The notes under the pieces were generated by a model, which saw only the letters and a list, made by a program, of their open reading frames with translations, was not told where the DNA came from and did not search any database. This document shows positions 1-64,000 of a DNA stretch of 64,000 nucleotides, in pieces. A program made the position numbers and the translations under genes. How positions within the stretch are numbered: position 1 is the first letter of the stretch; the number at the start of each line of letters is the position of its first letter. This DNA comes from a virus (taxonomy: Duplodnaviria > Heunggongvirae > Uroviricota > Caudoviricetes), in IMG/VR virus record IMGVR_UViG_3300047393_000100. The stretch is one strand, 5' to 3'.

Positions 1-44
1 TGGCATGGGAGCCGGAAAAGCAGGTTCGATTCCTGTAGAACAAG
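1..44 (+). tRNA. partial tRNA (3' portion); the 5' end lies upstream of the window
   Basis: T-arm GCAGG/TTCGATT/CCTGT at 20-36, 3' acceptor strand AGAACAA and a discriminator. A preceding GGC..GCC hairpin suggests a long variable arm. Confidence 0.4.
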
Positions 45-267
45 CGAACAGGGTTTCACACTTAGACAGCCAACTATGGAAAGTGTAATTGGGATGCTTC
101 AGTCACTGGTGTGATAGACGGTCTGTAAAATCGTTCTGTAAGAGGGTATGGTTCGATTCCACTACAAGGCACTGTCGGCGCCCAAAGGACGCATGACCTG
201 GTCAGAGATTTATTCTTGCAAACTCAATACCTAAAGTTGAGCTGCCAATCTACGGGATTGGCTTTAT

Positions 268-343
268 GCCTCCATGGGCAAACTGGAAAAGCCGTCTGAC
301 TTAGGATCAGAAGATTTTGTGGGTTCAACTCCCACTGGAGGTA
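268..343 (+). tRNA. tRNA with anticodon UAG, class I architecture
   Basis: Acceptor GCCTCCA/TGGAGGT, anticodon stem TCTGA/TCAGA, loop CTTAGGA with U33, and a perfect T-arm GTGGG/TTCAACT/CCCAC; 76 nt. A UAG anticodon would decode Leu, yet there is no long variable arm. Confidence 0.5.
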
Positions 344-346
344 CGA

Positions 347-470
347 AGGAGAGGTAGTGAAGCTGTAGTTGAGAAGTAGAGTGTATTAATTGTCGAAAAA
401 GGGTTTATAGTAAACAGACGTCACTCATTGCACTTAACCAGAAACCCTGAAATACCCGAAGCCTCTCTTA
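347..470 (+). ncRNA. conserved structured non-coding element, copy A (paralog of 57335-57417)
   Basis: About 75 nt alignable to copy B. The stem GGGTTT..AAACCC here corresponds to GGGTTA..TAACCC in copy B, a compensatory change. It contains the shared core ACTCATTGCACT. Confidence 0.35.
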
Positions 471-473
471 AAT

Positions 474-547
474 AGTCAATTAGCTCAGTTGGTTAGAGCA
501 TCGCACTGATACTGCGAGGGTCGTAAGTTCGAGTCTTACATTGACTA
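474..547 (+). tRNA. tRNA-Ile (anticodon GAT)
   Basis: Acceptor AGTCAAT/ATTGACT, D-arm GCTC-AGTTGGTTA-GAGC, anticodon arm TCGCA-CTGATAC-TGCGA, T-arm GTAAG-TTCGAGT-CTTAC; 74 nt. Confidence 0.8.
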
Positions 548-552
548 CATTA

Positions 553-639
553 TGGAAAGTAAACTGAATAGGATTCAGGACCGCTTGCTAAGCGAATCGT
601 GCATTAATTCGCATGGGGATCGATACCTCTGCTTTCCAC
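553..639 (+). ncRNA. non-canonical tRNA-like element
   Basis: 7-bp terminal pairing TGGAAAG/CTTTCCA separated by 87 nt. Internal hairpins CTGAAT-AGG-ATTCAG and GCGAAT..ATTCGC. The T-loop-like GGATCGATACC is atypical. Confidence 0.25.
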
Positions 640-824
640 AATTACCGATTTGATCTAGGATCGAAAATATCTCATAAGTATTTTCAGACAAGAGCGTAAC
701 TTGTAGTCGGTACAATATGGTGTTTGAAGCTTTTTAGTGAAGTGCAAGACTGTGAATCTTGAGAAGACGGGGCAGTACCGTCCTAACACCCAAATTATTA
801 CCAATATATAAATAAGAATTAAAC

Positions 825-895
825 TGGTCTATGGTGTAATGGTAACACAACGGTTTTTGGTGCAGTCGTTTGGGGTTCGAGTCCCTATAGACCAA
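825..895 (+). tRNA. tRNA-Gln (anticodon TTG)
   Basis: Acceptor TGGTCTA/TAGACCA, D-arm GTGT-AATGGTA-ACAC, anticodon arm ACGGT-TTTTGGT-GCAGT with one mismatch, T-arm TGGGG-TTCGAGT-CCCTA; 71 nt. It overlaps the 5' end of listed ORF 839..1417, which therefore probably starts at 911. Confidence 0.6.
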
Positions 896-910
896 CAAAT
901 TATAATTAAA

Positions 911-1417
911 ATGGACAAATATTCAAAGACGCTCGTGCTTGATTCGAGTTTTATGCCAAGAAGCATTATTAGTAGTTTGCGAGCTTTCTCAATTATTTAT
1001 AAAGGAAATGCAAGTGTCGTTGAAAACTTTGATGTACAGTTTAAAGTCGCAGACCCAGAACTTGTAATTTATAAACCTTCAGTTATTAGAGTACCTAAGT
1101 ACGTGCATACTCGCATTCATAAAGTTCCATTAACAAGAGAAAATATTTTTAAAAGAGATAATCATACATGTGTATATTGTGGTTATAATAATAATGCCAG
1201 AAAACTTACAATTGACCATGTGATTCCACAATCAAAGGGTGGACCTAATACATGGGATAATCTTGTTACTGCATGTGGAAAATGTAATGGTGAAAAGGCA
1301 GATTTAACATTAGAGGAGTTTGGTAAAGAAATTCCAGTACCTGTAAGACCTCATTATTTAATGTTAATGAAATCAGTATCATATATCCCAGATAATTGGA
1401 GACCTTATTTATTTTAA
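911..1417 (+). CDS. HNH endonuclease
   Basis: HNH motifs CVYCGY..DHVIPQSKGG..WDNLVTACGKCN. Start moved to the ATG at 911 because 839-895 is a tRNA. Confidence 0.8.
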   Translation: MDKYSKTLVLDSSFMPRSIISSLRAFSIIYKGNASVVENFDVQFKVADPELVIYKPSVIRVPKYVHTRIHKVPLTRENIFKRDNHTCVYCGYNNNARKLTIDHVIPQSKGGPNTWDNLVTACGKCNGEKADLTLEEFGKEIPVPVRPHYLMLMKSVSYIPDNWRPYLF

Positions 1418-1442
1418 TATATACTTTAAATAATATATTAAA

Positions 1443-2531
1443 ATGTCAATACCTTATAGTGGTTCAATATCCATGGGACAGGTTGCTCGCGAGCAATGTA
1501 AACCATTATTAAATGTAAAAATGCGAGATATATCTTCATTTGCAGGATATGTTATAAAAGATTCAATTTCTGAATTTTATGGATATAATAGAATATATCC
1601 ATCAGTATCTGGTCTTTTTAGTCCCAGTTTAAGCAGTCTTGCAATGACTAAAATATCTGGAATGACAGGAATTTGGGGTACAGGTCAAATAACGTATATT
1701 GGATCAGCTCCTCTTAATTTAACATTAAAATGGTATGGATCAGGACAATCTTCATATCCAGGATCTCCTGAATTATATTCACCATGGGCAAATGCATATG
1801 CAACTCAACTTAATTTAACAACAGGGCAAGCATTTACCCTAATGACCGGTTATATAAATACTGCGGAAACTGCAATAAGCGTAAATGCACAAGGATTTAC
1901 ATGTGGGCAATCGTATCCAGCGATTGCAACAAGTACTCCAGTTGCAGTTCCTCCAACTACTACAACGGAAAATTCATTTGTATTTGATGCAGACTTTATT
2001 GTATTAACTTACCAATTCACAGATGGACAAGATTTGGATATAAAGGTTAGAATGGCTAGTCCAGATATTGGGCAGAATACTGTAGCAAATTATATCGGAT
2101 ATCCGGCTCCGGTTCCTCATACTGATAAATGGCCACAGACAGGTAGACCTATATTATCATGGGGTGGTGATCAAACAGGAATTGGTCTTGAATCCGTTTT
2201 AATAGATGTTGTAGCATTTCAATTAGCGTATCCTACTGCAACAAAAATGATAATAGATTTAAGGGCATCATGGTTTGTTACTAAAGGATTTAATCCTGTC
2301 AGCGTTATAGCCAAAATGTATACTGGAGGTACGATGGCAGTAAATACTAGTACAAGGAATTGGGTATGTACTGGCTATTCAGCTACTTCTACTGTAAATT
2401 CGGTTTCCAAAAGTATAACATCAATGTATACCACTGCAGGCAGTGGTGATAGATTAGCAACATTAACATATGACATCTCAACGGGACTAGGAACATTTAA
2501 CACCAATGATACTACAACACCTACTGTATAA
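1443..2531 (+). CDS. Ser/Thr/Gly-rich protein, paralog family 1 (possible structural or fibre protein)
   Basis: N-terminus MSIPYSGSISMGQ plus an EFYGY motif, shared with 7420..7890 and 7974..8414. Confidence 0.6.
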   Translation: MSIPYSGSISMGQVAREQCKPLLNVKMRDISSFAGYVIKDSISEFYGYNRIYPSVSGLFSPSLSSLAMTKISGMTGIWGTGQITYIGSAPLNLTLKWYGSGQSSYPGSPELYSPWANAYATQLNLTTGQAFTLMTGYINTAETAISVNAQGFTCGQSYPAIATSTPVAVPPTTTTENSFVFDADFIVLTYQFTDGQDLDIKVRMASPDIGQNTVANYIGYPAPVPHTDKWPQTGRPILSWGGDQTGIGLESVLIDVVAFQLAYPTATKMIIDLRASWFVTKGFNPVSVIAKMYTGGTMAVNTSTRNWVCTGYSATSTVNSVSKSITSMYTTAGSGDRLATLTYDISTGLGTFNTNDTTTPTV

Positions 2532-2560
2532 ATTGTTAATAACTTTTATAAAAATAATTA

Positions 2561-2589
2561 GCCAAACATTTTCTTGTTTGGCTTTTTTT
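2561..2589 (+). terminator. Rho-independent terminator
   Basis: Hairpin GCCAAAC-ATTTTCTT-GTTTGGC followed by T7. A near-identical copy sits at 15999-16027. Confidence 0.7.
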
Positions 2590-2592
2590 AGT

Positions 2593-2619
2593 TATATTTA
2601 CATTATAATTAAAAAAACA
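2593..2619 (+). promoter_or_regulatory. conserved phage promoter-like box (TATATTTACATTATAATTAAAA...)
   Basis: One member of a family of at least 18 boxes placed 5-10 nt upstream of start codons. Confidence 0.6.
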
Positions 2620-2627
2620 TAAATAAA

Positions 2628-2942
2628 ATGAACACAGTAGACCAAATTGAAATTGTAAAAGAAGTAGTAAAAAATTATTTTGCAGATAATGCACAATGGT
2701 TAAATTTATCTGAATTATCAGAATCTGAAAAATCGCATATTATTGCCATAGGAACTTCAATTCTTTGCACTAAATGGAAAGTTGGATATGAAGGTGGCGG
2801 ATTTGTACAATCATTTGTTAATAATGATTTAATGGGAGCTATTGGAAGTGCCGATGGTACTTCATATAAAGGTTTTAAATTCTTTGCAAGTTTAATGTAT
2901 AATGTTGGAATGCCTTCAAAATTAACACCAAAATATAATTAA
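2628..2942 (+). CDS. hypothetical protein
   Basis: ORF directly downstream of a promoter box. Confidence 0.5.
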   Translation: MNTVDQIEIVKEVVKNYFADNAQWLNLSELSESEKSHIIAIGTSILCTKWKVGYEGGGFVQSFVNNDLMGAIGSADGTSYKGFKFFASLMYNVGMPSKLTPKYN

Positions 2943-2943
2943 T

Positions 2944-3201
2944 ATGAAAAAAATAATAGTAATTCTAGCAATTGTTCTAATGATTACGTCATGTAAAAAA
3001 GAGCATGAAACAACTGGAGTGTACATCACACCCGCCCGGGCAAAAGAAATCCAATATGATGTTAAATTTCTTTTTGAAAAAGATGGTATTAAAATATATC
3101 GTTTTTATAATGAAGGTAGATACCATTATTTCACAACAAATGGCGAAACAATGACTTCACAGGTATCTAATAAAACATCATATGAGGACAATATTCAGTA
3201 A
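2944..3201 (+). CDS. putative lipoprotein
   Basis: Signal peptide with lipobox ...MITSC. Confidence 0.5.
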   Translation: MKKIIVILAIVLMITSCKKEHETTGVYITPARAKEIQYDVKFLFEKDGIKIYRFYNEGRYHYFTTNGETMTSQVSNKTSYEDNIQ

Positions 3202-3242
3202 AAATAAATCACATAAAGTTTTTTTATGTTAGATAAAAGGTT

Positions 3243-3275
3243 TATATTTACATATCAAATTAAAACAAAGAACTT
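3243..3275 (+). promoter_or_regulatory. promoter-like box variant
   Basis: TATATTTACATATCAAATTAAAACAAAG immediately upstream of the ATG at 3276. Confidence 0.5.
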
Positions 3276-3431
3276 ATGGTAATTTATACAGTAATCCCAT
3301 TCTATTTCGATGGAATTGAAATCTTTCAAAATGATGTTGCAAGTTTTGAAAATTACGATGATGCATATTATTTTGCAACAAACCATTTAGATGGAAGAAG
3401 ATTTGAAATTATTGAAAACTTTTTAAAATAA
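3276..3431 (+). CDS. small hypothetical protein (paralog of 58141..58296)
   Basis: MVIYTVIPFYFDGIEIF...IIENFLK has the same length and clear similarity to MTIYTVIPFFSDGIEIF...IIENELN. Too short to appear in the ORF track. Confidence 0.5.
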   Translation: MVIYTVIPFYFDGIEIFQNDVASFENYDDAYYFATNHLDGRRFEIIENFLK

Positions 3432-3437
3432 AAAATT

Positions 3438-4172
3438 ATGGCACAAATATTTAAAGTAGGAGGTTGCATCAGGGATAAGTTTCTGGGCATCGATTCAAAG
3501 GATATAGATTTTACATTCGTTTGTGAAGAATCACAGACAGTTGAGCAGGGTTGGTTAGAGATGCGATCTTGGATGCTTGAGAGAGGATTTGAAATCTTCT
3601 TAGAAACACAAGATTGTTTTACAATCCGAGCAAAGTTTCCAAAGGACCATCAGTTCTCTGGATTGGTTGCAGATTTTGTAATGGCAAGAAAAGAGGTTGG
3701 ATACGTTGAAGGAACCCGTAGACCTATTTTAGAATTGGGTACTCTGGAAGATGATTTACTTCGTAGAGACTTTACCTTAAATGCCCTAGCAGAAGATATT
3801 GATGGAAACATTATTGATCTTTTTGGTGGTATTGAAGATTTAAAGATGGGAATTCTAAGAACTCCAATGGATGCTAACATTACAATGATGGATGACCCAT
3901 TAAGAATTTTAAGAGCCTTAAGATTTACAGTTACTAAGGATTTCTTTATGAGCGATGATATTTGGGAAGCAATGAAACAACCAAACATCTTAAAGAAACT
4001 TGAACAAACCGTAAGTAGTCAAAGAATCAGAGAAGAACTACTTAAAATGTTTCAATTTAACACACCAAGAACATTTAGATTGTTAATGGATGTAGATGAA
4101 ATTATCCCTGGGTTCTTAGAATTGATTTTTAAAGATGGAATGTGGTTACAACCCACTACTAAAAAAATATAA
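3438..4172 (+). CDS. tRNA nucleotidyltransferase (CCA-adding) / poly(A) polymerase family, head domain
   Basis: N-terminal GGCIRDKFLG..DIDF matches the GGxVRD..DxD nucleotidyltransferase head motif. 244 aa, shorter than a full cellular enzyme. Confidence 0.65.
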   Translation: MAQIFKVGGCIRDKFLGIDSKDIDFTFVCEESQTVEQGWLEMRSWMLERGFEIFLETQDCFTIRAKFPKDHQFSGLVADFVMARKEVGYVEGTRRPILELGTLEDDLLRRDFTLNALAEDIDGNIIDLFGGIEDLKMGILRTPMDANITMMDDPLRILRALRFTVTKDFFMSDDIWEAMKQPNILKKLEQTVSSQRIREELLKMFQFNTPRTFRLLMDVDEIIPGFLELIFKDGMWLQPTTKKI

Positions 4173-4174
4173 TT

Positions 4175-4420
4175 ATGAAAAAGTTTTTAGAATTTATCGC
4201 TTGGGAATTGGTAGTACCATTAGCATCGAATATTTTTATGTTTCTCATGGGAATGGTTATGTTCGGATGGGCTCTTAGTTTTTTCGGATTAATGGTATTT
4301 TTTGTGCCAAGTCCAATATGGGTAAGATGGGTCGTAGGGATCTTTGATTCTTTCTGCGCAATCATGATAATCTATGGATGGATATATGATGCATGGAAAA
4401 GGGGTTATAAACAAAATTAA
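4175..4420 (+). CDS. small membrane protein
   Basis: Two or three hydrophobic helices. Confidence 0.45.
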   Translation: MKKFLEFIAWELVVPLASNIFMFLMGMVMFGWALSFFGLMVFFVPSPIWVRWVVGIFDSFCAIMIIYGWIYDAWKRGYKQN

Positions 4421-4439
4421 TTTTTTAAATATAATACTT

Positions 4440-4733
4440 ATGAAACGGGTAGAAGATAAAGAAATTTTAATATGTGAATGTCATTCAACTGACCATCAAC
4501 TTGTAATATTATACGAGGAAGACACATTAGAGGGAGGACATACATATCCGATGTGTTATTTCCATATACATCTAGCAAAGAAACCATTTTGGCAACGAGT
4601 TAAGTATGGACTAAAATATATCTTTGGATATCAGTGTAATTATGGTGCGTTTGATGAGTTTATATTTAACCCAAAGGATGCTAATAAATTACAAGAGTTG
4701 GTAAACTATTTAAAAAAGATTAAAAATGATTAG
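4440..4733 (+). CDS. hypothetical protein
   Basis: ORF 4374..4733 trimmed to the in-frame ATG at 4440 after the preceding gene. Confidence 0.4.
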   Translation: MKRVEDKEILICECHSTDHQLVILYEEDTLEGGHTYPMCYFHIHLAKKPFWQRVKYGLKYIFGYQCNYGAFDEFIFNPKDANKLQELVNYLKKIKND

Positions 4734-5130
4734 AGTATATTTAGATGATGTAAGAACTCCGGTTGATAAAGATTGGACTGTAGTAAGAAACTATGAAGAA
4801 TTTGTTGATACCGTTACTTACATTGGACTTGAGAACATTGACTTAATCTCATTAGACCATGATTTAGGAGATACTGCAATGGCCGAATGGCAACGAAACG
4901 TTTATCATAATTACGAATTAAATTATGATAATATTCTAGAAAAGACTGGAATGGATTGTACTAAATGGTTAGTAGAACAATGGATGGATGGAAGTCCAGT
5001 AGTTGATGTTGTAATCCATTCTGCGAATGCAATTGGTAGCGCAAATATGATGGGTTATATTAATAACTATCGACATATTCATAGGTTACCTCAAAATTGC
5101 GTAAGAGTACGCATAGAACATACTGTATAA
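4726..5130 (+). CDS. hypothetical protein
   Basis: ORF only. Confidence 0.45.
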   Translation: MIRVYLDDVRTPVDKDWTVVRNYEEFVDTVTYIGLENIDLISLDHDLGDTAMAEWQRNVYHNYELNYDNILEKTGMDCTKWLVEQWMDGSPVVDVVIHSANAIGSANMMGYINNYRHIHRLPQNCVRVRIEHTV

Positions 5131-5140
5131 ATCTTATATT

Positions 5141-5536
5141 ATGAATAATAATTTGATGACAAGAGAAGAGATGGATGCTTTCTTAGAAAGTATCGGAGGC
5201 TTAAACAATGGTTATTTTACTGACAGGCCACCTATTAAGAGTCGAGGTTTCTTTTCAGTTTCTGACGGTTGGTTAGGAATTATTAAGAGATTGATTGAAG
5301 ATCTTATAGAACTTGGATGGAACAAAGAAATTTGTCAAGTCAAAGAAAAGTTCGGTGGCCTTAGATTTTATATCAATAGCGGAAGCGAAGAGATTTGGCA
5401 ACGTATTAGATTAGCTGAAGATGCTTCGTATATTACGTGTGAAAAATGCGGTGAATTAGGTCAAATCAGAGGAAATGGCTGGATTTCAACATTATGTGAT
5501 GAACATAGTGGAGGCAAGAAAATTCTAGAAATTTAA
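5141..5536 (+). CDS. hypothetical protein with C-terminal zinc ribbon
   Basis: CEKCG...CDEH. Confidence 0.45.
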   Translation: MNNNLMTREEMDAFLESIGGLNNGYFTDRPPIKSRGFFSVSDGWLGIIKRLIEDLIELGWNKEICQVKEKFGGLRFYINSGSEEIWQRIRLAEDASYITCEKCGELGQIRGNGWISTLCDEHSGGKKILEI

Positions 5537-5574
5537 GATAGTTTCGAATATATAATTCTAAAAGGAATTTTATT

Positions 5575-6360
5575 ATGAAAGCATCTTTATTAAATATTAA
5601 AACATCGCCATTAGATGAAAGGGACATTATTATAGAAACAATAATTAGTCCAAATCTACAAATACAATCTGACTTAGATTATAGAAAAGATATGCCAGAA
5701 GTATGGGACCAAGGAGAAGATGGTCCCTGTTCTAGTTTTGCAGCTGCTGCAATTAAAGCATGGCAGGAGAAGATGAATTATGGACTAAATGAGGAACTTT
5801 CACAATATTTTATATACAATATAAGACCCGATAAATCAATCAAGGGAATTAACCCAAGGATTACCATGCGACTATTACAATCATGGGGAATACCTCGCAA
5901 GAAAATTTATAACAATAGACCAATATCTGACGTTAACAAATTATCTAAAGAGATATTAGATGATGCAAAAAATCATAGAATACTTGGGTATGCTGCAGTA
6001 AATACAATAGACGGTTTAAAGGGTTCTTTAATTAAAAATGGTCCAGCATATATTGCAATGCCAGTTTATAATGAAAGCGATACATTTTGGAAAGGTGGCA
6101 AGGGAGATAAAATGTTAGGTGGACATGCGTTAGTAGTGGTAGGTTATAATAAGATTGGATTTATTATAAGAAATTCATGGGGTTCTAATTGGAATGGAGA
6201 TGGACACACAATATATCCTTACACTGAGTTTGGAATGCACCTAGAAATTTGGACATCAATTGACGATACAACATCAACTCGGCAAGTTCCTTCAACTACA
6301 CCGAAACCAGAAAGAAAGGGTATTGCAGGATTGTTTAAAAGGATATTTGGTAAAAATTAA
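5575..6360 (+). CDS. papain-like cysteine peptidase (C1 family)
   Basis: Catalytic Cys motif GPCSSFAAAA; His/Asn region GGHALVVVGY...NSWGSNWNGDG. Confidence 0.7.
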   Translation: MKASLLNIKTSPLDERDIIIETIISPNLQIQSDLDYRKDMPEVWDQGEDGPCSSFAAAAIKAWQEKMNYGLNEELSQYFIYNIRPDKSIKGINPRITMRLLQSWGIPRKKIYNNRPISDVNKLSKEILDDAKNHRILGYAAVNTIDGLKGSLIKNGPAYIAMPVYNESDTFWKGGKGDKMLGGHALVVVGYNKIGFIIRNSWGSNWNGDGHTIYPYTEFGMHLEIWTSIDDTTSTRQVPSTTPKPERKGIAGLFKRIFGKN

Positions 6361-6404
6361 CAAAAAATTAACACTTATTTTTTTCAAGTATTAAATATTA
6401 TAGT

Positions 6405-6437
6405 TATATTTACATATCTAATTTAAACAAATAAAAT
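6405..6437 (+). promoter_or_regulatory. promoter-like box
   Basis: TATATTTACATATCTAATTTAAACAAATAAAATC upstream of the ATG at 6439. Confidence 0.5.
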
Positions 6438-6438
6438 C

Positions 6439-7383
6439 ATGAAAAAATTATTATTATTATCTGCAATTATATTATTAATGTCATGTGATCCTGGAGAAAT
6501 TCAAGTAGATCCTAAACCTACTCCTCCAATCGTATCAGATGCTCCATTAGCACCAGATCCTATAATCGATACGCCAGTTCCTACTATAAATCTTTCAAAT
6601 TTACCAGAATGGACATTGATTCCAGACCAAAAATTTGAGAATGCATTAATTGCACAGGGAATTGACGATATTTCCGATGGAAGGGTATTAACCAGTAAGA
6701 TATCAACATTGAAAGTATTAAAGGTTGAACACGCTGGAGTAACTAATACTACTGGTCTTGAGAATTTCTTAAGTTTAGAATTTCTTTCTCTATGGGATAA
6801 TCCAATAACTTCAATAGATCTTACACATAATGTTCTGTTACAAATACTAGGATTAAGCGAAACATATCTGGAAACCGTGGATTTATCTAAAAATACAGAA
6901 TTATATAGCGCAGAATTTCAAGGAAATAGTGATAAAAATGAAGATCCAAACTATCCATGGGGTAAAACTAGAGGATTTACATCATTGGATTTTAGTCATA
7001 ATCTTAAACTTCAAAGAATTTATGTAATGTGCAATAGATTAACATCGCTAAATGTTAGAATGTTACCTAAACTAACTGATTTATGGATAGGATGTTCATA
7101 TACAGGACGCACTGGAGGAAATTATATTAAAACAATAGATCTTACTGGTAATCCACGCCTTGGAACATTCATAGTGGCAGGAGGAACCTTTGAATATATT
7201 GATGCCAGAAACGCAAATAGCTCAGGTAATATAATGGTTAATGTTGTCCTTAAAAATAATCCAGATCTAACAAAGGTTAGAGTTACAAATTTAGCGTTAA
7301 TTAAATCTGTTAATGCAATGACTAGACCTGAAGGTCAAAGAGAACCATGGTATTTTGATGCACATACTATTTTATTTGAATAA
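6439..7383 (+). CDS. lipoprotein with leucine-rich-repeat-like segments
   Basis: Signal plus lipobox LLMSC. Repeated LxxLxLxxN-like units. Confidence 0.5.
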   Translation: MKKLLLLSAIILLMSCDPGEIQVDPKPTPPIVSDAPLAPDPIIDTPVPTINLSNLPEWTLIPDQKFENALIAQGIDDISDGRVLTSKISTLKVLKVEHAGVTNTTGLENFLSLEFLSLWDNPITSIDLTHNVLLQILGLSETYLETVDLSKNTELYSAEFQGNSDKNEDPNYPWGKTRGFTSLDFSHNLKLQRIYVMCNRLTSLNVRMLPKLTDLWIGCSYTGRTGGNYIKTIDLTGNPRLGTFIVAGGTFEYIDARNANSSGNIMVNVVLKNNPDLTKVRVTNLALIKSVNAMTRPEGQREPWYFDAHTILFE

Positions 7384-7419
7384 ATAAAGATATATAATAA
7401 ATAAATAAAGATTAATAAA

Positions 7420-7890
7420 ATGGGATTACCATATAGCGGCCAAATATCGATGGGAAATATAAATACTGAGCTCGGAAGAGCAAGTAATACTCCTAATACG
7501 AGATTGGCAGGTGGATTAACTCCGACAATATCTTCTCTATTTGGATTGGCAGATTCAACAATAAATAAAGTAGCTCCTCATCGTATTTCAGAATTTTACG
7601 GTTATTCAAGGGATTATATATCATTCAGTGGATTATATTCAATTGGATATAATGGAAGCGTCAATGGAACTGTTACTGTATCTGGGGGTCCACATAATTT
7701 TTCAGCAGGCGCAACTCAATTCGGAGGAGGAACAACGACTGCGAATATCGTAGTAAACGGTATATCTAGAAGCCGTACTCAAGCTGGAAATGGAACATCA
7801 TATTCAACAACCTTTCAATTAGGAGAAGGAGTATATTCATATTCATTAAGCGTATCTTTGACTGGTAGTGGTAGTGGTTTTATAAATTAA
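7420..7890 (+). CDS. Ser/Thr/Gly-rich protein, paralog family 1
   Basis: MGLPYSGQISMGN.. and SEFYGY, shared with 1443 and 7974. Confidence 0.55.
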   Translation: MGLPYSGQISMGNINTELGRASNTPNTRLAGGLTPTISSLFGLADSTINKVAPHRISEFYGYSRDYISFSGLYSIGYNGSVNGTVTVSGGPHNFSAGATQFGGGTTTANIVVNGISRSRTQAGNGTSYSTTFQLGEGVYSYSLSVSLTGSGSGFIN

Positions 7891-7973
7891 AATATTTCTT
7901 AAAAATATAATATATCTATTAATATGAATGATATGTTAGACTAAATTAGATATATAAAAAAAAAAATAATAAT

Positions 7974-8414
7974 ATGAGTTTAGTATATAGTGGGGCAATT
8001 TCTTTAGGACAAATTAATACAGAAATGGGAGGACCTGGAACTAATAAAAGTTTAACTTCTAATTCGGTCAATGCAGGAAAGGCGCCAGACCATGGCATCC
8101 GAGAATTTTATGGTTATACCCGAAAATACGTATCCTTTAGTTCATTATATTCTATAGGATATAACGGTAGCGCAAGTGGAACTGTTACAATAACGGGAGC
8201 AGCTAATTTTTCAGCAGCAGCACTAAAAACAAATACAGGTGGTATAAATGTTTCAATAACTGTTGGAGGAATTACCAGAACTGCATCGAGGTCTACTGCA
8301 GGAACTACATTTTCTACTACATTTCAACGAGGAACGGGTACATACGCATATTCGTTGAGTGTAAGTTCATTAGTCGGCTCTGGCTCTGGATACATAGACG
8401 TTGTAATGGTTTAA
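7974..8414 (+). CDS. Ser/Thr/Gly-rich protein, paralog family 1
   Basis: MSLVYSGAISLGQ.. and REFYGY. Confidence 0.55.
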   Translation: MSLVYSGAISLGQINTEMGGPGTNKSLTSNSVNAGKAPDHGIREFYGYTRKYVSFSSLYSIGYNGSASGTVTITGAANFSAAALKTNTGGINVSITVGGITRTASRSTAGTTFSTTFQRGTGTYAYSLSVSSLVGSGSGYIDVVMV

Positions 8415-8451
8415 TTTTAAAATATTTTATTAATTCTAAAAAATTCATTAA

Positions 8452-9411
8452 ATGAATATTAAAGGAATTCATGTGTTTAAGGGAGTAAGTGAAAAATCTT
8501 ACTCCGAACACATCTTATTGATTCAAACACTTTCTGCCCTAGAGTGGAAGAAAAATGGACCAATACATTTATATACTACAGAAAAGGATTTAATCTTTTT
8601 CAAAAAAATGGGCATGGATGTTTTATATGATAATATAAATACTGATGTTCTTGAAGAGCCAGACGATATATATTGGCCACACTTCGGTGCTGCTACTAAA
8701 ATGAAGGTTCTTAATTCCATTCAAGAATTTCCAGTTGCATTTATAGATAATGATTTAATTTATAAGGATAAATTAGATGAGTCTATTTTAAATTATGATA
8801 TAACCTATTTGCATGATGAAGGCAGATTTTGGAGAAATTATCCAGATGTGTCTTTATTGGGTAAAAGAAAGGATTATCAATTTCCAAATATTCCGGAACT
8901 TAATACATGTAATCCCATTAATGTTGGATTCTTTATTATAAATAATAAAGAACTTAAAGAAAGATATTGCAAACTAGCATTAGATTTCATGACTAAAAAT
9001 AATAGTTTATCTGCTCCTGTTAAATGGGCAAATCCTGACCTAAGAAAGTTTTGGAAACCATTATTTGCAGAACAACGATTATTATCTGCAGTCGTCGATA
9101 ATGGAGGATTTACAAGAAACCAATTATTTCCATATACATATTATGGAGATACTTGTAATTGGACGCATATTAAAGAAAATGTTAGAATTACCAGCGATAA
9201 TTTATATAAAAAGGAAAAGTTTACATGGTTTCATTTATGGGGAGAAAAGGTGGCATACAAAAAGCCAGCATTTAAACCTCTTAAAGTTATAATGTTTTAT
9301 CAATTATTGAATGAATTATTTAATAGAAAAGACCAAAGAATCACACAAATTGCATGGAATATTTTGGATTGGTTAAAGAAATCAAATTCATCTAATGAAT
9401 ATAATATATGA
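8452..9411 (+). CDS. putative nucleotide-sugar transferase-like protein, paralog family 2
   Basis: Clear paralog of 10995..11966 (..NGPI.LYT...DxLYDxINTxxL..) and more distantly of 10129..10998. Confidence 0.55.
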   Translation: MNIKGIHVFKGVSEKSYSEHILLIQTLSALEWKKNGPIHLYTTEKDLIFFKKMGMDVLYDNINTDVLEEPDDIYWPHFGAATKMKVLNSIQEFPVAFIDNDLIYKDKLDESILNYDITYLHDEGRFWRNYPDVSLLGKRKDYQFPNIPELNTCNPINVGFFIINNKELKERYCKLALDFMTKNNSLSAPVKWANPDLRKFWKPLFAEQRLLSAVVDNGGFTRNQLFPYTYYGDTCNWTHIKENVRITSDNLYKKEKFTWFHLWGEKVAYKKPAFKPLKVIMFYQLLNELFNRKDQRITQIAWNILDWLKKSNSSNEYNI

Positions 9412-10154
9412 AAATAGAAGTAGTAACATTTGTAAATATATCTACAAATTATGCACGCAAATATAAAAAATGTATAGATTCTCAGAGAGAATGGGCCCAA
9501 TTACATGGAATGGGATATACTGTATTTGAATATGCTGCTAAAAATGATTTGCAAAATGATTGGGAATTTTATATTAATTATTTTAATATAATAAGGGAAG
9601 ATGGAATCTATTATCTTGGAATATTACCAAGTGTTATGATTTTAAATAAACATGAAAATCCATTTGAAAATATTCAATGGGGTGGAATTCTTGTCAACTC
9701 ATGCGTAAATCCATCATTCTATATGTCGCCAAACATAACTGATGAATATTTATTAGAAACTATAATGTTTTCTAAATTATTTAAAGATACTCCTACTAGT
9801 TTACCAATGTTAGGACTTAGAATTATTATTTGTAAGACAATTGATTATGTTGTAGAATATAAAGATTTGCATGTTGGCATGCCATATATTCAGGGTCTTT
9901 CATCTGGAATGGAAATGCACTTAGATACAAATAAAGAAGGTATTGTTGAAGTTTCGTATAGTCCTAGATTGTTAGAAGATGATCAGTTCTATCGACCTGG
10001 AGATTTTGCAGTTAATATTCCATTTAAAAATAACTTTGGGAAAGCATATATTATAGAATTCTCTCGTATTAAAAAACAGATAGATAAGATAATGAAATTA
10101 GGAAAGAGTTTGGAACAAGATTTATCATATGAAAAAGGCAATTTGGGTTCTTGA
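9408..10154 (+). CDS. hypothetical protein (possible GT-A-like transferase)
   Basis: The N-terminus MKIEVVTFVN resembles the start of Gma12/Mnn10-type sugar transferases. Weak. Confidence 0.4.
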   Translation: MKIEVVTFVNISTNYARKYKKCIDSQREWAQLHGMGYTVFEYAAKNDLQNDWEFYINYFNIIREDGIYYLGILPSVMILNKHENPFENIQWGGILVNSCVNPSFYMSPNITDEYLLETIMFSKLFKDTPTSLPMLGLRIIICKTIDYVVEYKDLHVGMPYIQGLSSGMEMHLDTNKEGIVEVSYSPRLLEDDQFYRPGDFAVNIPFKNNFGKAYIIEFSRIKKQIDKIMKLGKSLEQDLSYEKGNLGS

Positions 10155-10998
10155 AAATATTAAAGAATCTGACGATTTCTATGATGAATTAACAATTATT
10201 ATGTTAATTGCAAGTATATGCTCATGGAAAAGGCATAATATTACATTTGATGAATTGCATTGCGATTCTAGAACACTAGAAAAATTAAAAGAATTTAATA
10301 TATTACATCTATGGGATAACGTAGATACTTCGATCGTTGATTCCTATACATCCATTAATAAAACTACATTTTGGGCAAGTTCAAAGGTTAGAGTCCTACT
10401 TGCACAAAATGAGTGTGTTTCATTAATTGACACTGATTTTATTTCATATGCTCCTATTTATAATATTGGAAATGAATATCCTATAATCTATTCGCATGAT
10501 GAAGATGGATTACAGTGGTATTGTGGAACAGAAGATCCCTATATTAAGAAAATAAAAGGATTGCCTATATGGCTAATCCATACTCCAAATAAATCAGCGC
10601 TCAATGTATGTTATTTAAGTTTTAATGATATAGAAATCCAACAGGAATATGCAAAATATGCCGTGAAATGCATGGAAGAATTAAGTATGTATGATGCTCC
10701 AGTAGGGGTGCACATGGTCTGGGCAGAGCAAAAAATACTCAAACAGATTATTACACATCACCAAATCGAGTGTAAGACATTGATTAAGAATGTATTCTCA
10801 TGTGAATCTAAGAACTTTAAAGAAGATCTTTTTAACTATTCAGGGGAATGGACATATAATGAATCTTTAACTAAATATTATCATGTTGGATTTGATAAAA
10901 AAGATCTTAGAAACGAAGGATCCGATTTAAAATTCTTATATATAATTTGTAGAGATTATATAGATATAGAGTCACTTAAACTTAAATTCACAAAATGA
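10129..10998 (+). CDS. paralog family 2 protein
   Basis: Similar architecture to 8452 and 10995. Confidence 0.5.
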   Translation: MKKAIWVLENIKESDDFYDELTIIMLIASICSWKRHNITFDELHCDSRTLEKLKEFNILHLWDNVDTSIVDSYTSINKTTFWASSKVRVLLAQNECVSLIDTDFISYAPIYNIGNEYPIIYSHDEDGLQWYCGTEDPYIKKIKGLPIWLIHTPNKSALNVCYLSFNDIEIQQEYAKYAVKCMEELSMYDAPVGVHMVWAEQKILKQIITHHQIECKTLIKNVFSCESKNFKEDLFNYSGEWTYNESLTKYYHVGFDKKDLRNEGSDLKFLYIICRDYIDIESLKLKFTK

Positions 10999-11966
10999 AA
11001 GCAATACATGTAAATTGGACTGCACCTTTTTTTAATAAAGAAAGACTAAGAGGACATGGATTTTCTATAACTAAAGATTTAAATTCAATAGAGTATAGTA
11101 TTCCCGACTATCAAATATTATATACAATTCTATCAATACTTAGATGGAAATTACATAATGGACCTATAAAATTATACACAGATTCAATAGGTTTAAATTA
11201 TTATAAAACAATCGGAATAGATGCATTATACGATGATATCAATACTGAGTTTCTAGATAATTTAACGGGAGTCGATGCAGCGTATTACTGGACTTCTGGC
11301 AAAATACAAGCACTTCGAAACGAAAATGAACCATTTGTGTTTTTAGATCAGGATTTTATAGTTAGAGGAACCATACCAGAATCCTTTTATTATGGAGATA
11401 TTGGAATTGGACACTGGGAAATTCCAAGAGGTAATTATTATTTTACTAAAAAACAGTGGGAGTCTGAAATTAAACATGTTTCATTTCCTATAAATTATAA
11501 TTGTAATGCATATTCACCTAATACATCTTTTGTTTATTTTGGATCTAATTCTGCCATTGATGAATACGTAAACGCACATAAAGAATTAATAAACTCCGGA
11601 GATAATGAAGTACCTGAGTGGTTTTGGTTAGCAACTGACCAAGGTATTTTAGGACATATTATTAGGGAACATGAATATCACACAAATACATTAACAAATA
11701 GAATATTTTTAGCAGATAGCGATTATGCTAAAGTAGAAGATAGAAAGTTTGGATATTCTGAACAATGGTACTATCCAACTGAATTTGATTCTAGTAAAAA
11801 TGAATTAGAATGGGAACACGTTTGGTTAGCCAAGGTGGTATATGCGTCAAATCCTTTATTATTATCGAATGACTGCACACGATTTTATGAAGAGATAAAA
11901 AACGTTTTTCCAGAATATTCTTATATTTTAAAAGAAACAAGATTAAAACAATATGAAAATAGTTAG
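10995..11966 (+). CDS. paralog family 2 protein
   Basis: Strong similarity to 8452..9411. Confidence 0.55.
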   Translation: MKAIHVNWTAPFFNKERLRGHGFSITKDLNSIEYSIPDYQILYTILSILRWKLHNGPIKLYTDSIGLNYYKTIGIDALYDDINTEFLDNLTGVDAAYYWTSGKIQALRNENEPFVFLDQDFIVRGTIPESFYYGDIGIGHWEIPRGNYYFTKKQWESEIKHVSFPINYNCNAYSPNTSFVYFGSNSAIDEYVNAHKELINSGDNEVPEWFWLATDQGILGHIIREHEYHTNTLTNRIFLADSDYAKVEDRKFGYSEQWYYPTEFDSSKNELEWEHVWLAKVVYASNPLLLSNDCTRFYEEIKNVFPEYSYILKETRLKQYENS

Positions 11967-12741
11967 AGTTCTTTGGGGTAATAGTGATACTACATGGAAT
12001 GAAATTCCTGAAAAACCACTATTCGATAATGAAATAGTATATGTATGGGGAACTGAAAATCAGGCAAGATTAATTTCTAGAGGATATAATACAATTATAT
12101 TAGGACCTTATATCACACAACCAGAATACAGCAACATATATACTCATTTCGTGCATAAATTACATGCTCTTTCCGTTGCTGAAAAGGATTTCGAAGAATA
12201 TCTATTTTTGGATTGGGATGTTAATATTGTAAAAAAAATAGATGACCAGTTCTGGGATTTAATAAGAAGCAATGGACCTATACAGATTCCAACGTATAGT
12301 TATCCTAAAGGATATGAAAGTGTTGTATCAAAATTCTTATTAGATAATCCTGAAAATGAAAAGGTTAAGAATTTAGATCCTAACATTATTAAATGGATTA
12401 ATGTACAAAATACAATGTTAGAGAAATATAGCTGGGATTTTGAGGATATTAATGTTGTTCCTAATTTCTGTTTTTTTTATTCAAATGGTACAAATGCAAT
12501 ATCTAAACTTATGGAAATATATCGTAAATACAATATTAAAACATGTATTGAAGAATTTTGTATGTTTATTTTTGCAAACTGCACACTTGAAGATTTTATA
12601 AATACATATGAACCTCTGGTTATTAATGGATGTAGAGATGATTATCATCATTTTGATAATTTAGATGACTATTCAATACTAAAAATAAATCAGCATGTAA
12701 AAACCATAATATATAAAAATATTTATCTAGTACATCAATAA
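11953..12741 (+). CDS. hypothetical protein (possible transferase)
   Basis: ORF; N-terminus MKIVRVLWG. Confidence 0.45.
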   Translation: MKIVRVLWGNSDTTWNEIPEKPLFDNEIVYVWGTENQARLISRGYNTIILGPYITQPEYSNIYTHFVHKLHALSVAEKDFEEYLFLDWDVNIVKKIDDQFWDLIRSNGPIQIPTYSYPKGYESVVSKFLLDNPENEKVKNLDPNIIKWINVQNTMLEKYSWDFEDINVVPNFCFFYSNGTNAISKLMEIYRKYNIKTCIEEFCMFIFANCTLEDFINTYEPLVINGCRDDYHHFDNLDDYSILKINQHVKTIIYKNIYLVHQ

Positions 12742-12742
12742 T

Positions 12743-13456
12743 ATGCATTTTAAAGATCCAATAATAGAGTCAGGCATCCAAGATATTAAATATCTAGCAC
12801 CAATTCCAATATATCAACATCAATTTGAAGATGATGATTTCAGTAATAGAGTTTATGCATTTGGGTTTGAAACCTTAAATGAAAAACAAAAACAAATGGG
12901 ACAAGAACTTCCAGGAAGATTTGATGATGAGAGGCAAGAAACATTCCAAGTATGGTATGACAGAGCAGATCAATGGGTAGAGGAAAATGAATTACAACCA
13001 ATTGGCAGCAGATTTTGGACACCTCCTAATGATTTTTTAGATATTGATAATGTGGATGTTCATATAATTAGGCAAAGAATTGAAAATGGATATTTACATT
13101 TATTGAATTCTCTTGGATATTCACATGAATCAACTCCAATAATTACTGAAAGTTGGATGCAATATTATGATCCATATAGCGGAAGAGGACATAATGCACA
13201 TAATCACTGTAGATGGAGTGCAAGTGAAGCAAAACCAATGATGTTTAGTGGAGGTTACTACCTATCAGATGGATTACCAATTAAAGACCATCCATACTCT
13301 GGAGTATTTGCGTTTCATATTAGAGGTATGAAATATTATATAAGACCCAAAAAAGGAATGTTAATTATTTGGCCTTATGATATTATTCATTCTGTTGAGC
13401 CTTTTTATGGAGCAGAGCACCGATGTGTAATTAACTTTAATATACAACTCAAGTAA
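12743..13456 (+). CDS. putative 2OG-Fe(II) oxygenase
   Basis: C-terminal H..D...H-like pattern (WPYDIIHSVEP..AEHR). Weaker than 13456. Confidence 0.45.
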   Translation: MHFKDPIIESGIQDIKYLAPIPIYQHQFEDDDFSNRVYAFGFETLNEKQKQMGQELPGRFDDERQETFQVWYDRADQWVEENELQPIGSRFWTPPNDFLDIDNVDVHIIRQRIENGYLHLLNSLGYSHESTPIITESWMQYYDPYSGRGHNAHNHCRWSASEAKPMMFSGGYYLSDGLPIKDHPYSGVFAFHIRGMKYYIRPKKGMLIIWPYDIIHSVEPFYGAEHRCVINFNIQLK

Positions 13457-14016
13457 TGGAAAATATAGGATATGATATTTTCGTTTTTAGAAAAAGTATT
13501 CCTTTTCAAACAATAGAATTATGTAATACTATTAGAAATGAATCCAACTCTGATGGAAGAATCGATGCTAACGATATTTTAATGGAAAGCTTTAATAGTT
13601 TTATTAAAGAATTATATAATGATGTGATTCTAGATTATTTAAAAATATATGATGTAGAGAACGGAATAGGTTATAACTCAAGTATTGATACCGTTAATGA
13701 AATTAAGGAGTATGTTAGTCCATTATGGCGAGAAGTATTTTTATTAAAATATTCTGAAACATATCCCATCTCTTATGAAAAAAACGTGCATTGGGATTTT
13801 TCTATGTTTACTATTGTCGGATGTTTAAACGATGAATTTGAAGGAGGTGAACTTGAATTTCCTAGGCAAGAAATAAGTGTTTTATTAAAAAAAGGAGATA
13901 TTGTGATTTTTCCAGGAGGGTTAACCCATCCGCATTTTGTGAATAAAGTTACCAAGGGAGAGAGATATGTTATCGTTGGTCAAACCCTATATCCTGGCTT
14001 AAATAAAATAAAATAA
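13456..14016 (+). CDS. 2OG-Fe(II) oxygenase (prolyl 4-hydroxylase-like)
   Basis: FPGGLTHPHFVNKVTKGERYVIVGQ and an upstream H.D-like segment, typical of the P4Hc family. Confidence 0.6.
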   Translation: MENIGYDIFVFRKSIPFQTIELCNTIRNESNSDGRIDANDILMESFNSFIKELYNDVILDYLKIYDVENGIGYNSSIDTVNEIKEYVSPLWREVFLLKYSETYPISYEKNVHWDFSMFTIVGCLNDEFEGGELEFPRQEISVLLKKGDIVIFPGGLTHPHFVNKVTKGERYVIVGQTLYPGLNKIK

Positions 14017-15063
14017 ATGAAAGTATATTGTACATTACCATTTACCAGAATGAAAATAAATTCTGATGGAGAATATCATTCATGTTGCCACCAGAATATA
14101 CATTATGGAAATATAATAAAGGAGGATATTACAATAAAGGAAGCATTTGATAAAGACATTATCAAAGATATTCAAAATTCTATTTTAGGAAATAATTTAC
14201 ACGATGCTTGTAATACCCCTAGGTGTCCATTTTATTCAAAACGAAATGAATTAGATACGCTATTCATGAACGATGTAGAATATACGGACCAACCTATTGA
14301 TTTTGAACTTTCATTACCATCTTCGCATTGTAATATAGGAGGAACAGACCCTACACCTGATACTGCATGCCCAATGTGCCCTAGGGCATCTGTGTCTTTT
14401 ATTGAGCATGAACCATCCATTGATTTAATAGAAATAGTATTGGATAAATTAAAACCTATTATGAATAAGGTTAAAATACTAAATATACAGGGAATCGCTG
14501 AACCGTTTTGGAAAGGAAAAGTATTTGAAATTTTAAATAAATTAGATTTTAAAAAATATAGAAATGTTATACATTTTTGGAGTTTTACAAATGGAACAGT
14601 ATTTGGAGATAAAATACAAGATAAATTTATAGAAATGGTAGGATTTGCTAGTTTAGGATTTTCAATAGATGCAGCAACACCCGAAACGTATATTAAAGTA
14701 AGAAAATTAAATTACTTTAAAACTATTGAGAGAAATTTAAAAAAATATTTCGAAAAAACAAAGAATCTTAAAAATGAAAATGGTTGGTTACATTCGTTTA
14801 CGACATATAATATCAATATGATAAATGTGCATGAAATGGAACAAATGGTCAGGTGGTCACATGGGATAGGGGCAGATAGAACAGAATTTACATTAACATT
14901 TATAAGTGCTCCTGAAATTCCAATAGGTACCGAAAATATATGTAATAAAGATAATTGGCATATATTTTGGGAAGGACAACAAAGGGCGATGCATGTTGCA
15001 AAGGAATTAAATTATAGTGTAACATTTTATGTTCCATTTCATGGAGGATTTTTAAATAATTAA
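14017..15063 (+). CDS. Cys-rich protein (possible Fe-S or radical-SAM-related)
   Basis: Several Cys clusters (SCCHQ, CNTPRCP, CNIGG...CPMCP). No canonical CxxxCxxC. Confidence 0.45.
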   Translation: MKVYCTLPFTRMKINSDGEYHSCCHQNIHYGNIIKEDITIKEAFDKDIIKDIQNSILGNNLHDACNTPRCPFYSKRNELDTLFMNDVEYTDQPIDFELSLPSSHCNIGGTDPTPDTACPMCPRASVSFIEHEPSIDLIEIVLDKLKPIMNKVKILNIQGIAEPFWKGKVFEILNKLDFKKYRNVIHFWSFTNGTVFGDKIQDKFIEMVGFASLGFSIDAATPETYIKVRKLNYFKTIERNLKKYFEKTKNLKNENGWLHSFTTYNINMINVHEMEQMVRWSHGIGADRTEFTLTFISAPEIPIGTENICNKDNWHIFWEGQQRAMHVAKELNYSVTFYVPFHGGFLNN

Positions 15064-15065
15064 TT

Positions 15066-15968
15066 ATGAGAGATTTTATAGTTGCCAGGTCTTGGCGCAC
15101 GTTTGACAAACAACAATTAGTTGCACTTACTGAAATATGTAAAATAATTGTTCAACAAGAAAGATATATTGATAATGCCGAAATACATTTAAATATTAAT
15201 AATCCAAATCATGAAATGCAGGCAAAGGCATTTCAATTACTTCCCCCTGGTGTTAGTTTATTTTTTTATGATAACGCTGAACTTGAACAATACGTAAGGG
15301 ATTGTGGAATTGAACCAGACATAGAAAAGTACAGAGAATGGGAATGGATATACCATATCATATTACACCATAAATTATATCATGAAAGAGGTAATGATTA
15401 CGTTTTAACATATGATGATGATATTTTATTTAATGATGTTGATTTTTCAGATATAGTACATTTCGTAACTACTAAAATTCCATTTAGTATTGCGGATCAA
15501 TTTGTTGATGCAGATAAACCAATGATGGGTAAACTTATTGAAAAATTTGGCAATGAATTATTTGAAAATTATTATCGATGTCATGGTAATGATAAATCTG
15601 GAAACTCTGGTTTTATGGGATTTAACAACAGTACGATGTCTCTGTTTACTTCTAAGGAGGATTTTCAATGGTTGATTAATTCATTTATATATAAGAGATG
15701 GGACCACATGACGATGCAGGGTACATCATGGGACACCTATAAGGTATTAATACAGGAACAATCATTACTATCAATATTAAATAGAGCGTATTCAAATACG
15801 GAACATATCATACTATTACATAGTGATGGGTATATTTTGACAACCGACATGGAATTAATGAAACAGAGTAAAATAATGCATTTTATTTCAACTACAAAAT
15901 ATTCCGAAGAATACACGCAACTTATTGAGAATAAGTATACTATATTACAAGAGGTATTTAAAATATAA
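15066..15968 (+). CDS. hypothetical protein
   Basis: ORF. Confidence 0.5.
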   Translation: MRDFIVARSWRTFDKQQLVALTEICKIIVQQERYIDNAEIHLNINNPNHEMQAKAFQLLPPGVSLFFYDNAELEQYVRDCGIEPDIEKYREWEWIYHIILHHKLYHERGNDYVLTYDDDILFNDVDFSDIVHFVTTKIPFSIADQFVDADKPMMGKLIEKFGNELFENYYRCHGNDKSGNSGFMGFNNSTMSLFTSKEDFQWLINSFIYKRWDHMTMQGTSWDTYKVLIQEQSLLSILNRAYSNTEHIILLHSDGYILTTDMELMKQSKIMHFISTTKYSEEYTQLIENKYTILQEVFKI

Positions 15969-15998
15969 ATTGTTAATAACTTTCTTTGAAAATAAGTA

Positions 15999-16027
15999 GC
16001 CAAACATTTTTTTGTTTGGCTTTTTTT
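15999..16027 (+). terminator. Rho-independent terminator
   Basis: GCCAAAC-ATTTTTTT-GTTTGGC plus T7; duplicate of 2561-2589. Confidence 0.7.
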
Positions 16028-16030
16028 GTT

Positions 16031-16057
16031 TAGATTTACATTATAATTAAAACAAAT
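16031..16057 (+). promoter_or_regulatory. promoter-like box
   Basis: TAGATTTACATTATAATTAAAACAAAT. Confidence 0.55.
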
Positions 16058-16070
16058 AAAAAACACCATT

Positions 16071-16475
16071 ATGATGAATTCAATCCAAAAAGAAGTTAAA
16101 ATAGTTTTAAGTCCATCAAGCGAACAATATGCTAAAATTCGTGCAGAGTATTTTGAAAAAACAGGAAGCGATAATTACTATGATAATCGTGATCTTTTTG
16201 ACCAAATGGTTAAAGATGTTCAAACAGAATGGATATTGGAAAATGTAACATTTGGTAATGCACAATGTTTTGCTGAACCAATTCGTATCGCACACCCTGA
16301 TCAATGTGTTTCATTATATAATGACGGTAATGGAAGTTTCATTGGTAACACGTCTTGGAATGACCAGATTAAAATGTTTTGGGAGTACCCAGTATATTCA
16401 ATCGAAGGAGCAGAAATCATGCTGGCACGTCAACAAGAGGCCGAGGAGCAAGAATTAATTGCTTCTTGGGAGTAA
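16071..16475 (+). CDS. hypothetical protein
   Basis: ORF after a promoter box. Confidence 0.5.
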   Translation: MMNSIQKEVKIVLSPSSEQYAKIRAEYFEKTGSDNYYDNRDLFDQMVKDVQTEWILENVTFGNAQCFAEPIRIAHPDQCVSLYNDGNGSFIGNTSWNDQIKMFWEYPVYSIEGAEIMLARQQEAEEQELIASWE

Positions 16476-16582
16476 TTAATCTATAAGAATTGAAACAAAA
16501 AATCACAAGTGCAATATAACTTAAGTCTTTAAGCCTGAGGGTAAAATCATTAATCCCGGGAAACTTTTTAAATCTATAAATT

Positions 16583-16786
16583 ATGAAAATATTAATAATC
16601 TTATTAGCATTTCTTTCATTTTCATGTAAACCAGCAGAAGATCGTATAAAGGATCATAGCTACACCAAAGAATGGTATTACCAAAATGTTCAAAGATACC
16701 AAGTATATCAGACCAAATATGGCGAACGATACATATTGGTACTAAATAATAGAGAATCAAAGTACATTAGAAAATATTTAAAATAA
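16583..16786 (+). CDS. small lipoprotein
   Basis: Signal plus SFSC lipobox. Confidence 0.45.
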   Translation: MKILIILLAFLSFSCKPAEDRIKDHSYTKEWYYQNVQRYQVYQTKYGERYILVLNNRESKYIRKYLK

Positions 16787-16797
16787 TTATTATAGAT

Positions 16798-17142
16798 ATG
16801 AAAGCAATAACATATTATAGAGTATGCCATAAAGAAACACTACAGGGACTTTGGTACAATTACAATGGAGAATTTACTGGATTAATTCACAACGCATTTG
16901 ATTTTTGTGAGAATAGTTCATTAGAAATGGAATTCGATGAAACCATAGTTGGATGGTTATCTGCAGTAGAATCATTAGAAGATTTATGGAAATGGTTCAC
17001 TCAGGATGATATTAAAGAACTACAAGATTATGGCTGGTATATTCATGAATTCGAAGCAGAAGATGTTAAATTCTATGAAAGGTTTCAACATCTTGTAATT
17101 AAACAAGAAACATCAAAAGTAATAAAATTAATAAGACTTTAA
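16798..17142 (+). CDS. hypothetical protein
   Basis: ORF. Confidence 0.45.
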   Translation: MKAITYYRVCHKETLQGLWYNYNGEFTGLIHNAFDFCENSSLEMEFDETIVGWLSAVESLEDLWKWFTQDDIKELQDYGWYIHEFEAEDVKFYERFQHLVIKQETSKVIKLIRL

Positions 17143-17145
17143 ATC

Positions 17146-17562
17146 ATGGAAAAACTATCAAACTTAAAATGGTACCTTGCACTTCCAATATGGTATGCAA
17201 TAATGACCACTTTGACATTTATAATATGGTTTGGACTTTCTCAAGCTATGGGTGGACCTGAAGATGTATTTACAAATCCAGTAACCTGTCTTAAATTTTC
17301 AAGTCTAATGGCTATTCCATTTACTGCAATAACCTTATTAACGATTAATATGTCCAACTCTAGTCAGAAATTCTGGGATAGAGCCGAAGAGGTTAGTGAA
17401 AGAATTGAAGCTGCTGAAACTACAAAGGAACTGCATGAGATAATCAATGATGAATTTATAAAAGGTGGAACTCTTAGAAGATTATCAGGCGGAGGACCCC
17501 ACTATGAGAAAATGAAACAAATGATAGCCATTATAAAAACCAAACTTAAATACGTAAAATAA
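17146..17562 (+). CDS. membrane protein
   Basis: Two TM helices; ends in the IVNNFL-type repeat. Confidence 0.45.
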   Translation: MEKLSNLKWYLALPIWYAIMTTLTFIIWFGLSQAMGGPEDVFTNPVTCLKFSSLMAIPFTAITLLTINMSNSSQKFWDRAEEVSERIEAAETTKELHEIINDEFIKGGTLRRLSGGGPHYEKMKQMIAIIKTKLKYVK

Positions 17563-17613
17563 AATTGTTAATAACTTTTTGCAAATAAGTTTTCACGGGT
17601 CAAATTTAATAGC

Positions 17614-17640
17614 TATATTTACATTATAATTAAAACAAAT
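17614..17640 (+). promoter_or_regulatory. promoter-like box
   Basis: TATATTTACATTATAATTAAAACAAAT, preceded by the long repeat from 17566. Confidence 0.6.
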
Positions 17641-17645
17641 ATCAT

Positions 17646-17975
17646 ATGAACAGATTAATTTTTATTTTAGCAGGAGTGATTATAGTTGGATCAATCACAT
17701 TTGGAATTAAATCGTATAGCCACACTGAAACCATTAGTGCAAAGGTAGAAGGTAAGGAAAGAATCACAGAACAAAATGGAAAGCATTTAGATTCTTATTA
17801 TTTAGTGTATACTAACAAAGGTACCTTGAAGTTGGAAGATGACCTTTTTCGCGGTAATTTTTACTCAAGTGATGTGTATGGAAAACTTAGACAAGATTCT
17901 ACGTATACCTTTAAAACATCAGGTTACCGTATTGGTTTTATAAGTTCTTATCCTAATATCATAGAAGTTAAGTAA
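17646..17975 (+). CDS. membrane-anchored hypothetical protein
   Basis: N-terminal TM helix. Confidence 0.45.
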   Translation: MNRLIFILAGVIIVGSITFGIKSYSHTETISAKVEGKERITEQNGKHLDSYYLVYTNKGTLKLEDDLFRGNFYSSDVYGKLRQDSTYTFKTSGYRIGFISSYPNIIEVK

Positions 17976-17976
17976 T

Positions 17977-18387
17977 ATGGAAAAAGATTTTACACCTTAC
18001 GAACAAGCATTGGCCCTAAAAGAATTAGGGTTTAATAGAAGAACGTCTGCACAGTATAATACGCGACAAGGTGATGAATGGATATTAACATTTGATTTGT
18101 CGGGAGAAGGTCAATATCCTAACAATTCTTCAGCATGTATAGCACCAACATTCTCACAAGCATTTAGATGGTTTAGAGAGAAATATAGTTTATCTGTGTG
18201 GGTTACATCAAAAACAGTTGAGAGCAATACAATATACATTCCATGTGGTAGAACAATCCCCGATACTATCAAAAAAGAACTCGCTGTTGATATTATACCT
18301 TATGCAGCTTTTAAAAACTACGAAGAAGCAGAACTTGAATGTTTAAAGAAACTAATAGAAATCGTTAAAACAAAAGAAGTATGTTAA
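17977..18387 (+). CDS. hypothetical protein
   Basis: ORF. Confidence 0.45.
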   Translation: MEKDFTPYEQALALKELGFNRRTSAQYNTRQGDEWILTFDLSGEGQYPNNSSACIAPTFSQAFRWFREKYSLSVWVTSKTVESNTIYIPCGRTIPDTIKKELAVDIIPYAAFKNYEEAELECLKKLIEIVKTKEVC

Positions 18388-18626
18388 GCCCCGCAAAATA
18401 CGTAATTGTCAATGGATGTGCCATTATATTCTCAGCAGCAATCCAACACAAAGATATGGTTGGTTACAATAAAAAAGCAACAGGAGCTGGTTTTGTAAGA
18501 TTTATCTTTGATGAAAAAAACGATCAGATTAAAGCAATAGCTTATGGAAAATCAATCTCGCTTGGAATAGAGTCACATGAAAGAGACTCAAGAATTTTAA
18601 CAATGCAAATCACTAATACTTATTAA
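18381..18626 (+). CDS. hypothetical protein
   Basis: ORF. Confidence 0.4.
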   Translation: MLSPAKYVIVNGCAIIFSAAIQHKDMVGYNKKATGAGFVRFIFDEKNDQIKAIAYGKSISLGIESHERDSRILTMQITNTY

Positions 18627-18627
18627 A

Positions 18628-19038
18628 ATGCAAAAACATTATTTTGAATTAGATAAAGTAGAGTCAATTACTTTAACATTAGAAAGAGAATCAAGTTACC
18701 AATGGTATCCAGAGACCCCTGCTCCTCCTAAAACATTTTTGGGATTTTTATTTGGACAACAACCTTTAATTCCAGCGGGTTGGAATGAGTATAGAGATGA
18801 TGATGGAAATGAATGTAGACTATGGAATAGAAAACAATCCACATATTTTGCAGATTATTCATGGTATCGAATAGATGAAGTCAATAAAAAGATTTATAAT
18901 AAAGCGCACGTTACGGTGTATTTAAGTTATAAACATTCATTAGGAACAAATTTCGAATCTAATGAAGAGGCTCAGGAATATGTAGATTCATTAATAGAAG
19001 ATTCAGATAAAGGTTTTCACGTAATCATAAATAATTAA
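18628..19038 (+). CDS. hypothetical protein
   Basis: ORF. Confidence 0.45.
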   Translation: MQKHYFELDKVESITLTLERESSYQWYPETPAPPKTFLGFLFGQQPLIPAGWNEYRDDDGNECRLWNRKQSTYFADYSWYRIDEVNKKIYNKAHVTVYLSYKHSLGTNFESNEEAQEYVDSLIEDSDKGFHVIINN

Positions 19039-19172
19039 AAATATGAAACATTTTTCAATATCATTAGTATACATTGCATTCTTTACTTTAATCGGTTTTG
19101 CATGTTATTTTACAATGTCGGCATGGCCATTATGGGCACTAGTATTTACACCAACATATTCAAATAAAGATA

Positions 19173-19385
19173 ATGAGTAACGAATTTAAAAATGTAATTC
19201 CAGGTAAGATTTATCGACATTATAAAGGAGGAATTTATAAGGTTCTTCACCTGGCAAAGAATACGGATAATGATGAAGATATGGTTATCTATCAATCAAC
19301 ACAATTTGGTAGTTATCATGCAAGACCTTTAACCAATTGGAATACTCCAGTCAATAATAAGCCAAGATTTTATGAATGTAATTGA
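19173..19385 (+). CDS. hypothetical protein
   Basis: ORF. Confidence 0.4.
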   Translation: MSNEFKNVIPGKIYRHYKGGIYKVLHLAKNTDNDEDMVIYQSTQFGSYHARPLTNWNTPVNNKPRFYECN

Positions 19386-19671
19386 TAAAAGAAATCAATT
19401 TTTAGAAATGGATGGTTTGTATTTTGAGTCTGAGACACATGAATGGTTCTATGATAAAAGTAGTACCAATTATGCCCAGACAAACAATGGGTTGTACAAA
19501 GATTCCCTAAAAAATATTTATTGTTTTATTACTAGAAACAAAGAAACTGGAGAATACGATAGGGTAATGATGGATTCGAAAATAAATGAAGTTATTTTCG
19601 ATACAAAATCTTTAGAAGGAATTGGATTTGAAATTGACCGATTAAAAGTAGCAAAAAGATTTAAATTATAG
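19372..19671 (+). CDS. hypothetical protein
   Basis: ORF. Confidence 0.4.
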   Translation: MNVIDKRNQFLEMDGLYFESETHEWFYDKSSTNYAQTNNGLYKDSLKNIYCFITRNKETGEYDRVMMDSKINEVIFDTKSLEGIGFEIDRLKVAKRFKL

Positions 19672-19674
19672 ATT

Positions 19675-20091
19675 ATGAAAGATGTATTAGAATATATGAG
19701 AAGTCCTGAGGGACAAAATGCAATGAAAGTGTATTTTGACAAGCTTGCACAAAGAGATGCTATTGAAATGGCAAGGGCACAAAAATTATTAGAAATGTAT
19801 AAGGTTTGCGACGATTCAACATTTGATTACTTAATGTTAGATATTTTAGTTAAGCAAGAAAAATACGATCAAAGACATTATGATACTTATTCAGATAGAA
19901 CTTTGCATATTATGAATTTAATGTGGGAAATAGCATCGAAAGAAGGTGTTGAAATAGACCCAATTGATGGTTTAACAGAGAATTTCTCATCAATGGTTTA
20001 TGATTATTATGGTTACCAATTCGCAATCACACATGGACAAGGTTCGGTGTTAAGTGTGTATCGCCAAAACGAATTAAGATACAGAAGTTAA
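19675..20091 (+). CDS. hypothetical protein
   Basis: ORF. Confidence 0.45.
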   Translation: MKDVLEYMRSPEGQNAMKVYFDKLAQRDAIEMARAQKLLEMYKVCDDSTFDYLMLDILVKQEKYDQRHYDTYSDRTLHIMNLMWEIASKEGVEIDPIDGLTENFSSMVYDYYGYQFAITHGQGSVLSVYRQNELRYRS

Positions 20092-20093
20092 TT

Positions 20094-20459
20094 ATGGAAT
20101 CAATATTAGATAAAAAGATAGATTTTAAGGATGCGATTGATTCAATTAAAAGAGTACTTGGAATCTTATTTCCATGGGTTAGTCTTTTTAAAAGTATTAA
20201 AAATGAAACGTTTTATTCAAACACATTATATGATATTAAACAGGGGCATCCTGTTATAATTAGATCTGAAAAGATAATGTCTCAATATGAAAAAATGTAT
20301 GGCAGAATAGATTCGCAATTCGCATTAGATACTGTTAAGATGGGAATTAAGCGTGAAATCTGTGATGAAATCATGAGAAGTGATTTATTTGAATGGCAAA
20401 TCGAAGGTACTACAATGGGAACCAAAGTTGCTGCAAGAATAATTATTAATAAGTTTTAA
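20094..20459 (+). CDS. hypothetical protein
   Basis: ORF. Confidence 0.45.
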   Translation: MESILDKKIDFKDAIDSIKRVLGILFPWVSLFKSIKNETFYSNTLYDIKQGHPVIIRSEKIMSQYEKMYGRIDSQFALDTVKMGIKREICDEIMRSDLFEWQIEGTTMGTKVAARIIINKF

Positions 20460-20499
20460 AAATAAGTATTAAAACATTTTTTATATCGAAACTTTTAGT

Positions 20500-20530
20500 T
20501 ATATTTACATATAAATTAAAACAAACATAC
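20500..20530 (+). promoter_or_regulatory. promoter-like box
   Basis: TATATTTACATATAAATTAAAACAAACATACA. Confidence 0.55.
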
Positions 20531-20531
20531 A

Positions 20532-21410
20532 ATGATAATATTAGATTTAGTTAACCCGGAAAAATCGCAAATCAAGTACAAAATTAGTCAATTCCCAGAT
20601 GGTCAACAAACAGTAGACCTTACAGAATGGAATGACTTATTGAGATATACTGATGCTGTAAAAATTAGCTCACGTTTAAATAGTTTTAAAGATTTAGAAT
20701 TAATTATTTGTGCAACCACTGCGATCAGAAATATTAAACCTACCAGAGAAATTATCCTTTACGTTCCTTATTTTGTAGGTGCTCGTTCAGATCGCAAATT
20801 TAGCGAAGGTGGAGTTAATTATCTAAAACAGGTAATTTGTCCAATTATTAATTCTTTAAATTTTATAACTGTAATTACGTTAGATCCACACTCTGATGTA
20901 TTGGAAGCATGCTTGAATAACTATGAAAAATTAGATAATCACATACTAGCAAAATATGCACTTTCAAATATAGATAATAAAAAAGATGCTCAAGAAAGAA
21001 TTTGTTTAGTAAGCCCAGATGCTGGAGCATATAAGAAAATCTTTGATGTTGCTAAAAAGTTTGGAATTCAAAATGTTGTTACTGCAAATAAAGTAAGAGA
21101 CATGAAAACTGGTAATATTCTTAAGACCGAGGTTCCAAACCTACCAGGAATTGTTGGAGATGATTTACAATATGTAATCATCGATGATATTTGCGATGGT
21201 GGTAGAACATTTAATGAACTAGCAAAGGCAATTAGAGAACAACGAAGTGATGCAAAGATCTATTTAGTAGTAACCCATGGTATCTTTAGCGCTGGATTTA
21301 AAGAATTATCACAATACTTCGAAGGAATTTATACAACAAATAGTTATCGAGAAGTTGCAGATAATGAATATGAAGAAAAAACAAACACAATAGTATTTAA
21401 AGTAATATAA
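20532..21410 (+). CDS. ribose-phosphate pyrophosphokinase (PRPP synthetase)-like protein
   Basis: PRTase-type fold with VIIDDICDGGRT (the PRPP-binding loop, D-D-x-x-D-x-G) and a Prs-like layout. Could equally be an ADP-ribose-processing Prs homolog. Confidence 0.6.
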   Translation: MIILDLVNPEKSQIKYKISQFPDGQQTVDLTEWNDLLRYTDAVKISSRLNSFKDLELIICATTAIRNIKPTREIILYVPYFVGARSDRKFSEGGVNYLKQVICPIINSLNFITVITLDPHSDVLEACLNNYEKLDNHILAKYALSNIDNKKDAQERICLVSPDAGAYKKIFDVAKKFGIQNVVTANKVRDMKTGNILKTEVPNLPGIVGDDLQYVIIDDICDGGRTFNELAKAIREQRSDAKIYLVVTHGIFSAGFKELSQYFEGIYTTNSYREVADNEYEEKTNTIVFKVI

Positions 21411-21622
21411 TGTATACTATAGATTCATTAACAACATTAGGATATGTTATAGAAATTAGTTTGGATAGAACAAGTACTCCTAAATTCGCGTTTGACATAT
21501 GGAAATATGAACACTTTGGAAATTATGAACTAATTAAAGTCAGAGAATGGTATTTATACCGAACATGGCAAGAAGCATTTGAAGCAGCAGTAGAAGAATT
21601 AAAACACTTAAATTTAATATAA
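21410..21622 (+). CDS. hypothetical protein
   Basis: ORF. Confidence 0.4.
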   Translation: MYTIDSLTTLGYVIEISLDRTSTPKFAFDIWKYEHFGNYELIKVREWYLYRTWQEAFEAAVEELKHLNLI

Positions 21623-21754
21623 AAATGAATAAAGAAATTAAAACAGAAACAACGGACCAATTAGTATTAGTTCATGATGTAATTTTAGGCTCAAGATATG
21701 AGTTGCAATCGGTTGAAGTAGAGGCAGATCTAGGTGCTCCAGATGAAACTATTG

Positions 21755-22255
21755 ATGAGCAATAGAGAATATCGAATGTATGGCTTGGTACCTTATAACT
21801 TAAGCCCAATCCAACAAGGTATCCAATTTGGACATGCTGTGGTAGAATATGGAATTGAATTTATTGAAAACCAAGAATACCAAGAATGGGCTAGAAGAGA
21901 TAAAACTTTTATTATTCTAAACGGCGGTACTACTAATTCAAATACAATGAGATTAGGAACTCTTAACCAACATTATCATGAATTAAATGACAATGGTATT
22001 AAAATTGGAGAATTTCATGAGCCAGATTTAGGAGATCAATTAACTGCAGTAGTTTTTATAGTTGATGATCGAGTATTTGACAAGGTAAATTGGCCAGACT
22101 TAGTTCCATTACAATTCAATAATGGATTTATGAATCCAGAAGACCTAGATGAGTACCGAAAAAATGAATTCGACGAATGGAAGAAACAATTTGGAGATGA
22201 TGCAGAGCAAATCGTATTCCTAAGATATTTTTTAAAAAACTTTAGATTAGCATAA
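21755..22255 (+). CDS. hypothetical protein
   Basis: ORF 21734..22255. The likely start is the ATG at 21755, which overlaps the stop of an upstream 46-aa ORF (21625..21765). Confidence 0.45.
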   Translation: MSNREYRMYGLVPYNLSPIQQGIQFGHAVVEYGIEFIENQEYQEWARRDKTFIILNGGTTNSNTMRLGTLNQHYHELNDNGIKIGEFHEPDLGDQLTAVVFIVDDRVFDKVNWPDLVPLQFNNGFMNPEDLDEYRKNEFDEWKKQFGDDAEQIVFLRYFLKNFRLA

Positions 22256-22256
22256 G

Positions 22257-22772
22257 ATGTATCAAGAAATAGAAGGTGATTTAATTGCTATGGCAAAACA
22301 AGGTAAGTTTGATGTAATTACACATGGTTGTAATTGTTTGTCAAATATGGGAGCAGGAATAGCACCTCAAATGGCAAAAGCATTTGGAGTTGATAAATTT
22401 GAAATGGAAACTTGGGGTGCAACAATCGAAAAACTAGGATGTATTGATTGGCAAACAGTAGTTCTTGGAGAAAATACAATTTGGTCTTTAGAAGATTATA
22501 AGAACAATCGAGATGAACCAGAATTAGTAGTTGTGAATTCATATACACAATATAGATATGGTAAGAATCATAAAGATGGAGTTGCTAAACCTATTGACTA
22601 CGAAGCACTTACATTATGCATGCGTAAAATCAATAATAAATTTAATGGTAAACATATTGGACTTCCAAAGATTGGCGCCGGTTTGGCAGGTGGAGATTGG
22701 AATAGAATCAAACGTATTATTCAAACAGAATTAAAAGACATGAAAGTGTCAGTAATAATTTATAAACCATAG
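22257..22772 (+). CDS. macro domain protein (ADP-ribose binding / processing)
   Basis: ITHGCNC..MGAGIA..KIGAGLAGGDW pattern typical of macro domains. Confidence 0.65.
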   Translation: MYQEIEGDLIAMAKQGKFDVITHGCNCLSNMGAGIAPQMAKAFGVDKFEMETWGATIEKLGCIDWQTVVLGENTIWSLEDYKNNRDEPELVVVNSYTQYRYGKNHKDGVAKPIDYEALTLCMRKINNKFNGKHIGLPKIGAGLAGGDWNRIKRIIQTELKDMKVSVIIYKP

Positions 22773-22775
22773 AAA

Positions 22776-23261
22776 ATGAAAGTAACAGATAAACATGTAT
22801 TTTTCTGGAATGGAATTTACTCACAATGGCATAAAGCACCAATGACAATTGACAAGATTGAATATAATTCTTGTGAACAATACATGATGCATCAAAAGGC
22901 ATTATTATTTGGAGATGAAGATATTGCAGAGCAAATTATGCAAGAAACGAATCCAAGAGAACAAAAGAAATTTGGCAGAATGATTAGAAACTTTGATAAA
23001 ACTATTTGGGATAAAAATTGTTTGGCAATTGTTTATGAAGGAAACTTGGCAAAATTCAGACAAAATGCTGGATTAAGAGAAGAAATGTTAAATACTGGCG
23101 ATCGTATCTTTGTAGAGGCTTCTCCATTAGATAATATTTGGGGTATTGGACTTGATGAAAATGCCGAAGGAATTGATGATCCATCATATTGGTTAGGTTT
23201 AAATCTTTTAGGACAAGCATTAACTCTTGTAAAAAATCAAATTAAATCTGAAATAAGATGA
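22776..23261 (+). CDS. NADAR (DUF1768, YbiA-like) domain protein
   Basis: FFW..YSQW...EQYMMHQKALLFGD...NIWGIGL are characteristic NADAR motifs. Confidence 0.65.
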   Translation: MKVTDKHVFFWNGIYSQWHKAPMTIDKIEYNSCEQYMMHQKALLFGDEDIAEQIMQETNPREQKKFGRMIRNFDKTIWDKNCLAIVYEGNLAKFRQNAGLREEMLNTGDRIFVEASPLDNIWGIGLDENAEGIDDPSYWLGLNLLGQALTLVKNQIKSEIR

Positions 23262-23542
23262 GACAATCAGGTAAAACTACAAGATTAGTGGATGCTGCAG
23301 TTCAATATTTATTTGAACACGGATCTATTAGAATCTTAACAAACTCTGAAGTATTTGATAGAAATTCACTGAGAGGTTATAGACCAGAACAAGTCGATAT
23401 GCTTTTAAAATTTATCGATCCAGATACTAGGCCAGATAATAGAGCACAACAGTATTTTATTGAAGCATTAGATAGAAGACTTGCAACCGAACATGGAGGA
23501 AGCACTGAAAGAATTAGTGCAACAGAATTTAAAGTAATTTAA
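23258..23542 (+). CDS. hypothetical protein
   Basis: ORF. Confidence 0.45.
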   Translation: MRQSGKTTRLVDAAVQYLFEHGSIRILTNSEVFDRNSLRGYRPEQVDMLLKFIDPDTRPDNRAQQYFIEALDRRLATEHGGSTERISATEFKVI

Positions 23543-23694
23543 TATGAAAAGATTAGTAGAATTATTAGCACCATCGTATTTAGGATTTGCTCTAGCCGCA
23601 TTTGCGCATATCACATGGTATCAATGGGAATTTTATGCAATTATAGTTCCATTTTATATTTTAGTAAAAATAACGGATTTTAATAAAGACGAAG

Positions 23695-24273
23695 ATGAGT
23701 AGAACAGAATTTCACACAGGAAAATTATATCCAGTCAAAATTGAAAATAGTCTGGAAGAAACTTGCAGAAGTATTGCAAAACGACATGATGTTGAACTAA
23801 GTGAAGATTGGCAAGAAGACTTTAGGGATGCTTTTGATGAGTATGCTACTAAGATAATAAGCCAACCCGAGGAGTATTTTATTCATGGAGAAAATCTTTA
23901 TAGAGTTATTGACCATATCGAATCAGACGATGATGAGTCCTTTATGAAACTTAGGCATAATGGAGATGGTAGTATTTCCTTTATTGGTCAATTCTATAAT
24001 GGAGGTACATGTTTTTCCGAAATTTTAGAAGAATCATTAAATGATTTAAAACCAAGTTATCAAGTTCAGATTAAAGAAGCAGTTGACCATATTGTTGAAG
24101 TCCATGGAGTTGAACAACCTTTTACAATTCCAGGCGCTGGTAAATTAATCAAGGAATATATGAGCCTTGAAAAGGCTATTGAATTATTTGAAGGTGCCAA
24201 GAATGAAGCTGCCGGAAATGCATTTAGATCTTCAGCGTATGAGGCAACACTAGAAACAATCTTAAAAGTATGA
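23695..24273 (+). CDS. hypothetical protein
   Basis: ORF. Confidence 0.45.
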   Translation: MSRTEFHTGKLYPVKIENSLEETCRSIAKRHDVELSEDWQEDFRDAFDEYATKIISQPEEYFIHGENLYRVIDHIESDDDESFMKLRHNGDGSISFIGQFYNGGTCFSEILEESLNDLKPSYQVQIKEAVDHIVEVHGVEQPFTIPGAGKLIKEYMSLEKAIELFEGAKNEAAGNAFRSSAYEATLETILKV

Positions 24274-24458
24274 ACAAATATAGAGTAGAATGTAGAATAG
24301 GTTCAAGCTGTACGATTAGAACAATTGAATGCAGAGAAATGACAATTAATGAAGGTTCATATTGTTTTTGGACCGGAGAATATGGAAAGACTAATAAATT
24401 AGTTTATGCATTTCCAATAATGAATTCCATAGTAGAAGGTATTCATGAAGAAAATTAA
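24270..24458 (+). CDS. small Cys-containing protein
   Basis: ORF. Confidence 0.35.
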   Translation: MNKYRVECRIGSSCTIRTIECREMTINEGSYCFWTGEYGKTNKLVYAFPIMNSIVEGIHEEN

Positions 24459-24471
24459 CATAAAATTAACA

Positions 24472-24499
24472 CTCGGGATTTTCTAGTCTCGAGTTTTTT
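24472..24499 (+). terminator. Rho-independent terminator
   Basis: ACTCGGGA-TTTTCTAG-TCTCGAGT followed by a T-run. Confidence 0.55.
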
Positions 24500-24502
24500 G
24501 TT

Positions 24503-24533
24503 TATATTTACATTATAATTAAAACAATAACAA
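24503..24533 (+). promoter_or_regulatory. promoter-like box
   Basis: TATATTTACATTATAATTAAAACAATAACAA. Confidence 0.6.
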
Positions 24534-25325
24534 ATGCCAGAATTAGCAGAACTTAGATTAACTTCAGAATATATTAAAACCGTTTCAAATGGTAGAGAAT
24601 TTACACGAATAGAAAAAAGTCAAGCACATAAGGGTATTGAATTTTCAGCCCCATATCCTACATTTAAAATCAGTGCAAAAAGTAAAGGTAAGGAAATTGT
24701 TATGTATCTTTATCCGAATGAAGCAACACCAGTATATACTCCAATTCGAATGACAATGGGAATGTCAGGACATTTTCAACTCACCGAAACTGGTAAAGAA
24801 GCAAAGCATGCACATCTTAAATTTTATAGTACAGATGGTTATACATTGAGTTTTGTAGATGTAAGAAGATTTGGTAAATGGAAATTAGGAGAAGAATGGT
24901 CAAGCAATAGAGGACCAGATCCAACTTTAGAATTTCAAAACTTTGTTAGAAATGTTAAAGAAAATTTACATAAAAAAGATTTTGACAAACCTATTTGCGA
25001 GGTCTTAATGAATCAAAAATATTTCAATGGTATTGGTAATTATTTACGTGCCGAGATATTATATAGAGTAGATGTAAATCCATTTATCAGTGCAAGAGAA
25101 GCCTTACAAGGTAATCCAGAAATATATCAACTATGTAAATGGGCACCAATGCAGGCCTATAAATTAGGAGGTGGCCAATTAAAGGATTGGGAAAATCCAT
25201 TTGGTAAAGAATCTGAGATGAAATCATGGTCGGAATTTATGAGATGCTATAACAATCCAAAAATGAATAAAGTAGTAGATACAAATAAAAGAACCTTTTG
25301 GTTCGATCCTAAATGGAACAAATAA
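24534..25325 (+). CDS. Fpg/Nei (endonuclease VIII)-like DNA glycosylase, no zinc finger
   Basis: N-terminal MPELAELR carries the catalytic Pro2 and Glu3 as in MPELPEV of Fpg/Nei. No C-terminal Cys4 finger, as in NEIL1 and mimivirus Nei. Family assignment is tentative. Confidence 0.5.
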   Translation: MPELAELRLTSEYIKTVSNGREFTRIEKSQAHKGIEFSAPYPTFKISAKSKGKEIVMYLYPNEATPVYTPIRMTMGMSGHFQLTETGKEAKHAHLKFYSTDGYTLSFVDVRRFGKWKLGEEWSSNRGPDPTLEFQNFVRNVKENLHKKDFDKPICEVLMNQKYFNGIGNYLRAEILYRVDVNPFISAREALQGNPEIYQLCKWAPMQAYKLGGGQLKDWENPFGKESEMKSWSEFMRCYNNPKMNKVVDTNKRTFWFDPKWNK

Positions 25326-25335
25326 CTTTTAAATT

Positions 25336-25584
25336 ATGACAGATTTACAAAAATGGGAAGCAGTTAATCAATGCGAAACTGCAAAAGAATTAGAAACCCT
25401 AATTCTAGAGAATTTTTCAGATGGTGAAGGAAAGATCCAAGGTCGATCTAGAAAGTTCGATACCGTTGAAATGCTAGTTGGTTTAACAATGTTTATGAAG
25501 AATCAAATGCACCCTAATATTCTTACTAGAGAGTTTGGTATTCGTCAACAGGCAATTTATTTGAAATCTGTTGAAACAAATTAA
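25336..25584 (+). CDS. hypothetical protein
   Basis: ORF. Confidence 0.4.
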   Translation: MTDLQKWEAVNQCETAKELETLILENFSDGEGKIQGRSRKFDTVEMLVGLTMFMKNQMHPNILTREFGIRQQAIYLKSVETN

Positions 25585-25648
25585 GTAATACTTATATAAT
25601 AACCATAACCAGCATCCAACTAACGAAGGTTGCACAATACCATATATT

Positions 25649-26449
25649 ATGAAAAACGATGCATTAGGCGATCGCATGAAAGAGTTCTACGAAGATAGAA
25701 CCAGAATCAAACTTCCAAGAAGAACTTACACAATTATTCGAATTGATGGTAAGGCATTCCACACTTACACTAAAGGATTAACAAGACCATTTGATGAGGG
25801 TCTAATTGAAGACATGAATGCAACTACTGCATATTTATGTAAAAACATCCAAGGCGCTAAATTCGGTTATGTGCAATCAGATGAGATTAGTTTAGTCTTA
25901 ACAGACTTTGATGACTTAGGAACTCATGCTTGGTTCGACAACAACTTACAGAAAATGGTAAGTGTTGCTGCTTCTATGGCAACTGCAGAATTCAATAAAC
26001 TTAGGTTAATGCGATTCATGAAAGATAGCATGATCTTTTTAGAACCTGAAGATATTGGAAAATTCAAAATGGCTGAGTTCGACGCTAGAGCATTTCAAAT
26101 TCCATTTATCGATGAGGTAGAAAACTATTTTATTTGGAGACAACAGGATGCTGTAAGAAATTCAATCTCTTCAGTTGCACAAAGTCTTTATAGTACTACA
26201 GAATTACATGGTAAAAAAACAAGTGATATGCAAGAATTGATCTTCCAGAAGGGAATTAACTGGAATGATTATGATTTTCGTTTGAAACGAGGCGCAATAA
26301 TCGGAAAGGTAGAAGTTGTAACTACAACTAGCGATGTTAATTACACGAGAAATAAATGGCAAGTTATTGAAACTCCAACATTTACTCAAGATAGATTTTT
26401 TATTAAAGGATTACTAAACACTAAAAAGAAAGAAAATGAATTGGTTTAA
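25649..26449 (+). CDS. tRNA-His guanylyltransferase (Thg1)-like protein
   Basis: N-terminal MKEFYEDRTR..LPRRTYTIIRIDGKAFHTYTKGL matches the Thg1 N-terminal catalytic region. Confidence 0.6.
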   Translation: MKNDALGDRMKEFYEDRTRIKLPRRTYTIIRIDGKAFHTYTKGLTRPFDEGLIEDMNATTAYLCKNIQGAKFGYVQSDEISLVLTDFDDLGTHAWFDNNLQKMVSVAASMATAEFNKLRLMRFMKDSMIFLEPEDIGKFKMAEFDARAFQIPFIDEVENYFIWRQQDAVRNSISSVAQSLYSTTELHGKKTSDMQELIFQKGINWNDYDFRLKRGAIIGKVEVVTTTSDVNYTRNKWQVIETPTFTQDRFFIKGLLNTKKKENELV

Positions 26450-26951
26450 AAGATTATTTGGAATTAAAGAAGTAGAAGTTCAACTCATGGAAAGAAAGGA
26501 AACCTATAATCCAATCAGTGGCACTTCTAAAACAAATGAGATAGATGGCCATGAAATTGCCAAACAAAGACTTATTAAGGAATTAAAAGGTTCTTTAGGA
26601 ACAAAGGGTACTCCTGGAATAGGCGGAATACAATCTCAAGTAAATACTCAAACCAGAGTAATAGGTGCTAATGATTCTAATAATGACTACTTATCATTAA
26701 TGGCAATTGCATCTATGGTAAATTCCAGTGATAATTCAAATACAATTGAAGAAACTACAGTCGGTACTGGATTCCATGATGGAGGGTTTGGTGGTGGAGA
26801 TTTCTCAGGTAGTGGTTCAGGAGGTTCATGGGAAGATAATAGCTCATCTAGCAATTCAAGTTCTTATGATTCTGGAAGCTCATATGATTCTAGTTCATCG
26901 AGTGATTCAAGTTCTTATGACTCAGGTTCATCTAGTTCCAGTGATTATTAG
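26436..26951 (+). CDS. Ser/Gly-rich low-complexity protein
   Basis: C-terminal SSYDSGS repeats. Confidence 0.45.
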   Translation: MNWFKRLFGIKEVEVQLMERKETYNPISGTSKTNEIDGHEIAKQRLIKELKGSLGTKGTPGIGGIQSQVNTQTRVIGANDSNNDYLSLMAIASMVNSSDNSNTIEETTVGTGFHDGGFGGGDFSGSGSGGSWEDNSSSSNSSSYDSGSSYDSSSSSDSSSYDSGSSSSSDY

Positions 26952-27013
26952 AATTGTTAATAACTTTTTGAAAAGAATTCACTAAAAGTTTTCAATATAT
27001 CGAATATTATAGT

Positions 27014-27045
27014 TATATTTACATTATAATTAAAACAAACAAAAT
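27014..27045 (+). promoter_or_regulatory. promoter-like box
   Basis: Consensus box preceded by the long repeat from 26954. Confidence 0.6.
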
Positions 27046-27267
27046 ATGAAAACACTTTTAACAATTACAGTTCTAGGAATAGGATTATTATTTTTAGCAA
27101 TCTATTATGAACAAGGAAGAGATCCTTATGAAGAAGGAATGCATTTGGATTATAAAATAGAAATAGTAAATGGCTTTGTATATAAGAGCCTAGATCGACA
27201 TAGGGGAACAATACAAGTACTGAATTCCGATGGAACTCCATTGCGAGATGGTAAAAAAATATACTAA
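27046..27267 (+). CDS. small membrane protein
   Basis: One TM helix. Confidence 0.4.
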   Translation: MKTLLTITVLGIGLLFLAIYYEQGRDPYEEGMHLDYKIEIVNGFVYKSLDRHRGTIQVLNSDGTPLRDGKKIY

Positions 27268-27299
27268 ATAATTCACAATATAATTAAAAACAAACATAT

Positions 27300-28865
27300 A
27301 TGAACCCATTATTTTTAACAGACGGTTACAAAACAGGACATCACCAACAATATCCAAAAGGAACTACGTTGGTTTATTCTAACTTCACTCCTCGTAGTAA
27401 CAAGTATGCTCCTAAAGGTTGCGATCAATTAGTATCATTTGGTCAACAAATGGTAGTTAAACAAATTCACGAAGCATTCGATAAAGATTTCTTTAGTAAA
27501 CATAAAGACGAAGTTTGTGGAGAAATGAAACGCGAATTGTCAATGTACTTAAATACTGACTATGATGTTAGTCACTTTGAAGCTTTGCATGATTTAGGTT
27601 ATTTGCCTATCATTGTTAAGTCAATTAAAGAAGGTAGTTTAGTACCAATGAGAGTTCCAGTATTGACAATTTACAATACACATCCAGATTTCTATTGGAT
27701 TACAAACTATTTAGAAACAGTTATTTCTAACTTATTGTGGAAACCAATGACTTCTGCAACTATGGCGCATTCTTATCGTAAGTTATTTACTTCATGGCAA
27801 GAAAAAACCGATGCTGAAAAAGGTTGGTTCGTAGATTGGCAAGCACATGATTTCTCAATGAGAGGTTTAGATTCTATTGATGCTACTATTAGTTCAGGTT
27901 TGGGTCACTTAACAAGTTTCTCAGGTTCAGACAGTTTACCAGCAATCTTTGGAGCAAGAAAATTCTATAATGAAACTGGATTTGTGTCCGGTTCGGTAAA
28001 TGCAACTGAACATTCAGTTATGTGTGCTGGTAGTAAAGAAGATGAGGTTGGAACATTTAGAAACTTGATGGAAACATATCCAACTGGAATTCTTTCAATA
28101 GTCAGCGACACATGGGATCTTTGGAAAGTTTGTACCAGTCACTTAGTTATCTTAAAAGAAGAGATTTTAGCAAGAGAAGGTAAAGTAGTTATTAGACCTG
28201 ACTCTGGAGATCCAGTCGATATTATTTGTGGATTAAATACACAACCAAAGGGTGTTAAAGGAACTAATGGACCTGGACCAGAAGTTACTACAAATGCAGA
28301 ATTGGACAAAGAACATCCTGCACAAAAAGGTGTTATTGAATTATTATGGGATGTATTTGGTGGAGAAATCAACGAACAAGGTTATAAAGTATTAGATCCT
28401 CACATTGGAGCAATATATGGAGATTCAATCACATTAGACCGTGCTGAACAAATCTTTACAAGATTAGAAGCAAAGGGATTCGCAAGTACAAACATAGTTT
28501 TAGGCGTAGGTTCATTTACATATCAATTTAACACAAGAGATACATTCGGGTTTGCAATGAAAGCCACTTATGTTGAAATAAAAGAACATTTTAGAACAGT
28601 TAAAGACGAGAATGGTAATTATACACACTCTGAAGAAATCATTATAGGTCGTGAAATCTTCAAAGATCCAATCACCGATGATGGTATTAAGAAATCTGCA
28701 AAAGGTTTATTAAGAGTTGTTGGAGATGAAACATGTATGTTATTAGAAGATCAATGTACATGGGACGATGAAGCTACTGGTAAATTAAAGGTAATTTATA
28801 ATAATGGTCAATTTGAAAACCAAACTACTTTGACAGAAATTCGTGAACGTTTAACAAATTCATAA
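27300..28865 (+). CDS. nicotinamide phosphoribosyltransferase (NAMPT/NadV) family
   Basis: N-terminal NP(I/L)(F/L)xTD(G/S)YK hallmark (MNPLFLTDGYKTGHHQQYP) and ~520 aa length, typical of NadV. Confidence 0.75.
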   Translation: MNPLFLTDGYKTGHHQQYPKGTTLVYSNFTPRSNKYAPKGCDQLVSFGQQMVVKQIHEAFDKDFFSKHKDEVCGEMKRELSMYLNTDYDVSHFEALHDLGYLPIIVKSIKEGSLVPMRVPVLTIYNTHPDFYWITNYLETVISNLLWKPMTSATMAHSYRKLFTSWQEKTDAEKGWFVDWQAHDFSMRGLDSIDATISSGLGHLTSFSGSDSLPAIFGARKFYNETGFVSGSVNATEHSVMCAGSKEDEVGTFRNLMETYPTGILSIVSDTWDLWKVCTSHLVILKEEILAREGKVVIRPDSGDPVDIICGLNTQPKGVKGTNGPGPEVTTNAELDKEHPAQKGVIELLWDVFGGEINEQGYKVLDPHIGAIYGDSITLDRAEQIFTRLEAKGFASTNIVLGVGSFTYQFNTRDTFGFAMKATYVEIKEHFRTVKDENGNYTHSEEIIIGREIFKDPITDDGIKKSAKGLLRVVGDETCMLLEDQCTWDDEATGKLKVIYNNGQFENQTTLTEIRERLTNS

Positions 28866-29140
28866 TGAATAGACAAAACTCACCAGTACCATTAATAATA
28901 GTAATTTTAGCTGCACTAGTAATCTTTATGGTTACTAGTTGCAAACCAGAAAATTATAAAGAACCTAATTATTCTATTAATCAAGATAAATATGAACTAG
29001 ATAGTAATTCACATTTTACCGATAAAGCTTATAAAATATATACATTAGAGGGTTGTGAATATATTGTAATAAGTACAGGTTCAGGTAAATGGGGTACACA
29101 TAAAGGAAATTGTACAAATATAATTCATTCACTAAGATAA
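28865..29140 (+). CDS. small lipoprotein
   Basis: Signal plus VTSC lipobox. Confidence 0.4.
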   Translation: MNRQNSPVPLIIVILAALVIFMVTSCKPENYKEPNYSINQDKYELDSNSHFTDKAYKIYTLEGCEYIVISTGSGKWGTHKGNCTNIIHSLR

Positions 29141-29141
29141 C

Positions 29142-29618
29142 ATGGAAGTAATTAAACCAGAACCAAGAAACACATTCTATTTAGATAAACATACAAAAAT
29201 ATTTTTAGCAGGTTCTATAGAAATGGGAAAGGCAGAAGATTGGCAATCCATGATTCCTACTATATTTGAAAATAGACAAGAACTTGTTTTCTTTAATCCT
29301 CGCAGAGATGATTGGGATAGTTCATGGGAACAAAATGAATCAAATCCTCAGTTTAACTATCAAGTTAATTGGGAATTAGATCATCTTGATGAAGCTGACT
29401 TAATTTTCATGTACTTCTCACCAGAAACCAAGAGTCCAATTAGTTTATTAGAACTTGGATTATATGCAAATTCTGGCAAAATGATAGTATGTTGCCCCGA
29501 TACTTTTTATCGTAAAGGTAATGTAGATATTGTATGTAGCAAGTTTAATGTTCCTGTTTATAATACAATAGGATCAGCAATTGGTAGATTAAGAACAGAA
29601 TTAAAAGATATAAAATAA
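29142..29618 (+). CDS. nucleoside 2-deoxyribosyltransferase-like protein
   Basis: IFLAGSIEMG...FFNP..D....E pattern typical of the NDT / Rossmann-like fold. Confidence 0.5.
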   Translation: MEVIKPEPRNTFYLDKHTKIFLAGSIEMGKAEDWQSMIPTIFENRQELVFFNPRRDDWDSSWEQNESNPQFNYQVNWELDHLDEADLIFMYFSPETKSPISLLELGLYANSGKMIVCCPDTFYRKGNVDIVCSKFNVPVYNTIGSAIGRLRTELKDIK

Positions 29619-29620
29619 GT

Positions 29621-29893
29621 ATGAAAGATAAATTAGGACTTATAAATTACGAAGGAGATTGCCTTAAAGTAATCAAAGGTTACAACACATTGATTGTTAA
29701 AGACCAATACGGAAAGGTAGCATTAGAAACAGATGTCAAAGGATTATATGATTTCATTGATGGTACATCAAATATTATAGATAGCAAAGGAAAAGAATGG
29801 GATTTTTTGAAAGAACACAAAGATGCTAAACCATCTCTTTTTAAAATACATGAATTCCTTAAGGATTTTAATATTAAAATTTGCAAATGTTAA
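29621..29893 (+). CDS. hypothetical protein
   Basis: ORF. Confidence 0.4.
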   Translation: MKDKLGLINYEGDCLKVIKGYNTLIVKDQYGKVALETDVKGLYDFIDGTSNIIDSKGKEWDFLKEHKDAKPSLFKIHEFLKDFNIKICKC

Positions 29894-29934
29894 TATCTTT
29901 TAGAAATAAAGGTTAAAATACAAATAATTAAAAC

Positions 29935-30642
29935 ATGAAAATAACCCTAATTAGCGACACGCATACTAAACATTGGGAACTTGAAGGAGATCTTCCAGGA
30001 GGAGATGTATTGATTCATGCTGGAGATATTATGAATTCAGGCAGAAATATAGAAGATATTAAAGATTTCTGTAATTGGTTCGATAAACAAAACTACGATT
30101 CAAAGATTTTCATTGCTGGAAATCATGATAGAATGTTTGAGGATTATCCTGAAAAAGCAATGGAAATTGTTAATTCATATAAAATGATAACATATCTACA
30201 GGATTCATGGATTAAACTAGGGAATGATGGACAGTTTAATGATGATACAATGGTTAAAATATATGGTAGTCCGTGGCAACCTGAATTTTACAGTTGGGCA
30301 TTTAATTTACCAAAGGGTGGTCCTGGATTAATGTCAAAATGGGAAGCAATCCCAAAAGATACAGATATTTTAGTAACGCATTGCCCACCACAAGATCATT
30401 TAGATACGAGTGGACCTCCATATAATGAAGGACATTTAGGTTGCGCTTTACTTAGAGAAAAGGTAGATGAACAACCACCAAAGATAATGGTATTTGGACA
30501 TATCCATGGAAGTTATGGATATAAATTTCATAATGGAACTCATTTCTTTAATGCATCTATTTTAGATGAAAGATATGATTATGTTAACAAACCAGTTACA
30601 TTTAATTGGAACCCTGAAACAAACGAAATAATATTTATATAA
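29935..30642 (+). CDS. calcineurin-like metallophosphoesterase
   Basis: LISDTH..GD..GNHD..GH.H motifs. Confidence 0.65.
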   Translation: MKITLISDTHTKHWELEGDLPGGDVLIHAGDIMNSGRNIEDIKDFCNWFDKQNYDSKIFIAGNHDRMFEDYPEKAMEIVNSYKMITYLQDSWIKLGNDGQFNDDTMVKIYGSPWQPEFYSWAFNLPKGGPGLMSKWEAIPKDTDILVTHCPPQDHLDTSGPPYNEGHLGCALLREKVDEQPPKIMVFGHIHGSYGYKFHNGTHFFNASILDERYDYVNKPVTFNWNPETNEIIFI

Positions 30643-30647
30643 TCATC

Positions 30648-31283
30648 ATGGAACCAGAAAAAGACATATTTGATCAGTGGGCTGAAGAACGTGAAAAAAA
30701 ATCATGGATAGTAAGAAAGTTAGAATACATTCCAATTTGGTGGAATCATGATGGCAGATATCTACATAAAGAAATTAAGGTAGGAATCAAAAACATTTGG
30801 TATTGGTTGCCTATTATTTGGAAAGATCGTAATTGGGATTCTCATTATATCTTTGAAATCATGATTCATAAAATCAAAGCACAATCCAAATATATCGGAG
30901 AACGCGGTATGCATACACGATCCGAAAGGGATGCAGAAATTATGATGACATGTGTTCGTCTAATGAAATTAATTCAAGATGATTTTTATAGTTCTGAGTA
31001 TTCAGATTATCATACAACAAAGCATTGGTTTGAAGACGTACCCGGAAAGGAAGGATATAGTTCATGGGAGTCTAAATTAATGGAAGAAAACTTTGATGAT
31101 TTCTTTAAAAAATATCCATTAATCTATAAAAGAGTTATCAAAGGGGAAGGACCATTTAATTTAGAAGGGCGCGACGATGACAAACAAGTCATTGCAATGA
31201 ATATTGGCCATATTAATCATAATAGAGCAAGTAAATTGTTATTTAACTTAATGGAAGAAAATATCCAACGATGGTGGGATTAA
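30648..31283 (+). CDS. hypothetical protein
   Basis: ORF. Confidence 0.45.
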   Translation: MEPEKDIFDQWAEEREKKSWIVRKLEYIPIWWNHDGRYLHKEIKVGIKNIWYWLPIIWKDRNWDSHYIFEIMIHKIKAQSKYIGERGMHTRSERDAEIMMTCVRLMKLIQDDFYSSEYSDYHTTKHWFEDVPGKEGYSSWESKLMEENFDDFFKKYPLIYKRVIKGEGPFNLEGRDDDKQVIAMNIGHINHNRASKLLFNLMEENIQRWWD

Positions 31284-31333
31284 ATTGTTAATAACTTTAT
31301 AAAGATAAGTTTTTACAATTCAAATATTATAGT

Positions 31334-31365
31334 TATATTTACATTATAATTAAAACAACATATTA
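31334..31365 (+). promoter_or_regulatory. promoter-like box
   Basis: Consensus box; long repeat from 31285. Confidence 0.6.
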
Positions 31366-31596
31366 ATGAAAGAAAAATTTAAAGATTTCTACGAATACTT
31401 CCTTAAGTATTATTTATGGTTTTGCTTAGGGATAGTTACAATTAAAGCAATAGATCTTGCAAATTACTTAATGACATATCCAAACGATATAACATTTTTT
31501 GTAGGTTTATTTATTTACACAGTGTGTATCGGTGGTATAGGATACGCAATTTATTCAGTATTTAACAATTTAAAAGAAAAAAAAGATGAGAATTAA
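31366..31596 (+). CDS. small membrane protein
   Basis: Two TM helices. Confidence 0.4.
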   Translation: MKEKFKDFYEYFLKYYLWFCLGIVTIKAIDLANYLMTYPNDITFFVGLFIYTVCIGGIGYAIYSVFNNLKEKKDEN

Positions 31597-32431
31597 ATCG
31601 ATTTTAGTAATTATTTCAGTATTATTAGTATTAATATTTTTAGCAAATTCATGTGAGCGTATAGACGCAGGACATGTTGGAGTACAGGTTAACCTTTATG
31701 GAAGTGGAAAAGGAGTAGATGATGTAACAGCATGTACTGGGGTTGTATTTTTTAATCCAATTTCAACAAAAATTTATGAATTTCCAACATATATTCAACA
31801 TAAAGAATATAAGAAAACAGCAGATACCGATGATTCGTTTATTGTAAACAGTAAAGATGGATCTGAATTCAGGGTTTCACCTATTATGAACTACTCTGTT
31901 AAGGCAGAAATGGTACCTGCAATCTTTGCAAAATACCGTAGATCTTTACCGGAAATTGAGGAAGGATTTTTAAAGACTGCAGTTTATGATGCATTTCGAT
32001 TAGCTACTAATAAATATACAGCTGATGAATTAATTTCGAACCGTGCAATATTTGAGGTAGAAGTACGAAGATTATTAGAAGGACAATTACTTAAGGAAGG
32101 ATTTATTATTAATCAATTTACTTCAAATTTAATTTATCCTGAAACATTTAAACGATCAATTGAAGCAAAAAATAACGCAGTACAATCGGCATTACAAGCT
32201 GAAAATCAAGTTAAAACAGCAGAAGCACAGGCTAAAATTAAAGTTGCAACGGCAAATGGTAATGCTCAAGCTATGTTAACTGCAGCCAAAGCCGAAGCCG
32301 AGGCAAATAGTTTAAAACAAAAAACTATTACACCTATGTTACTTCAATTAGAATGGATTAATAAATGGAATGGTAAATTACCCGTAACAATGTTAGGTGA
32401 TAAAACAAATTCAATGATCGGTATTAAATAA
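31586..32431 (+). CDS. SPFH / band-7 (prohibitin-like) domain lipoprotein
   Basis: Lipobox LANSC, an SPFH-like core and an Ala/Gln-rich coiled-coil tail (QAENQVKTAEAQAK...). Confidence 0.55.
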   Translation: MRIKSILVIISVLLVLIFLANSCERIDAGHVGVQVNLYGSGKGVDDVTACTGVVFFNPISTKIYEFPTYIQHKEYKKTADTDDSFIVNSKDGSEFRVSPIMNYSVKAEMVPAIFAKYRRSLPEIEEGFLKTAVYDAFRLATNKYTADELISNRAIFEVEVRRLLEGQLLKEGFIINQFTSNLIYPETFKRSIEAKNNAVQSALQAENQVKTAEAQAKIKVATANGNAQAMLTAAKAEAEANSLKQKTITPMLLQLEWINKWNGKLPVTMLGDKTNSMIGIK

Positions 32432-32457
32432 GACATCATATATAAGATTAAATTAAA

Positions 32458-32479
32458 GGTCCCTATAGGGACCTTTTTT
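32458..32479 (+). terminator. Rho-independent terminator
   Basis: Palindrome GGTCCCTATAGGGACC followed by T6. Confidence 0.65.
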
Positions 32480-32538
32480 CTGTTAATAACTTTTTGAAAA
32501 CATGTGTAAATAAATTTTCATGGTTCAAATATTATAGT

Positions 32539-32570
32539 TATATTTACATTATAATTAAAACAAACAAATT
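32539..32570 (+). promoter_or_regulatory. promoter-like box
   Basis: Consensus box. Confidence 0.6.
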
Positions 32571-32795
32571 ATGATACGAAGTAAACAAGAAACTAACCAA
32601 CCAATTATCATAGACCTTACCGGTCCTGATGGAAATGCATTTGCGCTTATGGCCTACGCTAAAAGATTTGCAACTCAATTATGTTGGAAAGATAAAGGTT
32701 CTGCACTTATCGAAGATATGATGAGTAGTGATTACGAACATCTTTTGGAAGTATTCGATAATGCATTTGGAGAATTTGTAATCTTAGAAAGATAG
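32571..32795 (+). CDS. hypothetical protein
   Basis: ORF. Confidence 0.4.
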   Translation: MIRSKQETNQPIIIDLTGPDGNAFALMAYAKRFATQLCWKDKGSALIEDMMSSDYEHLLEVFDNAFGEFVILER

Positions 32796-32797
32796 TT

Positions 32798-33442
32798 ATG
32801 AAAATAGTAGTAGAAAAAGGACAAAGAGTATTTTTTACAAGTGATACTCATTATAACCATACTAATATATGTGGAGGTATTTCTCAATGGGATGGTTCAA
32901 GAGGAACACGTGAGTTTAATACATTGCACCAGATGAATCAAGTTCTGGTAGATAATATAAACAATACAGTAGGAGAAAATGACGTATTAATTCACCTAGG
33001 TGACTGGAGTTTTGGTGGAATTGAGAAAATATCTGAGTTTAGAAACCGAATAGTTTGTAAAAACATTCACCTAATCTTAGGAAATCATGACCATCATATT
33101 GAAAATGACAAGGAGGATGTTAGAGATAATTTCTTAAGTGTTAATCATTACGCATATGTTACTGTGGTAATGCAGGCAATTTCTAAGAACCTTCCTGCAC
33201 AAAAGAACAGATTTATATTAAGTCACTACCCAATGGCAAGTTGGCAAGATATGGGACAAGGGGTTATGCATTTACATGGCCATGTTCATTTACCGAAAGG
33301 TAGAAGAGTAGGTCCAGGCAGAATGATGGATGTTGGAGTTGATGGAAACGATTTAAAACCAATTGAATTACGTGATGTTCTTTCTATTTTAAATAAGCAA
33401 CCTATTAAATCAATGTTTGCGTTTAAAGACCACCATGAATAA
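32798..33442 (+). CDS. metallophosphoesterase
   Basis: FFTSDTHYNH..GD...GNHDHH..H.H motifs. Confidence 0.65.
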   Translation: MKIVVEKGQRVFFTSDTHYNHTNICGGISQWDGSRGTREFNTLHQMNQVLVDNINNTVGENDVLIHLGDWSFGGIEKISEFRNRIVCKNIHLILGNHDHHIENDKEDVRDNFLSVNHYAYVTVVMQAISKNLPAQKNRFILSHYPMASWQDMGQGVMHLHGHVHLPKGRRVGPGRMMDVGVDGNDLKPIELRDVLSILNKQPIKSMFAFKDHHE

Positions 33443-33683
33443 GAAACAAAACTTTAATTTTTTATATAATATCAGTATGGCATATTACAATGGACCTAGG
33501 AGAAAAAAGAAGGTAGATCCTTCAATAGTAAGACGTAGAACTACTGCTGAAGATTTTGAAAATACCCTAAGCAGGGCAAAGATCGACGATAACCAAGTAA
33601 ATTTGCATAGTACATTTAAAACAATAGATGGTGTACCTCACAAATTTAAAGAAGGTAAATGGATTCCACTAACTAAAATTTAA
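33417..33683 (+). CDS. hypothetical basic protein
   Basis: ORF; start uncertain. Confidence 0.35.
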   Translation: MRLKTTMNKKQNFNFLYNISMAYYNGPRRKKKVDPSIVRRRTTAEDFENTLSRAKIDDNQVNLHSTFKTIDGVPHKFKEGKWIPLTKI

Positions 33684-33687
33684 AAAA

Positions 33688-34110
33688 ATGAAAGCAACAT
33701 TAAATCACAAATTAAAAAGAATTAAGCAAAAATTTTATATCTGGAGAAAATCAACATTTGATTCAACATATAAGGGAGAGGTTGATAGCCAACAAACTTC
33801 AGCTTATTTAATTTGTAAAAAACTAATTGAAAAACCAGGAGCAATTCTTTTGATGTCTCCATTGAGTGGTAAAAGGTATATCAAATTAGATAGTGATGAA
33901 ATTTTTGTAATTATTAGTTCAACCTCTATTCAAATTATTAATCATGTTTATAGTTATACAATTCCAATTGGAGGTAGAATTTTAAATAAAACATTGGATG
34001 TTTTTGATAGTAAAATGGAAGATACTCGTTCAAAAATGGAGAACAATATGAAAGGAAATATTCAAAAATCATTAAATCAAATCAAAAAAGAATTAGATAA
34101 TAATTTATAA
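33688..34110 (+). CDS. hypothetical protein
   Basis: ORF. Confidence 0.45.
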   Translation: MKATLNHKLKRIKQKFYIWRKSTFDSTYKGEVDSQQTSAYLICKKLIEKPGAILLMSPLSGKRYIKLDSDEIFVIISSTSIQIINHVYSYTIPIGGRILNKTLDVFDSKMEDTRSKMENNMKGNIQKSLNQIKKELDNNL

Positions 34111-34137
34111 AAAGTTTCAATTTAAAACCAAACAAAC

Positions 34138-34314
34138 ATGAAAAATTTAATCGGAGGATTATCAGTAGAATTAGACAATGACACAATTATGATTAGAGAT
34201 TCTAAAACTTCTGAGCTTATACAGGCAAAGGTGGTCTCAGCAAATGATGCAGTAGATACCTATATGAATTTGGTTAAAGTATTAAAAGAAAAACATGCTA
34301 AACGTATCGCGTAA
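34138..34314 (+). CDS. small hypothetical protein
   Basis: 58-aa ORF after AAAACCAAACAAAC; missing from the track because it is under 60 aa. Confidence 0.35.
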   Translation: MKNLIGGLSVELDNDTIMIRDSKTSELIQAKVVSANDAVDTYMNLVKVLKEKHAKRIA

Positions 34315-34541
34315 TGATTAAAGTACAAACAAACACGTATGATTCCTCAACTGTAAAGGCGTCATCATATGATTATGCGACAAAAGATTTAATAGTAGTA
34401 TTTGTTCATGCTACTTATCTTTATAAGAATGTAAATGAGACAGATTATTTATCATTTGCAAATGATAAATCACAAGGTATTGCACTTAACAATGTGATTA
34501 AAGGAAAGTACGACTTTGAAAAGTGCGAAGATGAAAAATAA
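34314..34541 (+). CDS. hypothetical protein
   Basis: ORF. Confidence 0.4.
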   Translation: MIKVQTNTYDSSTVKASSYDYATKDLIVVFVHATYLYKNVNETDYLSFANDKSQGIALNNVIKGKYDFEKCEDEK

Positions 34542-34591
34542 TGATTACATTTATTGGAATGATGAATGGAATCCACCAATTATAAAATAAT

Positions 34592-34954
34592 ATGGAAAGA
34601 TTTATAATACATAAGAACCTTAAAAAGGTTGAAATCCTAATGAGCTTTCATAAAACAGAAGATGGTAAAGAATTACCAAAGGTAATTGCCCTTGCAGAAT
34701 CAACAAGAAGGCCTTATGTTTCCGAAAAGTGGAGTAACCTTGGTGAAATTACATATAAAGCTTCTTATAACAAAAGAAATGGTAATCTTGTAAAGAATTA
34801 TTATTTAGTATGGGGAGATGACGATCGATTTGAAGAGTCAGGATTCCAACGTTTAACCACATCGTCTGGTAGAAAGGTATCATTTAAATCTGCATTAAAG
34901 ATTTTTAATGATGCAAGAAAAGCAACAGAATTTTTAAACTTTTCTAAGATTTAA
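34592..34954 (+). CDS. hypothetical protein
   Basis: ORF. Confidence 0.45.
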   Translation: MERFIIHKNLKKVEILMSFHKTEDGKELPKVIALAESTRRPYVSEKWSNLGEITYKASYNKRNGNLVKNYYLVWGDDDRFEESGFQRLTTSSGRKVSFKSALKIFNDARKATEFLNFSKI

Positions 34955-34964
34955 GATATAAAAC

Positions 34965-35189
34965 ATGACATTAAGAGAAAGGTTTCAGCAATGGTTTATT
35001 AATGACGAAGATGAACACTATGAAGGGATGGTAGAAACTGTTGCTATCGAACATGAAAAAATAGCAGATGATTTTGCTATTGGATTTACAGATTGGTGTA
35101 TTGAAAATGAGGTGTTTTACGCAATAAAGTTTGGTAGGATGCAAACAAAAGCAATATTAGAAATTTATAAAAAAGAAAAAGGATTATGA
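34965..35189 (+). CDS. 74-aa protein, paralog of 51523..51747
   Basis: About 75% identical to the second copy (MTL(R/K)..F.QWFINDE(D/E)EHYEGMVETVAIEHEK). Confidence 0.55.
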   Translation: MTLRERFQQWFINDEDEHYEGMVETVAIEHEKIADDFAIGFTDWCIENEVFYAIKFGRMQTKAILEIYKKEKGL

Positions 35190-35365
35190 TAACAATTATT
35201 GGATATATCTTATCAATTATATTATTAATAATAATAGTATTATTTTTTATAGTTTTATGGTTTAATGAAGAGGAAGAACCTAATGGAAATTCACAACAAA
35301 GTGAAAGACAAAAAAGAAATGATGATTACGATAATAATATTTATTTATAAAAAAGAAAAAGGATT

Positions 35366-36046
35366 ATGAGGTATATTTCAATCGATATCGAAACAACAGG
35401 ATTAGACTCAGAAACAAATCAAATTCTTTCAATAGGAGCAGTAATAGAAGATACGTTAAATCCTCTTCCATTTGAACAGTTGCCAAAATTTCACGCAGTT
35501 ATAAAACGTGAAAGTGTTTATGGAAGTATTTTTGCATTGAACCTAAACAAAGATTTAATCCAAGCAATGAAGGATTATTCTGAAGCAAAAACAGATGAAT
35601 TTAAACAAGAAATTGAAGAATCTTTTGGAGCTAAGTTTTACCATGAAGATGAGGTTGTTGAAGCACTTTACCATTTTTGTTATAGAAATGGATTAGTTCC
35701 ATTTGACCCTAATTTCTTAAATAAACAAATTAAAGTAGTTGATGGTATTGCATATCCAATCTTAGGTTCAAATATGGTTAAAACTTATTTAAACTGTGCC
35801 GGTAAAAACTTTGCAGGATTTGACAAGAAATTCTTAGAGAAATTGCCAAGATGGAAACAAGTATTTTCAATTAGAAGCAGAGTATTAGACCCAGGAATCT
35901 TATTTGTTGATTGGATTAATGATGAGAGCATTCCAAGTTTAGATCAATGCAAAGAGCGCGCAGGAATTAAGGGTGTTGTAACTCATAATGCTGTTGAAGA
36001 TGCAATGGATGTTGTAATGTTACTTAGACAATGTTATAAATCATAG
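35366..36046 (+). CDS. DnaQ-like 3'-5' exonuclease
   Basis: Exo I motif ISIDIETTGLD; C-terminal H..AVEDA. Confidence 0.65.
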   Translation: MRYISIDIETTGLDSETNQILSIGAVIEDTLNPLPFEQLPKFHAVIKRESVYGSIFALNLNKDLIQAMKDYSEAKTDEFKQEIEESFGAKFYHEDEVVEALYHFCYRNGLVPFDPNFLNKQIKVVDGIAYPILGSNMVKTYLNCAGKNFAGFDKKFLEKLPRWKQVFSIRSRVLDPGILFVDWINDESIPSLDQCKERAGIKGVVTHNAVEDAMDVVMLLRQCYKS

Positions 36047-36048
36047 GG

Positions 36049-36384
36049 ATGGGACTACTTCAAAAAATATCATGGAACACAAGAAAATGGAACCTTAAGT
36101 TTAATTTACTTGAAGTTTATTTACATGATGGTGATGGATGTTGGGGATTTTCATTTTGTGAAGTAATTAAAAAATATAGGCCATACTCATTATTATCGAT
36201 TGAGTTTAGATTGCCAAATGGGGCTGAAAGAACAAAGGTACAGATTACAAATTGGGACTTTCTTTATTTAAGTACACCATTATATGATTGGTATCTTGAT
36301 TTAGATGAAAGTATCACATGGGGGCATAAACCAACGAGAGTTCAAAGGATAGGAATCAATATTGTACAAAAACTTTTTAAATAA
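36049..36384 (+). CDS. hypothetical protein
   Basis: ORF. Confidence 0.4.
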   Translation: MGLLQKISWNTRKWNLKFNLLEVYLHDGDGCWGFSFCEVIKKYRPYSLLSIEFRLPNGAERTKVQITNWDFLYLSTPLYDWYLDLDESITWGHKPTRVQRIGINIVQKLFK

Positions 36385-36525
36385 TGTGGATAGGAATTGG
36401 AATAATAATTATTGCGCTATTAGTATGGTCATGGCTTTTTTACGAGATAAAGAATGCACCTGAAATCGATGAAAATGGTAATATAATCACCAAGAAAAAA
36501 GATAAAAATTAACAAAACTTTAACA

Positions 36526-36553
36526 CCTGAGATTATTTAGTCTCAGGTTTTTT
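36526..36553 (+). terminator. Rho-independent terminator
   Basis: CCTGAGA-TTATTTAG-TCTCAGG followed by T6. Confidence 0.65.
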
Positions 36554-36556
36554 GTT

Positions 36557-36585
36557 TATATTTACATTATAATTAAAACAAACAA
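36557..36585 (+). promoter_or_regulatory. promoter-like box
   Basis: Consensus box. Confidence 0.6.
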
Positions 36586-36903
36586 ATGATGACACGTAAA
36601 CTAGAAATTTTAGGATTGATTGAATTAACATCAAAGAGACAAGCAAACAACGGAACGTTAAGATTTCACGATCCAATTACAAGCTGCGATTATTTTAGTT
36701 ATGCTAGTGGGTATGTTCGACGCAAACCAAGAAATACAGTAATCTATCAATTAAATAAAAAAATAACGGTTAAGAGAGAATCTCAATATAGGGCAGGCAC
36801 TTTTTTCGAATGTTACGAAAGAGTAATGGAAATGTCTGAAGAAAAAAGAATCGATATTATTGCAAGAGCAACTGTAAACTTTAGAAAATATCTAAACAAA
36901 TAA
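36586..36903 (+). CDS. hypothetical protein
   Basis: ORF. Confidence 0.45.
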   Translation: MMTRKLEILGLIELTSKRQANNGTLRFHDPITSCDYFSYASGYVRRKPRNTVIYQLNKKITVKRESQYRAGTFFECYERVMEMSEEKRIDIIARATVNFRKYLNK

Positions 36904-37466
36904 TGAATTGCCTGATAGTTATAGCGCATCCAGATCGTACGTCCTTTGAGAATACAAAACTCATAAAGACTTTGAAAATGCGATATACAAAGGATGGACA
37001 TAAGGTAAATATAGTTGATCTTTATCTTGATGATTATAATCCATCTTCATTTGTTGGAGATCTTTCAAATATTAATGATAACGCATTTGCAAAATCATAT
37101 AGACATTTAATAAAAACGTCAAACCATATTTGGATTATTTCACCAACAAGATGGTTATCAATGTCTCCTTTAGTCGAAGGATTTATTGACCAGGTATTTA
37201 TCAGTGGGTTTGCATTTAAGGACGGTAGAGGACTTCTAGGTGATAGAAAACTTGGAGTAGTATTAACATCTACTTCACCTAATAATGTAAGATGGAAGAC
37301 CTTAGATATAATGTGGGTAAGACTTAAGTTAATGGTATTTCCTCAAGTATTTAAGTTTAAAAACATTAAAATATATCAAATTTGGAATGTTAAAAAATCT
37401 ACAAACCTAGAACTCAATACACACCTACAGAGAATAAATCAAATTGTTAATAACTTTTTGAAATAA
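36903..37466 (+). CDS. flavodoxin-like NAD(P)H-dependent oxidoreductase (MdaB/NQO-like)
   Basis: N-terminal LIVIAHPDRTSFENTKL resembles the flavodoxin-like quinone reductase family. The C-terminus runs into the IVNNFLK repeat. Confidence 0.45.
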   Translation: MNCLIVIAHPDRTSFENTKLIKTLKMRYTKDGHKVNIVDLYLDDYNPSSFVGDLSNINDNAFAKSYRHLIKTSNHIWIISPTRWLSMSPLVEGFIDQVFISGFAFKDGRGLLGDRKLGVVLTSTSPNNVRWKTLDIMWVRLKLMVFPQVFKFKNIKIYQIWNVKKSTNLELNTHLQRINQIVNNFLK

Positions 37467-37492
37467 ATGTTTCACAGTTCAAATATTATAGT

Positions 37493-37524
37493 TATATTTA
37501 CATTATAATTAAAACAAACAAATT
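37493..37524 (+). promoter_or_regulatory. promoter-like box
   Basis: Consensus box; long repeat from 37444. Confidence 0.6.
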
Positions 37525-38817
37525 ATGTACTTAGCCGAAATACAAGAGTTTATAGATGCTCAGAATTCTACAAATTCAAATACTGACAAATTAAATGTTT
37601 TAAAGCAATACGCAGATAATGAATCTGTAAAAAAAGCGCTTGAATATACATATAACACATTTAAACAGTATGGTGTTACTTCAACAAATTGCAAGAAACT
37701 TAGCCATCTTTCGAGTTATGGTTTTTCTTCTCTTTTTGATTTATTAGATGATTTAAATTCTAGACATCTTACCGGACATAATGCAATTAGTTGTGTTAAT
37801 GGATTTGTAGAGGCAAATAAAAGACACGAGGATTTAATCTTTTCTATTATTGATAGAAATCTTAAAACTCGTTCAACAACCTCCATGATTAACAAGGTGA
37901 TTCCTAATTTAATTCCAACGTTTGATGTTGCTTTGGCAAATTCATATGATGAAAAAACTGCAAAGAAAGTTAACATGAATGAAGATGTTTGGTACGTTAG
38001 TAGAAAATTAGATGGATGCAGATGTATTTGTATTATTGATGAAAATGGAGAACCTACTTATTTTTCAAGAGGAGGAAATGAATTTCTAACACTTAAAAAT
38101 TTAGATGCTGAAATCATTTCGTTAGGTCTTAAGAATATGGTAATTGATGGAGAAATTTGTATGATGGATGCAAATGGAAATGAGAATTTCCAAGGTATCA
38201 TTAAAGAAATCAAACGCAAAGATCATACGATTAAAAATCCATTCTTTTATATGTTTGATATTCTAACAATGGATGCGTTTATTACAAAGGAAGGAACAAC
38301 TCCATTTTCAATTAGAAATGTTCAATTAGACAATTTATTCTTTGAAAAGGAATTTAAAAATATTGGATATTTAGAACAAACGATTTTGATTGATGAAAAA
38401 ATGTTAACCTATTACATTGGAGTAGCCAAAGAGCAGGGATGGGAAGGACTTATGTTACGCAAAGATGCAACATACCAAGGAAAACGTAGTAATGATATTT
38501 TAAAGGTTAAGCAATTTTATGATGCAGAATATATAGTAGTTGATTTAGAGAATGCAATCAATAGGGTTATAGTTGATGGTAAAGAGGTTGAAGAGATGAT
38601 GTTAAAAAATATCATTATAGAACATAAAGGAAGCAGAGTGCAAGTTGGTAGTGGATTTTCACATGAACAAAAACGTCATTACTTTACAAATCCTAAAGAA
38701 ATTCTTGGAAAACAAGTGACGGTACAGTATTTCGAAGAAACACATAACCAGAACGGCGGTACAAGCTTAAGATTTCCAACTATAAAAACAGTATGGGAAA
38801 CTAAAAGAAATATCTAA
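37525..38817 (+). CDS. ATP-dependent DNA ligase
   Basis: Motif I KLDGCRC (KxDG) plus downstream adenylation and OB-like motifs. Confidence 0.7.
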   Translation: MYLAEIQEFIDAQNSTNSNTDKLNVLKQYADNESVKKALEYTYNTFKQYGVTSTNCKKLSHLSSYGFSSLFDLLDDLNSRHLTGHNAISCVNGFVEANKRHEDLIFSIIDRNLKTRSTTSMINKVIPNLIPTFDVALANSYDEKTAKKVNMNEDVWYVSRKLDGCRCICIIDENGEPTYFSRGGNEFLTLKNLDAEIISLGLKNMVIDGEICMMDANGNENFQGIIKEIKRKDHTIKNPFFYMFDILTMDAFITKEGTTPFSIRNVQLDNLFFEKEFKNIGYLEQTILIDEKMLTYYIGVAKEQGWEGLMLRKDATYQGKRSNDILKVKQFYDAEYIVVDLENAINRVIVDGKEVEEMMLKNIIIEHKGSRVQVGSGFSHEQKRHYFTNPKEILGKQVTVQYFEETHNQNGGTSLRFPTIKTVWETKRNI

Positions 38818-39410
38818 TGCTGATTGCACCTCCTACTGGTTCTTATGAATTAGAACTTTATATACAATGGTTAAAGAAACATAACCTTACATGCAATATA
38901 TTAACGCCTGACGTTACCAAAATAGATCAACCATTATTATTATGTGGAGGAGCAGATGTCGGTATAAATAAAAGGAGAGATAGGTTAGAATTTAATTGGA
39001 TACGAAGTGCTATTGAAAATGGACAACCTATAATTGGAGTGTGTAGGGGAATGCAACTCTTGAACGTTTATTTTGGAGGAATAGTAAAAAGTTTAAATGA
39101 AACTATTACCGAATCACATAGATTAGATTCATTTGAAGACGATGATGACCACGGCAAGAGAGTTTCACAATACCATTTGGTAAAGGATCTTGATGGAAAC
39201 CAAATAATGGTTAATAGCAGACACCATCAATATTGTTATAAGATTGCAAAGAATTTTAAAGTAACATATACATCAATTGATGGTGGAAATATACCAGAGG
39301 CGTTTGAAGATAGGTCACGTGGTATTTATGCAGTTCAATGGCATCCTGAAAGATTTGAGTCTGATAATAATATGATTCCATTAAACTTTTTAAATGAAAC
39401 AAATATTTAA
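38817..39410 (+). CDS. class I glutamine amidotransferase-like protein (peptidase C26 / gamma-glutamyl hydrolase type)
   Basis: GVCRGMQLLN nucleophile elbow and a downstream His (VQWHPE). Confidence 0.6.
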   Translation: MLIAPPTGSYELELYIQWLKKHNLTCNILTPDVTKIDQPLLLCGGADVGINKRRDRLEFNWIRSAIENGQPIIGVCRGMQLLNVYFGGIVKSLNETITESHRLDSFEDDDDHGKRVSQYHLVKDLDGNQIMVNSRHHQYCYKIAKNFKVTYTSIDGGNIPEAFEDRSRGIYAVQWHPERFESDNNMIPLNFLNETNI

Positions 39411-39427
39411 TATCTAATAAAATAAAC

Positions 39428-39670
39428 ATGGAAGAGCAAGGTACATTATTAGAAGAGGCAAGTTTTAGATTCTCACAAGATGCCAATTGTCTGTCAGATG
39501 CAGATGATTATGAATTCTTAGAAATAGAAACACGTTCAAGTTTAGGAATTGATAGAGATGAAGATTGCTTCTTTATATTAAAGACACAAAAATGGTCAGT
39601 CGATTCAATCGAAGATCTTGAAAAACTATTTAATCGAATTAAAAAAGTAATTGAAAATGTCAGTAAATAA
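39428..39670 (+). CDS. hypothetical acidic protein
   Basis: ORF. Confidence 0.4.
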   Translation: MEEQGTLLEEASFRFSQDANCLSDADDYEFLEIETRSSLGIDRDEDCFFILKTQKWSVDSIEDLEKLFNRIKKVIENVSK

Positions 39671-39899
39671 AAAAGTTACAATAGTTGGTGATGAATTTAG
39701 AACTAACCTATTATCATTAACTGAAGGAGGATCTACTGTTGAAGTACATTATGTAAACAGAGTTAAAGTTTATACTAATGTAAAAAATACAACAGCATAT
39801 ATTAACGCAATTAAATTAAAGAATGAAACAATTAATGAAAAGATTGTAGAGGTTTATATTAATGGTGTAAAAACAAAACATGTATGGCCAAAAGAGTAG
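39651..39899 (+). CDS. hypothetical protein
   Basis: ORF. Confidence 0.4.
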   Translation: MKMSVNKKVTIVGDEFRTNLLSLTEGGSTVEVHYVNRVKVYTNVKNTTAYINAIKLKNETINEKIVEVYINGVKTKHVWPKE

Positions 39900-40093
39900 T
39901 ATCAACAACAGTTTGCACAAATTGCTTAGATGAATTTGTAACAAAGGAAATGTACACTGTCGTTAGAAAATCACACAGAGGAGTTCCAGATAATAATGAA
40001 GAATATTATACACCATATTGTGAGGAATGTATAAAAGATACAAGTTTTTATTTAAGAATATTAAAAGAACCTACTCCATTACAAAAGAAATAG
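39884..40093 (+). CDS. small zinc-binding protein
   Basis: CTNC...CEEC. Confidence 0.4.
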   Translation: MAKRVVSTTVCTNCLDEFVTKEMYTVVRKSHRGVPDNNEEYYTPYCEECIKDTSFYLRILKEPTPLQKK

Positions 40094-40289
40094 ATATATA
40101 AAAACAAAGCATATACTATGGAATTTATAATTGGATTAGTAATTATTACAGGAATTGTAATTTACTTAAAAACTAGAAAAAGCAAAGCAAATAATAATAC
40201 AAATTATTATAATTATTAAAAATAAATGAAACTTTTTTGTTTAGACTTATATAAATATAGTAATTAATTAATATTTAAAACAAACAAAA

Positions 40290-40451
40290 ATGGAAGATTT
40301 ATTAAACCAAATCGTAGCAGCAGTTGATTCAGTAAGAGAAGACGCAGCTAAATTTGAAGAAAAAGGAAATGGTGCTGCTGGAACTAGGGTTCGTAAGGCA
40401 ATGCAAACTATTAAGACCCTTGCACAGGATGTAAGAGTTCAAGTATCTGAG
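40290..40451 (+). CDS. small Ala/Lys-rich protein (possible nucleoid-associated)
   Basis: 53-aa ORF preceded by a variant box TTTAAAACAAACAAAA; not in the ORF track. Confidence 0.35.
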
Positions 40452-40713
40452 GCTAAAAAAGTCTAATTGATTTAAAAAACTGTTCGAGTAGGCATTAAGA
40501 CTTATTCACTCTAATGCTAAAGTGGTGGACTCCATATAAAGATAAAGGTTACTAATCAAAAACGACATTGAATAGTTCTGATACTGGACTTGAGATTAGC
40601 GCGGTTAAATTCCGAAGTGATATAAGTTTTAAATGGGATAGGCTAGTTTCTTATATTGCAAATTTTTAAATGATATATATTATCGATGTTCTTATACATA
40701 TTAAATTATTAAA

Positions 40714-40853
40714 GGTTCCTTACAGCAATTAAATTCTATAAGGAAACAGAAGTCGAAAGACGTTGTAGGTTCGAGTCCTACCTCTCCAACAAATATTAAA
40801 TTATTTGGAGAGTGGAGGAATTGGTATACTCATCTGTCAAAGAAAACGGAACC
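40714..40853 (+). ncRNA. circularly permuted / split tRNA-like element
   Basis: The 3' half (40746-40789) comprises anticodon-stem 3' strand ACAGA, a variable hairpin, T-arm GTAGG-TTCGAGT-CCTAC and 3' acceptor strand CTCTCCA. After a 17-nt linker comes the 5' half (40806-40837): acceptor TGGAGAG, which is the perfect complement, then TG, a D-arm GAG..CTC, and anticodon-stem 5' strand TCTGT, the perfect complement of ACAGA. Flanking GGTTCC (40714) pairs with GGAACC (40848). Confidence 0.4.
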
Positions 40854-40860
40854 TGTATTT

Positions 40861-40933
40861 GGGGCTATGGTGAAATTGGTTATCACGCTGCCCTTGCACG
40901 GCTGTATTCAGAGTTCGAATCTCTGTAGCTCCA
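40861..40933 (+). tRNA. tRNA-Ala (anticodon TGC)
   Basis: Acceptor GGGGCTA/TAGCTCC carrying the G3:U70 Ala identity pair. D-arm GTGA-AATTGGTTA-TCAC, anticodon loop CTTGCAC, T-arm CAGAG-TTCGAAT-CTCTG; 73 nt. Confidence 0.8.
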
Positions 40934-41017
40934 CTCTATTTTTAAAGGATACGTTCAGCAAATTAAAAAACTTGATCTGTAAATTCAACAAAAAGTTATC
41001 CTGTAAAATATTAAAAT

Positions 41018-41103
41018 GCTCGGGTGGTGAAACTGGTAGACACGCTGGACTTAAAATCCAGTTGACAGCAATGTCAGTGCGGGTTCGATTCCCGCCCCGA
41101 GTA
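41018..41103 (+). tRNA. tRNA-Leu (anticodon TAA), type II
   Basis: Acceptor GCTCGGG/CCCGAGT, anticodon arm CTGGA-CTTAAAA-TCCAG, long variable arm TGACA..TGTCA, T-arm GCGGG-TTCGATT-CCCGC; 86 nt. ORFs 40867..41109(+) and 40908..41165(-) overlap it and are spurious. Confidence 0.8.
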
Positions 41104-41111
41104 CTATAAAT

Positions 41112-41196
41112 GGAAGATTGGCAGAGTGGTCGATCGCGGCAGTCTTGAAAACTGTTGTACTGCAAGGTACCGTAGGTTCGAATCCTACATCTTCCG
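41112..41196 (+). tRNA. tRNA-Ser (anticodon TGA), type II
   Basis: Acceptor GGAAGAT/ATCTTCC, anticodon arm GCAGT-CTTGAAA-ACTGT, variable arm GTAC-TGCAAG-GTAC, T-arm GTAGG-TTCGAAT-CCTAC; 85 nt. Confidence 0.7.
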
Positions 41197-41331
41197 CCTT
41201 TTTCAATTTATTAATAAAAAAAAGTAAATTGAAGTTAAGTCTTTAGAATAAGACATTAAAGAATTCAAATGTTGGAATGTTAATTATTCCTAAAATTACT
41301 ATAAAGGTGATGTTAGTAACCTTCCAACAAT

Positions 41332-41402
41332 GGGCTGTTCGTTTAGAGGCAAGACGCGAGACTCCGACACTTGAAAGATGGGTTCGATTCCCATACGGTC
41401 CA
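41332..41402 (+). tRNA. tRNA-Arg (anticodon CCG)
   Basis: Acceptor GGGCTGT/ACGGTCC with two G-U pairs, D-arm GTTT-AGAGGCA-AGAC, anticodon loop CTCCGAC, T-arm ATGGG-TTCGATT-CCCAT; 71 nt. Confidence 0.6.
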
Positions 41403-41570
41403 CAAAATTAATAATGTCTTCGATATTCTGTTGTATTTTCATGAACTACAATAGAGTATGTTAGGTTGAAATGCCTTGCTACCGCCAAGAGTTAAGGCTT
41501 TTAAAGTCTGGGCTACGAACAGTCGGAGTCAATATTGAAAATATTATTAATCTTATTAAACTATTTAAAA

Positions 41571-41837
41571 ATGAATGAAGTAGCAGTAACAGTATTACCA
41601 CATCCCATAACGACTTTTATCTTAGGGGCCTTAATTTTCTCAATGGCATTTATCTTTATGGAATTTAAAAGGCTTGTCGCGGAGACAAAGACATTTAATA
41701 TTCTACTTAAAAAATTAGAAGAACATTGTGACAAAATGGAAATCAGCTTTGACAATAAATTGGACGAAGTTTCAAGAAAGGTAGATTCAAGAGTTGATAA
41801 AGCTATTTCTGTTGCTAGAAGAAAAATAGATAAATAG
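41571..41837 (+). CDS. membrane plus coiled-coil hypothetical protein inside the tRNA cluster
   Basis: ORF 41535..41837; the more likely start is MNEVAVT at 41571. The coding status of a gene inside a tRNA array is uncertain. Confidence 0.35.
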   Translation: MNEVAVTVLPHPITTFILGALIFSMAFIFMEFKRLVAETKTFNILLKKLEEHCDKMEISFDNKLDEVSRKVDSRVDKAISVARRKIDK

Positions 41838-41844
41838 TTAAATT

Positions 41845-41916
41845 GGTCCATTCGTTCAACGGTTAGGATGCTACCCTGTCACGGTAGCGATGAGAGTTCG
41901 ATTCTCTCATGGACCG
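41845..41916 (+). tRNA. tRNA-Asp (anticodon GTC)
   Basis: Acceptor GGTCCAT/ATGGACC, anticodon arm CTACC-CTGTCAC-GGTAG, T-arm GAGAG-TTCGATT-CTCTC; 72 nt. Confidence 0.8.
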
Positions 41917-42083
41917 CTTCTTAAAACCGAATCACGTTAAGGTAGTAGTAGTCTCGTGCGGTAACGATGAAACAGTCGTTGAGTCTTTTAGAACAAGACA
42001 TAAAAGAATTCGAAACCTTAGAAGTAATTCTTAAAACTATCAATGAAGGTGATATCGGTGACCTTCTAATCCACACAAAAATG

Positions 42084-42105
42084 GGGCTTCGGTCCCATTT
42101 TTTTA
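42084..42105 (+). terminator. Rho-independent terminator closing the tRNA cluster
   Basis: GGGGC-UUCG-GUCCC stem-loop followed by T7. Confidence 0.7.
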
Positions 42106-42152
42106 TGAAACAAACTCTCTACTTTTAATATAAATACTAAAATCATATTAAC

Positions 42153-42578
42153 ATGAAAGATATATTACTATTTTGGCCTCGATTCTTTAATGAGGCATGG
42201 ATTACAAGAAAATACTACAATGCAGTTAAAGGTATTGAAAAAGAATTAAATAAATCTAATTTAAGAATTGATTGGATTGGTAGAATTTATGGTGTTGTAG
42301 AAATCAAAGAAGAATTTAGAACACAACCTGAAATGATACAGCAATCAATGGTATTTCAGGAATTAGGACCAATTAACGAAATTCTAATGAAATATGGTTT
42401 ATCTGATTTATCATATCCTGAAATAAGTAAAATTCCAGAAACAAACCAATTTCTTGTAGTTTTATATCCTGAAAATGATTACTTCAATACAATTTCTTTC
42501 TTAAGAAATATCATTTTCTTAGGTATATTATTCGGTGCTAGTTTTTTAGTAAATGAGTTAATTAACTTATTTGTATGA
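42153..42578 (+). CDS. hypothetical protein with C-terminal TM helix
   Basis: ORF. Confidence 0.45.
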   Translation: MKDILLFWPRFFNEAWITRKYYNAVKGIEKELNKSNLRIDWIGRIYGVVEIKEEFRTQPEMIQQSMVFQELGPINEILMKYGLSDLSYPEISKIPETNQFLVVLYPENDYFNTISFLRNIIFLGILFGASFLVNELINLFV

Positions 42579-43318
42579 ATGAACGCATAGAACGTGTTGA
42601 AGTCAATGGATTAAGACATTACAAGGTTACTGTTGATGGCGAGATTATAGGAGTCTTTCCAAGTATGACAACGATTCTTGGTGAAACAAAGGAAAAAGGT
42701 GGATTTGATGAATGGCGAAATAAAGTAGGTCATGAAGAGGCAGATAGAATCTCAAATCTATCAATGAATCGAGGTACAATTATGCATAGACTTATTGAAT
42801 TGTATAAAGGTATTAAGGGTACTCCAGCTGAACGTTTGCTAGAGTTGAAGAATATTGCATCAACCGATAAAGAGGTCAATCAATTTAACAAGGATCCATT
42901 AGGAGATGAATGGTTAAAGGCAGGGTGGGAATTCTTTATGAAGTTTTGGAATCACCCTGTTGAATTTTTCGATAGAATCGAGGAGGTACTTGCCGCTGAA
43001 AGATTTATATGGTCAAAAAGAGGTTATGCTGGCACACTTGATAATGTATCTAATACATTTGATAGAGGAGTACTTATCATTGATTATAAGAATAGTAGAA
43101 AGCCAAAGAAAGACGAGTGGATAGAAGATTATTTCTGTCAAGTTGCAGGTTATTCTGTTGCATATTATGAAAGAACTGGAATAGTTCCACAGGGTTGCGA
43201 AATATGGATGGCAAATGAAGTAGAAGACAAACCACAGATATTTAAAATGACATACGATGATATGAAATACTATTTTAAAGAATTTATGAAACGATTAAGA
43301 CAATACAATGAGAAATAA
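42575..43318 (+). CDS. PD-(D/E)XK family nuclease (Cas4/RecB-like fold)
   Basis: GTLD...IIDYKNSRK resembles the D..(D/E)xK core. Confidence 0.5.
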   Translation: MNERIERVEVNGLRHYKVTVDGEIIGVFPSMTTILGETKEKGGFDEWRNKVGHEEADRISNLSMNRGTIMHRLIELYKGIKGTPAERLLELKNIASTDKEVNQFNKDPLGDEWLKAGWEFFMKFWNHPVEFFDRIEEVLAAERFIWSKRGYAGTLDNVSNTFDRGVLIIDYKNSRKPKKDEWIEDYFCQVAGYSVAYYERTGIVPQGCEIWMANEVEDKPQIFKMTYDDMKYYFKEFMKRLRQYNEK

Positions 43319-43961
43319 AACAGAAGATACATGGCAAATCTTGAGAATTCAAGGTGAATTTACAAAAGGATTTGATATATTTAGTGAACTTGATGCATGC
43401 ATCTCAGTATTTGGAAGCGCAAGAACAGAAGTTGATAGTAAATGGTATGAAGAAGCTAGAAAGTTTGGTTCATTAATTTGTGGAGAAGGATTTGGTGTAA
43501 TTACAGGAGGAGGTCCAGGTATTATGCAAGCTGCAAATCAAGGTGCAAAGGAATCTGGAGGTAAATCAATTGGAATTGGAATTGAATTACCATTCGAAAA
43601 TGGCATGAATCCATACGTAGATCTTGGCGTTGAAAATAGATATTTTTTTACACGAAAGGTAATGTTCCTTAAATATTCACAAGGATTTGTAGTATTTCCA
43701 GGTGGTTTAGGAACTCTTGATGAATTCTTTGAGGCAGTTACCCTCGCACAGTGTGGCCACAATATTAAATATCCAATAGTATTAGTTGGTAAGGATTATT
43801 GGACAGGACTAATAGATTGGTTAAAAAATGTTGCAGTTGAAAATGGAATGATCAGTGAAAAGGATTTAAATCTTTTTAGAATAGTAGACACTGCATCAGA
43901 TGCCAGAGATAAAATAGTAGAATATCATAACAAATATAAAACTAGCGAAACTAATTTCTAA
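43308..43961 (+). CDS. LOG family protein (TIGR00730; cytokinin riboside 5'-monophosphate phosphoribohydrolase-like)
   Basis: GGGPGIMQAANQGA and PGGLGTLDEFFE motifs, both diagnostic of LOG proteins. Confidence 0.7.
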   Translation: MRNKTEDTWQILRIQGEFTKGFDIFSELDACISVFGSARTEVDSKWYEEARKFGSLICGEGFGVITGGGPGIMQAANQGAKESGGKSIGIGIELPFENGMNPYVDLGVENRYFFTRKVMFLKYSQGFVVFPGGLGTLDEFFEAVTLAQCGHNIKYPIVLVGKDYWTGLIDWLKNVAVENGMISEKDLNLFRIVDTASDARDKIVEYHNKYKTSETNF

Positions 43962-44298
43962 AATAATTAACCCAAGAAAATAGTTTACGAGATTTTAAAT
44001 AGTCAGGATTTGATTGATTCTCGTAAGCTTCTTTTTCGAATGAAATATTATAGTAAGATTTCTTAGTAGATCCATATATAAAGATACCAATAAACCATTC
44101 AAATAAATATAAAATATAGAATGGAATTACTAATAGTTCTTGTTGTTGCTTGATATGAATACTTTCATGATTAATTACAATCCAATTCTTATTCGGTCTA
44201 ATAATTACAAATGGCCAAATAGTTATACCTCCAACTCGCATAAACCAACTTATAGAGTTTAGGAATGATTCTGATTTAATTATAATAGGTGTTTTCAT
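43951..44298 (-). CDS. small membrane-associated HExxH metallopeptidase-like protein
   Basis: The only sizeable minus-strand ORF; it fills an otherwise empty 397-bp + strand gap. Contains HESIH and a downstream Glu (FEKEAYENQ). Confidence 0.45.
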   Translation of the reverse strand: MKTPIIIKSESFLNSISWFMRVGGITIWPFVIIRPNKNWIVINHESIHIKQQQELLVIPFYILYLFEWFIGIFIYGSTKKSYYNISFEKEAYENQSNPDYLKSRKLFSWVNYFRN

Positions 44299-44358
44299 AT
44301 TGTATATATTTGAAACTATTTTTAAAAATAAAATATAATTTTAAACTAAATAAATTAA

Positions 44359-45444
44359 ATGAAAGCAAATAAAAAATTTCTGTACAATTACTTAAATGCA
44401 TTTTCGCCAGTTGCACAAGAACAAGAGGGCCAAAGGATATGGGTAGATTATATTAGTCAATTTGCTGATACAGTAAAGACGGATGCATACGGAACCGCAT
44501 ATGGAGTACTTAATCGTAAGACAAAAGCAGGAGATGGCATTAAAATTACAACACACAAGGTAGTTATCGAAGCACATTGTGACGAAATCGCATGGATTAT
44601 TACACATATCGAAAGTGATGGAATGATCAGAGTTAAAAGGCATGGAGGTTCAGATAATATGATTGCTCCTTCTAAAACAGTAATGATTCATACACATGAT
44701 GGCAAAAAATTACGTGGTCTTTTTGGATGGCCAGCAATTCATACTCGTGCCGAATATACATCAAAGGGATATGAGCAACAAGAACTATGGGTAGATATGG
44801 GACTTGCTGACAAAGAAGCAGTTGATAAGGCAGGTGTTGAAATCGGAAATCTAATTACATTTGATACTCAATTAGAAGAAATTGGAGACTATTATGTAGG
44901 TCGTTCATTGGATAATAAGATTGGTGGTTATATCATTGCAGAAGCACTTAGAGAGATTGTAGAGCAAAAAATAAACCTTCCATATGATTTATATGTAGTT
45001 AATTCAGTACAAGAAGAGGTTGGCTTACATGGTGCCAAGTTAATAGCAAAAACATTAAAGGCAGATTTGGCATTGGTGCATGACGTTTGCCATAATACGA
45101 ATACTCCTAAAATTGATAAAGCAAAAGATGGAGATAATAAAGGAGGAGCTGGACCATGTTTGGAATATACTGCACAAAACCACAGAGAAATTAATAAAAT
45201 GTTAAGAGAAGTTGCAAAGGAATCTAATATTCCAGTTCAATTAACAGTAGGATCTATGGGTAATGATACAATGGCATTCTTTCTAGAAGGTACACCGACC
45301 GCTATTTTAGCAACTCCATTAAAATATATGCATACTACTTGCGAAATGGCTCATCGCCGAGACGTAAAATATGCAATCAAATTATTTGTCGAGTTCTTAA
45401 AGGCTTTAACACCTGAAAAAATTGATGCTATTAATAGAGCTTAA
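44359..45444 (+). CDS. M42 family metallopeptidase (glutamyl aminopeptidase / FrvX-like)
   Basis: HCDEIAWIITHIESDGMIRVKRHGG and a downstream D..EE..G motif. Confidence 0.65.
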   Translation: MKANKKFLYNYLNAFSPVAQEQEGQRIWVDYISQFADTVKTDAYGTAYGVLNRKTKAGDGIKITTHKVVIEAHCDEIAWIITHIESDGMIRVKRHGGSDNMIAPSKTVMIHTHDGKKLRGLFGWPAIHTRAEYTSKGYEQQELWVDMGLADKEAVDKAGVEIGNLITFDTQLEEIGDYYVGRSLDNKIGGYIIAEALREIVEQKINLPYDLYVVNSVQEEVGLHGAKLIAKTLKADLALVHDVCHNTNTPKIDKAKDGDNKGGAGPCLEYTAQNHREINKMLREVAKESNIPVQLTVGSMGNDTMAFFLEGTPTAILATPLKYMHTTCEMAHRRDVKYAIKLFVEFLKALTPEKIDAINRA

Positions 45445-45446
45445 TT

Positions 45447-46121
45447 ATGATAACTTTTATAATTCCAACACTCTGGAAATCAGATAGAATCAACGATACC
45501 ATAAATTCATTTAATAGATGCAGTAATCCAGATATTGAATTAATAATAATCGATAATACAAATTCAGATTATGTATCAAATGATAAAAGGATTAAGGTTA
45601 TAAAACAGAAACAAAATATCTTTGTAAATCCAGCATGGAATTTAGGAGTATCTATGTCACATAATAAATATGTGTGTATTGTCAATGATGACATTTCTCT
45701 TAATATAAATGTATTACTTAATAATTTAGATAATTTTATAGAAACAGATCCAAACTTTGGTATTATAGGTTGCAATGAAAATAACATACGAAAATACAAA
45801 GATACCAACAGCGATACTGATGTTTTGTCTCTGATTGAATTAGATATTAGAACATATGGATTTGGTTGCATGATGATTTTAAATAAAAATAATTATATAG
45901 AAATCCCTGACTGTTTTAAGATATTTTACGGAGATGACTATCTATATTATTACAATAAAAATATTTTTAATAGAAGCATTTATAGTATAGAAAATTTAAG
46001 TACTCCTGGTGAAATTTCAGTCACTAGTATAGATTTTGAAAAAGATTACATACAGAAAGAGGATAAATATTGGCAAGATGAAATTATCAAGTTAAATGAT
46101 AAAATAAACAGGAATATATAA
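45447..46121 (+). CDS. family 2 glycosyltransferase
   Basis: IIPT...LIIIDN...VNDDI (DxD) layout. Confidence 0.55.
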   Translation: MITFIIPTLWKSDRINDTINSFNRCSNPDIELIIIDNTNSDYVSNDKRIKVIKQKQNIFVNPAWNLGVSMSHNKYVCIVNDDISLNINVLLNNLDNFIETDPNFGIIGCNENNIRKYKDTNSDTDVLSLIELDIRTYGFGCMMILNKNNYIEIPDCFKIFYGDDYLYYYNKNIFNRSIYSIENLSTPGEISVTSIDFEKDYIQKEDKYWQDEIIKLNDKINRNI

Positions 46122-46151
46122 TAGCAATAAACACTTAAAAACAAACAAATT

Positions 46152-46439
46152 ATGGAAAAAATAAATATTTTTTTATTAAAACATGGTACTAAATTAATTT
46201 TAGCATTTATAATTTTAACTTGGTTAAAAACATGTTCAATCGATTCAGAAGTTTCAACTCTTAAAAAAGAGGCTCGTATTGAAAAAATCGTAATCGATTC
46301 ATTGCCATCTGCTACTGAGATTAAAATCGAAGGATTAAAGGTTGAAAAAAGAATGATTCAGGCAACTGACAGAAAAATGTTAGATGTGCAAAGACAAACT
46401 CAAATTGAAAAAGAAATAAAAGAATTAGAATCCAAATAA
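46152..46439 (+). CDS. small membrane protein
   Basis: N-terminal TM; lies before the lysis-like genes. Confidence 0.4.
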   Translation: MEKINIFLLKHGTKLILAFIILTWLKTCSIDSEVSTLKKEARIEKIVIDSLPSATEIKIEGLKVEKRMIQATDRKMLDVQRQTQIEKEIKELESK

Positions 46440-46654
46440 TGGCTATTGAAAAAAGATCCCAAGGATTTGGTGATGATGTTGCTAAGTTTGCTAAATTAAT
46501 TAAAGCAGATAAGGTTGCAGACGAAATAGCAAAGAAACTTGGTTATAGCGGATGCGGTTGTGGAGAAAGACAAGAATCTCTAAATGATCCAGACCTTTTA
46601 ATCAATAAAGTATTTTATAAAAATAAAGAAGAAGATGAAAACATCAAAGAGTAA
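46439..46654 (+). CDS. hypothetical protein
   Basis: ORF. Confidence 0.4.
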   Translation: MAIEKRSQGFGDDVAKFAKLIKADKVADEIAKKLGYSGCGCGERQESLNDPDLLINKVFYKNKEEDENIKE

Positions 46655-47150
46655 ATTAGTTAATACGTTTATAATTGGAACATTTGTGTCACTTTATTTG
46701 CTTGTGAGTGTTATCTCAACTATCCACGTAATTGACTTTTTTAAATTGTCAAACCCAGAATGGTTGGCTATTTCATTAGCAATTGGGTTTGAGGTTGGAG
46801 CTGCGGCATCGTTAGCCGCATTGATAACCTTAGATAAAATGAACAAAACATTGGTATGGGCATTATTTATTACAATTACATTAATGCAAATGCAAGGAAA
46901 TATGTATTACGCGTTTATCAACCTAAAGGAATATAACGGATGGGTAGAGTTATTTAATCTTATTGAATGGGAACCTCTTGCACAAAAAAGATTATTAGCA
47001 GCAGTTTCAGGCGCTATTTTACCATTGGTTGCATTAGGATTTATTAAATCTCTAGTAGATTATATTAAACCAGAGACTGAGGCGGATGATATTAATATAA
47101 ATGACCTTGATGTAATTGCAGAGGAGATTAACCATCCAAAAAAAAAGTAA
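46635..47150 (+). CDS. multi-pass membrane protein (holin-like candidate)
   Basis: Four predicted TM helices, about 2 kb upstream of the amidase. Confidence 0.4.
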   Translation: MKTSKSKLVNTFIIGTFVSLYLLVSVISTIHVIDFFKLSNPEWLAISLAIGFEVGAAASLAALITLDKMNKTLVWALFITITLMQMQGNMYYAFINLKEYNGWVELFNLIEWEPLAQKRLLAAVSGAILPLVALGFIKSLVDYIKPETEADDININDLDVIAEEINHPKKK

Positions 47151-47176
47151 TTAGCGTAGAAGAACAAATTGAATCA

Positions 47177-47533
47177 ATGCGAGATGTAGTTGATTCATAT
47201 GATACTCTAGATGAAGAAATTACAGATTGGAATGCAACTTTAATGGATGGCTTAGAAGAAGAGGATCCAATTGAATATGACATCATTTCGACGGATGAAA
47301 AGGAACCAGAAATTAAAACAATAATTATCGAAAAACCGATTGAGGTTATCAGAGAAGTTCCAGTAGAAGTTATCAAAGAGGTTATCAGAGAAGTTCCAGT
47401 TGAAAAAGGTATTTTAAATACTATTAATACTTTAAGTTCTTCAGCAGTAGGAGGAACTAAAGGACCTTTATACAATTTTAGAACAAGAGTCTCACCTGAT
47501 GACGATAAGAATAGAAGTATTAGTCAAGATTAA
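47177..47533 (+). CDS. acidic protein with tandem EVIREVPVE repeats
   Basis: An in-frame ~24-bp tandem DNA repeat. Chosen over the antisense ORF 47128..47475(-). Confidence 0.45.
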   Translation: MRDVVDSYDTLDEEITDWNATLMDGLEEEDPIEYDIISTDEKEPEIKTIIIEKPIEVIREVPVEVIKEVIREVPVEKGILNTINTLSSSAVGGTKGPLYNFRTRVSPDDDKNRSISQD

Positions 47534-47548
47534 CTTTAACATAGAAAT

Positions 47549-47968
47549 ATGAGTGAATTAATAATTGGAAAGGTTAGATTAAAAAACCAATACATAAGTA
47601 AAAAAATTGAAGCAGGGACCCTTAAACAGGTCCTTAATTCAACATATCACACTGCATATAGACTTTATTTAATTACAAATGGAATTAAAGAACTACAGGA
47701 TTTTGCAAATATTAATAGTGAAGAATATTTATTAACATCATATATTAAAACTGAATGTGGATTTGCCGGAGAAGCAAAGGATCAGATTTGGGCAATTACA
47801 CATCTACAACCATTACTAAGAAAAACACCAAAATATATTTTAAGATGTGAACTTATACATCTTAAAACAAATAAGGTTATTTATAAATGTGTTCTAGAAC
47901 ATAAACAGCAAACTGTTATATACAACCAAATACAAGAATGCATTGATAATTTAAAAGAAATAATATGA
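47549..47968 (+). CDS. hypothetical protein
   Basis: ORF. Confidence 0.45.
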   Translation: MSELIIGKVRLKNQYISKKIEAGTLKQVLNSTYHTAYRLYLITNGIKELQDFANINSEEYLLTSYIKTECGFAGEAKDQIWAITHLQPLLRKTPKYILRCELIHLKTNKVIYKCVLEHKQQTVIYNQIQECIDNLKEII

Positions 47969-48861
47969 GAAGCTTATTAAAAAGAGGAGATAATGGAGAA
48001 GATGTTAAATTACTTCAAAAGGCCTTAGGATTAAAGGGAGATGGAAACTTTGGTCCAAAAACAGAAGATGCTGTTAAAAACTTTCAAGGAAGTCATGGCC
48101 TTGTAATCGATGGATTAGTAGGACCAACCACTCAGCGTTTAATATTTAAACAAGACCTTGAAAACCACATAGATACACAATTAACAGTCCATTCCTTTGA
48201 ATTATTATATATGGATAATGATGAATATTATTCTGGACCAAATAAACCGGAGTATTTATTTTTGCATCATACAGCAGGCGGACCAAATCCAGTTAGCACA
48301 GTAAAGCAATGGAACGATGATATTAGGGGTAAAATTGCAACAGAGTTTGTAATTGGAGGACCATCGATAAATGGTAAAGAAACCAAATATGATGGTATAA
48401 TTGTTAAATGTATGCCAGATGGTGCATATGCAAATCATCTTGGAGATAATGGTTCTCGATCAATGCATGTTAATTCAGTAGGAATTGAAGTTTGTAATTT
48501 TGGTCCATTAACTAAAGTAGGTGAAGTATTTAAAACATACACAGGTGCAATTGTCCACAAGGATCAGGTATGCGATTTAGGATTCATATTTCGAGGAAGT
48601 AGATATTATCATAAATATTCAGATGCGCAAATAGAGGCACTCAGAGAACTAATCTTGTTTATTAAAGAACGAAATGGAATCAATATTAAAAAAGGATTAG
48701 TCGAATGGTTAAATACTAAAACGCCAGCCGAAGCATTTGATTTTAATAAAGATGCATGGGCAGGTAAAGTTAAAGGTATGTTAAGTCACACATCAACTAG
48801 AAAAGATAAATCCGATATGTCTCCACAACCTAATTTAATCACAATGTTAAAATCTTTATAA
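47965..48861 (+). CDS. endolysin: peptidoglycan-binding domain plus N-acetylmuramoyl-L-alanine amidase (amidase_2/PGRP-like)
   Basis: N-terminal PG_binding_1-like LLKRGDNGEDVKLLQKALG..DGNFGPKT. A downstream catalytic region with conserved His/Cys. Confidence 0.6.
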   Translation: MRSLLKRGDNGEDVKLLQKALGLKGDGNFGPKTEDAVKNFQGSHGLVIDGLVGPTTQRLIFKQDLENHIDTQLTVHSFELLYMDNDEYYSGPNKPEYLFLHHTAGGPNPVSTVKQWNDDIRGKIATEFVIGGPSINGKETKYDGIIVKCMPDGAYANHLGDNGSRSMHVNSVGIEVCNFGPLTKVGEVFKTYTGAIVHKDQVCDLGFIFRGSRYYHKYSDAQIEALRELILFIKERNGINIKKGLVEWLNTKTPAEAFDFNKDAWAGKVKGMLSHTSTRKDKSDMSPQPNLITMLKSL

Positions 48862-49535
48862 TGAAACCAACTGTAGATACCGGTAGAATTGAAACCATAT
48901 CAAATATCTTAAATAACTCGGCTGCAAAGACAGGGGTTGAAATAGGAGTTTTTAAAGGAGAATTCTCAAGAAACATTTTAGAAAGATGGAATGGAACCTT
49001 ATACCTTGTAGATCCATGGAGAGAATTATCAGATGAAGAATACCTAGACTCATCAAATCACAAGAACCATCAAGATGCTTTTGCACAAACAATGGAATCT
49101 ATTAAAGGATTTGAAAACAGGGCATTTATGCTAAGAGGATTAGGAGAGGAAATGGTTCATCTGTTTCAAGATAATTCACTAGACTATATTTATATTGATG
49201 GCAATCATGATTATGACCATGTGAAACAAGACCTTGAATTATGGTGGCCAAAATTAAAAGAAGGAGGTTTACTTGCCGGCCATGATTATTTATTAGTAGA
49301 TTGGCCAACCGCACCTAAAATGGATAATGGCAAAGATATACATGTATGGGCAGATGGATACCAGTGGTCTCTCAGAGATTATCCAGGTAACGTAGAAGAT
49401 GGATATGCAGGAGTATTTGGAGTTAATCCAGCTGTTGATGAATTTGTAAATGAACATAAACTAAAATATGAACTTACAAATGAATGGACATCCTCATTTA
49501 TAATTATTAAACCAAAAGGAAACAAATCTAAATAA
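48861..49535 (+). CDS. class I SAM-dependent methyltransferase (TylF/MycF-like)
   Basis: VEIGVFKGEFS, LYLVDPW and IYIDGNHDYD..GGLLAGHDY motifs. Confidence 0.55.
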   Translation: MKPTVDTGRIETISNILNNSAAKTGVEIGVFKGEFSRNILERWNGTLYLVDPWRELSDEEYLDSSNHKNHQDAFAQTMESIKGFENRAFMLRGLGEEMVHLFQDNSLDYIYIDGNHDYDHVKQDLELWWPKLKEGGLLAGHDYLLVDWPTAPKMDNGKDIHVWADGYQWSLRDYPGNVEDGYAGVFGVNPAVDEFVNEHKLKYELTNEWTSSFIIIKPKGNKSK

Positions 49536-49570
49536 ATTTATATAATAATCAATAACTAAAATTTTAAATT

Positions 49571-49786
49571 ATGTCACAAGTTAACGAACAGGTAATTGAA
49601 CAAAATCAGGAATCAAACCCAGATTTTCAACCAATTTTCGAAGAGATCCAAGGAATGGACCAAACGGGAGCAGTTAATGTATTAATTCAAGCAGCGGGTC
49701 AGGCACAAGCGTCAGGAGCTCTTTCAGTTAGAGATTCTGTGATGGTTGCTCAAGCAATTAATCTATTACAACCGGGTACGATTTAA
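49571..49786 (+). CDS. small Gln/Ala-rich protein
   Basis: ORF. Confidence 0.35.
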   Translation: MSQVNEQVIEQNQESNPDFQPIFEEIQGMDQTGAVNVLIQAAGQAQASGALSVRDSVMVAQAINLLQPGTI

Positions 49787-50120
49787 GAATCTAACTACTG
49801 TTATTTAATCAAAGACTCTAAGAAATTAGGGTCTTTTTTATTTTCAGAGTTCTCAGGGAATTTTTGGAAAATTTATTTTTAGGGGTGATATAGCACCCCT
49901 AACCCCTAGCCCCCATGCACGGGCAAATCCCCAGTAATAGTCAGAGGGCCACAGAATATTTAAATTACTGTAACCCTCTAAATGCTTTGATGAATACCCA
50001 ACCGACCATCCAAAACCTACGATGCTGCATGAGATGATGAGGTGCCCTCTAGGGGAGAATATCATATGCAACATAGTATTAAGATACTTAAATCCCCTAC
50101 ACCACGTCGCCCAATTGGAT

Positions 50121-50258
50121 TTAATTGCCCTGTCCCTTGTATATTTTTTTGTAGTTTTGAGAGCCTTTGTTTTTTGAAGATTTAGTTTTTGCGTGTACGC
50201 CCTTTCTTACCTTTTTAGGTTTTTCTTTAGTTAGGACTGATGCTGAAGTTTTAGCCAT
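50121..50258 (-). CDS. small Lys-rich basic protein (candidate)
   Basis: Minus-strand 45-aa ORF MAKTSASVLTKEKPKKVRKGVHAKTKSSKNKGSQNYKKIYKGQGN, inside the compositionally atypical island 49790-50340. Confidence 0.3.
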   Translation of the reverse strand: MAKTSASVLTKEKPKKVRKGVHAKTKSSKNKGSQNYKKIYKGQGN

Positions 50259-50362
50259 GAGAAATGTTATATTTTTAAGGATATTTATCCACTACTAGGG
50301 CATCTTTTTGATCATTTTTGAAAATAAATAGAAAAAAGTTTTCACGGGTCAAAAACTTTAGT

Positions 50363-50397
50363 TATATTTACATTATAATTAAAACAAACAAATAAAA
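50363..50397 (+). promoter_or_regulatory. promoter-like box
   Basis: Consensus box upstream of a 27-aa membrane ORF at 50399. Confidence 0.55.
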
Positions 50398-50485
50398 GAT
50401 GGATTTAGGTACAAGTATAATGATGTCAGTTATGTTCATATGTTGGGCAGCTGTAATGATCGCAATTATTAAAAATAGGTAGAAC

Positions 50486-50686
50486 ATGGAGCCAGTTTAT
50501 ATAATTATAGCAGGCATAGGTTCATTAATCGCACTATCGATACTACTGATATTAACACCATATAATATAAAGTATAAAGGTAAGTGTATTATACATGATT
50601 GGGAGTATAAAATTTCGTGTGAATGGACATGGGAGATTAATCGAAGATACGTTTGTAAAAAATGTCAAAAAATAGAGAAAGCATGA
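50486..50686 (+). CDS. small membrane protein with CxxC pair
   Basis: ORF. Confidence 0.4.
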   Translation: MEPVYIIIAGIGSLIALSILLILTPYNIKYKGKCIIHDWEYKISCEWTWEINRRYVCKKCQKIEKA

Positions 50687-51519
50687 TAAAAAATATCCAC
50701 ATAGTAGCAACAGAAAATTCAAGTAAATTATCTTACAATAAAGATGGTGTATTAGTTTTACACAGACTTCAATGGAGAAAGGGTACACAACACATTTACA
50801 TCACTGCAGACGCAGATATTAATGAGAATGATTATATTATTACTAAAGATGGTAGATTAGTTCAAGTATCTTATTTACTATCTAAAGATTTAGAAGGTGC
50901 ATCAAAGGTAGTCCTAACAACAGATCATGACTTAATCAATAATGATGTTCAAAAGATTGACGATGAGGATTTTGCATGGTTTGTGAAAAATCCAAGTTGT
51001 GAGTTTGTTGAAATTAAAATCGTGCATAGTTTTGGAGAATTGCCAAATAATGAATTTTTATCTAATAAAATAATTTACAAAGCAATCATTCCAAAAAAGA
51101 ACTTCTATTGTGGTGATGAGGTTGATTATGACGATAAGTGTTTAGAACAATGCGAAAATTGTAATGATTGTACAGGAGTTGATTATGGGTATTTACCAAA
51201 AGAATTCAAACACGAATTCAAAGTACTAACTAAAGAAGAAGTAATGGAAGGAAGAAGTTCAGCTTATGAGTTTATTGATTTTGATAAACAAGATATGAAA
51301 ACTGCAAACGAATTTTATAATGAAGATTTAACTCCTTTACAAAATATGATTGAATTTGCTAAATGGCAACAAAAAGGAAGTTATAGTGAGGAAGATATGA
51401 TTGAAGCATCAAAGTATGGTTATAACTTTCACAAAACAACTCAATTCCCTACGCAAGAATTTGAAGATAGTTGTATTAGAAATACTAAGCAATGGTTGAC
51501 ACGAATTAGAAAGAAATAA
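50662..51519 (+). CDS. hypothetical protein
   Basis: ORF. Confidence 0.5.
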   Translation: MSKNRESMIKNIHIVATENSSKLSYNKDGVLVLHRLQWRKGTQHIYITADADINENDYIITKDGRLVQVSYLLSKDLEGASKVVLTTDHDLINNDVQKIDDEDFAWFVKNPSCEFVEIKIVHSFGELPNNEFLSNKIIYKAIIPKKNFYCGDEVDYDDKCLEQCENCNDCTGVDYGYLPKEFKHEFKVLTKEEVMEGRSSAYEFIDFDKQDMKTANEFYNEDLTPLQNMIEFAKWQQKGSYSEEDMIEASKYGYNFHKTTQFPTQEFEDSCIRNTKQWLTRIRKK

Positions 51520-51522
51520 GAT

Positions 51523-51747
51523 ATGACACTAAAGGATAAATTTGAACAATGGTTCATCAATGACGAAGAAGAACACTATGAAGGTATGGTAGAAACAGTT
51601 GCCATTGAACATGAAAAGGTAGCAGACGAGTTTGCTATTGATTTTGCAGAGTGGTGTGTTAAAAATGAATTATTTTACGCAATACAATATGGTCGTATTG
51701 AAACAAAGGAACTATTAAAAATCTATAAAAAAGAGAAAGGATTATGA
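51523..51747 (+). CDS. 74-aa protein, paralog of 34965..35189
   Basis: High identity; the same ATGA overlap with the next gene. Confidence 0.55.
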   Translation: MTLKDKFEQWFINDEEEHYEGMVETVAIEHEKVADEFAIDFAEWCVKNELFYAIQYGRIETKELLKIYKKEKGL

Positions 51748-52313
51748 AAGTAATATTCCTAGATAACGATGGTGTTATCTGTCTCCTTAATAATTGGGGA
51801 GGTCGGCAAAAGAAATGGGCCAAATACAGATCTGCCAATCCAGAAAGTAGTCTATTTTTAAAAGATGCTCCTGTTGAGATAAGATTTGATGATTTTGATA
51901 AAAAGGCAATTAAGGTACTTAATCAGATCCTAGAAGAGACTGGTGCTGAAATTGTTGTAAGTTCTGATTGGAAATTGCATGCAACATTAGAGGAACTTGG
52001 AGATTACTATGAAGCACAAGGGATTATTAAACGTCCAATTGCAATTACTCCAAATCTACATGAATTCGATCCAGAAACAAATGACATGTTTATGTGGAAA
52101 AGATGGTTAGAACGTAAAAGAATTCTCGAGATTGAAAGATATTTAATGACCACTCCCTGTATAGATCAATGGGTTGCAGTTGACGATTTAAACATGAGTC
52201 CTGGAGCAAATGGAGGAATTGGACTTGCAAATTTTGTCTTGACTCCTCGAAGTGCTGAAGGAATCAAGCAATGTAACATTAAAGATGAAATTGTTAATAA
52301 CTTTTTAGAATAA
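51744..52313 (+). CDS. HAD-superfamily phosphatase-like protein
   Basis: Motif I FLDNDGV; paralog of 53304..53789. Confidence 0.55.
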   Translation: MKVIFLDNDGVICLLNNWGGRQKKWAKYRSANPESSLFLKDAPVEIRFDDFDKKAIKVLNQILEETGAEIVVSSDWKLHATLEELGDYYEAQGIIKRPIAITPNLHEFDPETNDMFMWKRWLERKRILEIERYLMTTPCIDQWVAVDDLNMSPGANGGIGLANFVLTPRSAEGIKQCNIKDEIVNNFLE

Positions 52314-52339
52314 ATGTTTCATGGTTCAAATATTATAGT

Positions 52340-52374
52340 TATATTTACATTATAATTAAAACAAACAAATACAC
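52340..52374 (+). promoter_or_regulatory. promoter-like box
   Basis: Consensus box; long repeat from 52291. Confidence 0.6.
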
Positions 52375-53304
52375 ATGGAAAATTCAATCAAAGTAGGTTA
52401 CGATTCTAAAACAGGTCTTTACACTTTTAAACCAACCACTGGATATGCTTCAACTATTGAAGTAAATGGAAAATCTGCAGTAGATGCATTAAGAGGTATT
52501 AGAGCTGGAGAATTAATTACACTTTCTGAAAAACCAGAAACTATTACATACAAAACAACGGCTAGAAAGTTAATTGGTTATGATAATATTGAAGACATGA
52601 CCACAATTACTCTTAGTGAATATCAAAAACTTAGACAGGTTGTTATTGACTCTAGGTTATATCTTGATGAAGATGCTGATGAGGAGGATGAATTCACTTA
52701 CAAAACATTAGAAGATGAGGTATTTGCTGTAAGATTCTTTAGAAGTTATAAAGCAATTTATGAAAATATTACCAATGTTCATAATTTAGAAATTGAATTA
52801 ATTGAATATCCAGTAAGTGCCTATAGAAACATTATTCCATTACATTCTATGGATGCTAAAAATGTTTTTGAAACTAACTGTAAATTTACTCCAAATAACA
52901 CTGAGTTATTCTTTGAGATTTGTGCTAGTTATGGAATTGATAAAAGTAGAATTGATATTCCTACACATTCTGGTTTAAGATTTGTAAAGATTGATGACAA
53001 ATTCATTGGAGGTATGGAAGACTTTGAAAGAACTTCAAGTGTTTCAATTATTAATTCGTATGAGACTTGCATCGAAAGAATGGAAGGTATTAAAACAAAA
53101 TTAACAGATTTGATAAGCTTTCATTTTGCGCGTCAATCAACAAAAATTATTGACAAGTCAACTGTTGGCCACTTATTAACTGAATTAACAATCTTAAAGA
53201 ATACTGTTAACGATCTTGATGTTAAACAAAAAGAACACAATTCACAAAGAGCAATCCTAAACCGAATTGCAGACTTACTTAATGTTTATAAAGAACAAGC
53301 ATAA
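52375..53304 (+). CDS. hypothetical protein
   Basis: ORF. Confidence 0.5.
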   Translation: MENSIKVGYDSKTGLYTFKPTTGYASTIEVNGKSAVDALRGIRAGELITLSEKPETITYKTTARKLIGYDNIEDMTTITLSEYQKLRQVVIDSRLYLDEDADEEDEFTYKTLEDEVFAVRFFRSYKAIYENITNVHNLEIELIEYPVSAYRNIIPLHSMDAKNVFETNCKFTPNNTELFFEICASYGIDKSRIDIPTHSGLRFVKIDDKFIGGMEDFERTSSVSIINSYETCIERMEGIKTKLTDLISFHFARQSTKIIDKSTVGHLLTELTILKNTVNDLDVKQKEHNSQRAILNRIADLLNVYKEQA

Positions 53305-53789
53305 TGAAAGTTATATTTTTAGATTTCGATGGAGTTCTTAATGTAATCTCCCAAGGTCATGATGGCTTTGGGGGAATATTCCATCCTGAATTTGTAGAAA
53401 ATCTTAAACATATCTTAGATGAAACATGTGCAAAATTAGTTATTAGTTCTTCTTGGCGTCACATGGGACTTGAGAAATTAAATATGATGTGGGAACATCG
53501 AGGTTATCCTGGAGAAATTATTGGAATTACACCGGATCTTTGGAGAAATGTTGTAGGTGAAGACTTCCATGAAAAAATGCAAAGAGGTCATGAAATTCAA
53601 GCAATCTTAGATCAAAAACCCGAAATAATTAATTACGTTATTCTTGACGACGACGACGATATGTTACCTACTCAACGAGGAAATTTTGTAATGTGTTCTA
53701 ATAATATCAATCATCCAGATTGTATTGATATAGGATATGGTTTAACTAAAGAATGTACAAATAAAGCAATAAGAATTTTAAATTGTTAA
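53304..53789 (+). CDS. HAD-superfamily phosphatase-like protein
   Basis: Motif I FLDFDGVLN, motif II SSSWR, C-terminal DDDDD. Confidence 0.55.
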   Translation: MKVIFLDFDGVLNVISQGHDGFGGIFHPEFVENLKHILDETCAKLVISSSWRHMGLEKLNMMWEHRGYPGEIIGITPDLWRNVVGEDFHEKMQRGHEIQAILDQKPEIINYVILDDDDDMLPTQRGNFVMCSNNINHPDCIDIGYGLTKECTNKAIRILNC

Positions 53790-53831
53790 TAACTTTTTGA
53801 AATAAATGTTTCCCATGTCAAATATAATAGT

Positions 53832-53863
53832 TATATTTACATTATAATTAAAACAAACAATAT
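53832..53863 (+). promoter_or_regulatory. promoter-like box
   Basis: Consensus box. Confidence 0.6.
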
Positions 53864-54172
53864 ATGTCAACTGAAAAAGTAGAGATTACAGTAATTAAAA
53901 CTAAACCTTTAAAATCAACCACGAGTGTTGAAGGTACCCTTGTACAATGTAGTAATAACCTTTGGTATGCCATTATTACAATGAGACCCAGTAGAAATCC
54001 ATGGTTTATGAAAGCAGTATCTGCTACTTCGACAGGTAGAACTGATATTAGTGCTGAACACTTTTCAATGAAATGTGCTGGTGTAAATCGACCAAATCCA
54101 GAAGATGGAGTTCAAACTTTATTAAATGCACTCAATGGAATTGAAGTTCCAAAGGACAAAATTGCGTATTAA
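53864..54172 (+). CDS. hypothetical protein
   Basis: ORF. Confidence 0.45.
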   Translation: MSTEKVEITVIKTKPLKSTTSVEGTLVQCSNNLWYAIITMRPSRNPWFMKAVSATSTGRTDISAEHFSMKCAGVNRPNPEDGVQTLLNALNGIEVPKDKIAY

Positions 54173-54190
54173 TAGTAAAAGCAAAGTAAA

Positions 54191-54799
54191 ATGATAAACA
54201 ACCTAGAAATAATCAAACCTCTCTTAAACTTTGAAAGCAAAGGAGACTTTTATATGCTATATGTGCTTAAACGTAAGAAAGATCAACCTGAAGATGAACG
54301 AGATAATCATCAATCAGTAAGAACTATTAAGACCTATTGTATTGAGAGTATTGAACACCTAGAACGCAGGTGGAGTGAAATACAGGACCTGTGTGAGATG
54401 TTTAAGGCTCGAGCATATATTCATGTTCAAAAACAAAATCACCGTGATGTGTCACTTAATATGATGGTTGCACTGGCACAAAGAATCCAGGATGGTAACC
54501 CAAATCAAAAGGGTTTATTTGATTCTGTAGTTGGTCAAATCAAAACACACGAAAAGAGATGGATTGTAGATATTGATACTAAAGATGAACAATTTGATAG
54601 AGAAGTTCAATTATTTATTAATACTAAATGTAGACCCTTTGGCGCGAAAATTATTGCTAACATCAGAACTAAAAATGGAAATCATTTAATCACAGAAAGA
54701 TTTGATGTTAAAACTTTTAGTGAAAAATTTCCTGAGATAGACATTCAACGTAAAAATCCAACACTTTTATATTATCCAAATAGCTTAGAAGATTGTTAA
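54191..54799 (+). CDS. hypothetical protein
   Basis: ORF. Confidence 0.45.
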   Translation: MINNLEIIKPLLNFESKGDFYMLYVLKRKKDQPEDERDNHQSVRTIKTYCIESIEHLERRWSEIQDLCEMFKARAYIHVQKQNHRDVSLNMMVALAQRIQDGNPNQKGLFDSVVGQIKTHEKRWIVDIDTKDEQFDREVQLFINTKCRPFGAKIIANIRTKNGNHLITERFDVKTFSEKFPEIDIQRKNPTLLYYPNSLEDC

Positions 54800-54841
54800 T
54801 AACTTTTTGAAATAAATGTTTCATGTTTCAAATATTATAGT

Positions 54842-54873
54842 TATATTTACATTATAATTAAAACAAATACATT
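54842..54873 (+). promoter_or_regulatory. promoter-like box
   Basis: Consensus box. Confidence 0.6.
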
Positions 54874-55074
54874 ATGACGACAAAATCAATTTTAGAAAAA
54901 GCCGAAACACTAAATGCAGAAGAATTCGTAAGATTCTTGGATTTAGCAAATATCGAATATTGCATTTTAGATTGTGACCTATTAGATTATAACAATGAAT
55001 ATTGCAACATTGAAGTTAAAGGTTTTAATGAAGATGAATCTATATTATTCTGCGATGGCAAACTACAAAAATAA
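54874..55074 (+). CDS. hypothetical protein
   Basis: ORF. Confidence 0.4.
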   Translation: MTTKSILEKAETLNAEEFVRFLDLANIEYCILDCDLLDYNNEYCNIEVKGFNEDESILFCDGKLQK

Positions 55075-55208
55075 TAACGATACAAATTTGATTATCTTCA
55101 TAATATTATTATCAGGATTTTGTCTTGGTTTTATAGTTGCTCAGGCAATATATGATAAAAGACCTATTACAGAAGAGGAATATTATGAATCACAAAAACA
55201 ACAATATT

Positions 55209-55622
55209 ATGAATAAAGTTTTATATATCATAAGAGGACTTCCAGGAAGTGGAAAATCCACATTGGCACATAGTTTGGTTGACGACGCTAAATTAGTATG
55301 TGAAGCAGATAAGTACCATATAGATGAAAATGGTAAATATAATTGGAAACCGGAAAATATAAAAGCAGCACATTCTTGGTGTCAAAATCAAGTCAAAAAC
55401 ATGATGTCATATACTGGATTTGGTTCTTTTTATAATAAAATAGTGGTTTCAAATACCTTCACACAGGAATGGGAAATGCAAGAGTATTTAGATATGGCAA
55501 AGGAACATGGATATATGGTATTTTCTATTATTGTAGAAAATAGGCATGGTGGAATAAATATACACAATGTTCCAGATGATACGTTAACTAAAATGAGAGA
55601 TCGTTTTGAAGTAAAATTATAG
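55209..55622 (+). CDS. P-loop kinase (polynucleotide / nucleotide kinase-like)
   Basis: Walker A GLPGSGKST close to the N-terminus when started at the ATG at 55209. The track ORF 55137 is extended upstream in frame. Confidence 0.55.
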   Translation: MNKVLYIIRGLPGSGKSTLAHSLVDDAKLVCEADKYHIDENGKYNWKPENIKAAHSWCQNQVKNMMSYTGFGSFYNKIVVSNTFTQEWEMQEYLDMAKEHGYMVFSIIVENRHGGINIHNVPDDTLTKMRDRFEVKL

Positions 55623-55623
55623 C

Positions 55624-56364
55624 ATGAGAAAGATACTAATATGCATGTTTCTTTGTTATACATCATCAGCATATTCTCAAACTAAAATAAAGATTGGTAT
55701 TGGTGCAAATACATCATCCGGAAACGCAAATATAATAGGATTATCTTCGCAATTTTCTTTAAGTAGAGAAGACTCTACTAGAGTTTGGTCTATTCACCCT
55801 AGTTTTGTTTACACGCTAATTAAAAATAATAATAATGACTGGGAAGAAAGACAAAGAGAATCTTATATCAGTGGATCATATACTCAGAAATTTGGCCGTT
55901 GGAAATTAATTGGAATTGTCGAAGCTGAAAATTCAGCATTGAAAAAGATTCTTATCAGAGGATCTTCAGGTATTGGTGTCGAGTATGATATATTACGAAA
56001 AAAGCAAACAACGATTGCATTATCCAATGTAATTATGCCTGAAATTTATCAATCTGAGATTCCTTTGGTAAAAGATCTTTTTAGTGTTCGAAGTAGTACA
56101 CGATTTAAAATAGTATGGACCGGACCTATAAAAATTCAATTAGTTACATTTTTTCAACCTGCGATATGGTCAGATCAAGAATTAGATTTTTTAGATAATA
56201 TACAATTACGAAGCATAAATTCAATAGAGTTTCCTATATCAAAAAAGTTATCACTTACATGTTATCTTAACGTGAATACTTCAACATTTTCACATTATAT
56301 AAATCCTAAAGTGGAATCAACCGATATGAACACATCTATATTATTTACTTATAAAAATTTTTAA
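55624..56364 (+). CDS. secreted / outer-membrane beta-barrel-like protein
   Basis: Signal peptide, alternating-polarity strands, and a C-terminal aromatic residue (..YKNF). Confidence 0.45.
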   Translation: MRKILICMFLCYTSSAYSQTKIKIGIGANTSSGNANIIGLSSQFSLSREDSTRVWSIHPSFVYTLIKNNNNDWEERQRESYISGSYTQKFGRWKLIGIVEAENSALKKILIRGSSGIGVEYDILRKKQTTIALSNVIMPEIYQSEIPLVKDLFSVRSSTRFKIVWTGPIKIQLVTFFQPAIWSDQELDFLDNIQLRSINSIEFPISKKLSLTCYLNVNTSTFSHYINPKVESTDMNTSILFTYKNF

Positions 56365-56365
56365 T

Positions 56366-56947
56366 ATGAAACTATACACACAAAAACAGGTTAAAGAACT
56401 TTTAGAAACACAGAGAGGTAATTGTTATGTTGCAGTTAAAATTATAACTAAAGATGAAGAAATTGCAAGTTTAGCATCTAATGCACCCCTTCCGGGTGGT
56501 GATGATTTCGATAAGTACTATGGAATAGATCCAGAATCTTTATTTAAAGAGGATTTAGAGGACAGAGAATTACAAGGAAACTATGAATGTTTTAAGAAGC
56601 ACAGAGAATCTGCAAAGACATCATATAACACAATAGTTCCAACTCTAAATTCTATGATTAGTAAAATAGTTAATCTTAAAGAATTAATAGTTTCATTATC
56701 AGTACAGGGATTGCCAACTGAAAAGGCTGTAAAAAGACTTGCCAAACTTGACAATAGTTTTACTAAACTTTCAGAAAAGGCAGATCAGTACAAGGAAGAG
56801 ATGGATAAACAGGACACTTTGATTGATAGATATAAGCGTTTAAACGAATCTAAATTGTTTATGCATTGGAAATATTTAACACACTTAAAGGTCACAAAAG
56901 AATTGTGGATGGATTGGAAGAAACAATATGAAGATGTAATGATATAA
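56366..56947 (+). CDS. hypothetical protein
   Basis: ORF. Confidence 0.45.
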   Translation: MKLYTQKQVKELLETQRGNCYVAVKIITKDEEIASLASNAPLPGGDDFDKYYGIDPESLFKEDLEDRELQGNYECFKKHRESAKTSYNTIVPTLNSMISKIVNLKELIVSLSVQGLPTEKAVKRLAKLDNSFTKLSEKADQYKEEMDKQDTLIDRYKRLNESKLFMHWKYLTHLKVTKELWMDWKKQYEDVMI

Positions 56948-56952
56948 TATAT

Positions 56953-57234
56953 ATGGAATTACCAACAGATTATACAAAGCTAAAACCTAAACAGAGAAGA
57001 GAGGTTAGAGAACAATACATAAAGGATCAAAATAATAAATGTATGCATTGTGATGAAGAGTTAGATAAACAACCACCTTTAAACATATTAAATAAATCAA
57101 TAAATTGGAGATTATTTCCAATTGGGTTTTTACAAAATCCTATTCATCTCCAACATTGCCATAAAACAAATATGACTGAAGGCGCAATACACGCTTACTG
57201 TAATGCAGTTTTATGGCAATATGAAGGTAGATAA
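56953..57234 (+). CDS. endonuclease VII-like (HNH-type) small nuclease candidate
   Basis: CMHCDEEL ... HLQHCHKTNMTEGAIHAYCN resembles the C..C / HCH..G..RG..C.CN signature of T4 endo VII. Confidence 0.4.
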   Translation: MELPTDYTKLKPKQRREVREQYIKDQNNKCMHCDEELDKQPPLNILNKSINWRLFPIGFLQNPIHLQHCHKTNMTEGAIHAYCNAVLWQYEGR

Positions 57235-57240
57235 TAAAAG

Positions 57241-57440
57241 AAGAACCTGCTACATAACACGGCGCCAAATTAATTGTGACATGTACTATCTGGAAGGTCA
57301 GGTCAGGTTCTTTAGATTTACCAATGCTCGCTGTTAATTGAGAGGTAGAGGGTATTAATTTCCGAACAAGGGTTAATAGTAGGAAGACGCCACTCATTGC
57401 ACTCAATCAGTAACCCTGCTCTTGTTCTTCTAATGTGAGA
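57241..57440 (+). ncRNA. conserved structured non-coding element, copy B
   Basis: 9-bp stem AAGAACCTG..CAGGTTCTT. The segment 57345-57417 aligns to 347-470 with a compensated stem (GGGTTA..TAACCC). Upstream parts also align to 160-267. Confidence 0.35.
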
Positions 57441-57482
57441 AATCCTGTTAGTTAATAAGAAAGACCAAGGTTGGTAAATTTT

Positions 57483-57573
57483 AATCGGTTGGTGTAAGAT
57501 CTGGAGTTCTAGACGATGGTAACATGGGCGGCCTGGCGCTGCTATGATAAGGGTTCGAATCCCTTACCGATTT
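57483..57573 (+). tRNA. type II-length tRNA-like gene, identity unresolved
   Basis: Perfect 7-bp acceptor AATCGGT/ACCGATT and T-arm AAGGG-TTCGAAT-CCCTT. I could not find a canonical anticodon arm among the 91 nt. Confidence 0.35.
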
Positions 57574-57612
57574 CAAATAATTAGATTGAACACAATTATT
57601 GACACGGCTCTG

Positions 57613-57679
57613 CAGAGCTAGGAGAGGTTTGGTTAGCTCTGTACAGTACAAGCACGAGGTTCGAATCCTCGCTCTCCAC
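57613..57679 (+). ncRNA. tRNA-like 3' domain, homolog of 40746-40789
   Basis: 8-bp hairpin CAGAGCTA..TAGCTCTG whose loop contains GGAGAG. Then T-arm CGAGG-TTCGAAT-CCTCG and 3' acceptor strand CTCTCCA, the same acceptor sequence as the permuted element at 40782. Confidence 0.3.
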
Positions 57680-57979
57680 TAAAAACTACTTGAGTAGGTG
57701 GGAGTGGTCAATCAACAACTCACCGAAGTTTCAGGTAAAAACTATATAGAAACGGGATGGCCGAGCCCATATAGGTAAGTAGGAAGTTAGTGTTTTTTTA
57801 GGAGGATTGGATTAGTTTTTAACATTAACGAAAGGAGTCAAGTAATATGTAATGGCAAAGTTGGTTATGTCATCCTGTAAAAAAGGTTATATCGTCGCAA
57901 GTTCGAGTCCTGCCTTGACCACGCTAATTAAACTAGTTTATGAACAGTCTTTGAGGTGAGATGCCTTCATTAGAACGGA

Positions 57980-58045
57980 AGTCAGGTGAAAGTAGGCTAA
58001 GACGAATTAAGTTTCGCGTTGCAGGTTCGATTCCTGTCCTGACTA
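57980..58045 (+). ncRNA. short tRNA-like element (66 nt)
   Basis: Perfect acceptor AGTCAGG/CCTGACT and T-arm GCAGG-TTCGATT-CCTGT, but too short for a D-arm plus anticodon arm. Confidence 0.3.
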
Positions 58046-58108
58046 CAAATTGTTAACAACTTTTTGAAAATAATTGCTTAAAGATTTTCATGGTTCAAAG
58101 TTTATAGT

Positions 58109-58140
58109 TATATTTACATTATAATTAAACAAACAATATT
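58109..58140 (+). promoter_or_regulatory. promoter-like box
   Basis: Consensus box; long repeat from 58050. Confidence 0.6.
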
Positions 58141-58296
58141 ATGACAATTTACACTGTTATCCCATTCTTTTCTGATGGTATCGAAATCTTTGCGAACGAT
58201 GTTAAAAGCTTCTCCACGTTTGATGCTGCCTACTTCTATGCTACAAACCACTGCTCTGGAAAAACATTTGACATAATTGAAAACGAATTAAACTAA
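58141..58296 (+). CDS. small protein, paralog of 3276..3431
   Basis: MTIYTVIPFFSDGIEIFANDV...IIENELN. Confidence 0.5.
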   Translation: MTIYTVIPFFSDGIEIFANDVKSFSTFDAAYFYATNHCSGKTFDIIENELN

Positions 58297-58300
58297 AAAT

Positions 58301-59236
58301 ATGAATTGTAATTATAGAATATTAAAGGACGTACATATCGGACAAAGAGTTCGTAAAACAAAGGACAAAACTACAGTTCCTTTTAAAAATGACCCGATGA
58401 CGGACGTAAAAATCATGAATTGGAACCAATTAGGTTTTCAACTAAGTCACCCTGATTTACCAAAAGATATTTGGGTTGATTTCCATCAATTACCATTAGA
58501 CACTATCCAGTTAGAATATGGAGTTATTAAGAATCCAATCACGTTTGTAGAGCAGGTAATGGTAGGCGGTTCGATGGTACTGGTTAGAGCAGATACTCTA
58601 GATTATATGGAGATGATAATTGACAAAAAAGACAAAGAAGATGCTACATTACATGGTGTTAGGGAATTGACACCCGGTGATAGGGTAATCAGTGCAATAT
58701 GTAAACATGGAAATGTGATGGTATACTTAGGTACATTCAATATTGCAACTTATGCATATTCTAGAAGCTATTCATATAATTACAGAAGTAATGGTGTAAT
58801 AGTCTATTACGTTAATGAAACTCCTGAAAGAGCCTTCTTTGCATACGAAGACCCTGATGGAACATACAATATTAAATCATATCCTATTCAAAACAAAATA
58901 GTCAAAGAAAATTATTTAGCATCTGATAAAGATAAAGGAGATAAAGTTGACCCTCAATTTATTGACGAGTCTAAGAACTTACAAATGATCTTGGATTTTG
59001 CGCTGTCCAGAGGATATGAAGCAAAACATTCCGATGAAAAAATAGATGAAGTTAAAAAACAATACTCTAAAATGAAATATGGCGAATATGACCCTATCTG
59101 TTTCATGCAAAAGGGTAAAACCAACATTAGAGAAAATGCAGTTAATTTTGTATTGGAAGGTAATTTAATGGAAACAACCCATGTTTATTTAAATAAACAA
59201 GATGCACACATTGCATATGACAATTTGAGAAGATAA
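58301..59236 (+). CDS. hypothetical protein
   Basis: ORF. Confidence 0.5.
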   Translation: MNCNYRILKDVHIGQRVRKTKDKTTVPFKNDPMTDVKIMNWNQLGFQLSHPDLPKDIWVDFHQLPLDTIQLEYGVIKNPITFVEQVMVGGSMVLVRADTLDYMEMIIDKKDKEDATLHGVRELTPGDRVISAICKHGNVMVYLGTFNIATYAYSRSYSYNYRSNGVIVYYVNETPERAFFAYEDPDGTYNIKSYPIQNKIVKENYLASDKDKGDKVDPQFIDESKNLQMILDFALSRGYEAKHSDEKIDEVKKQYSKMKYGEYDPICFMQKGKTNIRENAVNFVLEGNLMETTHVYLNKQDAHIAYDNLRR

Positions 59237-59294
59237 ATCGATATTAACTTTTAAAATAATTGCTTAAAGATTTTCACATGTCAGGTTTTTTGTC

Positions 59295-59326
59295 TATATT
59301 TACACTATAATTAAACAAACAATATT
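59295..59326 (+). promoter_or_regulatory. promoter-like box variant
   Basis: TATATTTACACTATAATTAAACAAACAATATT upstream of a 46-aa ORF (59327..59466). Confidence 0.5.
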
Positions 59327-59530
59327 ATGAAAATGGATTGGAAAAAGATGGGATTTAAAACTGAAAAAGAGTACAATCAATTCTTAGAAGAAAAATGGCA
59401 ATCTTTAAAAAAGAAATTAGAAGAGCCTGAAATTAAAGCAGTATTTGAAAGATTAGCAGACAGATAAATTACAGGTGAAACATATATTGAAACCAATATA
59501 TAAATCATATAAAACTTAACATAAATTGGA

Positions 59531-59821
59531 ATGGATTCTACAAAAATAACATTTAAGGGTTTCTTAAATTGTTTTAAAAGTATAGAGTTTAATATACTTA
59601 CAAACAAGAAGAAGGAATACGATGTACAAAAAATCGAGTCGGTACATTCTTCAGTTTCATATCTATCCAAAATGTTGCAGAATGCACGTAGGGAACTTGC
59701 TAAGGCATACAAATCACATAAAGCAGGAAAACTATCTATCGAGGAATTATTTGATTACGAGTGGCATGTGAGTGAATTGGAACAACAACTTAAAAATATT
59801 GAAGACCTTAATCAAGAATAA
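59531..59821 (+). CDS. hypothetical protein
   Basis: ORF. Confidence 0.4.
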   Translation: MDSTKITFKGFLNCFKSIEFNILTNKKKEYDVQKIESVHSSVSYLSKMLQNARRELAKAYKSHKAGKLSIEELFDYEWHVSELEQQLKNIEDLNQE

Positions 59822-59823
59822 TT

Positions 59824-60261
59824 ATGAAGTACGTTGAATTTATTATTGAAGAATATTTAAAAGATAATTACAAAGTAACTCTTGACCAACCTAAGAATCA
59901 AGATGGAAGCAAACCTAAGTTTATTAATAAGCTTGGACCATATGTCCAAGTTGATGTCCAAGTAGAAGTTTTAGCAATTTATACAAGATCTGCCGAATTA
60001 TTTTTAACATTCGATGGATTAATTACTAAGAGCATTTTCTATATGCCAACACATAAAAGCCCAGAACAATTATCTAATGAAATTTATCAAAAAATAGATA
60101 AACTAGTTAATAAAGTGATGTTGGAAAATGGCAAGGAGGAATGGATTCGCGAAGAGTACAAAAAGAAAGCGGAACGACTTAGTGCAAAATTAGCAGAGGT
60201 TGTAGGAAAAATAAATGAAATAGATGCGAAACGAGATAGTCAAAATTATTTGCAAGATTAG
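59824..60261 (+). CDS. hypothetical protein
   Basis: ORF. Confidence 0.45.
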   Translation: MKYVEFIIEEYLKDNYKVTLDQPKNQDGSKPKFINKLGPYVQVDVQVEVLAIYTRSAELFLTFDGLITKSIFYMPTHKSPEQLSNEIYQKIDKLVNKVMLENGKEEWIREEYKKKAERLSAKLAEVVGKINEIDAKRDSQNYLQD

Positions 60262-60478
60262 AGGACACAACTACTCTTATAATTTTGGATGGATGCCAAC
60301 AAAATGTAAATGTAAAAGATGTGGTATGAAATGGAAAACAATTAATAATCCAGAATATACTCCAGGTAAATCAAATCCACTTGAAATTGATATTTATGAA
60401 TGGGTTGAAGATAATTCAATTGAATCAAAACCAAGTATTAACACAAATTGGGATGATGAACCTGATTTAATGTCTTAA
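60224..60478 (+). CDS. small zinc-ribbon protein
   Basis: CKIRGH...CKCKRCGMKW. Confidence 0.4.
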   Translation: MRNEIVKIICKIRGHNYSYNFGWMPTKCKCKRCGMKWKTINNPEYTPGKSNPLEIDIYEWVEDNSIESKPSINTNWDDEPDLMS

Positions 60479-60847
60479 AAAATGAGTAAAGTAAATTTAA
60501 TCGAAGAAGATTTATGGGACCATTACAGTGGACTACCAAATCCATTATGGTACGAATACAAAAAAGATTTAGAGGATGAAGAAGACGATACAGATAATAG
60601 TATTGATTTGGGAACTACTGATAAAAAGATTTAAACACAAAAGAAAAAGTATATGGGACCTATAAAAAAACTTAGTAATTGTATAGTACTTAAATGAACA
60701 GAGAAATTAAAAAAGGTGTACAAGAAATCATAGATGCTCTTTACGATAGCGCCGGGTTTGATGATTGGTGGGATATTATAGGTGAGGAATTAGAAGAAGA
60801 GATTATTGAGGAATTAGAGGAGATAATTAAACGTAGATTTGAAAAAA

Positions 60848-62038
60848 ATGAATAAACTAGACAAACAATACACAGACCTCCTCCAAGACATTCTTGATAA
60901 TGGAGTAAAGAAGCAAGACAGAACTGGAACTGGAACGATTTCAGTATTTGGAAGACAAATACGTCACGATATGAAAGATGGTTTTCCTCTCTTGACTACT
61001 AAGAAAATGCCTTTCAAAACAATCGTAACAGAATTGCTATGGTTTTTAAGAGGCGATACAAATATTAAATATTTAGTTGATAATGGTTGTAATATTTGGA
61101 ATGGAGATGCATATAAGAATTATGAAAACAATTGGTTAAAAGAAAATCCACCAATGGCTGGACCTTATACTGACCCCTGTTTAACTATGAAGGAGTTTAT
61201 TGATAAAATAAAAAATGATAAAGAATTTAGTGATAGATTTGGAAATCTAGGTCCAATTTATGGTAAGCAATGGAGAAGTTGGACAGCTATGGATACTTCA
61301 GAAATAAAAATACACACATATAAAATAGACCAAATCCAAAATCTAATCAACGACCTTAAAACAAATCCAGACTCAAGACGATTAATGGTTAATGCTTGGA
61401 ATGTTGGAGAATTAGACCAAATGGTTCTTCCACCTTGTCATTATGGATTTCAAGTTTATACAAGAGAGTTAAGTGAACAAGAAAGAATAAACCTTCTTCA
61501 TATTAAAAACGGAAATAAAGGTCATCATATAGAAGCAGGGTTTAATATGTTAGACGAATTTGACATTCCAACCAGAGCAATCTCTTTAATGTGGAATCAA
61601 CGTTCAGTAGATACCTTCTTAGGATTGCCATTCAATATAGCTTCTTATGGATTGTTATTGGAGATAATATCAAAAGAAGTTAATATGGTTCCTGACCAAT
61701 TGATTGGTAACTTAGGGGATGTTCATTTGTATTCAAATCATATTGATGCTGCTAAAGAACAAATAGGAAGAGAGTTAACTTATGATGAGAAAGTAGAATA
61801 TGCTCGTTCGTTGTATGGTAAGGAAGAGTGGTGGGATATTAATGACAAGAGAGTTATAGTAGTTCTACAGAAAAAGAAACGAACAAGAGAACCTTTTCCA
61901 TTACCAATGGTTAAACTAAGCTCAGGCCATAACCTTAGAGCAATCTTAAAGGGTAATTTTGAAGAAATCGAAATCAGCGATATTATATTAATAAATTATC
62001 AATCGCATCCTGTAATTAAAGCACCTTTAAGTAATTAA
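60848..62038 (+). CDS. thyA: thymidylate synthase (ThyA) family protein with two insertions
   Basis: DRTGTGT, LGPIYGKQWR, LPPCHYGFQVY, FLGLPFNIASY and GDVHLYSNH all match ThyA motifs. Roughly 35-40-aa insertions follow the catalytic-Cys region and precede the C-terminus. Start set to the ATG at 60848; the track starts at a TTG at 60839. Confidence 0.75.
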   Translation: MNKLDKQYTDLLQDILDNGVKKQDRTGTGTISVFGRQIRHDMKDGFPLLTTKKMPFKTIVTELLWFLRGDTNIKYLVDNGCNIWNGDAYKNYENNWLKENPPMAGPYTDPCLTMKEFIDKIKNDKEFSDRFGNLGPIYGKQWRSWTAMDTSEIKIHTYKIDQIQNLINDLKTNPDSRRLMVNAWNVGELDQMVLPPCHYGFQVYTRELSEQERINLLHIKNGNKGHHIEAGFNMLDEFDIPTRAISLMWNQRSVDTFLGLPFNIASYGLLLEIISKEVNMVPDQLIGNLGDVHLYSNHIDAAKEQIGRELTYDEKVEYARSLYGKEEWWDINDKRVIVVLQKKKRTREPFPLPMVKLSSGHNLRAILKGNFEEIEISDIILINYQSHPVIKAPLSN

Positions 62039-62041
62039 TAC

Positions 62042-62275
62042 ATGATAGAAACAATAGGATATATTGCAACAGCAATTACTGGAATATCTTTAATGATGGA
62101 AAATCTTAAAATGCTAAGATTAATAAATACAGTAGGATGCTTGATATGGATTGTGTATGGATTAATGGTAGATAGTATGCCAGTTGTAATTACAAACGTT
62201 GGTATTTTTGGTATACATGTTGCTAAACTTTTAAAGGAAGAATATAAAAGGAATTTAACAAATGATAGAAACTAG
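62042..62275 (+). CDS. small membrane protein
   Basis: Two TM helices. Confidence 0.4.
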   Translation: MIETIGYIATAITGISLMMENLKMLRLINTVGCLIWIVYGLMVDSMPVVITNVGIFGIHVAKLLKEEYKRNLTNDRN

Positions 62276-62600
62276 ACCATGGGGAACATATGAGGTCCTC
62301 TTAGATGCAGAAAACGTAAAAGTTAAAAGAATTATAGTTAATCCAAATCAAAGATTATCGTACCAGTACCATCATAAAAGACAAGAACATTGGACAGTAG
62401 TTGAAGGAGAATTAACGATTATCTTAAATGAATATGATTATTTAAGATTACCTGGTGAATCTATTCATATTCCTTTAGGTGCGCATCATAGGGCATGGAA
62501 TAAAACAGATACACCAGTTACATTTATAGAAGTTCAAACTGGAACTTATTTCGGAGAAGATGATATTGTAAGATTAGAAGATGATTATAGTAGAGATTAA
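62262..62600 (+). CDS. cupin domain protein (mannose-6-phosphate isomerase type II C-terminal-like)
   Basis: WGTYEVL...YQYHHKRQEHWTVVEGEL cupin motifs. Confidence 0.55.
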   Translation: MIETRPWGTYEVLLDAENVKVKRIIVNPNQRLSYQYHHKRQEHWTVVEGELTIILNEYDYLRLPGESIHIPLGAHHRAWNKTDTPVTFIEVQTGTYFGEDDIVRLEDDYSRD

Positions 62601-62603
62601 ATT

Positions 62604-63011
62604 ATGAAAAAAGGAGTTATCGCAGGTAATTTTGATGTACTGCATCCTGGATATATTAAAATGTTTAAAGAGGCGGCCGCGAATTGTGACTGCCTCGTTG
62701 TTTTATTGCATAGGGATCCTTCTATTGAAAGGCCTGATAAATTAAAACCAATTCTTTCAGTAGAAGAAAGAAGGGAAATGTTATTAGAACTTAAATCTAT
62801 ATGTGATGTATTAACATATACATATGAAGTTCAACTTTTAGATATAATAAAAAATGGTGACTTTGACGTTAGATTTTTAGGAGATGATTATATTGGAAAA
62901 CCATTTACTGGAGATAATCTTAATATTCCAATTTATTATCTAAATAGAGAACATGGATGGTCAACTACTAAGTATAAAAAATTAATAGCGAATACATTAA
63001 ATGGAAGATAG
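62604..63011 (+). CDS. cytidylyltransferase-like nucleotidyltransferase (HxGH superfamily; possibly NMNAT or sugar-phosphate nucleotidyltransferase)
   Basis: N-terminal GNFDVLHPGY, a variant of the (T/H)xGH motif. Confidence 0.5.
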   Translation: MKKGVIAGNFDVLHPGYIKMFKEAAANCDCLVVLLHRDPSIERPDKLKPILSVEERREMLLELKSICDVLTYTYEVQLLDIIKNGDFDVRFLGDDYIGKPFTGDNLNIPIYYLNREHGWSTTKYKKLIANTLNGR

Positions 63012-63132
63012 ACAAATTACTTGCCAAAAATGTGGCAAAATGTTAAAGGAAACAGGTAGTGATCAGAATGGAAAATATAAGACATGTAGATCTTGTAACA
63101 TCGTAGTTACAAAAATTGTGGATATATAATAA

Positions 63133-63342
63133 ATGAAATTTAAAACATTTAAAGAATTAATAGAATCTAAAACAATAGGTCAAGAATCTATTGAACCTAA
63201 TAATGTCGATAATCCAGTACGCAAAGGAGATGGCGAGGATGCAAGATTAATAAAAATAAGACAATTCAAAGGAAACGTCGAAGACTACAAAAATTACTGG
63301 TATGATAGAATCAATAAAGGCAATAGTTCAACAATTAATTAG
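63133..63342 (+). CDS. hypothetical protein
   Basis: ORF. Confidence 0.4.
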   Translation: MKFKTFKELIESKTIGQESIEPNNVDNPVRKGDGEDARLIKIRQFKGNVEDYKNYWYDRINKGNSSTIN

Positions 63343-63628
63343 CGAATGGGGATGGGCAATTGCCGTTGCTCTATTAACTATAGCAATGAAAGATGCTTTA
63401 AGTAAATTTTGGTTAGGTATTCAGTTTTTATGGGGTAATGATTTTAATGTAGATGACATAGTTTATATTAATGGAAATAAAAAAGCTAGAATAGTTCGAC
63501 AAGGAATATTCAAAACAACATTTTATTTATATGAACATGATAGAAAATTCGTAGTACCTAACGATAGAATTTGGACATTAAATTTAGAAAAGGAACTTCC
63601 AAAGGAAAATACAAGAAATAGTTACTAA
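63302..63628 (+). CDS. membrane-anchored hypothetical protein
   Basis: N-terminal TM helix. Confidence 0.4.
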   Translation: MIESIKAIVQQLISEWGWAIAVALLTIAMKDALSKFWLGIQFLWGNDFNVDDIVYINGNKKARIVRQGIFKTTFYLYEHDRKFVVPNDRIWTLNLEKELPKENTRNSY

Positions 63629-64000
63629 AGATGAAACTTATTCATTTTTAGTGATATATAAATCATAGTATAACACTATAAAATCAAAAATTATTTATTA
63701 TGGATTTCATCAACGAAGTAACCTCTGCTTCGCTAGATGAACCAAGAAAAGAAGTATCTGCTGAAATTTTTAACGAATTGCAAGATGAATTTGCTATTGA
63801 GTTGTTTTTTGAAGATGATGAATCATTTGCTTATCGATTGGTCCAGTTTGGTGTTGGCGGTCCAGGTTAAAAGAATTAAAAGTGTATCTATTTGGTACAC
63901 TTTTTTTATTTAAATAAATACAATAAACAAATAAATTTATGAAAAACATAATTAATAAAGTAACATCTTTTTTCAAAAAGAAAGAAGTTAAAGTAGAAGA

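What the first reader, a model, noticed from the sequence alone, without database searches (positions are those of the whole stretch)
150..470. Two homologous ~200-nt structured non-coding elements at the edges of tRNA clusters, with compensatory base changes
Region 347-470 (copy A) aligns to 57335-57417 (copy B): GAGAGGTAG...GTATTAATT..CGAA.AAGGGTT.ATAGTA..AGACG.CACTCATTGCACT.AA.CAG.AACCCTG. The predicted stem is GGGTTT/AAACCC in A and GGGTTA/TAACCC in B; that double substitution preserves pairing, which is classic RNA covariation. Further upstream, 57241-57334 (with a 9-bp stem AAGAACCTG/CAGGTTCTT) is recognisably similar to 160-267. In copy A a tRNA (268-343) sits between the two homologous blocks, whereas B is contiguous. 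I could not assign a class; group I intron, RNase P, 6S and tmRNA signatures are not evident.
Basis: seen in the sequence. Interest (0 to 1): 0.65.

Follow-up and report, generated by a model that had tools for sequence, protein, structure and literature searches.

The report
Unannotated pseudoknotted RNA in phage tRNA clusters
The two look-alike stretches are two copies of a real, previously unannotated small structured RNA gene that many unrelated bacteriophages carry inside their tRNA gene clusters; its function is unknown, as it still is for the small stable RNAs annotated in the tRNA clusters of phages T4 and T5.

Summary
The core observation holds. Window 362-449 and 57330-57418 are homologous (83% over 89 nt, E 6e-20), and the GGGTTT/AAACCC versus GGGTTA/TAACCC change is a true compensatory change.

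The unit is about 121 nt in copy A (348-468). Copy B is about 162 nt (57317-57478) because of a 41-nt hairpin insertion. The claimed upstream similarity is at chance level, and no tRNA interrupts copy A.

Both copies belong to a large family: more than 140 distinct members in uncultivated viral contigs. GenBank phages also carry it: T4-like, T5-like, Vequintavirinae, jumbo Klebsiella, Pseudomonas, Rhizobium and a crAss-like Cellulophaga phage. It is not annotated as an RNA in any record examined.

- **Shared core:** a closing helix, a CUG/CAG helix, a variable stem, and a loop that pairs with the strand just 3' of that stem (a pseudoknot), plus invariant junctions AGUGAAG and GAAAGACCCGAA.
- **Covariation:** 98% of cells paired against 37-46% in shifted controls; 22 of 36 pairs change on both sides.
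- **Context:** members sit on the tRNA strand, often 2-9 nt from tRNAs.
- **Known families:** no Rfam family matches, and the T4 rnaC/rnaD and T5 stable RNAs are not homologues.

Most likely it is a stable trans-acting RNA excised together with the tRNAs. Its function is unknown.

The parts
345..473 (+). Copy A: the whole RNA gene unit, filling the gap between tRNA-Leu(UAG) and tRNA-Ile(GAU)
   Evidence: Covariance-model hit 339-473: 147.9 bits with R1 and 128.3 bits with R2. Flanking tRNAs at 268-344 and 474-548.
348..355 (+). A, closing helix H1, 5' strand GGAGAGGT. It pairs with 461-468.
   Evidence: All 8 H1 pairs change on both sides across the family; 98.2% of cells paired. 103 distinct H1 helices among 121 parsed members.
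356..362 (+). A, conserved 5' junction AGUGAAG
   Evidence: AGTGAAG in 65 of 121 parsed members; the rest are mostly AGTTAAG or AGTAAAG (10 each) or other variants ending in AAG/ACG.
363..373 (+). A, helices H2a (CUG, 363-365) and H2b (GUUGAG, 368-373), 5' strands. They pair with 439-441 and 433-438.
   Evidence: RNAalifold predicts both independently. Four of 6 H2b pairs change on both sides. H2a is CUG/CAG in 116 members and CUC/GAG in 4 enterobacterial-phage members.
376..383 (+). A, helix H3, 5' strand GUAGAGUG. It pairs with 422-426 and 429-431, with an AU bulge at 427-428. H3 is specific to the long form.
   Evidence: Predicted by RNAalifold. The pairs are mostly invariant or G-C to G-U, so support is weak. 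Other family classes have different sequences here.
391..394 (+). A, helix H5, 5' strand UGUC. It pairs with 413-416; in A the C394/A413 pair is a mismatch.
   Evidence: All 4 pairs change on both sides; 99.5% of cells paired.
400..406 (+). A, pseudoknot helix H4, 5' strand AGGGUUU, in the 18-nt apical loop. It pairs with 442-448.
   Evidence: Three of 7 pairs change on both sides, on an alignment whose model did not include this helix. At least 6 of 7 bp in 121 of 121 parsed members, in about 8 complementary duplex types.
413..441 (+). A, 3' strands of H5 (413-416), H3 (422-431), H2b (433-438) and H2a (439-441)
442..448 (+). A, pseudoknot helix H4, 3' strand AAACCCU, directly following the CAG of H2a
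449..460 (+). A, conserved 3' junction GAAAUACCCGAA (family consensus GAAAGACCCGAA)
   Evidence: GAAAGACCCGAA in 78 of 121 parsed members; the others differ at 1-4 positions. It does not change when H4 changes.
461..468 (+). A, closing helix H1, 3' strand GCCUCUCU
57314..57481 (+). Copy B: the whole unit, with a different closing-helix sequence
   Evidence: Covariance-model hit 57308-57483, 108.1 bits. R2 hits the core 57331-57418 at 70.1 bits. The same 'type B' closing helix TTACCAA/TTGGTAA occurs in 11 other loci.
57317..57324 (+). B, H1 5' strand UUUACCAA. It pairs with 57471-57478 (UUGGUAAA).
   Evidence: Read from the sequence. The structure-guided alignment pairs these columns.
57331..57417 (+). 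B core: H2a 57331-33 / 57408-10; H2b 57337-42 / 57402-07; H3 57345-52 / 57391-57400; H5 57360-63 / 57382-85; pseudoknot H4 57369-75 (AGGGUUA) / 57411-17 (UAACCCU)
57419..57459 (+). B-specific 41-nt expansion hairpin, inserted between the H4 3' strand and the conserved AAAGACC junction
   Evidence: Absent from 8 type-B relatives. Three others (L078, L148, L082) carry unrelated hairpins at the same site. Each insert folds as a hairpin.
57460..57478 (+). B, 3' junction AAAGACCAAGG (57460-57470) and H1 3' strand UUGGUAAA (57471-57478)
268..344 (+). tRNA-Leu(UAG), ending 3-4 nt before copy A
   Evidence: ARAGORN; Rfam tRNA model, 57.1 bits.
474..548 (+). tRNA-Ile(GAU), starting 5 nt after the closing helix of copy A
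   Evidence: ARAGORN; Rfam tRNA model, 72.4 bits.
57484..57573 (+). Odd tRNA-like gene (8-bp acceptor-like stem, canonical T arm) starting 5 nt after copy B. Its counterpart follows the type-B element in 9 of the 11 other type-B loci (L007, L036, L040, L078, L085, L145, L148, L168, L178).
   Evidence: Not called as a tRNA at threshold.

Best explanation
Copies A and B are two paralogous genes for a small structured RNA of roughly 100-165 nt. The family is widespread in virulent, tRNA-encoding bacteriophages and has not been catalogued.

The gene sits like an extra 'tRNA gene' in the array. It is on the same strand as the tRNAs, a few nucleotides from its neighbours, and has no promoter-like or terminator-like site of its own between it and them. 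I infer that it is transcribed with the tRNAs. I also infer that the tRNA-processing enzymes set it free: RNase P cutting at the 5' end of the downstream tRNA, and 3'-end maturation of the upstream tRNA. This would mirror the small stable RNAs annotated in the T4 and T5 tRNA regions.

The mature RNA has these parts:
- a 6-13 bp closing helix (H1);
- a conserved asymmetric junction, with AGUGAAG on the 5' side and GAAAGACCCGAA on the 3' side;
- a 3-bp helix CUG/CAG that carries a stem of variable length and sequence;
- an apical loop whose AGGGUUU segment pairs with the AAACCCU that directly follows CAG (the pseudoknot).

The helices covary freely, while the junctions and loop are nearly invariant across phages of Proteobacteria, Bacteroidota and uncultivated aquatic hosts. 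From this I infer that the RNA acts in trans as a compactly folded RNA, and that its conserved single-stranded core contacts a highly conserved host component or builds a self-contained tertiary or oligomeric structure. It is not a cis-regulatory or DNA-level element.

Shown: homology, family, helices, pseudoknot complementarity, context, absence from Rfam. Inferred: co-transcription, processing, stability, action in trans. Unknown: the biochemical function.
For: - **Homology of A and B:**
- **Family size:**
  - nhmmer finds about 60 loci.
  - Model R1 hits 63 places in 64 sources and 90 places in 94 further IMG/VR loci.
- **Structure:**
  - RNAalifold independently predicts H2a, H2b, H3 and H5.
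  - On the MAFFT alignment, 93.4% of cells are paired against 39-47% in slid controls, 19 pairs change on both sides, and 0 of 500 shuffles reach this.
  - On the model alignment, 98.2% are paired against 37-46%, and 22 of 36 pairs change on both sides.
  - H4 was not part of the model, yet 3 of its 7 pairs covary.
  - In 121 parsed members H4 has at least 6 of 7 bp in all of them, and there are 103 distinct H1 helices.
- **RNA level and strand:**
  - G-U pairs are tolerated, e.g. UG:19 and UG:13.
  - All 167 nearest-neighbour tRNAs are on the element's strand.
- **Not coding:** stop codons in essentially every frame of every member.
- **Context:**
  - 87 of 145 distinct elements abut a same-strand tRNA within 15 nt.
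  - The flanking tRNAs are of more than 20 kinds.
  - In Erwinia phage Hena1 the element fills the 120-nt gap between tRNA-Gly and tRNA-Glu. In E. coli phage mogra it fills the 101-nt gap between tRNA-Met and tRNA-Arg.
  - No terminator-like site and no excess of promoter-like sites around either window copy.
- **Breadth:** cultured phages score 36-80 bits with R2, at E 1e-7 to 1e-21.
- **Exchange or host matching:** the mogra (T4-like) copy is 84-86% identical to copies in T5-like-sized (106-123 kb) Klebsiella and Pectobacterium phages, vB_Kpn_IME260, My1 and DU_PP_V. This points to horizontal exchange or matching to the host.
- **Precedent:** T4 rnaC/rnaD and the T5 RNAs I, III, IV and others are annotated as stable RNAs of unknown function inside tRNA clusters.
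Against: - No expression, end-mapping or stability data were available, so transcription and processing are inferred from context only.
- Single-sequence folding energy is unremarkable (z -0.29 for A, +1.06 for B). The case therefore rests on comparative evidence.
- About a third of members have no ARAGORN-detectable tRNA within 500 nt. tRNA-linked processing cannot be the universal route.
- H3 has almost no covariation.
- In long and in very short forms, the apical loop would have to fold back over 12-20 bp to pair in cis. The intramolecular reading of H4 is therefore not secure.
- No function can be derived from the sequence.
Confidence: 0.75

Rival explanations
1. Self-assembling RNA. The loop/junction complementarity (H4) forms between molecules, not within one. 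The apical loop of one RNA pairs with the AAACCCU strand at the base of the next, head to tail.
For: - The H4 3' strand is contiguous with the 3' strand of the main stem (CAG-AAACCCU), while the H4 5' strand sits at the tip of that same stem.
- In the short class the loop is 8 nt, with 7 of them in H4 and linkers of 1 and 0 nt, on top of a stem of about 12-15 bp. In the long classes the linkers are 5 and 6 nt on top of 17-23 bp.
- Stem length varies two-fold across the family while H4 is kept. Pairing in trans tolerates this automatically.
- Phage RNAs found near tRNA islands (ROOL, GOLLD) form homo-oligomers (PMC12286853).
Against: - Covariation cannot tell cis from trans.
- Internal loops near the middle of the stem could act as a hinge and allow an intramolecular fold-back with arms of similar length.
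- A sub-class with a 6-bp stem and 10-12 / 7-8-nt linkers can form the pseudoknot in cis without strain.
- No experimental data.
Confidence: 0.15
2. Self-cleaving ribozyme or dedicated processing module. It would help cut the polycistronic tRNA transcript, as the HDV-like theta ribozymes next to phage tRNAs are proposed to do.
For: - Immediate adjacency to tRNAs.
- A compact pseudoknotted core with invariant purine-rich junctions.
- Precedent for ribozymes next to phage tRNAs (PMC10879173, seen).
Against: - No match to any ribozyme family in Rfam 15, even at E<=10.
- The topology (H1 > H2 > loop, with the loop pairing to the H2-H1 junction) is not the nested double pseudoknot of HDV-like ribozymes.
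- The flanking tRNAs already supply RNase P and 3'-processing sites.
- A third of members are not next to tRNAs.
Confidence: 0.07
3. Cis-acting regulatory RNA (riboswitch or attenuator) controlling read-through into the downstream tRNAs or genes.
For: - Strong conservation of unpaired nucleotides, as in ligand-binding aptamers.
- In some members the H1 3' strand is followed by a U-rich run, e.g. GCCTCTCTTTTTT.
Against: - Downstream neighbours are of more than 20 different tRNA kinds, or unrelated ORFs.
- The spacing to the next tRNA is only 2-9 nt, leaving no room for an expression platform.
- No terminator-like site at either window copy.
- The U run is largely the pairing partner of an A-rich 5' flank, and many members lack it.
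Confidence: 0.05
4. Degenerate tRNA or tRNA-mimic decoy, for example a bait for anticodon nucleases or tRNA-modifying enzymes.
For: - It occupies a tRNA slot in the array and has a 7-8 bp terminal helix like an acceptor stem.
- The same window holds several degenerate tRNA-like genes.
Against: - No cloverleaf, no T arm (GTTCRANYC) and no anticodon arm.
- The Rfam tRNA model gives no hit on the element at E<=10, and ARAGORN gives none even at relaxed thresholds on this strand.
- The conserved core bears no resemblance to tRNA.
Confidence: 0.04
5. DNA-level element: a homing-endonuclease target, a recombination site or a repeat. The apparent structure would be incidental.
For: - HNH endonuclease genes lie in or near the tRNA clusters (911-1417).
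- The tRNA region shows recombination relative to the close relative L002.
Against: - Compensatory changes keep pairing in five helices, including many G-U pairs that would be C-A on the other strand.
- Orientation always matches the tRNAs, 167 of 167.
- Helix sequences diverge completely (103 different H1 helices) while pairing is kept.
Confidence: 0.02

Closest known systems
Phage T4 species 1 and species 2 RNAs (rnaC, rnaD)
   Same: They are small (139 and 119 nt) stable RNAs encoded inside the phage tRNA gene cluster, directly abutting tRNA-Arg, on the tRNA strand. T4's record annotates them only as 'small, stable RNA' with no function given (annotation in NC_000866). A T4-like phage (mogra, Mosigvirus) carries the present RNA next to its tRNA-Arg.
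   Different: No detectable homology. The best covariance-model score anywhere in the T4 tRNA region is 11.6-14 bits (E 0.5-1), and it does not fall on rnaC or rnaD. rnaC has a canonical T arm (CCGGGTTCGAATCCCGG), which the present RNA lacks. The signatures AGUGAAG and GAAAGACCCGAA are absent from both.
Phage T5 stable RNAs (RNAI, RNAIII, RNAIV, RNA1, RNA2, RNA2H, RNA3, RNAX)
   Same: They are 73-719-nt RNAs annotated as 'stable RNA with unknown functions', interspersed with the T5 tRNA genes on the same strand. T5-like phages carry the present RNA: Proteus PM135 (Demerecviridae), and by size Pectobacterium My1 and Klebsiella IME260.
   Different: T5 itself has no member. The best score is 14.7 bits (E 0.13), not on an annotated RNA, and R2 finds nothing at E<=1. 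The sequences of the T5 RNAs lack the family signature.
GOLLD and ROOL RNAs
   Same: They are structured RNAs of unknown function encoded by phages and prophages, 'often near tRNA islands', with pseudoknots supported by covariation (PMC12286853).
   Different: They are far larger; many GOLLD members exceed 800 nt. They are ornate multi-domain RNAs and have Rfam models, none of which matches here. They also occur in prophages in bacterial genomes. In contrast, a long-form pattern scan of 185,579 species genomes gave one hit that the model did not confirm, and 5,426 E. coli genomes gave none.
phi29 prohead (packaging) RNA, pRNA
   Same: It is a phage RNA of about 120-170 nt whose 5' and 3' ends pair in a terminal helix. 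It has two covarying complementary loop segments, first read as a pseudoknot and later shown to pair between molecules to form a ring. This is from my own knowledge, not tested here.
   Different: The Rfam pRNA model gives no hit. pRNA belongs to small phi29-like podoviruses and lies at the genome end, not in tRNA arrays. Its loop pairing is 4 bp, against 6-7 bp here.
HDV-like theta ribozymes next to phage tRNAs
   Same: They are small pseudoknotted RNAs found adjacent to viral tRNA genes (PMC10879173).
   Different: Theta ribozymes are minimal HDV-fold self-cleavers. The present RNA has a different helix order and about twice the size, and it gives no HDV-family hit in Rfam.

Membership tests
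tRNA (Rfam RF00005) | Cloverleaf with D, anticodon and T arms; match to the tRNA covariance model or ARAGORN | tested here: not met
   There is no tRNA hit on 345-473 or 57314-57481 on the + strand at the gathering threshold or at E<=10. ARAGORN finds none at default settings. At relaxed settings it gives only an implausible minus-strand call with a 71-nt intron.
T4 species 1 / species 2 RNAs (rnaC, rnaD) | Sequence and structure homology to the T4 RNAs | tested here: not met
   Models R1 and R2 were run on the T4 tRNA region with filters off. The best score was 11.6-14 bits, E 0.5-1, outside rnaC and rnaD.
T4 species 1 / species 2 RNAs (rnaC, rnaD) | Encoded within the phage tRNA cluster on the tRNA strand, abutting a tRNA | tested here: met
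T5 stable RNAs of unknown function | Sequence and structure homology to any annotated T5 RNA | tested here: not met
   R1 with filters off over T5 27-43 kb gave a best score of 14.7 bits at a site with no annotated RNA. R2 found nothing at E<=1.
GOLLD / ROOL | Match to the Rfam GOLLD or ROOL model; a large multi-domain RNA of several hundred nucleotides | tested here: not met
   No Rfam hit. The unit is bounded by tRNAs and is 121-162 nt long.
GOLLD / ROOL | Phage-encoded, near tRNA islands | tested here: met
   the literature statement is in PMC12286853.
phi29 pRNA | Match to the Rfam pRNA model; located in a phi29-like genome next to the packaging genes | tested here: not met
   No Rfam hit. 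The carriers seen are much larger: the window alone is 64 kb, the carrying contigs reach about 300 kb, and the cultured carriers are about 74-366 kb with tRNA arrays.
phi29 pRNA | Complementary loops pair between molecules to build a ring | not testable with these tools
   The complementarity is present and covaries. Sequence data cannot tell cis from trans.
HDV-like (theta) ribozymes | Nested double pseudoknot P1/P1.1/P2/P3/P4 with the cleavage site at the 5' end of P1; self-cleavage | tested here: not met
   The helix order here is H1-H2-(H3)-H5-[H4 5']-H5'-(H3')-H2'-[H4 3']-H1'. There is no HDV-family hit in Rfam. Cleavage activity could not be tested.
RNase P RNA | Conserved regions CR-I to CR-V with the P4 pseudoknot; match to the Rfam RNase P models | tested here: not met
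   No Rfam hit at E<=10. Only the abstract P1/P2/P4-like helix order is shared. H4 is a continuous 7-bp helix. The bulged U and the GGAAAGUCC motif that I recall for P4 (from memory) are not present.
Riboswitch / cis-regulatory leader | Consistent position in the 5' UTR of a functionally coherent gene set, with an expression platform | tested here: not met
   Downstream neighbours are more than 20 kinds of tRNA, at 2-9 nt, or unrelated ORFs. No terminator-like site is present.

The most novel reading that the evidence does not exclude
The element is a new class of phage 'accessory machine' RNA. Its invariant junction core and its loop-to-junction complementarity would let it act in one of two ways. 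It could self-assemble head to tail into rings or filaments, an RNA-only quaternary structure like pRNA, ROOL or GOLLD but built from a ~100-nt unit. Or it could form a new catalytic or ligand- or host-factor-binding fold aimed at a universally conserved host component of tRNA or translation metabolism. Homing-endonuclease-rich tRNA islands would then spread it horizontally between unrelated phage families.
Probability: 0.2. Interest if true: 0.85.

Novelty: new member of a known kind. Interest (0 to 1): 0.68.

Why it matters
Small stable RNAs of unknown function are still annotated as such inside the tRNA clusters of T4 and T5, and they look phage-specific. This family is different. One recognisable fold is shared by T4-like, T5-like, Vequintavirinae, jumbo, crAss-like and many uncultivated aquatic phages. 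It is not annotated as an RNA in any GenBank record examined, and it has no Rfam model.

That breadth has three consequences:
- A conserved role can now be tested in tractable systems, such as E. coli phage mogra, Klebsiella, Proteus and Pseudomonas phages.
- Annotators gain a new RNA model for gaps in tRNA arrays that are currently empty or mis-called as tiny ORFs.
- The family adds a compact example to the emerging theme that phage tRNA islands harbour structured RNAs. Some of those, ROOL and GOLLD, turned out to be self-assembling.

If the loop-junction pairing is intermolecular, or if the core binds a conserved host factor, the RNA would show a new way in which phages manipulate translation or tRNA biology.

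Tried and rejected
- **Known RNA families.** I ran Rfam 15 at the gathering threshold over the whole window and at E<=10 over both regions. Only tRNAs and noise came back.
- **Thermodynamic stability.** Single-sequence folds are no better than shuffles, so this is not useful evidence either way.
- **The upstream 'second block' (160-267 vs 57241-57334).** Smith-Waterman with shuffles and blastn both show chance-level similarity.
- **Region 177-267.** It is conserved only in three very close relatives, so nothing can be said about it.
- **Homology to T4 rnaC/rnaD and to the T5 stable RNAs.** Two covariance models, with filters off, found none.
- **Protein coding.** There are stop codons in all six frames of nearly all members.
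- **Alternative partner for the loop GGGU.** I considered the ACCC of the 3' junction. I rejected it because the junction stays GACCC when the loop changes to AAGGUUU or AAGGAUU, while the AAACCCU strand changes with the loop.
- **Cellular genomes:**
  - The pattern specific to the long form gave one hit among 185,579 species genomes, on a 7-kb contig of a metagenome-assembled genome. Neither model confirmed it.
  - The enterobacterial form is absent from 5,426 complete E. coli genomes.
- **Literature:**
  - The motif strings GAAAGACCCGAA and GAAAGACCCAAA occur in no phage or RNA-structure paper among those listed.
  - A catalogue of 8,495 candidate structured RNAs from IMG/VR (PMC10690425) may contain the element under an anonymous number. 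Its supplementary files are not held.
- **Loop-E / S-turn reading of AGUA...GAA next to H1.** This is plausible in many members, but the 3' GAA varies (AAA, ACA, AGA, GUA). I leave it as an idea only.
- **Resemblance to the RNase P P1/P2/P4 helix order.** It is topological only.
Full report
**1. Checking the observation**

Reading both regions and comparing them confirms a significant similarity: window 362-449 against 57330-57418, 83.1% identity over 89 nt, blastn E 6.5e-20. It is the only similarity between the two neighbourhoods apart from tRNA T-arm fragments.

The proposed second block of similarity (160-267 against 57241-57334) is not real. The best local alignment is 10 nt, and 588 of 2000 shuffles reach its score.

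ARAGORN and Rfam place tRNA-Leu(UAG) at 268-344 and tRNA-Ile(GAU) at 474-548. Copy A is exactly the 129-nt gap between two tRNA genes.

**2. Known classes**

Rfam 15 returns only tRNAs at the gathering threshold. In E-value mode up to E=10 it returns nothing credible on either copy. Single-sequence folding is no more stable than shuffled sequence (z -0.29 and +1.06). Any case for structure therefore has to come from comparison with homologues.

**3. Homologues**

- Exact-pattern scans of IMG/VR with conserved stretches, followed by nhmmer, gave about 60 homologous loci.
- Aligning them showed that the unit is longer than the BLAST core and is closed by a terminal helix. This helix differs completely in sequence between members: GAGAGG/CCUCUC, GAAAAG/CUUUUC, GGGGGU/ACCCCC, GGAGC/GCUCC. 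A second type has UUACCAA/UUGGUAA, and copy B belongs to it.
- Copy A is thus 348-468 and copy B is 57317-57478.
- Copy B, like three relatives, has an extra hairpin inserted at one fixed point, and its sequence is unrelated between loci (57419-57459). That behaviour is typical of a tolerated expansion site in a structured RNA.

**4. Secondary structure**

By eye, and independently by RNAalifold, the long form has a 3-bp helix CUG/CAG (H2a), a 6-bp helix (H2b), an 8-bp bulged helix (H3) and a 4-bp helix (H5) closing an 18-nt loop. The closing helix H1 and a pseudoknot helix H4 add to this. H4 joins AGGGUUU in the loop to the AAACCCU that immediately follows CAG.

- On the MAFFT alignment of 44 distinct sequences, 93.4% of cells are standard pairs, against 39-47% when the 3' partners are slid by 1-3 columns. 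Nineteen pairs change on both sides, and none of 500 shuffles reaches the observed values.
- On the covariance-model alignment, 98.2% are paired against 37-46%, and 22 of 36 pairs change on both sides. All 8 H1 pairs, 4 of 6 H2b pairs and all 4 H5 pairs covary.
- H4 was not in the model, so its support is unbiased: UA 31 / AU 19 / CG 2 at one pair, and GC 50 / AU 5 at another.
- H3 is nearly invariant, so it is only weakly supported.
- G-U pairs are common, which places the constraint on the + strand RNA rather than on the DNA.
- Every member has stop codons in essentially all six frames.

**5. A wider family**

A divergent second copy in locus L164 kept only H1, the junctions, H2a, H5 and H4. 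Model R1 matched 90 places in the 94 new loci, at scores from 154 down to about 18 bits.

Parsing 121 distinct sequences gives the universal core:

- H1 of 6-13 bp, with 103 different helices;
- the 5' junction AGUGAAG (variants AGUUAAG, AGUAAAG, AGUAACG);
- H2a, CUG/CAG in 116 members and CUC/GAG in 4 enterobacterial-phage members, which is a compensatory change;
- a middle stem whose length and sequence vary widely, with 41 to 81 nt between CUG and CAG;
- a loop strand pairing with the 7 nt after CAG, with at least 6 of 7 bp in all 121 members and about eight different complementary duplexes;
- the 3' junction GAAAGACCCGAA, identical in 78 of the 121.

**6. Cultured phages**

A 34-nt query of the 3' core found GenBank phages. 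Annotation look-ups, further BLAST searches and the two models confirmed members in the phages below.

| Phage | Group | R2 score (bits) |
|---|---|---|
| Pseudomonas Milchi / Astolliot | not classified further | 80.5 |
| Klebsiella RaK2 / K64-1 | jumbo | 73.7 |
| Proteus PM135 | Demerecviridae | 63.1 |
| Erwinia Hena1 | Vequintavirinae | 60.8 |
| Cellulophaga phi14:2 | crAss-like Steigviridae | 53.8 |
| E. coli mogra | Mosigvirus, T4-like | 47.7 |
| Rhizobium RHph_N28_1 | not classified further | 36.0 |

- The mogra element alone matches 51 phage records.
- In no record examined is the element annotated as an RNA. The locus is usually listed as 'none', and is occasionally overlapped by a 'hypothetical protein' or by the edge of a neighbouring tRNA call.
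- In Hena1 it fills the 120-nt gap between tRNA-Gly and tRNA-Glu. In mogra it fills the 101-nt gap between tRNA-Met and tRNA-Arg.
- The T4-like mogra copy is 84-86% identical to copies in T5-like-sized (106-123 kb) Klebsiella and Pectobacterium phages, vB_Kpn_IME260, My1 and DU_PP_V. I take this as a sign of exchange between phage families that share hosts, or of matching to the host.
- It is absent from 5,426 complete E. coli genomes.
- A pattern specific to the long form found a single hit among 185,579 species genomes, and the models did not confirm it.

**7. Context**

- Of 145 distinct elements with enough flank, 87 abut a same-strand tRNA within 15 nt of the model hit, and 98 have a tRNA within 500 nt.
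- All 167 nearest tRNAs are on the element's strand.
- The neighbours are of more than 20 tRNA kinds.
- Arrays hold up to 26 tRNAs per locus.
- Around both window copies there is no terminator-like site and no excess of promoter-like sites.
- About a third of members stand alone in intergenic DNA, usually still close to the tRNA region.

**8. How it most likely works**

Shown: a conserved, strand-specific, non-coding, pseudoknot-capable RNA fold that occupies a 'tRNA slot'.

Inferred:
- It is co-transcribed with the tRNAs.
- It is released by the enzymes that mature them: RNase P at the downstream tRNA, and 3'-end maturation of the upstream one. In copy A these would leave a 5' leader of at most 4 nt and a 5-nt 3' tail.
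- It accumulates as a stable RNA, like the stable RNAs annotated in the T4 and T5 tRNA regions.

Two considerations suggest what it contacts. The helices are free to change, while the junctions and loop are almost frozen across phages of very different hosts. No phage protein is common to all these lineages. The conserved core therefore probably contacts something universally conserved in the host, or builds a self-contained tertiary or quaternary structure.

One structural point deserves attention. The H4 3' strand continues directly from the 3' strand of the main stem, while the H4 5' strand sits at the tip of that same stem. In the shortest class, 7 of 8 loop nucleotides are in H4, with linkers of 1 and 0 nt above a stem of about 12-15 bp. 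In the long classes the linkers are 5 and 6 nt above 17-23 bp. Pairing in cis then needs a sharp hinge in the stem. Pairing in trans (head to tail, as in phi29 pRNA) would tolerate any stem length. Covariation cannot decide between these, so I keep the intramolecular pseudoknot as the default and give the assembly model about 15%.

**9. Comparison with known systems**

- **By genomic niche:** the closest are the T4 species 1/2 RNAs, the T5 stable RNAs, and the large GOLLD and ROOL RNAs, which are 'often near tRNA islands' in phages (PMC12286853).
- **By homology:** none of them. Two models with filters off find nothing on T4 rnaC/rnaD or on any T5 RNA, and the GOLLD and ROOL Rfam models do not match.
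- **HDV-like theta ribozymes** also sit next to phage tRNAs (PMC10879173), but they have a different fold.
- **Literature:** the family signature strings occur in no relevant paper in the text library. A 2023 catalogue of 8,495 anonymous candidate RNAs from IMG/VR (PMC10690425) could include the element, but I could not check this.

**10. Verdict**

The finding is real and more interesting than a two-copy curiosity. It is a widespread RNA family with no Rfam model and no RNA annotation in any record examined, and its structure is well supported. Its kind is familiar (stable RNAs embedded in phage tRNA clusters), and its function remains unknown. I therefore class it as a new member of a known kind, with interest 0.68.

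Noticed in passing
window 58047-58148, with at least 16 further copies (e.g. 2527-2619, 6381-6445, 15964-16059, 17562-17639, 20441-20539, 26952-27052, 31282-31365, 32481-32574, 37440-37527, 50315-50391, 52288-52368, 53780-53870, 54792-54878, 59235-59334): A ~100-nt intergenic repeat, 73-92% identical between copies, sits in front of + strand genes. It contains a sigma-70-like TTTACA-18-TATTAT at 58113-58142. It is probably a repeated promoter cassette.
   Followed up: partly
window 57484-57573, 57621-57677, 57863-57921, 57981-58043, and the partial one at 1-40: These are tRNA-like genes with acceptor-like stems and canonical T arms (GGTTCGAATCC) but aberrant or missing D and anticodon arms. 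ARAGORN does not call them, and they score below the Rfam tRNA threshold. The 57484-57573 type, with an 8-bp acceptor-like stem, follows the type-B element in nine of the eleven related type-B loci. T5 annotates comparable 'tRNA-like stable RNAs'.
   Followed up: partly
window 91-176, 554-639, 644-713, 720-790: Further low-scoring tRNAs lie in cluster 1: Tyr(GUA)-like, Ser(GCU), Met(CAU) and His(GUG). The His one scores 34.9 bits with Rfam, and ARAGORN finds the others only at relaxed thresholds. The cluster is therefore denser than the default annotation shows.
   Followed up: partly
window 149-161, compared with L002 (IMGVR_UViG_3300025896_000115) 1616-2675: L002 is 99.8% identical to window 149-1000, but it holds about 1.06 kb of extra tRNA-region DNA between the counterparts of window 161 and 149. 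Window 91-176 looks like a chimera of two tRNA-like genes joined around the T arm. That would be a deletion by recombination between tRNA genes.
   Followed up: partly
window 911-1417 (+), and 56953-57234 (+): An HNH endonuclease ORF lies directly after tRNA-Gln, inside the tRNA cluster (Pfam HNH_5, 2.8e-16). The small Cys-rich ORF just upstream of copy B resembles Endonuclease VII only weakly (21.6 bits, below the cut-off). T4 and T5 likewise have homing-endonuclease genes in their tRNA regions.
   Followed up: partly
window 177-267: This 91-nt spacer between the tRNA-like gene and tRNA-Leu folds into four small hairpins (z -1.1). It is 96-100% conserved, but only in three very close relatives, L002, L060 and L090. 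Whether it is another RNA cannot be judged.
   Followed up: partly
window 57241-57313: A hairpin with the 9-bp stem AAGAACCTG/CAGGTTCTT lies between the ORF stop codon and copy B. Among the loci fetched it recurs only in L148 (80% over 64 nt, at another position). In other type-B loci an ORF stop codon lies 5-8 nt before the closing helix.
   Followed up: no
locus L292 (Cellulophaga phage phi14:2, KC821624) 2414-2537, and L291 (RaK2): In phi14:2 the RNA overlaps a 36-aa 'hypothetical protein' annotated on the opposite strand (gp013). In some RaK2 relatives it is annotated as a hypothetical protein. These are probably spurious ORF calls over an RNA gene.
   Followed up: no
window 27300-28865, 37525-38817, 60839-62038, 14017-15063: Auxiliary genes typical of a large virulent phage are present: nicotinamide phosphoribosyltransferase, ATP-dependent DNA ligase, thymidylate synthase, and a radical-SAM protein (PHROGs). 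No close relative of the tRNA regions exists among GenBank phages.
   Followed up: no

Follow-up and report, generated by a model that had tools for sequence, protein, structure and literature searches.

The question raised by this locus is what kind of signal is carried by a box, TATATTTACATTATAATTAAAAC(AAACAA), that was found in 18 intergenic copies, all on the same strand, in the window (the whole 64,000-nucleotide stretch of viral DNA analysed here). Judged from sequence, the box is taken, with a probability of about two in three, to be a core promoter joined to a ribosome-loading leader, standing before about 18 gene blocks of a large Flavobacteriaceae phage and read early by the host RNA polymerase; the early timing is suggested by the gene content and by a sigma gene behind the box in relatives. 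Each copy would be a short unit for expressing one block of genes, early or accessory, and would be read by a Bacteroidetes-type host enzyme.

The preliminary description had placed the box before at least 18 start codons, and all 18 box starts listed there were recovered, each with TATATTTACA or a near variant and 11 as the exact 23-mer (chance expectation 0). A 29-mer search of the window with up to 3 mismatches gave 12 matches against 0.00 expected, and a search with the 19-mer core gave 17 against 0.44, all on the + strand. The boxes at 3243, 6405 and 20500 were found to contain the subtype CATATCWAAT / CATATAAAT, and those at 16031, 2593, 58109 and 59295 contained 1-3 changes each. The distance from box start to ATG showed a mode of +32 and a range of 29-40 over the 18 copies; about 3 nt were measured from the end of the 29-mer to the ATG, in place of the 5-10 nt given earlier. 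The family, first called genome-wide, was found to be regional, the exact boxes of 234-236 kb relatives being grouped within one stretch of some tens of kb, with one or a few others farther away. The proposed co-regulated class of mostly small unknown genes was borne out by a scan of the window proteins, in which the genes concerned were mostly small and unknown or accessory.

An AT-rich repeat of ~50 bp was found upstream of 11 of the 18 boxes. The search of the window with TTGTTAATAACTTTTTGAAA (up to 3 mismatches) gave 11 matches, all on the + strand, against 0.09 expected; ten of the eleven repeat starts reported before were recovered within 1 nt, the eleventh, at 15970, which contains a 3-nt insertion, was visible by reading the sequence, and an additional match, at 29887, belongs to a decayed copy that lacks the promoter core.

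All cassettes lie on the + strand. Cassette 1 (2533..2627) was found to contain TTGTTAATAAC at 2533, a terminator hairpin at 2560-2583 with a T-run and the box at 2593-2621, followed by the ATG at 2628, and cassette 4 (15970..16070) contained TTGTTAATAAC, a terminator hairpin at 15998-16021 with a T-run and the box at 16031 (TAGATTTACA...), followed by the ATG at 16071. The upstream repeat was present at 49-nt spacing in cassette 5 (17565..17645; GTTTTC, exact 23-mer box 17614, ATG 17646), cassette 9 (31285..31365; exact box 31334, ATG 31366) and cassette 16 (54793..54873; exact 23-mer box 54842, ATG 54874). The spacing was 60 nt in cassette 8 (26954..27045; exact box 27014), where the ATG at 27046 opens a 73-aa ORFan absent from a 72-kb relative. 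It was 59 nt in cassette 10 (32458..32570), where the hairpin GGTCCCTATAGGGACC with T6 was followed by the CTGTTAATAAC repeat, the exact box at 32539 and the ATG at 32571, and in cassette 17 (58050..58140), where the TTGTTAACAAC repeat was found right after a tRNA-like 3' end, followed by a box with 2 changes at 58109 and the ATG at 58141. Cassette 6 (20443..20531) contained a degenerate upstream repeat (TTATTAATAAG) and a variant box at 20500 before the ATG (20532) of a ribose-phosphate pyrophosphokinase; cassette 13 (50311..50398) contained TTTTTGAAAATAA..GTTTTCACGGGTCAAA and an exact box at 50363 before a short peptide ORF (ATG 50399). Cassette 15 (53783..53863) contained an exact box at 53832 (ATG 53864), and cassette 18 (59237..59326) the box TATATTTACACTATAATTAAAC at 59295 (ATG 59327).

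The recurrent C-termini ...IVNNFL(K/E) of the preliminary description were confirmed at two genes. The upstream repeat of cassette 12 (37444..37524; exact box 37493; ATG 37525 of an ATP-dependent DNA ligase) forms the final codons, IVNNFLK and stop, of gene 36903-37466, and that of cassette 14 (52291..52374; exact box 52340; ATG 52375) forms IVNNFLE and stop of gene 51744-52313; two more genes end at the TAA within TTGTTAA. The AT-rich stretch (TTGTTAATAAC TTTTTGAAA TAA) contains stop codons in all three frames and for this reason would close any upstream gene. An UP-like contact may be made within it, at -61..-37, the resemblance being to the E. coli UP-element consensus.

Other boxes had been said to follow a terminator hairpin and T-run directly; a G+C-rich hairpin was found immediately before the box at only four cassettes, those with boxes at 2593, 16031, 24503 and 36557. 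Cassette 7 (24459..24533) contained ATTAACA-N4-ATTAACA, the hairpin CTCGGGA..TCTCGAG with a T-run and an exact box at 24503, followed by the ATG (24534) of an Fpg/Nei-like glycosylase, and cassette 11 (36513..36585) contained ATTAACA-N4-TTTAACA, the hairpin CCTGAGA..TCTCAGG with a T-run and an exact box at 36557 (ATG 36586). Other hairpins were one farther upstream, at 32458, and a weak A/T one in cassette 2 (3202..3275), which contained the variant box TATATTTACATATCAAATTAAAAC at 3243 (ATG 3276). Cassette 3 (6361..6438) contained the direct repeat ATTAACA-N4-ATTAACA and TTTTTC at -25..-20, followed by a variant box at 6405 and the ATG at 6439.

The promoter half of the box is indicated by its geometry. 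The sequence TATATTTA was found where TAnnTTTG, the -7 element of Bacteroidetes sigma-A promoters, would be expected, and TTTC precedes it at a distance of exactly 19 nt. About 15 of the 18 copies, irrespective of upstream class, contained this TTTC at positions -23..-20 relative to the box start, giving TTTC-N19-TATATTTA. The published Bacteroidetes sigma-A promoter is TTTG / TAHHTTTG, the -7 element of Flavobacterium johnsoniae being T-12 A-11 H H T-8 T-7 T-6 G-5 with the start site 4-5 nt downstream and AT-rich -18 and -28 regions (PMC6847099). In the proposed layout, the G+C-rich hairpin with its T-run, or a hairpin-free TTTTCAnGGTTCAAATATTATAGT, would provide TTTC at the -33 position either way, followed by an AT-rich 19-nt spacer and by TATATTTA as the -7 element, with a predicted start 4-5 nt on, at the A of cATT|ATAATT. 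The cassettes depart from the published promoters, taken here to stand for those of the host, in an A in 18 of 18 copies where the nearly invariant G-5 is expected, and in a C at the -33 site where G is expected. The + strand intergenic DNA of the window contained 1 match to the canonical TAHHTTTG against 23 to TAHHTTTA, and sigma-70-type promoter matches in the window were not enriched (131 against 126 expected).

The exact 23-mer also turned up in about 60 contigs of IMG/VR that share only 65-80% protein identity with the window, and in 9 orthologous cassette pairs TATATTTA was 100% identical, the spacer 70% and the coding sequence 84-86%. Homologous cassettes of Chryseobacterium phage MA9V-1, an isolate, were found to contain TTTTCATATGTCG..TA(A/T)ATTT(A/G)..ACTATAATTAAAAC, with the canonical TATATTTG at the -7 position in 2 of 9 and with TTTTCA conserved at the -33 site as in the window family. 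In Flavobacterium phage immuto the pattern AGTTGC-N19-20-TAT(A/C)TTTAGGTATCAATAATTAAAAC-N10-ATG was counted 19 times, always on one strand, and contained a canonical TTG at the place of the TTTC of the window.

The departures from host-type promoters could mean that the host RNA polymerase is redirected by a phage factor, through a T4 MotA/AsiA-like appropriation of sigma or a modified sigma-A. On that view A-5, C-33, TTTTCA and the unvarying start region would mark out for recognition a middle class, not an immediate-early one. The invariant A, the retained TTTTCA and a 23-mer far better conserved than coding sequence speak for this reading, which is nevertheless rather unlikely: the canonical TTG of immuto and the G-5 of some MA9V-1 copies show that the deviations are not obligatory, the single canonical -7 match leaves no other candidate early class in the window, a sigma gene dependent on the box fits a first-tier class better, and no candidate activator was identified.

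The leader half, ATAATTAAAAC, was found at a fixed distance to the ATG, A-rich at -14..-11, with A at -3 and without a Shine-Dalgarno sequence. The non-box genes of the window, also without Shine-Dalgarno, contained A at 61-66% at -13..-11 and at 71% at -3, in agreement with the published positive determinants A-3, A-12 and A-13. Predicted folding over -20..+20 was weakest in box genes, with a mean of -0.44 kcal/mol; other gene starts averaged -1.36 and random 40-mers -3.38. The transcript would carry a leader, AUAAUUAAAACAAACAAAUU, about 20 nt long, with AAAA at -14..-11, A at -3 and essentially no structure, features that would favour strong initiation by Bacteroidetes ribosomes.

In immuto the distance of ATAATTAAAAC to the ATG was unchanged and that to the -7 element was 5 nt longer, which argues that the two halves are separate signals. 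The box seems to consist of a promoter element and a translation leader placed side by side; where a transcription signal or a translation-initiation element had been offered as alternatives, promoter geometry and the ATG-anchored leader favour both, fused. Sigma-A geometry and this leader would account for the stretch, so that its length and conservation do not call for a polymerase or sigma factor of the phage's own as had been supposed, and the anti-termination reading found no support. What counts against the promoter-leader reading is that positions +1..+11 vary less among phages than the A-richness of a leader would by itself demand.

Leader-only copies were found inside operons. They lie at 27268..27299 (CACAATATAATTAAAAACAAACATAT, a partial copy before NAMPT), 34111..34137 (TTTAAAACCAAACAAAC, before the ATG at 34138) and 46122..46151 (CTTAAAAACAAACAAATT, before the ATG at 46152), all on the + strand. 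The 72-kb relative contains a full cassette immediately upstream of its NAMPT homologue. The decayed cassette (29887..29934, +) contained the repeat remnant ATGTTAATATCTTTTAGAAA and the leader AATAATTAAAAC without the -7 core.

It is quite unlikely that the chief role of ATAATTAAAAC... is that of an operator or RNA target through which a phage regulator shuts the class off (a T4 RegA-like translational repressor, an endoribonuclease site or a transcriptional repressor at +1..+12) and not simply a ribosome-loading leader. The window family and immuto share an identical ATAATTAAAAC, present as ACTATAATTAAAAC in MA9V-1, which exceeds a need for A-richness, and the place relative to the ATG is fixed; however, non-box genes contain a looser TTTAAA/TTAAAA at -15..-10 that resembles the leader motif and points to an initiation signal of general use, the analysis turned up no candidate regulator, and such a target is compatible with the promoter-leader explanation.

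The roughly 50 window proteins scanned included neither an RNA polymerase nor a sigma factor, and a sigma-family HMM found no sigma in the six frames of the window; immuto has neither annotated, and the HMM found no sigma there. The search for a phage sigma proposed in the preliminary description succeeded just outside the window: 14 box-bearing loci of relatives encode an ECF sigma (Sigma70_r2 + Sigma70_r4_2), always 35-46 nt behind the box or a close variant, and in locus L016, 99.6% identical to window 149-1764, it lies about 7 kb left of the window start. This arrangement would suit recognition of the box by the ECF sigma, which would then activate its own gene, as happens in many ECF systems. 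That is very unlikely, since the AAC of an ECF-type -35 motif is missing from the box at the spacing required and autoregulation alone could not start expression; the constant place of the sigma gene behind a box is also counted against it. A separate motif with ECF-like geometry, GAAAC-N15-TATATAA, was found 8 times in the window against 0.2 expected, favoured the box strand 33:0 in relatives, and occurred wherever the sigma family was found; immuto contained neither sigma nor motif despite its 19 cassettes. With the box as a host-read promoter, one cassette in the relatives would drive the sigma gene, whose product probably activates this second promoter class.

Recombination between cassette copies is real. 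Two clean two-gene indels were flanked by copies, one with cassette 14 at its left and 15 at its right edge, the other with 17 and 18 likewise; at the former, a relative contained a single cassette whose left flank matches that of 14 and whose right flank matches that of 15. Gene adjacency was kept across cassettes in 18 of 91 cases and at plain junctions in 218 of 592 (odds ratio 0.42; nominal p 0.0013, from related, non-independent loci), gene-order breaks being about twice as frequent at cassettes; a cruder test on blastn HSP ends showed no difference between cassettes and ordinary gene junctions. Homologous recombination would insert or delete gene modules between two copies. The promoter-terminator (PeSL) cassettes described for T4-type phages (PMC2839356, PMC4122927) likewise show order breaks and module gain or loss at copies, and the present cassettes are most likely the Bacteroidetes counterpart of that known kind.

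That the copies are mobile-element relics (MITE-like or homing-endonuclease-linked) without regulatory role, the transposing repeats considered before, is extremely unlikely despite the high copy number, the bracketed indels and an HNH endonuclease gene at 839-1417, as all copies are intergenic on the coding strand with a mode of 32 nt from the start codon, those read contain no terminal inverted repeats or target duplications, the layout follows a promoter and initiation-region grammar, and the spacer drifts while -7 core and leader are conserved. The promoter-leader box probably looks like one invariant block because its -7 element, start region and leader abut and because recombination homogenises and shuffles the copies; lineage-specific variants were common to paralogous copies, for example in locus L100 and in immuto.

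The box, a 29-mer (TATATTTACATTATAATTAAAACAAACAA), was found in 12 matches with three or fewer mismatches in the window, all on the + strand, whereas none was expected by chance from dinucleotide-preserving shuffles, and its 19-nt core was found in 17 matches against 0.44 expected. The repeat itself was confirmed, and all 18 of the positions listed in the preliminary description were found to carry the box or a close variant (11 exact over 23 nt). The copies were all intergenic and were oriented in the direction of the window genes, which were essentially all on the + strand. The ATG was most often found at box start +32 (range 29-40), about 3 nt past the 29-mer, and not 5-10 nt after the box as had been described. 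The upstream repeat TTGTTAATAACTTTTTGAAA was found in 11 copies (0.09 expected), spanning about -61 to -37, with two spacing classes of 49 nt and 59-61 nt whose difference is one helical turn. The T-tract and the A-tract of this repeat were in register with the E. coli UP-element consensus, and an UP-like role may be supposed. The recurrent C-termini IVNNFLK and IVNNFLE that had been noticed at the upstream repeat were found to be real, and they arise because all three frames of the repeat TTGTTAATAACTTTTTGAAATAA contain a stop codon.

Terminator hairpins had also been described ahead of the boxes. Strong hairpins with a T-run were found directly adjacent to the box in four cassettes, those at 2593 (hairpin at 2560-2583), 16031 (15998-16021), 24503 (about 24480) and 36557 (about 36535), but most copies were without one. 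A fifth strong hairpin with a T-run (32458-32473) was found further upstream of its box and a weak hairpin (about 3215) was found ahead of the box at 3243, followed by the absence of any hairpin in the remaining 12 cassettes; the hairpin is therefore an optional feature here. A direct repeat, WTTAACA-N4-WTTAACA, with an 11-bp period was found just 5′ of terminator hairpins at 6366-6385, 24467-24486 and 36520-36540. It was also found in many IMG/VR loci (e.g., the comparison locus L088), and in one distal cassette that is widely conserved it comes after TTGTTAATAAC. It may be a site of protein binding or mere stop-rich AT filler.

The -7 element of Flavobacterium johnsoniae contains T-12 A-11 H H T-8 T-7 T-6 G-5 nucleotides (TAHHTTTG), followed by 4-5 nt to the transcription start and preceded by an AT-rich spacer and a weak -33 element (PMC6847099). 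Promoters of the Bacteroidetes primary sigma (sigma-ABfr) contain TTTG and TAnnTTTG (B. thetaiotaomicron, PMC7366714), and TAHHTTTG is the refined form of the latter in F. johnsoniae. The box was found to contain TATATTTA, which agrees with all of the specified -7 positions but the final G, with TATATTT in 17 of the 18 copies and TAGATTT at 16031. At -5, A was found in each of the 18 window copies, as it was in every copy of Flavobacterium phage vB_FspM_immuto (hereafter immuto). TTTC was found at -23 to -20 from the box start in about 15 of the 18 copies, with or without a hairpin, and its distance of 19 nt to TATATTTA places it at the site expected for TTTG (about 19-21 nt upstream), with C in place of G. 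The cassettes share with sigma-ABfr promoters T-12, A-11, no G at -10/-9 and T-8 T-7 T-6, together with an AT-rich spacer and, 19 nt upstream, a putative T-rich -33 element. They differ in that every window copy contains A-5 instead of the nearly invariant G, the -33 element ends in C and not in G, and the flanks of the -7 element are much more conserved than those around host promoters. The predicted transcription start is the A following cATT in cATTATAATT (box position 13), and the resulting leader of about 20 nt would be within the normal sigma-ABfr range.

Two other promoter assignments were rejected. Sigma-70-type promoters were not enriched in the scan (131 matches against 126 expected), and the sigma-70 reading was therefore dropped. 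TATAAT as a -10 element would shrink the leader to about 9 nt and leave the conserved A-tract outside the mRNA, and it is also at odds with the ATG-anchored behaviour of the leader in immuto. The + strand intergenic DNA of the window was found to contain TAHHTTTG once and TAHHTTTA 23 times, and the promoter-half assignment was supported by this intergenic content and by the comparisons with immuto and with Chryseobacterium phage MA9V-1. The sole + strand intergenic TAHHTTTG (TATATTTG) was found at 44305-44312, 54 nt ahead of the M42 peptidase gene; it is adjoined by an ORF of 115 aa on the minus strand (43951-44298), which is among the few plausible minus-strand genes.

Cassettes of homologous layout and partly homologous sequence were found in immuto (MW353176) and in MA9V-1 (OR050627), a 213-kb isolate. 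Immuto was found to contain 19 same-strand cassettes of the form ...CTTTTTGAAAAATAA...AGTTGC-N19-20-TAT(A/C)TTTAG(G/A)TATCAATAATTAAAAC-N10-ATG, with the canonical TTG at the same offset as the TTC of the window, and MA9V-1 cassettes contained TTTTCATATGTCG...TA(A/T)ATTT(A/G)...ACTATAATTAAAAC. The features shared with the window were an upstream CTTTTTGAAAATAA, a -33 element at equal offset and TA(T/A)ATTT(A/G), followed by the presence of (A/C)TATAATTAAAAC or AATAATTAAAAC about 10 nt ahead of the ATG, in many copies and all on the coding strand. MA9V-1 differed in having both G and A at -5, the canonical TATATTTG with G-5 being found in two of nine homologous cassettes exactly where the window has TATATTTA. 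No account of the cassettes was found in the papers searched on immuto, MA9V-1 and the boreal Flavobacterium jumbophages, and the cassettes are visible in the deposited sequences.

Exact copies of the 23-mer were found in 103 stretches of IMG/VR, which belong to about 60 contigs (three of 234-236 kb), and the proteins of the contigs that carry it were typically 65-80% identical to those of the window. Across nine orthologous cassette pairs, identity was 100% in TATATTTA, 94% in the next 15 nt and 70% in the spacer, with 84-86% in the flanking coding sequence. In the large contigs the exact boxes were clustered within a few tens of kb, with one or a few distal sites, and the signal is therefore class-specific and not genome-wide as had been proposed. 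The cassettes are common to a lineage of large Flavobacteriaceae phages not described before, with a diverged form in immuto and MA9V-1. The exact 23-mer was also found once in a chromosome of Formosa (Flavobacteriaceae), at 3273-3295 of the locus examined (L113; Formosa sp. MAG JABHDE010000003.1), where a lipoprotein gene begins 8 nt further on and the neighbours are ordinary host genes (e.g., a formyltetrahydrofolate deformylase-like ORF). This copy is an anecdote; it would agree with function of the sequence in a host, and could be due to chance, convergence or capture of a phage cassette. A match to Christensenella in the bacterial-genome scan was probably due to chance. No other similarity to the phage was seen at the Formosa and Christensenella matches.

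A-5 and C-33 were invariant in the window and host promoters nearly always contain G-5, which would suit a phage factor that assists or discriminates the box promoters; such a factor is considered improbable. A related reading is also unlikely, in which the invariant non-host features (A-5, C-33, the fixed start region and the leader ATAATTAAAAC common to Flavobacterium and Chryseobacterium phages) would mark promoters and mRNAs as those of the phage, and a dedicated phage factor would read them and turn all members of the class on or off together. Candidates for such a factor are a protein that redirects the polymerase and a global regulator of translation or RNA stability; the arrangement, if true, would correspond in Bacteroidetes to sigma appropriation or RegA-type control.

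In immuto, ATAATTAAAAC was found 5 nt further from the -7 element than in the window whereas its distance to the ATG was kept (9-10 nt), and it is therefore positioned by the start codon and not by the promoter. The box is thus read as two adjoining signals, a promoter half and a leader half, and the earlier interpretation appears to be partly right, in that the boxes form a family of promoter and leader cassettes. The consensus leader, with the ATG at box start +32, contained AAAA at -14 to -11, C at -6 and A at -3, and among 17 box genes A was found in 82-94% at -14 to -11 and in 59% at -3. The A-rich region at -14 to -11 and A-3 are published positive determinants of initiation in Flavobacterium (PMC6847099). 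The gene starts of the window contained no Shine-Dalgarno sequence, with A in 61-66% at -13 to -11 and in 71% at -3, and such A-rich starts are the Bacteroidetes signature described for F. johnsoniae (PMC6847099). The box genes are predicted to be nearly free of structure from -20 to +20, where the mean folding energy was -0.44 kcal/mol for box genes, -1.36 kcal/mol for other gene starts and -3.38 kcal/mol for random 40-mers.

The leader half therefore belongs with the initiation regions of Bacteroidetes that lack a Shine-Dalgarno sequence (Baez et al. 2019, PMC6847099), with which it shares the A-rich -14 to -11 region, A-3 and minimal structure at the start codon; it differs from them in having C and not the favoured A at -6, and in being fixed in sequence and not just A-rich. 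Leader-only copies without the promoter core were found ahead of internal genes at 27272, 29894, 34111 and 46122. A leader hairpin (AUAAUU...AAUUAU) was rejected, its 3′ arm being variable among copies. The start region is more fixed than leader function alone would need, which would suit a phage factor at the promoter or a regulator that binds the leader; the latter is considered very improbable. A MITE-like or transposable repeat was dismissed, all copies being on one strand, intergenic and 29-40 nt from an ATG.

The cassettes are best read, with a probability of about two in three, as a family of promoters and leaders of the PeSL type adapted to the transcription and translation grammar of Bacteroidetes. 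PeSLs of T4-type phages (RB49/phi1, T4/PST, KVP40/nt-1) contain a stop codon within AT-rich DNA followed by a host-type early promoter, a stem-loop terminator, a translation signal and the start codon, are concentrated ahead of ORFans and mark exchange points (Arbiol et al. 2010, PMC2839356; Comeau et al. 2014, PMC4122927). Promoter and terminator activity and the formation of mini-circles are further marks of PeSLs. The window cassettes were likewise found to be repeated composite intergenic motifs with the same order of parts, including a putative host-type early promoter motif, to be concentrated in plastic regions, where they precede ORFans and auxiliary genes, and to bracket insertions and deletions between related phages. 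Hairpins in immuto sit between the two elements of the promoter, as in some PeSL subclasses. The promoter grammar of the window is that of the Bacteroidetes -33/-7 elements (TTTC-N19-TATATTTA) whereas that of PeSLs is sigma-70 -35/-10, and, unlike in PeSLs, an A-rich leader that lacks a Shine-Dalgarno sequence serves as the translation signal and the G+C-rich hairpin is present in only about one third of the copies. The core is longer and more invariant than that of PeSLs (the exact 23-mer across about 60 contigs), and the phages do not appear to be Tevenvirinae.

The cassettes at 52340 and 53832 were found to correspond to one cassette in a 72-kb relative (IMGVR_UViG_3300045539_000120), whose left flank is that of 52340 and whose right flank is that of 53832; two genes and one cassette are therefore an indel bracketed by copies. 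A second two-gene indel of the same pattern was found at the cassettes 58109 and 59295. A 73-aa ORFan (27046-27267) lies between a cassette and the duplicated leader before the NAMPT gene and is a one-gene insertion relative to the 72-kb genome, in which the cassette is directly 5′ of the NAMPT homologue. Indels bracketed by copies point to homologous recombination between cassettes. The ends of HSPs did not discriminate cassettes from other sites as breakpoints (HSPs spanned 16% of cassettes and 22% of ordinary junctions), and gene adjacency was therefore used instead. Among all relatives, adjacency was kept in 18 of the 91 gene pairs with a cassette between them (20%) against 218 of the 592 other pairs (37%), with an odds ratio of 0.42 and a nominal p of 0.0013 that is only indicative because the loci are related. 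Lineage-specific variants were common to paralogous copies within a genome (L100, a comparison locus, and immuto), which indicates homogenisation.

A phage RNA polymerase or sigma factor had been suggested as the reader of the boxes. The phage RNA polymerases considered were of the T7-like single-subunit, phiKZ/AR9-like multisubunit and crAss-like types. No polymerase or sigma was found among about 50 window proteins scanned, a sigma-family HMM gave no match in all six frames of the window, in which the largest ORF is 521 aa, and the annotation of the complete immuto genome includes neither. The suggestion held in part for the relatives, since a search of the comparison sequences with E. coli RpoE recovered an ECF-type sigma of 198-204 aa in 14 box-bearing loci (L016, L003, L034, L035, L042, L053, L055, L065, L067, L082, L084, L086, L089 and L095). 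These proteins, of at least two sequence variants, contained Pfam Sigma70_r2 and Sigma70_r4_2 both above the cut-offs, and in each locus a box or a close variant of it was found 35-46 nt ahead of the sigma gene. In L016 (IMGVR_UViG_3300025896_000115) this gene is on the reverse strand, at about 7.1 kb to the left of where the window starts. Neither the window nor the complete immuto genome gave a match to a profile made from these sigmas. The box did not show the form of an ECF promoter (an AAC core at -35, a spacer of about 15-17 nt and a short -10), the sole AAC of the cassette being at -51 or further upstream with none at -35.

A second motif, GAAAC-N15-TATATAA, has the typical ECF geometry and was found in eight window matches against 0.2 expected, seven of them on the + (coding) strand at 25573-25599, 30616-30642, 33443-33469, 40228-40254, 49519-49545, 59477-59503 and 63633-63661. 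Its strand ratio in the IMG/VR relatives was 33:0 for the box strand, and none was found in immuto. This motif probably represents a class of middle or late promoters. In the simplest reading, the host polymerase would read the boxes, one box would drive the ECF sigma gene, and the phage sigma would in turn read GAAAC-N15-TATATAA, as a cascade. The 9-mer ATATATAAW alone was not enriched (16 matches against 13.6 expected), the enrichment being confined to the bipartite motif. Some copies of the motif in three relatives (L016, L035 and L063) precede tRNA genes.

To our knowledge, little is known of the transcription organisation of large Bacteroidetes phages, and the box cassettes, the ECF sigma and GAAAC-N15-TATATAA outline a testable two-tier transcription programme. 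Two culturable systems have homologous cassettes, immuto with Flavobacterium sp. LMO8 as host and MA9V-1 with Chryseobacterium indologenes MA9. It is suggested by the cassettes that shuffling of genes through PeSL-type cassettes is not limited to T4-like phages of Proteobacteria, and they do not overturn current understanding. Expression tools for Flavobacteriia are, as far as we know, scarce, and the cassette is a candidate strong promoter and leader for them.

The window (G+C about 31%) contained densely packed small ORFans and auxiliary genes, with eight tRNA genes. The latter group of auxiliary genes included those for ribose-phosphate pyrophosphokinase, NAMPT (named from BLAST matches to annotated phage NAMPT genes), NADAR, a macro-like domain, ATP-dependent DNA ligase, thymidylate synthase, Thg1, a CCA-adding/poly(A) polymerase-like enzyme, Fpg/Nei, an M42 peptidase, an amidase and an HNH endonuclease, and no structural genes were found in the window itself. 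Most of the first genes behind the boxes, among those scanned, were without functional annotation, and the others encode DNA ligase, PRPP synthetase and Fpg/Nei; the box region includes NAD-salvage, nucleotide and tRNA-repair genes. No closely similar GenBank phage was found in a near-identity search with window 1-25000. Look-ups by exact protein recovered only contigs of 1-3 kb, which did not extend the window. The nearest phage was immuto, with 69% identity over 15% of an 8-kb probe and several proteins 55-85% identical; its head genes are gp20/gp23-like (T4-like), but for replication a family A polymerase and DnaB are annotated.

The genes for NAD salvage and ADP-ribose were found at 20532-23261, 27300-28865 and 62604-63011 and comprise ribose-phosphate pyrophosphokinase, a weak macro-domain match, NADAR, NAMPT and a CTP_transf_like nucleotidyltransferase. 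This set resembles the 'NAD-salvage islands' of Flavobacterium jumbophages (bioRxiv 10.64898/2026.04.22.720137), a recent preprint in which phages of about 235 kb and about 390 kb are described with NAMPT islands and sigma-factor genes and promoters are not mentioned. An 11-kb block (5506-16491) was missing from the 72-kb relative and was flanked by conserved genes, with cassettes near both ends (6405 and 16031). Besides a papain-like protease and a radical-SAM protein (14017-15063), the block encodes several proteins without a family match (about 250-320 aa), and it may be a module for biosynthesis or modification.

Four tRNA-like units, with T-arm sequences such as GGTTCGAATCC, were found at 57480-58047 and end directly at cassette 17. 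Rfam recovered only tRNAs in the window and nothing credible at 57200-58150, and ARAGORN recovered one tRNA-like unit (57483-57574) only with intron search or a relaxed threshold, with conflicting anticodon calls. The units may be degenerate or unusual tRNAs, and 57901-58148 was 92% conserved in the 72-kb relative. L016 was found to be 99.6% identical to window 149-1764, followed by abrupt divergence inside the tRNA cluster, a mosaic boundary that lies in the tRNA array and not at a cassette.

Follow-up and report, generated by a model that had tools for sequence, protein, structure and literature searches.

Organization of the cassette and its surroundings

The window analysed here, a 64,000-nucleotide stretch of the genome of an uncultured freshwater jumbo phage (a jumbo myovirus, probably with a host in Flavobacteriia), carries nine tightly packed plus-strand open reading frames (ORFs) between positions 8452 and 15968. 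These genes, which are referred to below by their start positions, and the features around them are as follows.

1443..2531, + strand: larger protein, 33% Ser/Thr/Gly, outside the putative operon; matches phrog_24956 at 1e-14
6405..6431, + strand: promoter-like motif, variant copy TATATTTACATATCTAATTTAAACAAA, in intergenic sequence; putative promoter
6439..7383, + strand: putative leucine-rich-repeat lipoprotein, encoded at the start of the putative unit; N-terminus MKKLLLLSAIILLMSC
7420..7890, + strand: small protein, 43% Ser/Thr/Gly, candidate acceptor or fibre-like; paralog of 7974
7974..8414, + strand: small protein, 44% Ser/Thr/Gly; paralog of 7420
8452..9411, + strand: DUF6734-type GT-A glycosyltransferase paralog (BLASTP and HMM paralogy); DxD D99/D101
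9408..10154, + strand: conserved partner of 8452, without DxD or family match
10129..10998, + strand: DUF6734 GT-A glycosyltransferase paralog (PF20508); DxD D101/D103
10995..11966, + strand: core DUF6734 GT-A glycosyltransferase; DxD D118/D120, invariant H275
11953..12741, + strand: second core glycosyltransferase, GT-A fold, without sequence family; DxD D87/D89
12743..13456, + strand: core dioxygenase, double-stranded beta-helix type, Oxy_5-like (phrog_81)
13456..14016, + strand: accessory prolyl/lysyl-hydroxylase-type 2OG/Fe(II) oxygenase (PF13640, phrog_61)
14017..15063, + strand: radical-SAM enzyme with N-terminal twitch/SPASM-type Cys domain (Pfam, NCBIfam)
15066..15968, + strand: probable further GT8-like transferase; Y116-DDD, NSGFMG, QEQS
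15998..16031, + strand: hairpin resembling an intrinsic terminator (9 bp stem, then a T-run), 30 nt 3' of the last gene

The first-pass annotation had described nine translationally coupled genes. Indeed, all nine ORFs were confirmed, and the successive junctions from 8452 to 15066 measure -4, -26, -4, -14, +1, -1, 0 and +2 nt. The window contains 16 copies of the 26-nt motif TATATTTACATTATAATTAAAACAAA, always on the plus strand; the variant copy at 6405 is the last of its kind 5' of the cassette, the next begins at 16031, and a motif scan of the window found none between the two. The hairpin at 15998, a strong terminator candidate, has a second copy, flanking boxes included, at 2560. The nine genes, together with 6439, 7420 and 7974, appear to form one transcription unit running from the motif at ~6405 to the putative terminator, the boundaries of which are placed solely by motif logic; sigma-70-like sites did not exceed background.

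By inspection, the N-terminus of 6439 is a lipoprotein-type signal, which fits the lipoprotein originally noted upstream. The protein matches phrog_7816 (1.9e-17), and its close homologue in locus L001 shows faint leucine-rich repeat matches. The Ser/Thr/Gly-rich proteins had been described as three paralogs. This holds for 7420, which has no match in a PHROG search, and 7974 (BLASTP E 9e-33), but 1443 has only its N-terminal ~60-74 residues in common with them, and the similarity of its C-terminal half is to hypothetical proteins from other jumbo phages. Loci L001-L003 carry a single 7974 homologue in the equivalent position, and Ser/Thr/Gly-rich proteins adjoin the module in the closest relatives only.

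Glycosyltransferases of the cassette

The proposed paralogy of 8452, 10129 and 10995 was borne out by mutual BLASTP matches (E 3e-16 to 4e-11, 25-28% identity) and by a single HMM family that takes in all three. In Pfam, 10129 (31.8 bits against PF20508, cut-off 27 bits) and 10995 both score above the DUF6734 threshold. Fold prediction, which had been suggested as a check, assigned GT-A folds to 10995 and 11953, with AF2 models of pLDDT 92 and 94.9, respectively. The DxD motif is found in all three DUF6734 paralogs and is invariant in the 10995-type and 11953-type families. LgtC and WbbM are among the closest fold relatives, and the neighbours ranked highest for 11953 take in TcdA/B, Lgt1/2, SetA, LtpM and a 5h60-type transferase; such neighbours do not determine the acceptor type.

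A family of five paralogous transferases, as first annotated, is an overstatement, since BLASTP, HMM and hhalign comparisons detected no sequence relation of 9408 or 11953 to the DUF6734 paralogs or to each other. The GT-like character ascribed to both is supported for 11953 by its GT-A fold, but not for 9408, which gave no match in Pfam, PHROG or NCBIfam, was negative by hhalign against both glycosyltransferase families and lacks a DxD motif. Its family alignment (A5) contains invariant P74, V76, M77 and GDFAVN, and 9408 is possibly a non-catalytic partner of 8452. By contrast, 15066, which had been left unclassed, carries GT8-like motifs. Its 27 representative homologues (alignment A6) include one, P0174, that is fused to a GT25 domain, and hhalign gave a weak match to DUF6734 (E 0.028). 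No protein in the window scores high enough for Pfam GT8 or GT25. With 11953 and the three DUF6734 paralogs as members, 15066 as a probable one and 9408 as a possible one, the cassette encodes four to six transferases.

Two oxygenases and a radical-SAM enzyme

The weaker oxygenase motif attributed to 12743 is reflected in Pfam scores of 26.8 and 24, just below the 27-bit cut-offs, but the match to phrog_81, '2OG-Fe(II) oxygenase', is clear (1.4e-17). Residues H150, H153, H155, D213, H216 and R227 are invariant, and the family alignment (A3) has a mean column identity of 70%. Conservation this strong between phages and bacteria suggests that the substrate is more likely a sugar or another invariant small moiety than a variable fibre protein. 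The prolyl-4-hydroxylase-type motif reported for 13456 is present (H112-x-D114, H158/H160, R170); the protein passes the PF13640 cut-off (33.1 versus 27 bits), matches phrog_61 (5.6e-21) and finds LH3, PiuC and P4H as its best, albeit weak, PDB sequence matches.

The product of 14017 had been called Cys-rich. It has only nine cysteines, but all nine are invariant across the family, and its class is radical-SAM/SPASM-type. Residues 5-70 match SPASM (22.7 bits, cut-off 21.5), whereas matches of residues 117-280 to Radical_SAM (24.8 bits) and of the protein to NCBIfam N_Twi_rSAM (1.2e-19) lie under the cut-offs, as do weak, generic NCBIfam matches to peptide-maturase families. The motif is a non-canonical CX12CX2C (C105-x12-C118-x2-C121).

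The core triad recurs beside phage tail genes

Among IMG/VR and metagenome loci holding a 10995-type gene, the 10995-type transferase, the 11953-type transferase and the 12743-type dioxygenase occur together in 45 of 45. This triad is found in many uncultured aquatic phages, with tail-fibre, tape-measure, sheath or terminase genes as neighbours; in many loci a 10129-type gene lies 5' of the 10995-type gene. In two architectures the module is located directly 3' of tail fibre, S74-chaperone fibre, tape-measure-like, sheath and tube genes, while in a third, single DUF6734 genes close the fibre block just 5' of terminase. As the upstream neighbour varies by architecture, being either tape measure or fibre, no single adjacent substrate is conserved. 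Between this phage and a relative, a ~2.9 kb tract of 99.6-100% nucleotide identity covers exactly 10995-13456, with flanks of 70-89% identity.

The 8452- and 9408-type genes form a pair that stands apart from the core module in L048-L069, 3' of collagen-like fibre genes; such fibre genes lie 5' of the pair in every locus whose contig extends far enough upstream. In other phages the module is enlarged by GT25 genes of the 'LPS biosynthesis' family, a carbamoyltransferase, a P4H-type oxygenase and methyltransferases.

Outside phages, homologues of 12743 are found in Flavobacteriales and Sandaracinaceae genomes (54-58% identity). The Flavobacteriales dioxygenase (55-56% identity) adjoins one to four Pfam GT8 genes and forms a divergent pair with an ABC exporter. 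In NCBIfam the exporter matches MsbA best (E 1e-77 to 1e-87), but so far under the family cut-off (260-292 versus 602 bits) that it is best regarded as generic. The bacterial chromosomes with the dioxygenase lack phage fibres, and its Flavobacteriales setting beside GT8 and exporter genes argues for a glycan of the cell, possibly one linked to lipid.

Proposed role of the cassette

Our tentative preference is for a cytoplasmic glycan-building and tailoring cassette, the acceptor of which would most likely be the phage's own fibre or virion proteins. In this scheme, a single transcription unit would cover the cassette and the genes for the lipoprotein and both small Ser/Thr/Gly-rich proteins. 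Four to six soluble GT-A transferases, which given their DxD motifs are presumably Mn2+-dependent and use nucleotide-sugar donors, would add sugars stepwise to the acceptor; consistent with solubility, none of the nine cassette proteins has a transmembrane-like segment (top 19-residue Kyte-Doolittle mean <=1.34). The 12743 dioxygenase and the 14017 radical-SAM enzyme would tailor the sugar or sugar donor, and 13456, as an accessory, may hydroxylate a protein side chain or sugar. The recurrence of the triad by tail genes in many phages makes a decorated sugar chain a probable product, and the predicted outcome is a glycosylated adsorption apparatus. Synteny favours protein glycosylation: the core module lies in tail and fibre blocks in three architectures, and in the window it appears to share one unit with the lipoprotein and the Ser/Thr/Gly-rich proteins. 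Against fibre-protein acceptors stand the restriction of such Ser/Thr/Gly-rich neighbours to the closest relatives and the lack of a conserved adjacent substrate across architectures. The protein hydroxylation and glycosylation system initially envisaged is upheld in part; a model in which protein is hydroxylated and then glycosylated is weakened for the core by the likely sugar or small-moiety substrate of 12743.

A serious rival, though on balance a rather improbable one, is that the enzymes act on host lipid-linked glycans at the cytoplasmic face of the inner membrane. Their targets would be the LPS/LOS core, the O-chain or another exported glycolipid, and the altered surface of the infected cell would exclude competing phages or keep progeny off debris, with the co-transcribed lipoprotein, as first gene of the putative operon, part of the same surface programme. 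GT8 and GT25 are classic LPS/LOS-core families, which counts against the fibre-protein reading, and LgtC and WbbM as fold relatives, the GT25 accessory genes and the soluble or peripheral nature of LPS-core transferases point the same way. So does the situation in Flavobacteriales, the clade predicted to include the host, where the dioxygenase has GT8 genes and an MsbA-like exporter as neighbours, although that exporter is generic. Against host envelope remodelling, replacement of surface LPS is slow within one lytic cycle, the module sits inside tail and fibre blocks, where late expression is expected, and genes for a lipid-carrier priming transferase, a flippase, a ligase or nucleotide-sugar synthesis are missing from the cassette. 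Authors describing similar pelagimyophage and cyanophage islands prefer this reading (PMC7029224, PMC12801897), specifically as host O-chain modification in PMC7029224.

The toxin-like fold neighbours of 11953 raise the prospect, to which we give little probability, that the GT-A enzymes work like bacterial toxin glucosyltransferases on host proteins such as translation factors, or that the product is a secreted glycopeptide or glycoside, matured by the radical-SAM/SPASM enzyme together with the oxygenases and transferases. The peptide-maturase matches of 14017 and the exporter beside the cellular dioxygenase would suit the latter, but these matches are generic and under cut-offs, and no precursor-peptide gene or peptidase-type exporter is present in the cassette. 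Moreover, a tandem array of four to six transferases is better suited to assembling an oligosaccharide than to making one toxin-like modification, and linkage to fibre blocks would be left unexplained. DNA hypermodification, in which a base hydroxylated by an oxygenase is glycosylated for restriction protection as in T-even phages and TET-associated systems, is unlikely, and in our estimate the least probable of these readings. An oxygenase with several transferases recalls TET/JBP-plus-glycosyltransferase clusters (Pyle et al. 2024, as cited in PMC12619734); a gene inside the module of L039/L040 is weakly similar to cytosine-5 DNA methyltransferases (E 3.5e-4), and a non-specific endonuclease gene lies 3' of the module in several jumbo phages. 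However, neither oxygenase belongs to the TET/JBP family: in Pfam, 13456 scores 12.9 against a Tet_JBP cut-off of 34.9 bits (E 0.063) and 12743 has no match. The window's thymidylate synthase homologue (9e-73 to cellular ThyA) keeps LGxPFNIASY in the aligned stretch and looks canonical, giving no sign of a hydroxymethylase. The module lies among structural genes and not in blocks for replication or nucleotide metabolism, and bacterial dioxygenase homologues adjoin GT8 and exporter rather than DNA-modification genes. The nucleic-acid alternative offered at first pass thus finds little support.

Comparison with known systems

TET/JBP hypermodification clusters likewise place an oxygenase with several glycosyltransferases in a phage genome, but here the neighbourhood is structural, a TET/JBP-family enzyme is absent, and no 5mC- or 5hmC-generating enzyme was recognised within the 64-kb window. 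Virion glycosylation by glycosyltransferases from structural operons is established in mycobacteriophages (Freeman et al. 2023, as cited in PMC12619734). As far as that citing account goes, soluble phage transferases there also lie in or beside structural blocks, and the same outcome, a glycan coat on virion proteins, is predicted here. The enzyme families differ, the predicted host here is Gram-negative, the targets proposed are fibre or tail proteins and not the capsid or tail tube, and dioxygenases and a radical-SAM enzyme are additional.

The arrangement had been called unusual and uncharacterised, of which the former is half right. Pelagimyophages and cyanomyophages, also aquatic myophages, have variable host-recognition islands beside tail fibres that hold GT8-type transferases and radical-SAM cassettes (PMC7029224, PMC12801897); these annotation-level reports do not describe the conserved triad, its folds or its bacterial counterpart. 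Core glycosyltransferases of freshwater jumbo phages have also been reported (PMC12619734), and all of these systems are uncharacterised.

Similarity to LOS/LPS-core GT8 and GT25 transferases (LgtC, PDB 1g9r; RfaJ-type) is ~10% identity, with the window proteins under Pfam GT8/GT25 and the genes in phage tail blocks. The likeness to capsid glycosylation in the chlorovirus PBCV-1, a eukaryotic virus unlike the present phage, is at fold level only (A64R, PDB 2p6w; 11% identity), and we know of no oxygenase or radical-SAM partner in that system. Hydroxylation-dependent protein glycosylation occurs in the Skp1 pathway (P4H and GT8-like alpha-GalT, PDB 6mw8) and in collagen LH3 and the mimivirus lysyl hydroxylase-glycosyltransferase. 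By contrast, the P4H-type gene here is accessory, and the core dioxygenase comes from another family, Oxy_5-like, in which the site appears to be HxH...H.

The cassette lies in an uncultured jumbo myovirus

The window has a G+C content of ~30%, and every long ORF, tRNA gene and promoter-like motif in it lies on the + strand; two tRNA clusters, a ThyA homologue, a DNA ligase and genes for NAD salvage are among its contents. The phage has a near-identical relative in the 242.8-kb metagenomic scaffold L001 (ERZ28593943 scaffold_1), and more distant relatives are contigs of 180–256 kb that encode a terminase, a tail sheath and a tail tube. The size of these relatives and their terminase, sheath and tube genes thus indicate that the window derives from an uncultured jumbo myovirus. 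A Flavobacteriia-type host is suggested by a Bacteroidota-style lipoprotein signal in the window and by a DUF6089/OMP gene in one relative. The same hosts are predicted for the freshwater jumbo phages termed "moraphages", which have four core putative glycosyltransferase orthogroups (PMC12619734).

Nine enzyme genes appear to share one transcription unit

The nine ORFs listed in the first-pass annotation, each named by its start position (8452, 9408, 10129, 10995, 11953, 12743, 13456, 14017 and 15066), are all present in the window, with junctions of −4, −26, −4, −14, +1, −1, 0 and +2 nt between successive genes. None of the nine proteins contains a transmembrane-like segment. The gene series is followed by this element:

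15998–16031, + strand: terminator-like hairpin with a 9-bp stem and a T-run, 30 nt past the last stop codon

A 26-nt promoter-like motif, TATATTTACATTATAATTAAAACAAA, occurs in 16 copies in the window (2593–59320), nine of them perfect and all on the + strand and intergenic; examples are at 16031, 17614, 27014, 32539, 36557, 37493, 50363, 52340, 53832 and 54842. A box, ATTGTTAATAACTTT, often lies ~50–60 nt upstream of it (13 sites), and sometimes a terminator hairpin also precedes it. Together these sites look like a promoter/terminator cassette specific to the phage and spaced along its genome. A scan for sigma-70 promoters gave signal at background level. Between a variant motif at 6405, 5′ of the lipoprotein gene 6439, and the copy at 16031 there is no TATATTTACATTATAATTAAAACAAA copy, and the simplest reading is therefore that 6439–15968 would form a single transcription unit encoding the lipoprotein, two proteins (7420 and 7974) with 43–44% Ser/Thr/Gly, and the nine enzymes.

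Two families of putative GT-A glycosyltransferases with no detectable sequence relation

The first-pass annotation described five paralogous putative sugar transferases. BLASTP and HMM comparisons bore this out for 8452, 10129 and 10995, which are true paralogs, while 9408 and 11953 showed no detectable relation to them by hhalign; negative or marginal hhalign results between the families rule out "five paralogs" as a statement about sequence. Pfam DUF6734 (PF20508, gathering cut-off 27 bits) is matched by 10129 (31.8 bits) and 10995 (36.3 bits); the model does not match 8452, yet this protein is a paralog of both by BLASTP/HMM. The 10995 family comprises at least 196 clusters in metagenomes and has D118, D120 and H275 as invariant residues. 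The 11953 family has an invariant LDWD motif but matches no sequence family, and hhalign detected no relation between it and DUF6734.

Models of 10995 and 11953 each predict a single Rossmann-like α/β/α fold, as expected of GT-A enzymes. A DxD motif is invariant in the alignments of both families (D118/D120 in that of 10995, D87/D89 in that of 11953) and is present in 8452 (D99/D101), 10129 (D101/D103) and 15066 (D117–119). The predicted activity of these DxD-type GT-A proteins is sugar transfer from a nucleotide sugar. A BFVD fold search returned GT-A matches at the fold level only (TM ≤0.46), and profile-to-PDB searches with alignments A1 (10995), A2 (11953), A3 (12743), A4 and A6 (15066) gave no meaningful match. 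None of the nine proteins matched GT8 (PF01501), even at E values up to 1; GT8-like character is thus a matter of fold and motifs only, not of sequence membership. A full-text literature search for DUF6734 returned no paper.

Protein 15066 carries Y-DDD, NSGFMG and QEQS motifs in GT8 order and has no family match. Against the two transferase families hhalign was negative or marginal, the match to DUF6734 being the marginal one (E 0.028); among the homologues of 15066, one carries a fused GT25 domain. The protein is probably a transferase. The 9408-type gene is conserved and always follows an 8452-type gene; its product has no DxD, with P74, V76 and M77 invariant at that place, and showed no family match and negative hhalign results against both transferase families. 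The N-terminus of 9408 and its GDFAVN motif gave an impression of similarity to GT34, for which a search found nothing in support. Likewise, Pfam did not confirm a GT9-like guess for one cluster (c72).

An oxygenase, a candidate dioxygenase and a putative radical-SAM protein

The proposal that 13456 is a P4H-type 2OG/Fe(II) oxygenase held up: it scores 33.1 bits against PF13640 (cut-off 27), and by inspection H112-W-D114, H158/H160 and R170 form an HxD...H...R pattern. The family score and these iron/2OG residues together assign it to the P4H type, with catalysis predicted. The second, candidate oxygenase, 12743, falls under the same 27-bit cut-off for PF13759 (26.8 bits) and PF13640 (24 bits) and reaches 24 bits against TIGR02466 (cut-off 62.5), and it matches the phage 2OG-oxygenase family phrog_81 at 1.4e-17. 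Its own family is strongly conserved (70% mean column identity, 78 invariant positions). H153, H155 and H216 (HxH...H), with R227, apparently form the metal site in place of HxD...H, a pattern that makes a cupin-like metal site possible. Papers on PF13759/TIGR02466 exist and contain nothing on function.

The canonical CX3CX2C motif is missing from 14017, in which C105-x12-C118-x2-C121 is invariant instead. The protein scores 24.8 bits against PF04055, below the 29.5 cut-off, and matches phrog_14086 ("radical SAM") at 3.6e-10. Residues 5–70 match SPASM and include the invariant C5, C23, C24, C65 and C70; indeed, all nine cysteines of 14017 are invariant in its family. Protein 14017 is a putative radical-SAM enzyme whose core is preceded by an N-terminal SPASM/twitch-type Cys domain. 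Against NCBIfam NF033640 (N-terminal twitch radical SAM) it reaches 70.7 bits (E 1.2e-19), short of the cut-off of 170. The architecture agrees, and we class it as a relative of that family, not a member. Papers mentioning the twitch radical-SAM family name exist and say nothing on function.

A conserved triad recurs in related phages

A scan of IMG/VR recovered 71 loci. All 45 that carry a 10995-type gene have, in the same cluster, one to three 11953-type genes downstream of it and also a 12743-type gene; we refer to these three as the core triad. A 10129-type gene often precedes the triad, and the radical-SAM gene is also found in 19 loci. The module occurs in three architectures:

Gene order around the module in related phages
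Architecture A: terminase, sheath, tube; ~930-aa protein; module; zinc-ribbon protein, non-specific endonuclease
Architecture B: 1200–2000-aa tail fibre (often collagen-like); 180-aa protein; S74-chaperone short fibre or GT25 gene; module; sheath, tube
Architecture C: fibre block; single 337-aa DUF6734 gene; terminase

The ~930-aa protein of architecture A, which is Gly/Ala-rich with hydrophobic stretches, is probably the tape measure. In related loci, glycosyltransferase genes thus lie within structural blocks, either following genes for fibre, tape-measure-like, sheath and tube proteins or preceding the terminase; the neighbours of the cassette in the window are the lipoprotein and the Ser/Thr/Gly-rich proteins, with no recognisable structural genes. 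Insertions in the module of other phages encode a carbamoyltransferase, a P4H-type oxygenase, methyltransferases and members of two GT25 families, a repertoire typical of glycan assembly and decoration. In L039/L040 (~7750–8950, locus coordinates), a gene between two DUF6734 genes shows weak similarity to cytosine-5 DNA methyltransferases (E 3.5e-4, PDB 3g7u).

In other phages the 8452+9408 pair stands by itself, ~1.6 kb downstream of a gene for a collagen-like protein; one 256-kb genome has it ~200 kb away from the core module. Since the pair is separable from the core, the cassette of the window is a composite. Collagen-like proteins of 558–575 aa with 77–92 Gly-X-Y triplets are encoded in L048–L069 (~6600–8350, locus coordinates), ~1.6 kb upstream of every 8452+9408-type pair where the contig extends far enough; collagen-like fibres also occur in 10/45 core-module loci.

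Nucleotide identity between the window and L001 is 70–89% across the cassette, except for ~11166–13915 at 99.6–100%. This ~2.9-kb near-identical tract (L001 ~10170–12920) covers most of 10995 together with 11953, 12743 and 13456, and its position amid the divergent flanks indicates that the core module recently recombined as a travelling unit. Among 50,697 GenBank phage records, neither megablast of the cassette nor tblastn of 10995, 14017, 12743 and the 337-aa DUF6734 protein found a match, so no cultured phage is usable as an anchor.

The putative core dioxygenase has a cellular counterpart

Scanning bacterial MAGs with the 12743 alignment identified homologues with 54–58% identity. One is on a 999-kb Sandaracinus contig with 74% G+C; further carriers are Flavobacteriales, Cryomorphaceae and Schleiferiaceae contigs in which the neighbours are ordinary housekeeping genes. 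In all four Flavobacteriales-type loci the dioxygenase gene is divergently paired with a gene for a ~600-aa ABC exporter, whose best NCBIfam match is MsbA, far below cut-off, and of the three loci that extend far enough, two have 1–4 tandem Pfam GT8 genes after the dioxygenase. In Sandaracinus, where Pfam was uninformative, the adjacent divergent gene encodes a 508-aa protein that resembles GT-A only by its WIDADV, NTGLFV and DQGPL motifs, seen by inspection. The bacterial context of dioxygenase and GT8 genes indicates that the pairing of this dioxygenase with GT8-like transferases predates its use by phages, and the pairing is not tied to phage fibres. A corresponding scan of bacterial genomes with the DUF6734 alignment found nothing, its patterns being too specific. 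The bacterial dioxygenase loci lie at L082 8110–11614, L083 8476–10765, L085 4386–10961, L086 450–3052 and L087 5419–8016.

Possible acceptors of the glycan

Our firmest conclusion is that the cassette encodes soluble DxD-type GT-A proteins, predicted to be transferases, beside putative enzymes of oxidative and radical tailoring, which would make it a cytoplasmic pathway that builds and tailors a glycan. Given the conservation of the core dioxygenase across phages and bacteria, we think that it acts on the sugar or sugar donor rather than on variable proteins. As for the acceptor, we rank virion or fibre proteins first, tentatively and at somewhat under an even chance. The module lies inside tail gene blocks in three architectures, the window shows apparent co-transcription with Ser/Thr/Gly-rich proteins, the cassette has no lipid-carrier or export genes, and precedents exist in mycobacteriophages and giant viruses. 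The predicted outcome would be glycans attached to virion proteins. The lipoprotein in the operon, the GT8/GT25 kinship and the MsbA-like/GT8 context of the bacterial dioxygenase point instead to remodelling of host envelope glycolipids, which published opinion favours (PMC7029224, PMC12801897) and which we consider rather unlikely.

Glycosylation of host proteins, or a glycosylated small product, is distinctly improbable in our estimate. Hypermodification of DNA ranks as very unlikely: within the 64 kb of the ~243-kb genome that the window covers, no TET/JBP-family enzyme was found (Tet_JBP E 0.063, 12.9 bits against 34.9), and ThyA looks canonical. The C5-methyltransferase-like gene inside the module of the single L039/L040 lineage, itself a weak match, is the sole hint at a DNA connection.

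A more specific and speculative form of virion glycosylation, which we hold to be unlikely, is that the triad and the twitch radical-SAM enzyme make a hitherto unknown, oxidatively or radically tailored sugar that is attached to the fibres of uncultured aquatic phages, by a pathway that would be shared with, and probably borrowed from, an uncharacterised dioxygenase–GT8–exporter pathway of Flavobacteriales and Sandaracinaceae. The P4H-type 13456 may first make a hydroxy-amino-acid attachment site, following the logic of Skp1 and collagen. If true, such glycosylation chemistry would be new to bacteriophages.

Phage glycosyltransferase islands, some beside tail fibres and some with radical-SAM genes, are already known and uncharacterised. 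New here are the predicted fold assignment for DUF6734 and the 11953 family, the triad that strictly co-occurs over at least 45 loci of uncultured phages, the putative N-terminal-twitch radical-SAM enzyme bearing a CX12CX2C motif, and the cellular dioxygenase–GT8–exporter counterpart. DUF6734 and the previously unannotated 11953-type family thereby gain a fold and a probable activity. The triad ties phage islands to an uncharacterised cellular dioxygenase–GT8 pathway and offers a testable handle on the numerous glycosyltransferase islands, called "LPS-like", that marine and freshwater myophages carry and whose purpose (host surface, DNA or virion) has been debated for ~20 years; the main interest is that the role of such islands becomes experimentally tractable. 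If fibres or virions carry glycans, these would influence host range, adsorption and the ability to withstand proteases or host defences, and would do so in aquatic phages that are abundant and so far uncultured.

Other features of the window

Three genes lie immediately 5′ of the operon (3438–4172, 4726–5130 and 5575–6360). By eye, the N-terminus of one resembles a CCA-adding enzyme or poly(A) polymerase, and similar-sized PolyA_pol-matching genes occur in the relatives L006 and L008; another encodes a cREC_REC "cyclic-phosphate processing receiver" domain protein (9e-22); the third encodes a papain-like C1 peptidase and adjoins the lipoprotein gene in L001 too.

The tRNA clusters at 268–896 and 40861–41917 specify Leu, Ile and Gln, and Ala, Leu, Ser, Arg and Asp, respectively. 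The initial ~840 nt of the window are without an ORF. Because the tRNA-Gln gene (825–896) overlaps the mechanical start of ORF 839, the true start of this HNH endonuclease is probably further downstream. The genes for ribose-phosphate pyrophosphokinase (20532–21410) and nicotinamide phosphoribosyltransferase (NAMPT; 27300–28865) make up a phage NAD+ salvage pair; the NAMPT shares ~49% identity with its counterparts in many cultured phages. The thymidylate synthase homologue (60839–62038, 399 aa, TTG start) has a canonical-looking catalytic core and, compared to cellular ThyA, additional segments of ~40 and ~35 residues between aligned blocks.
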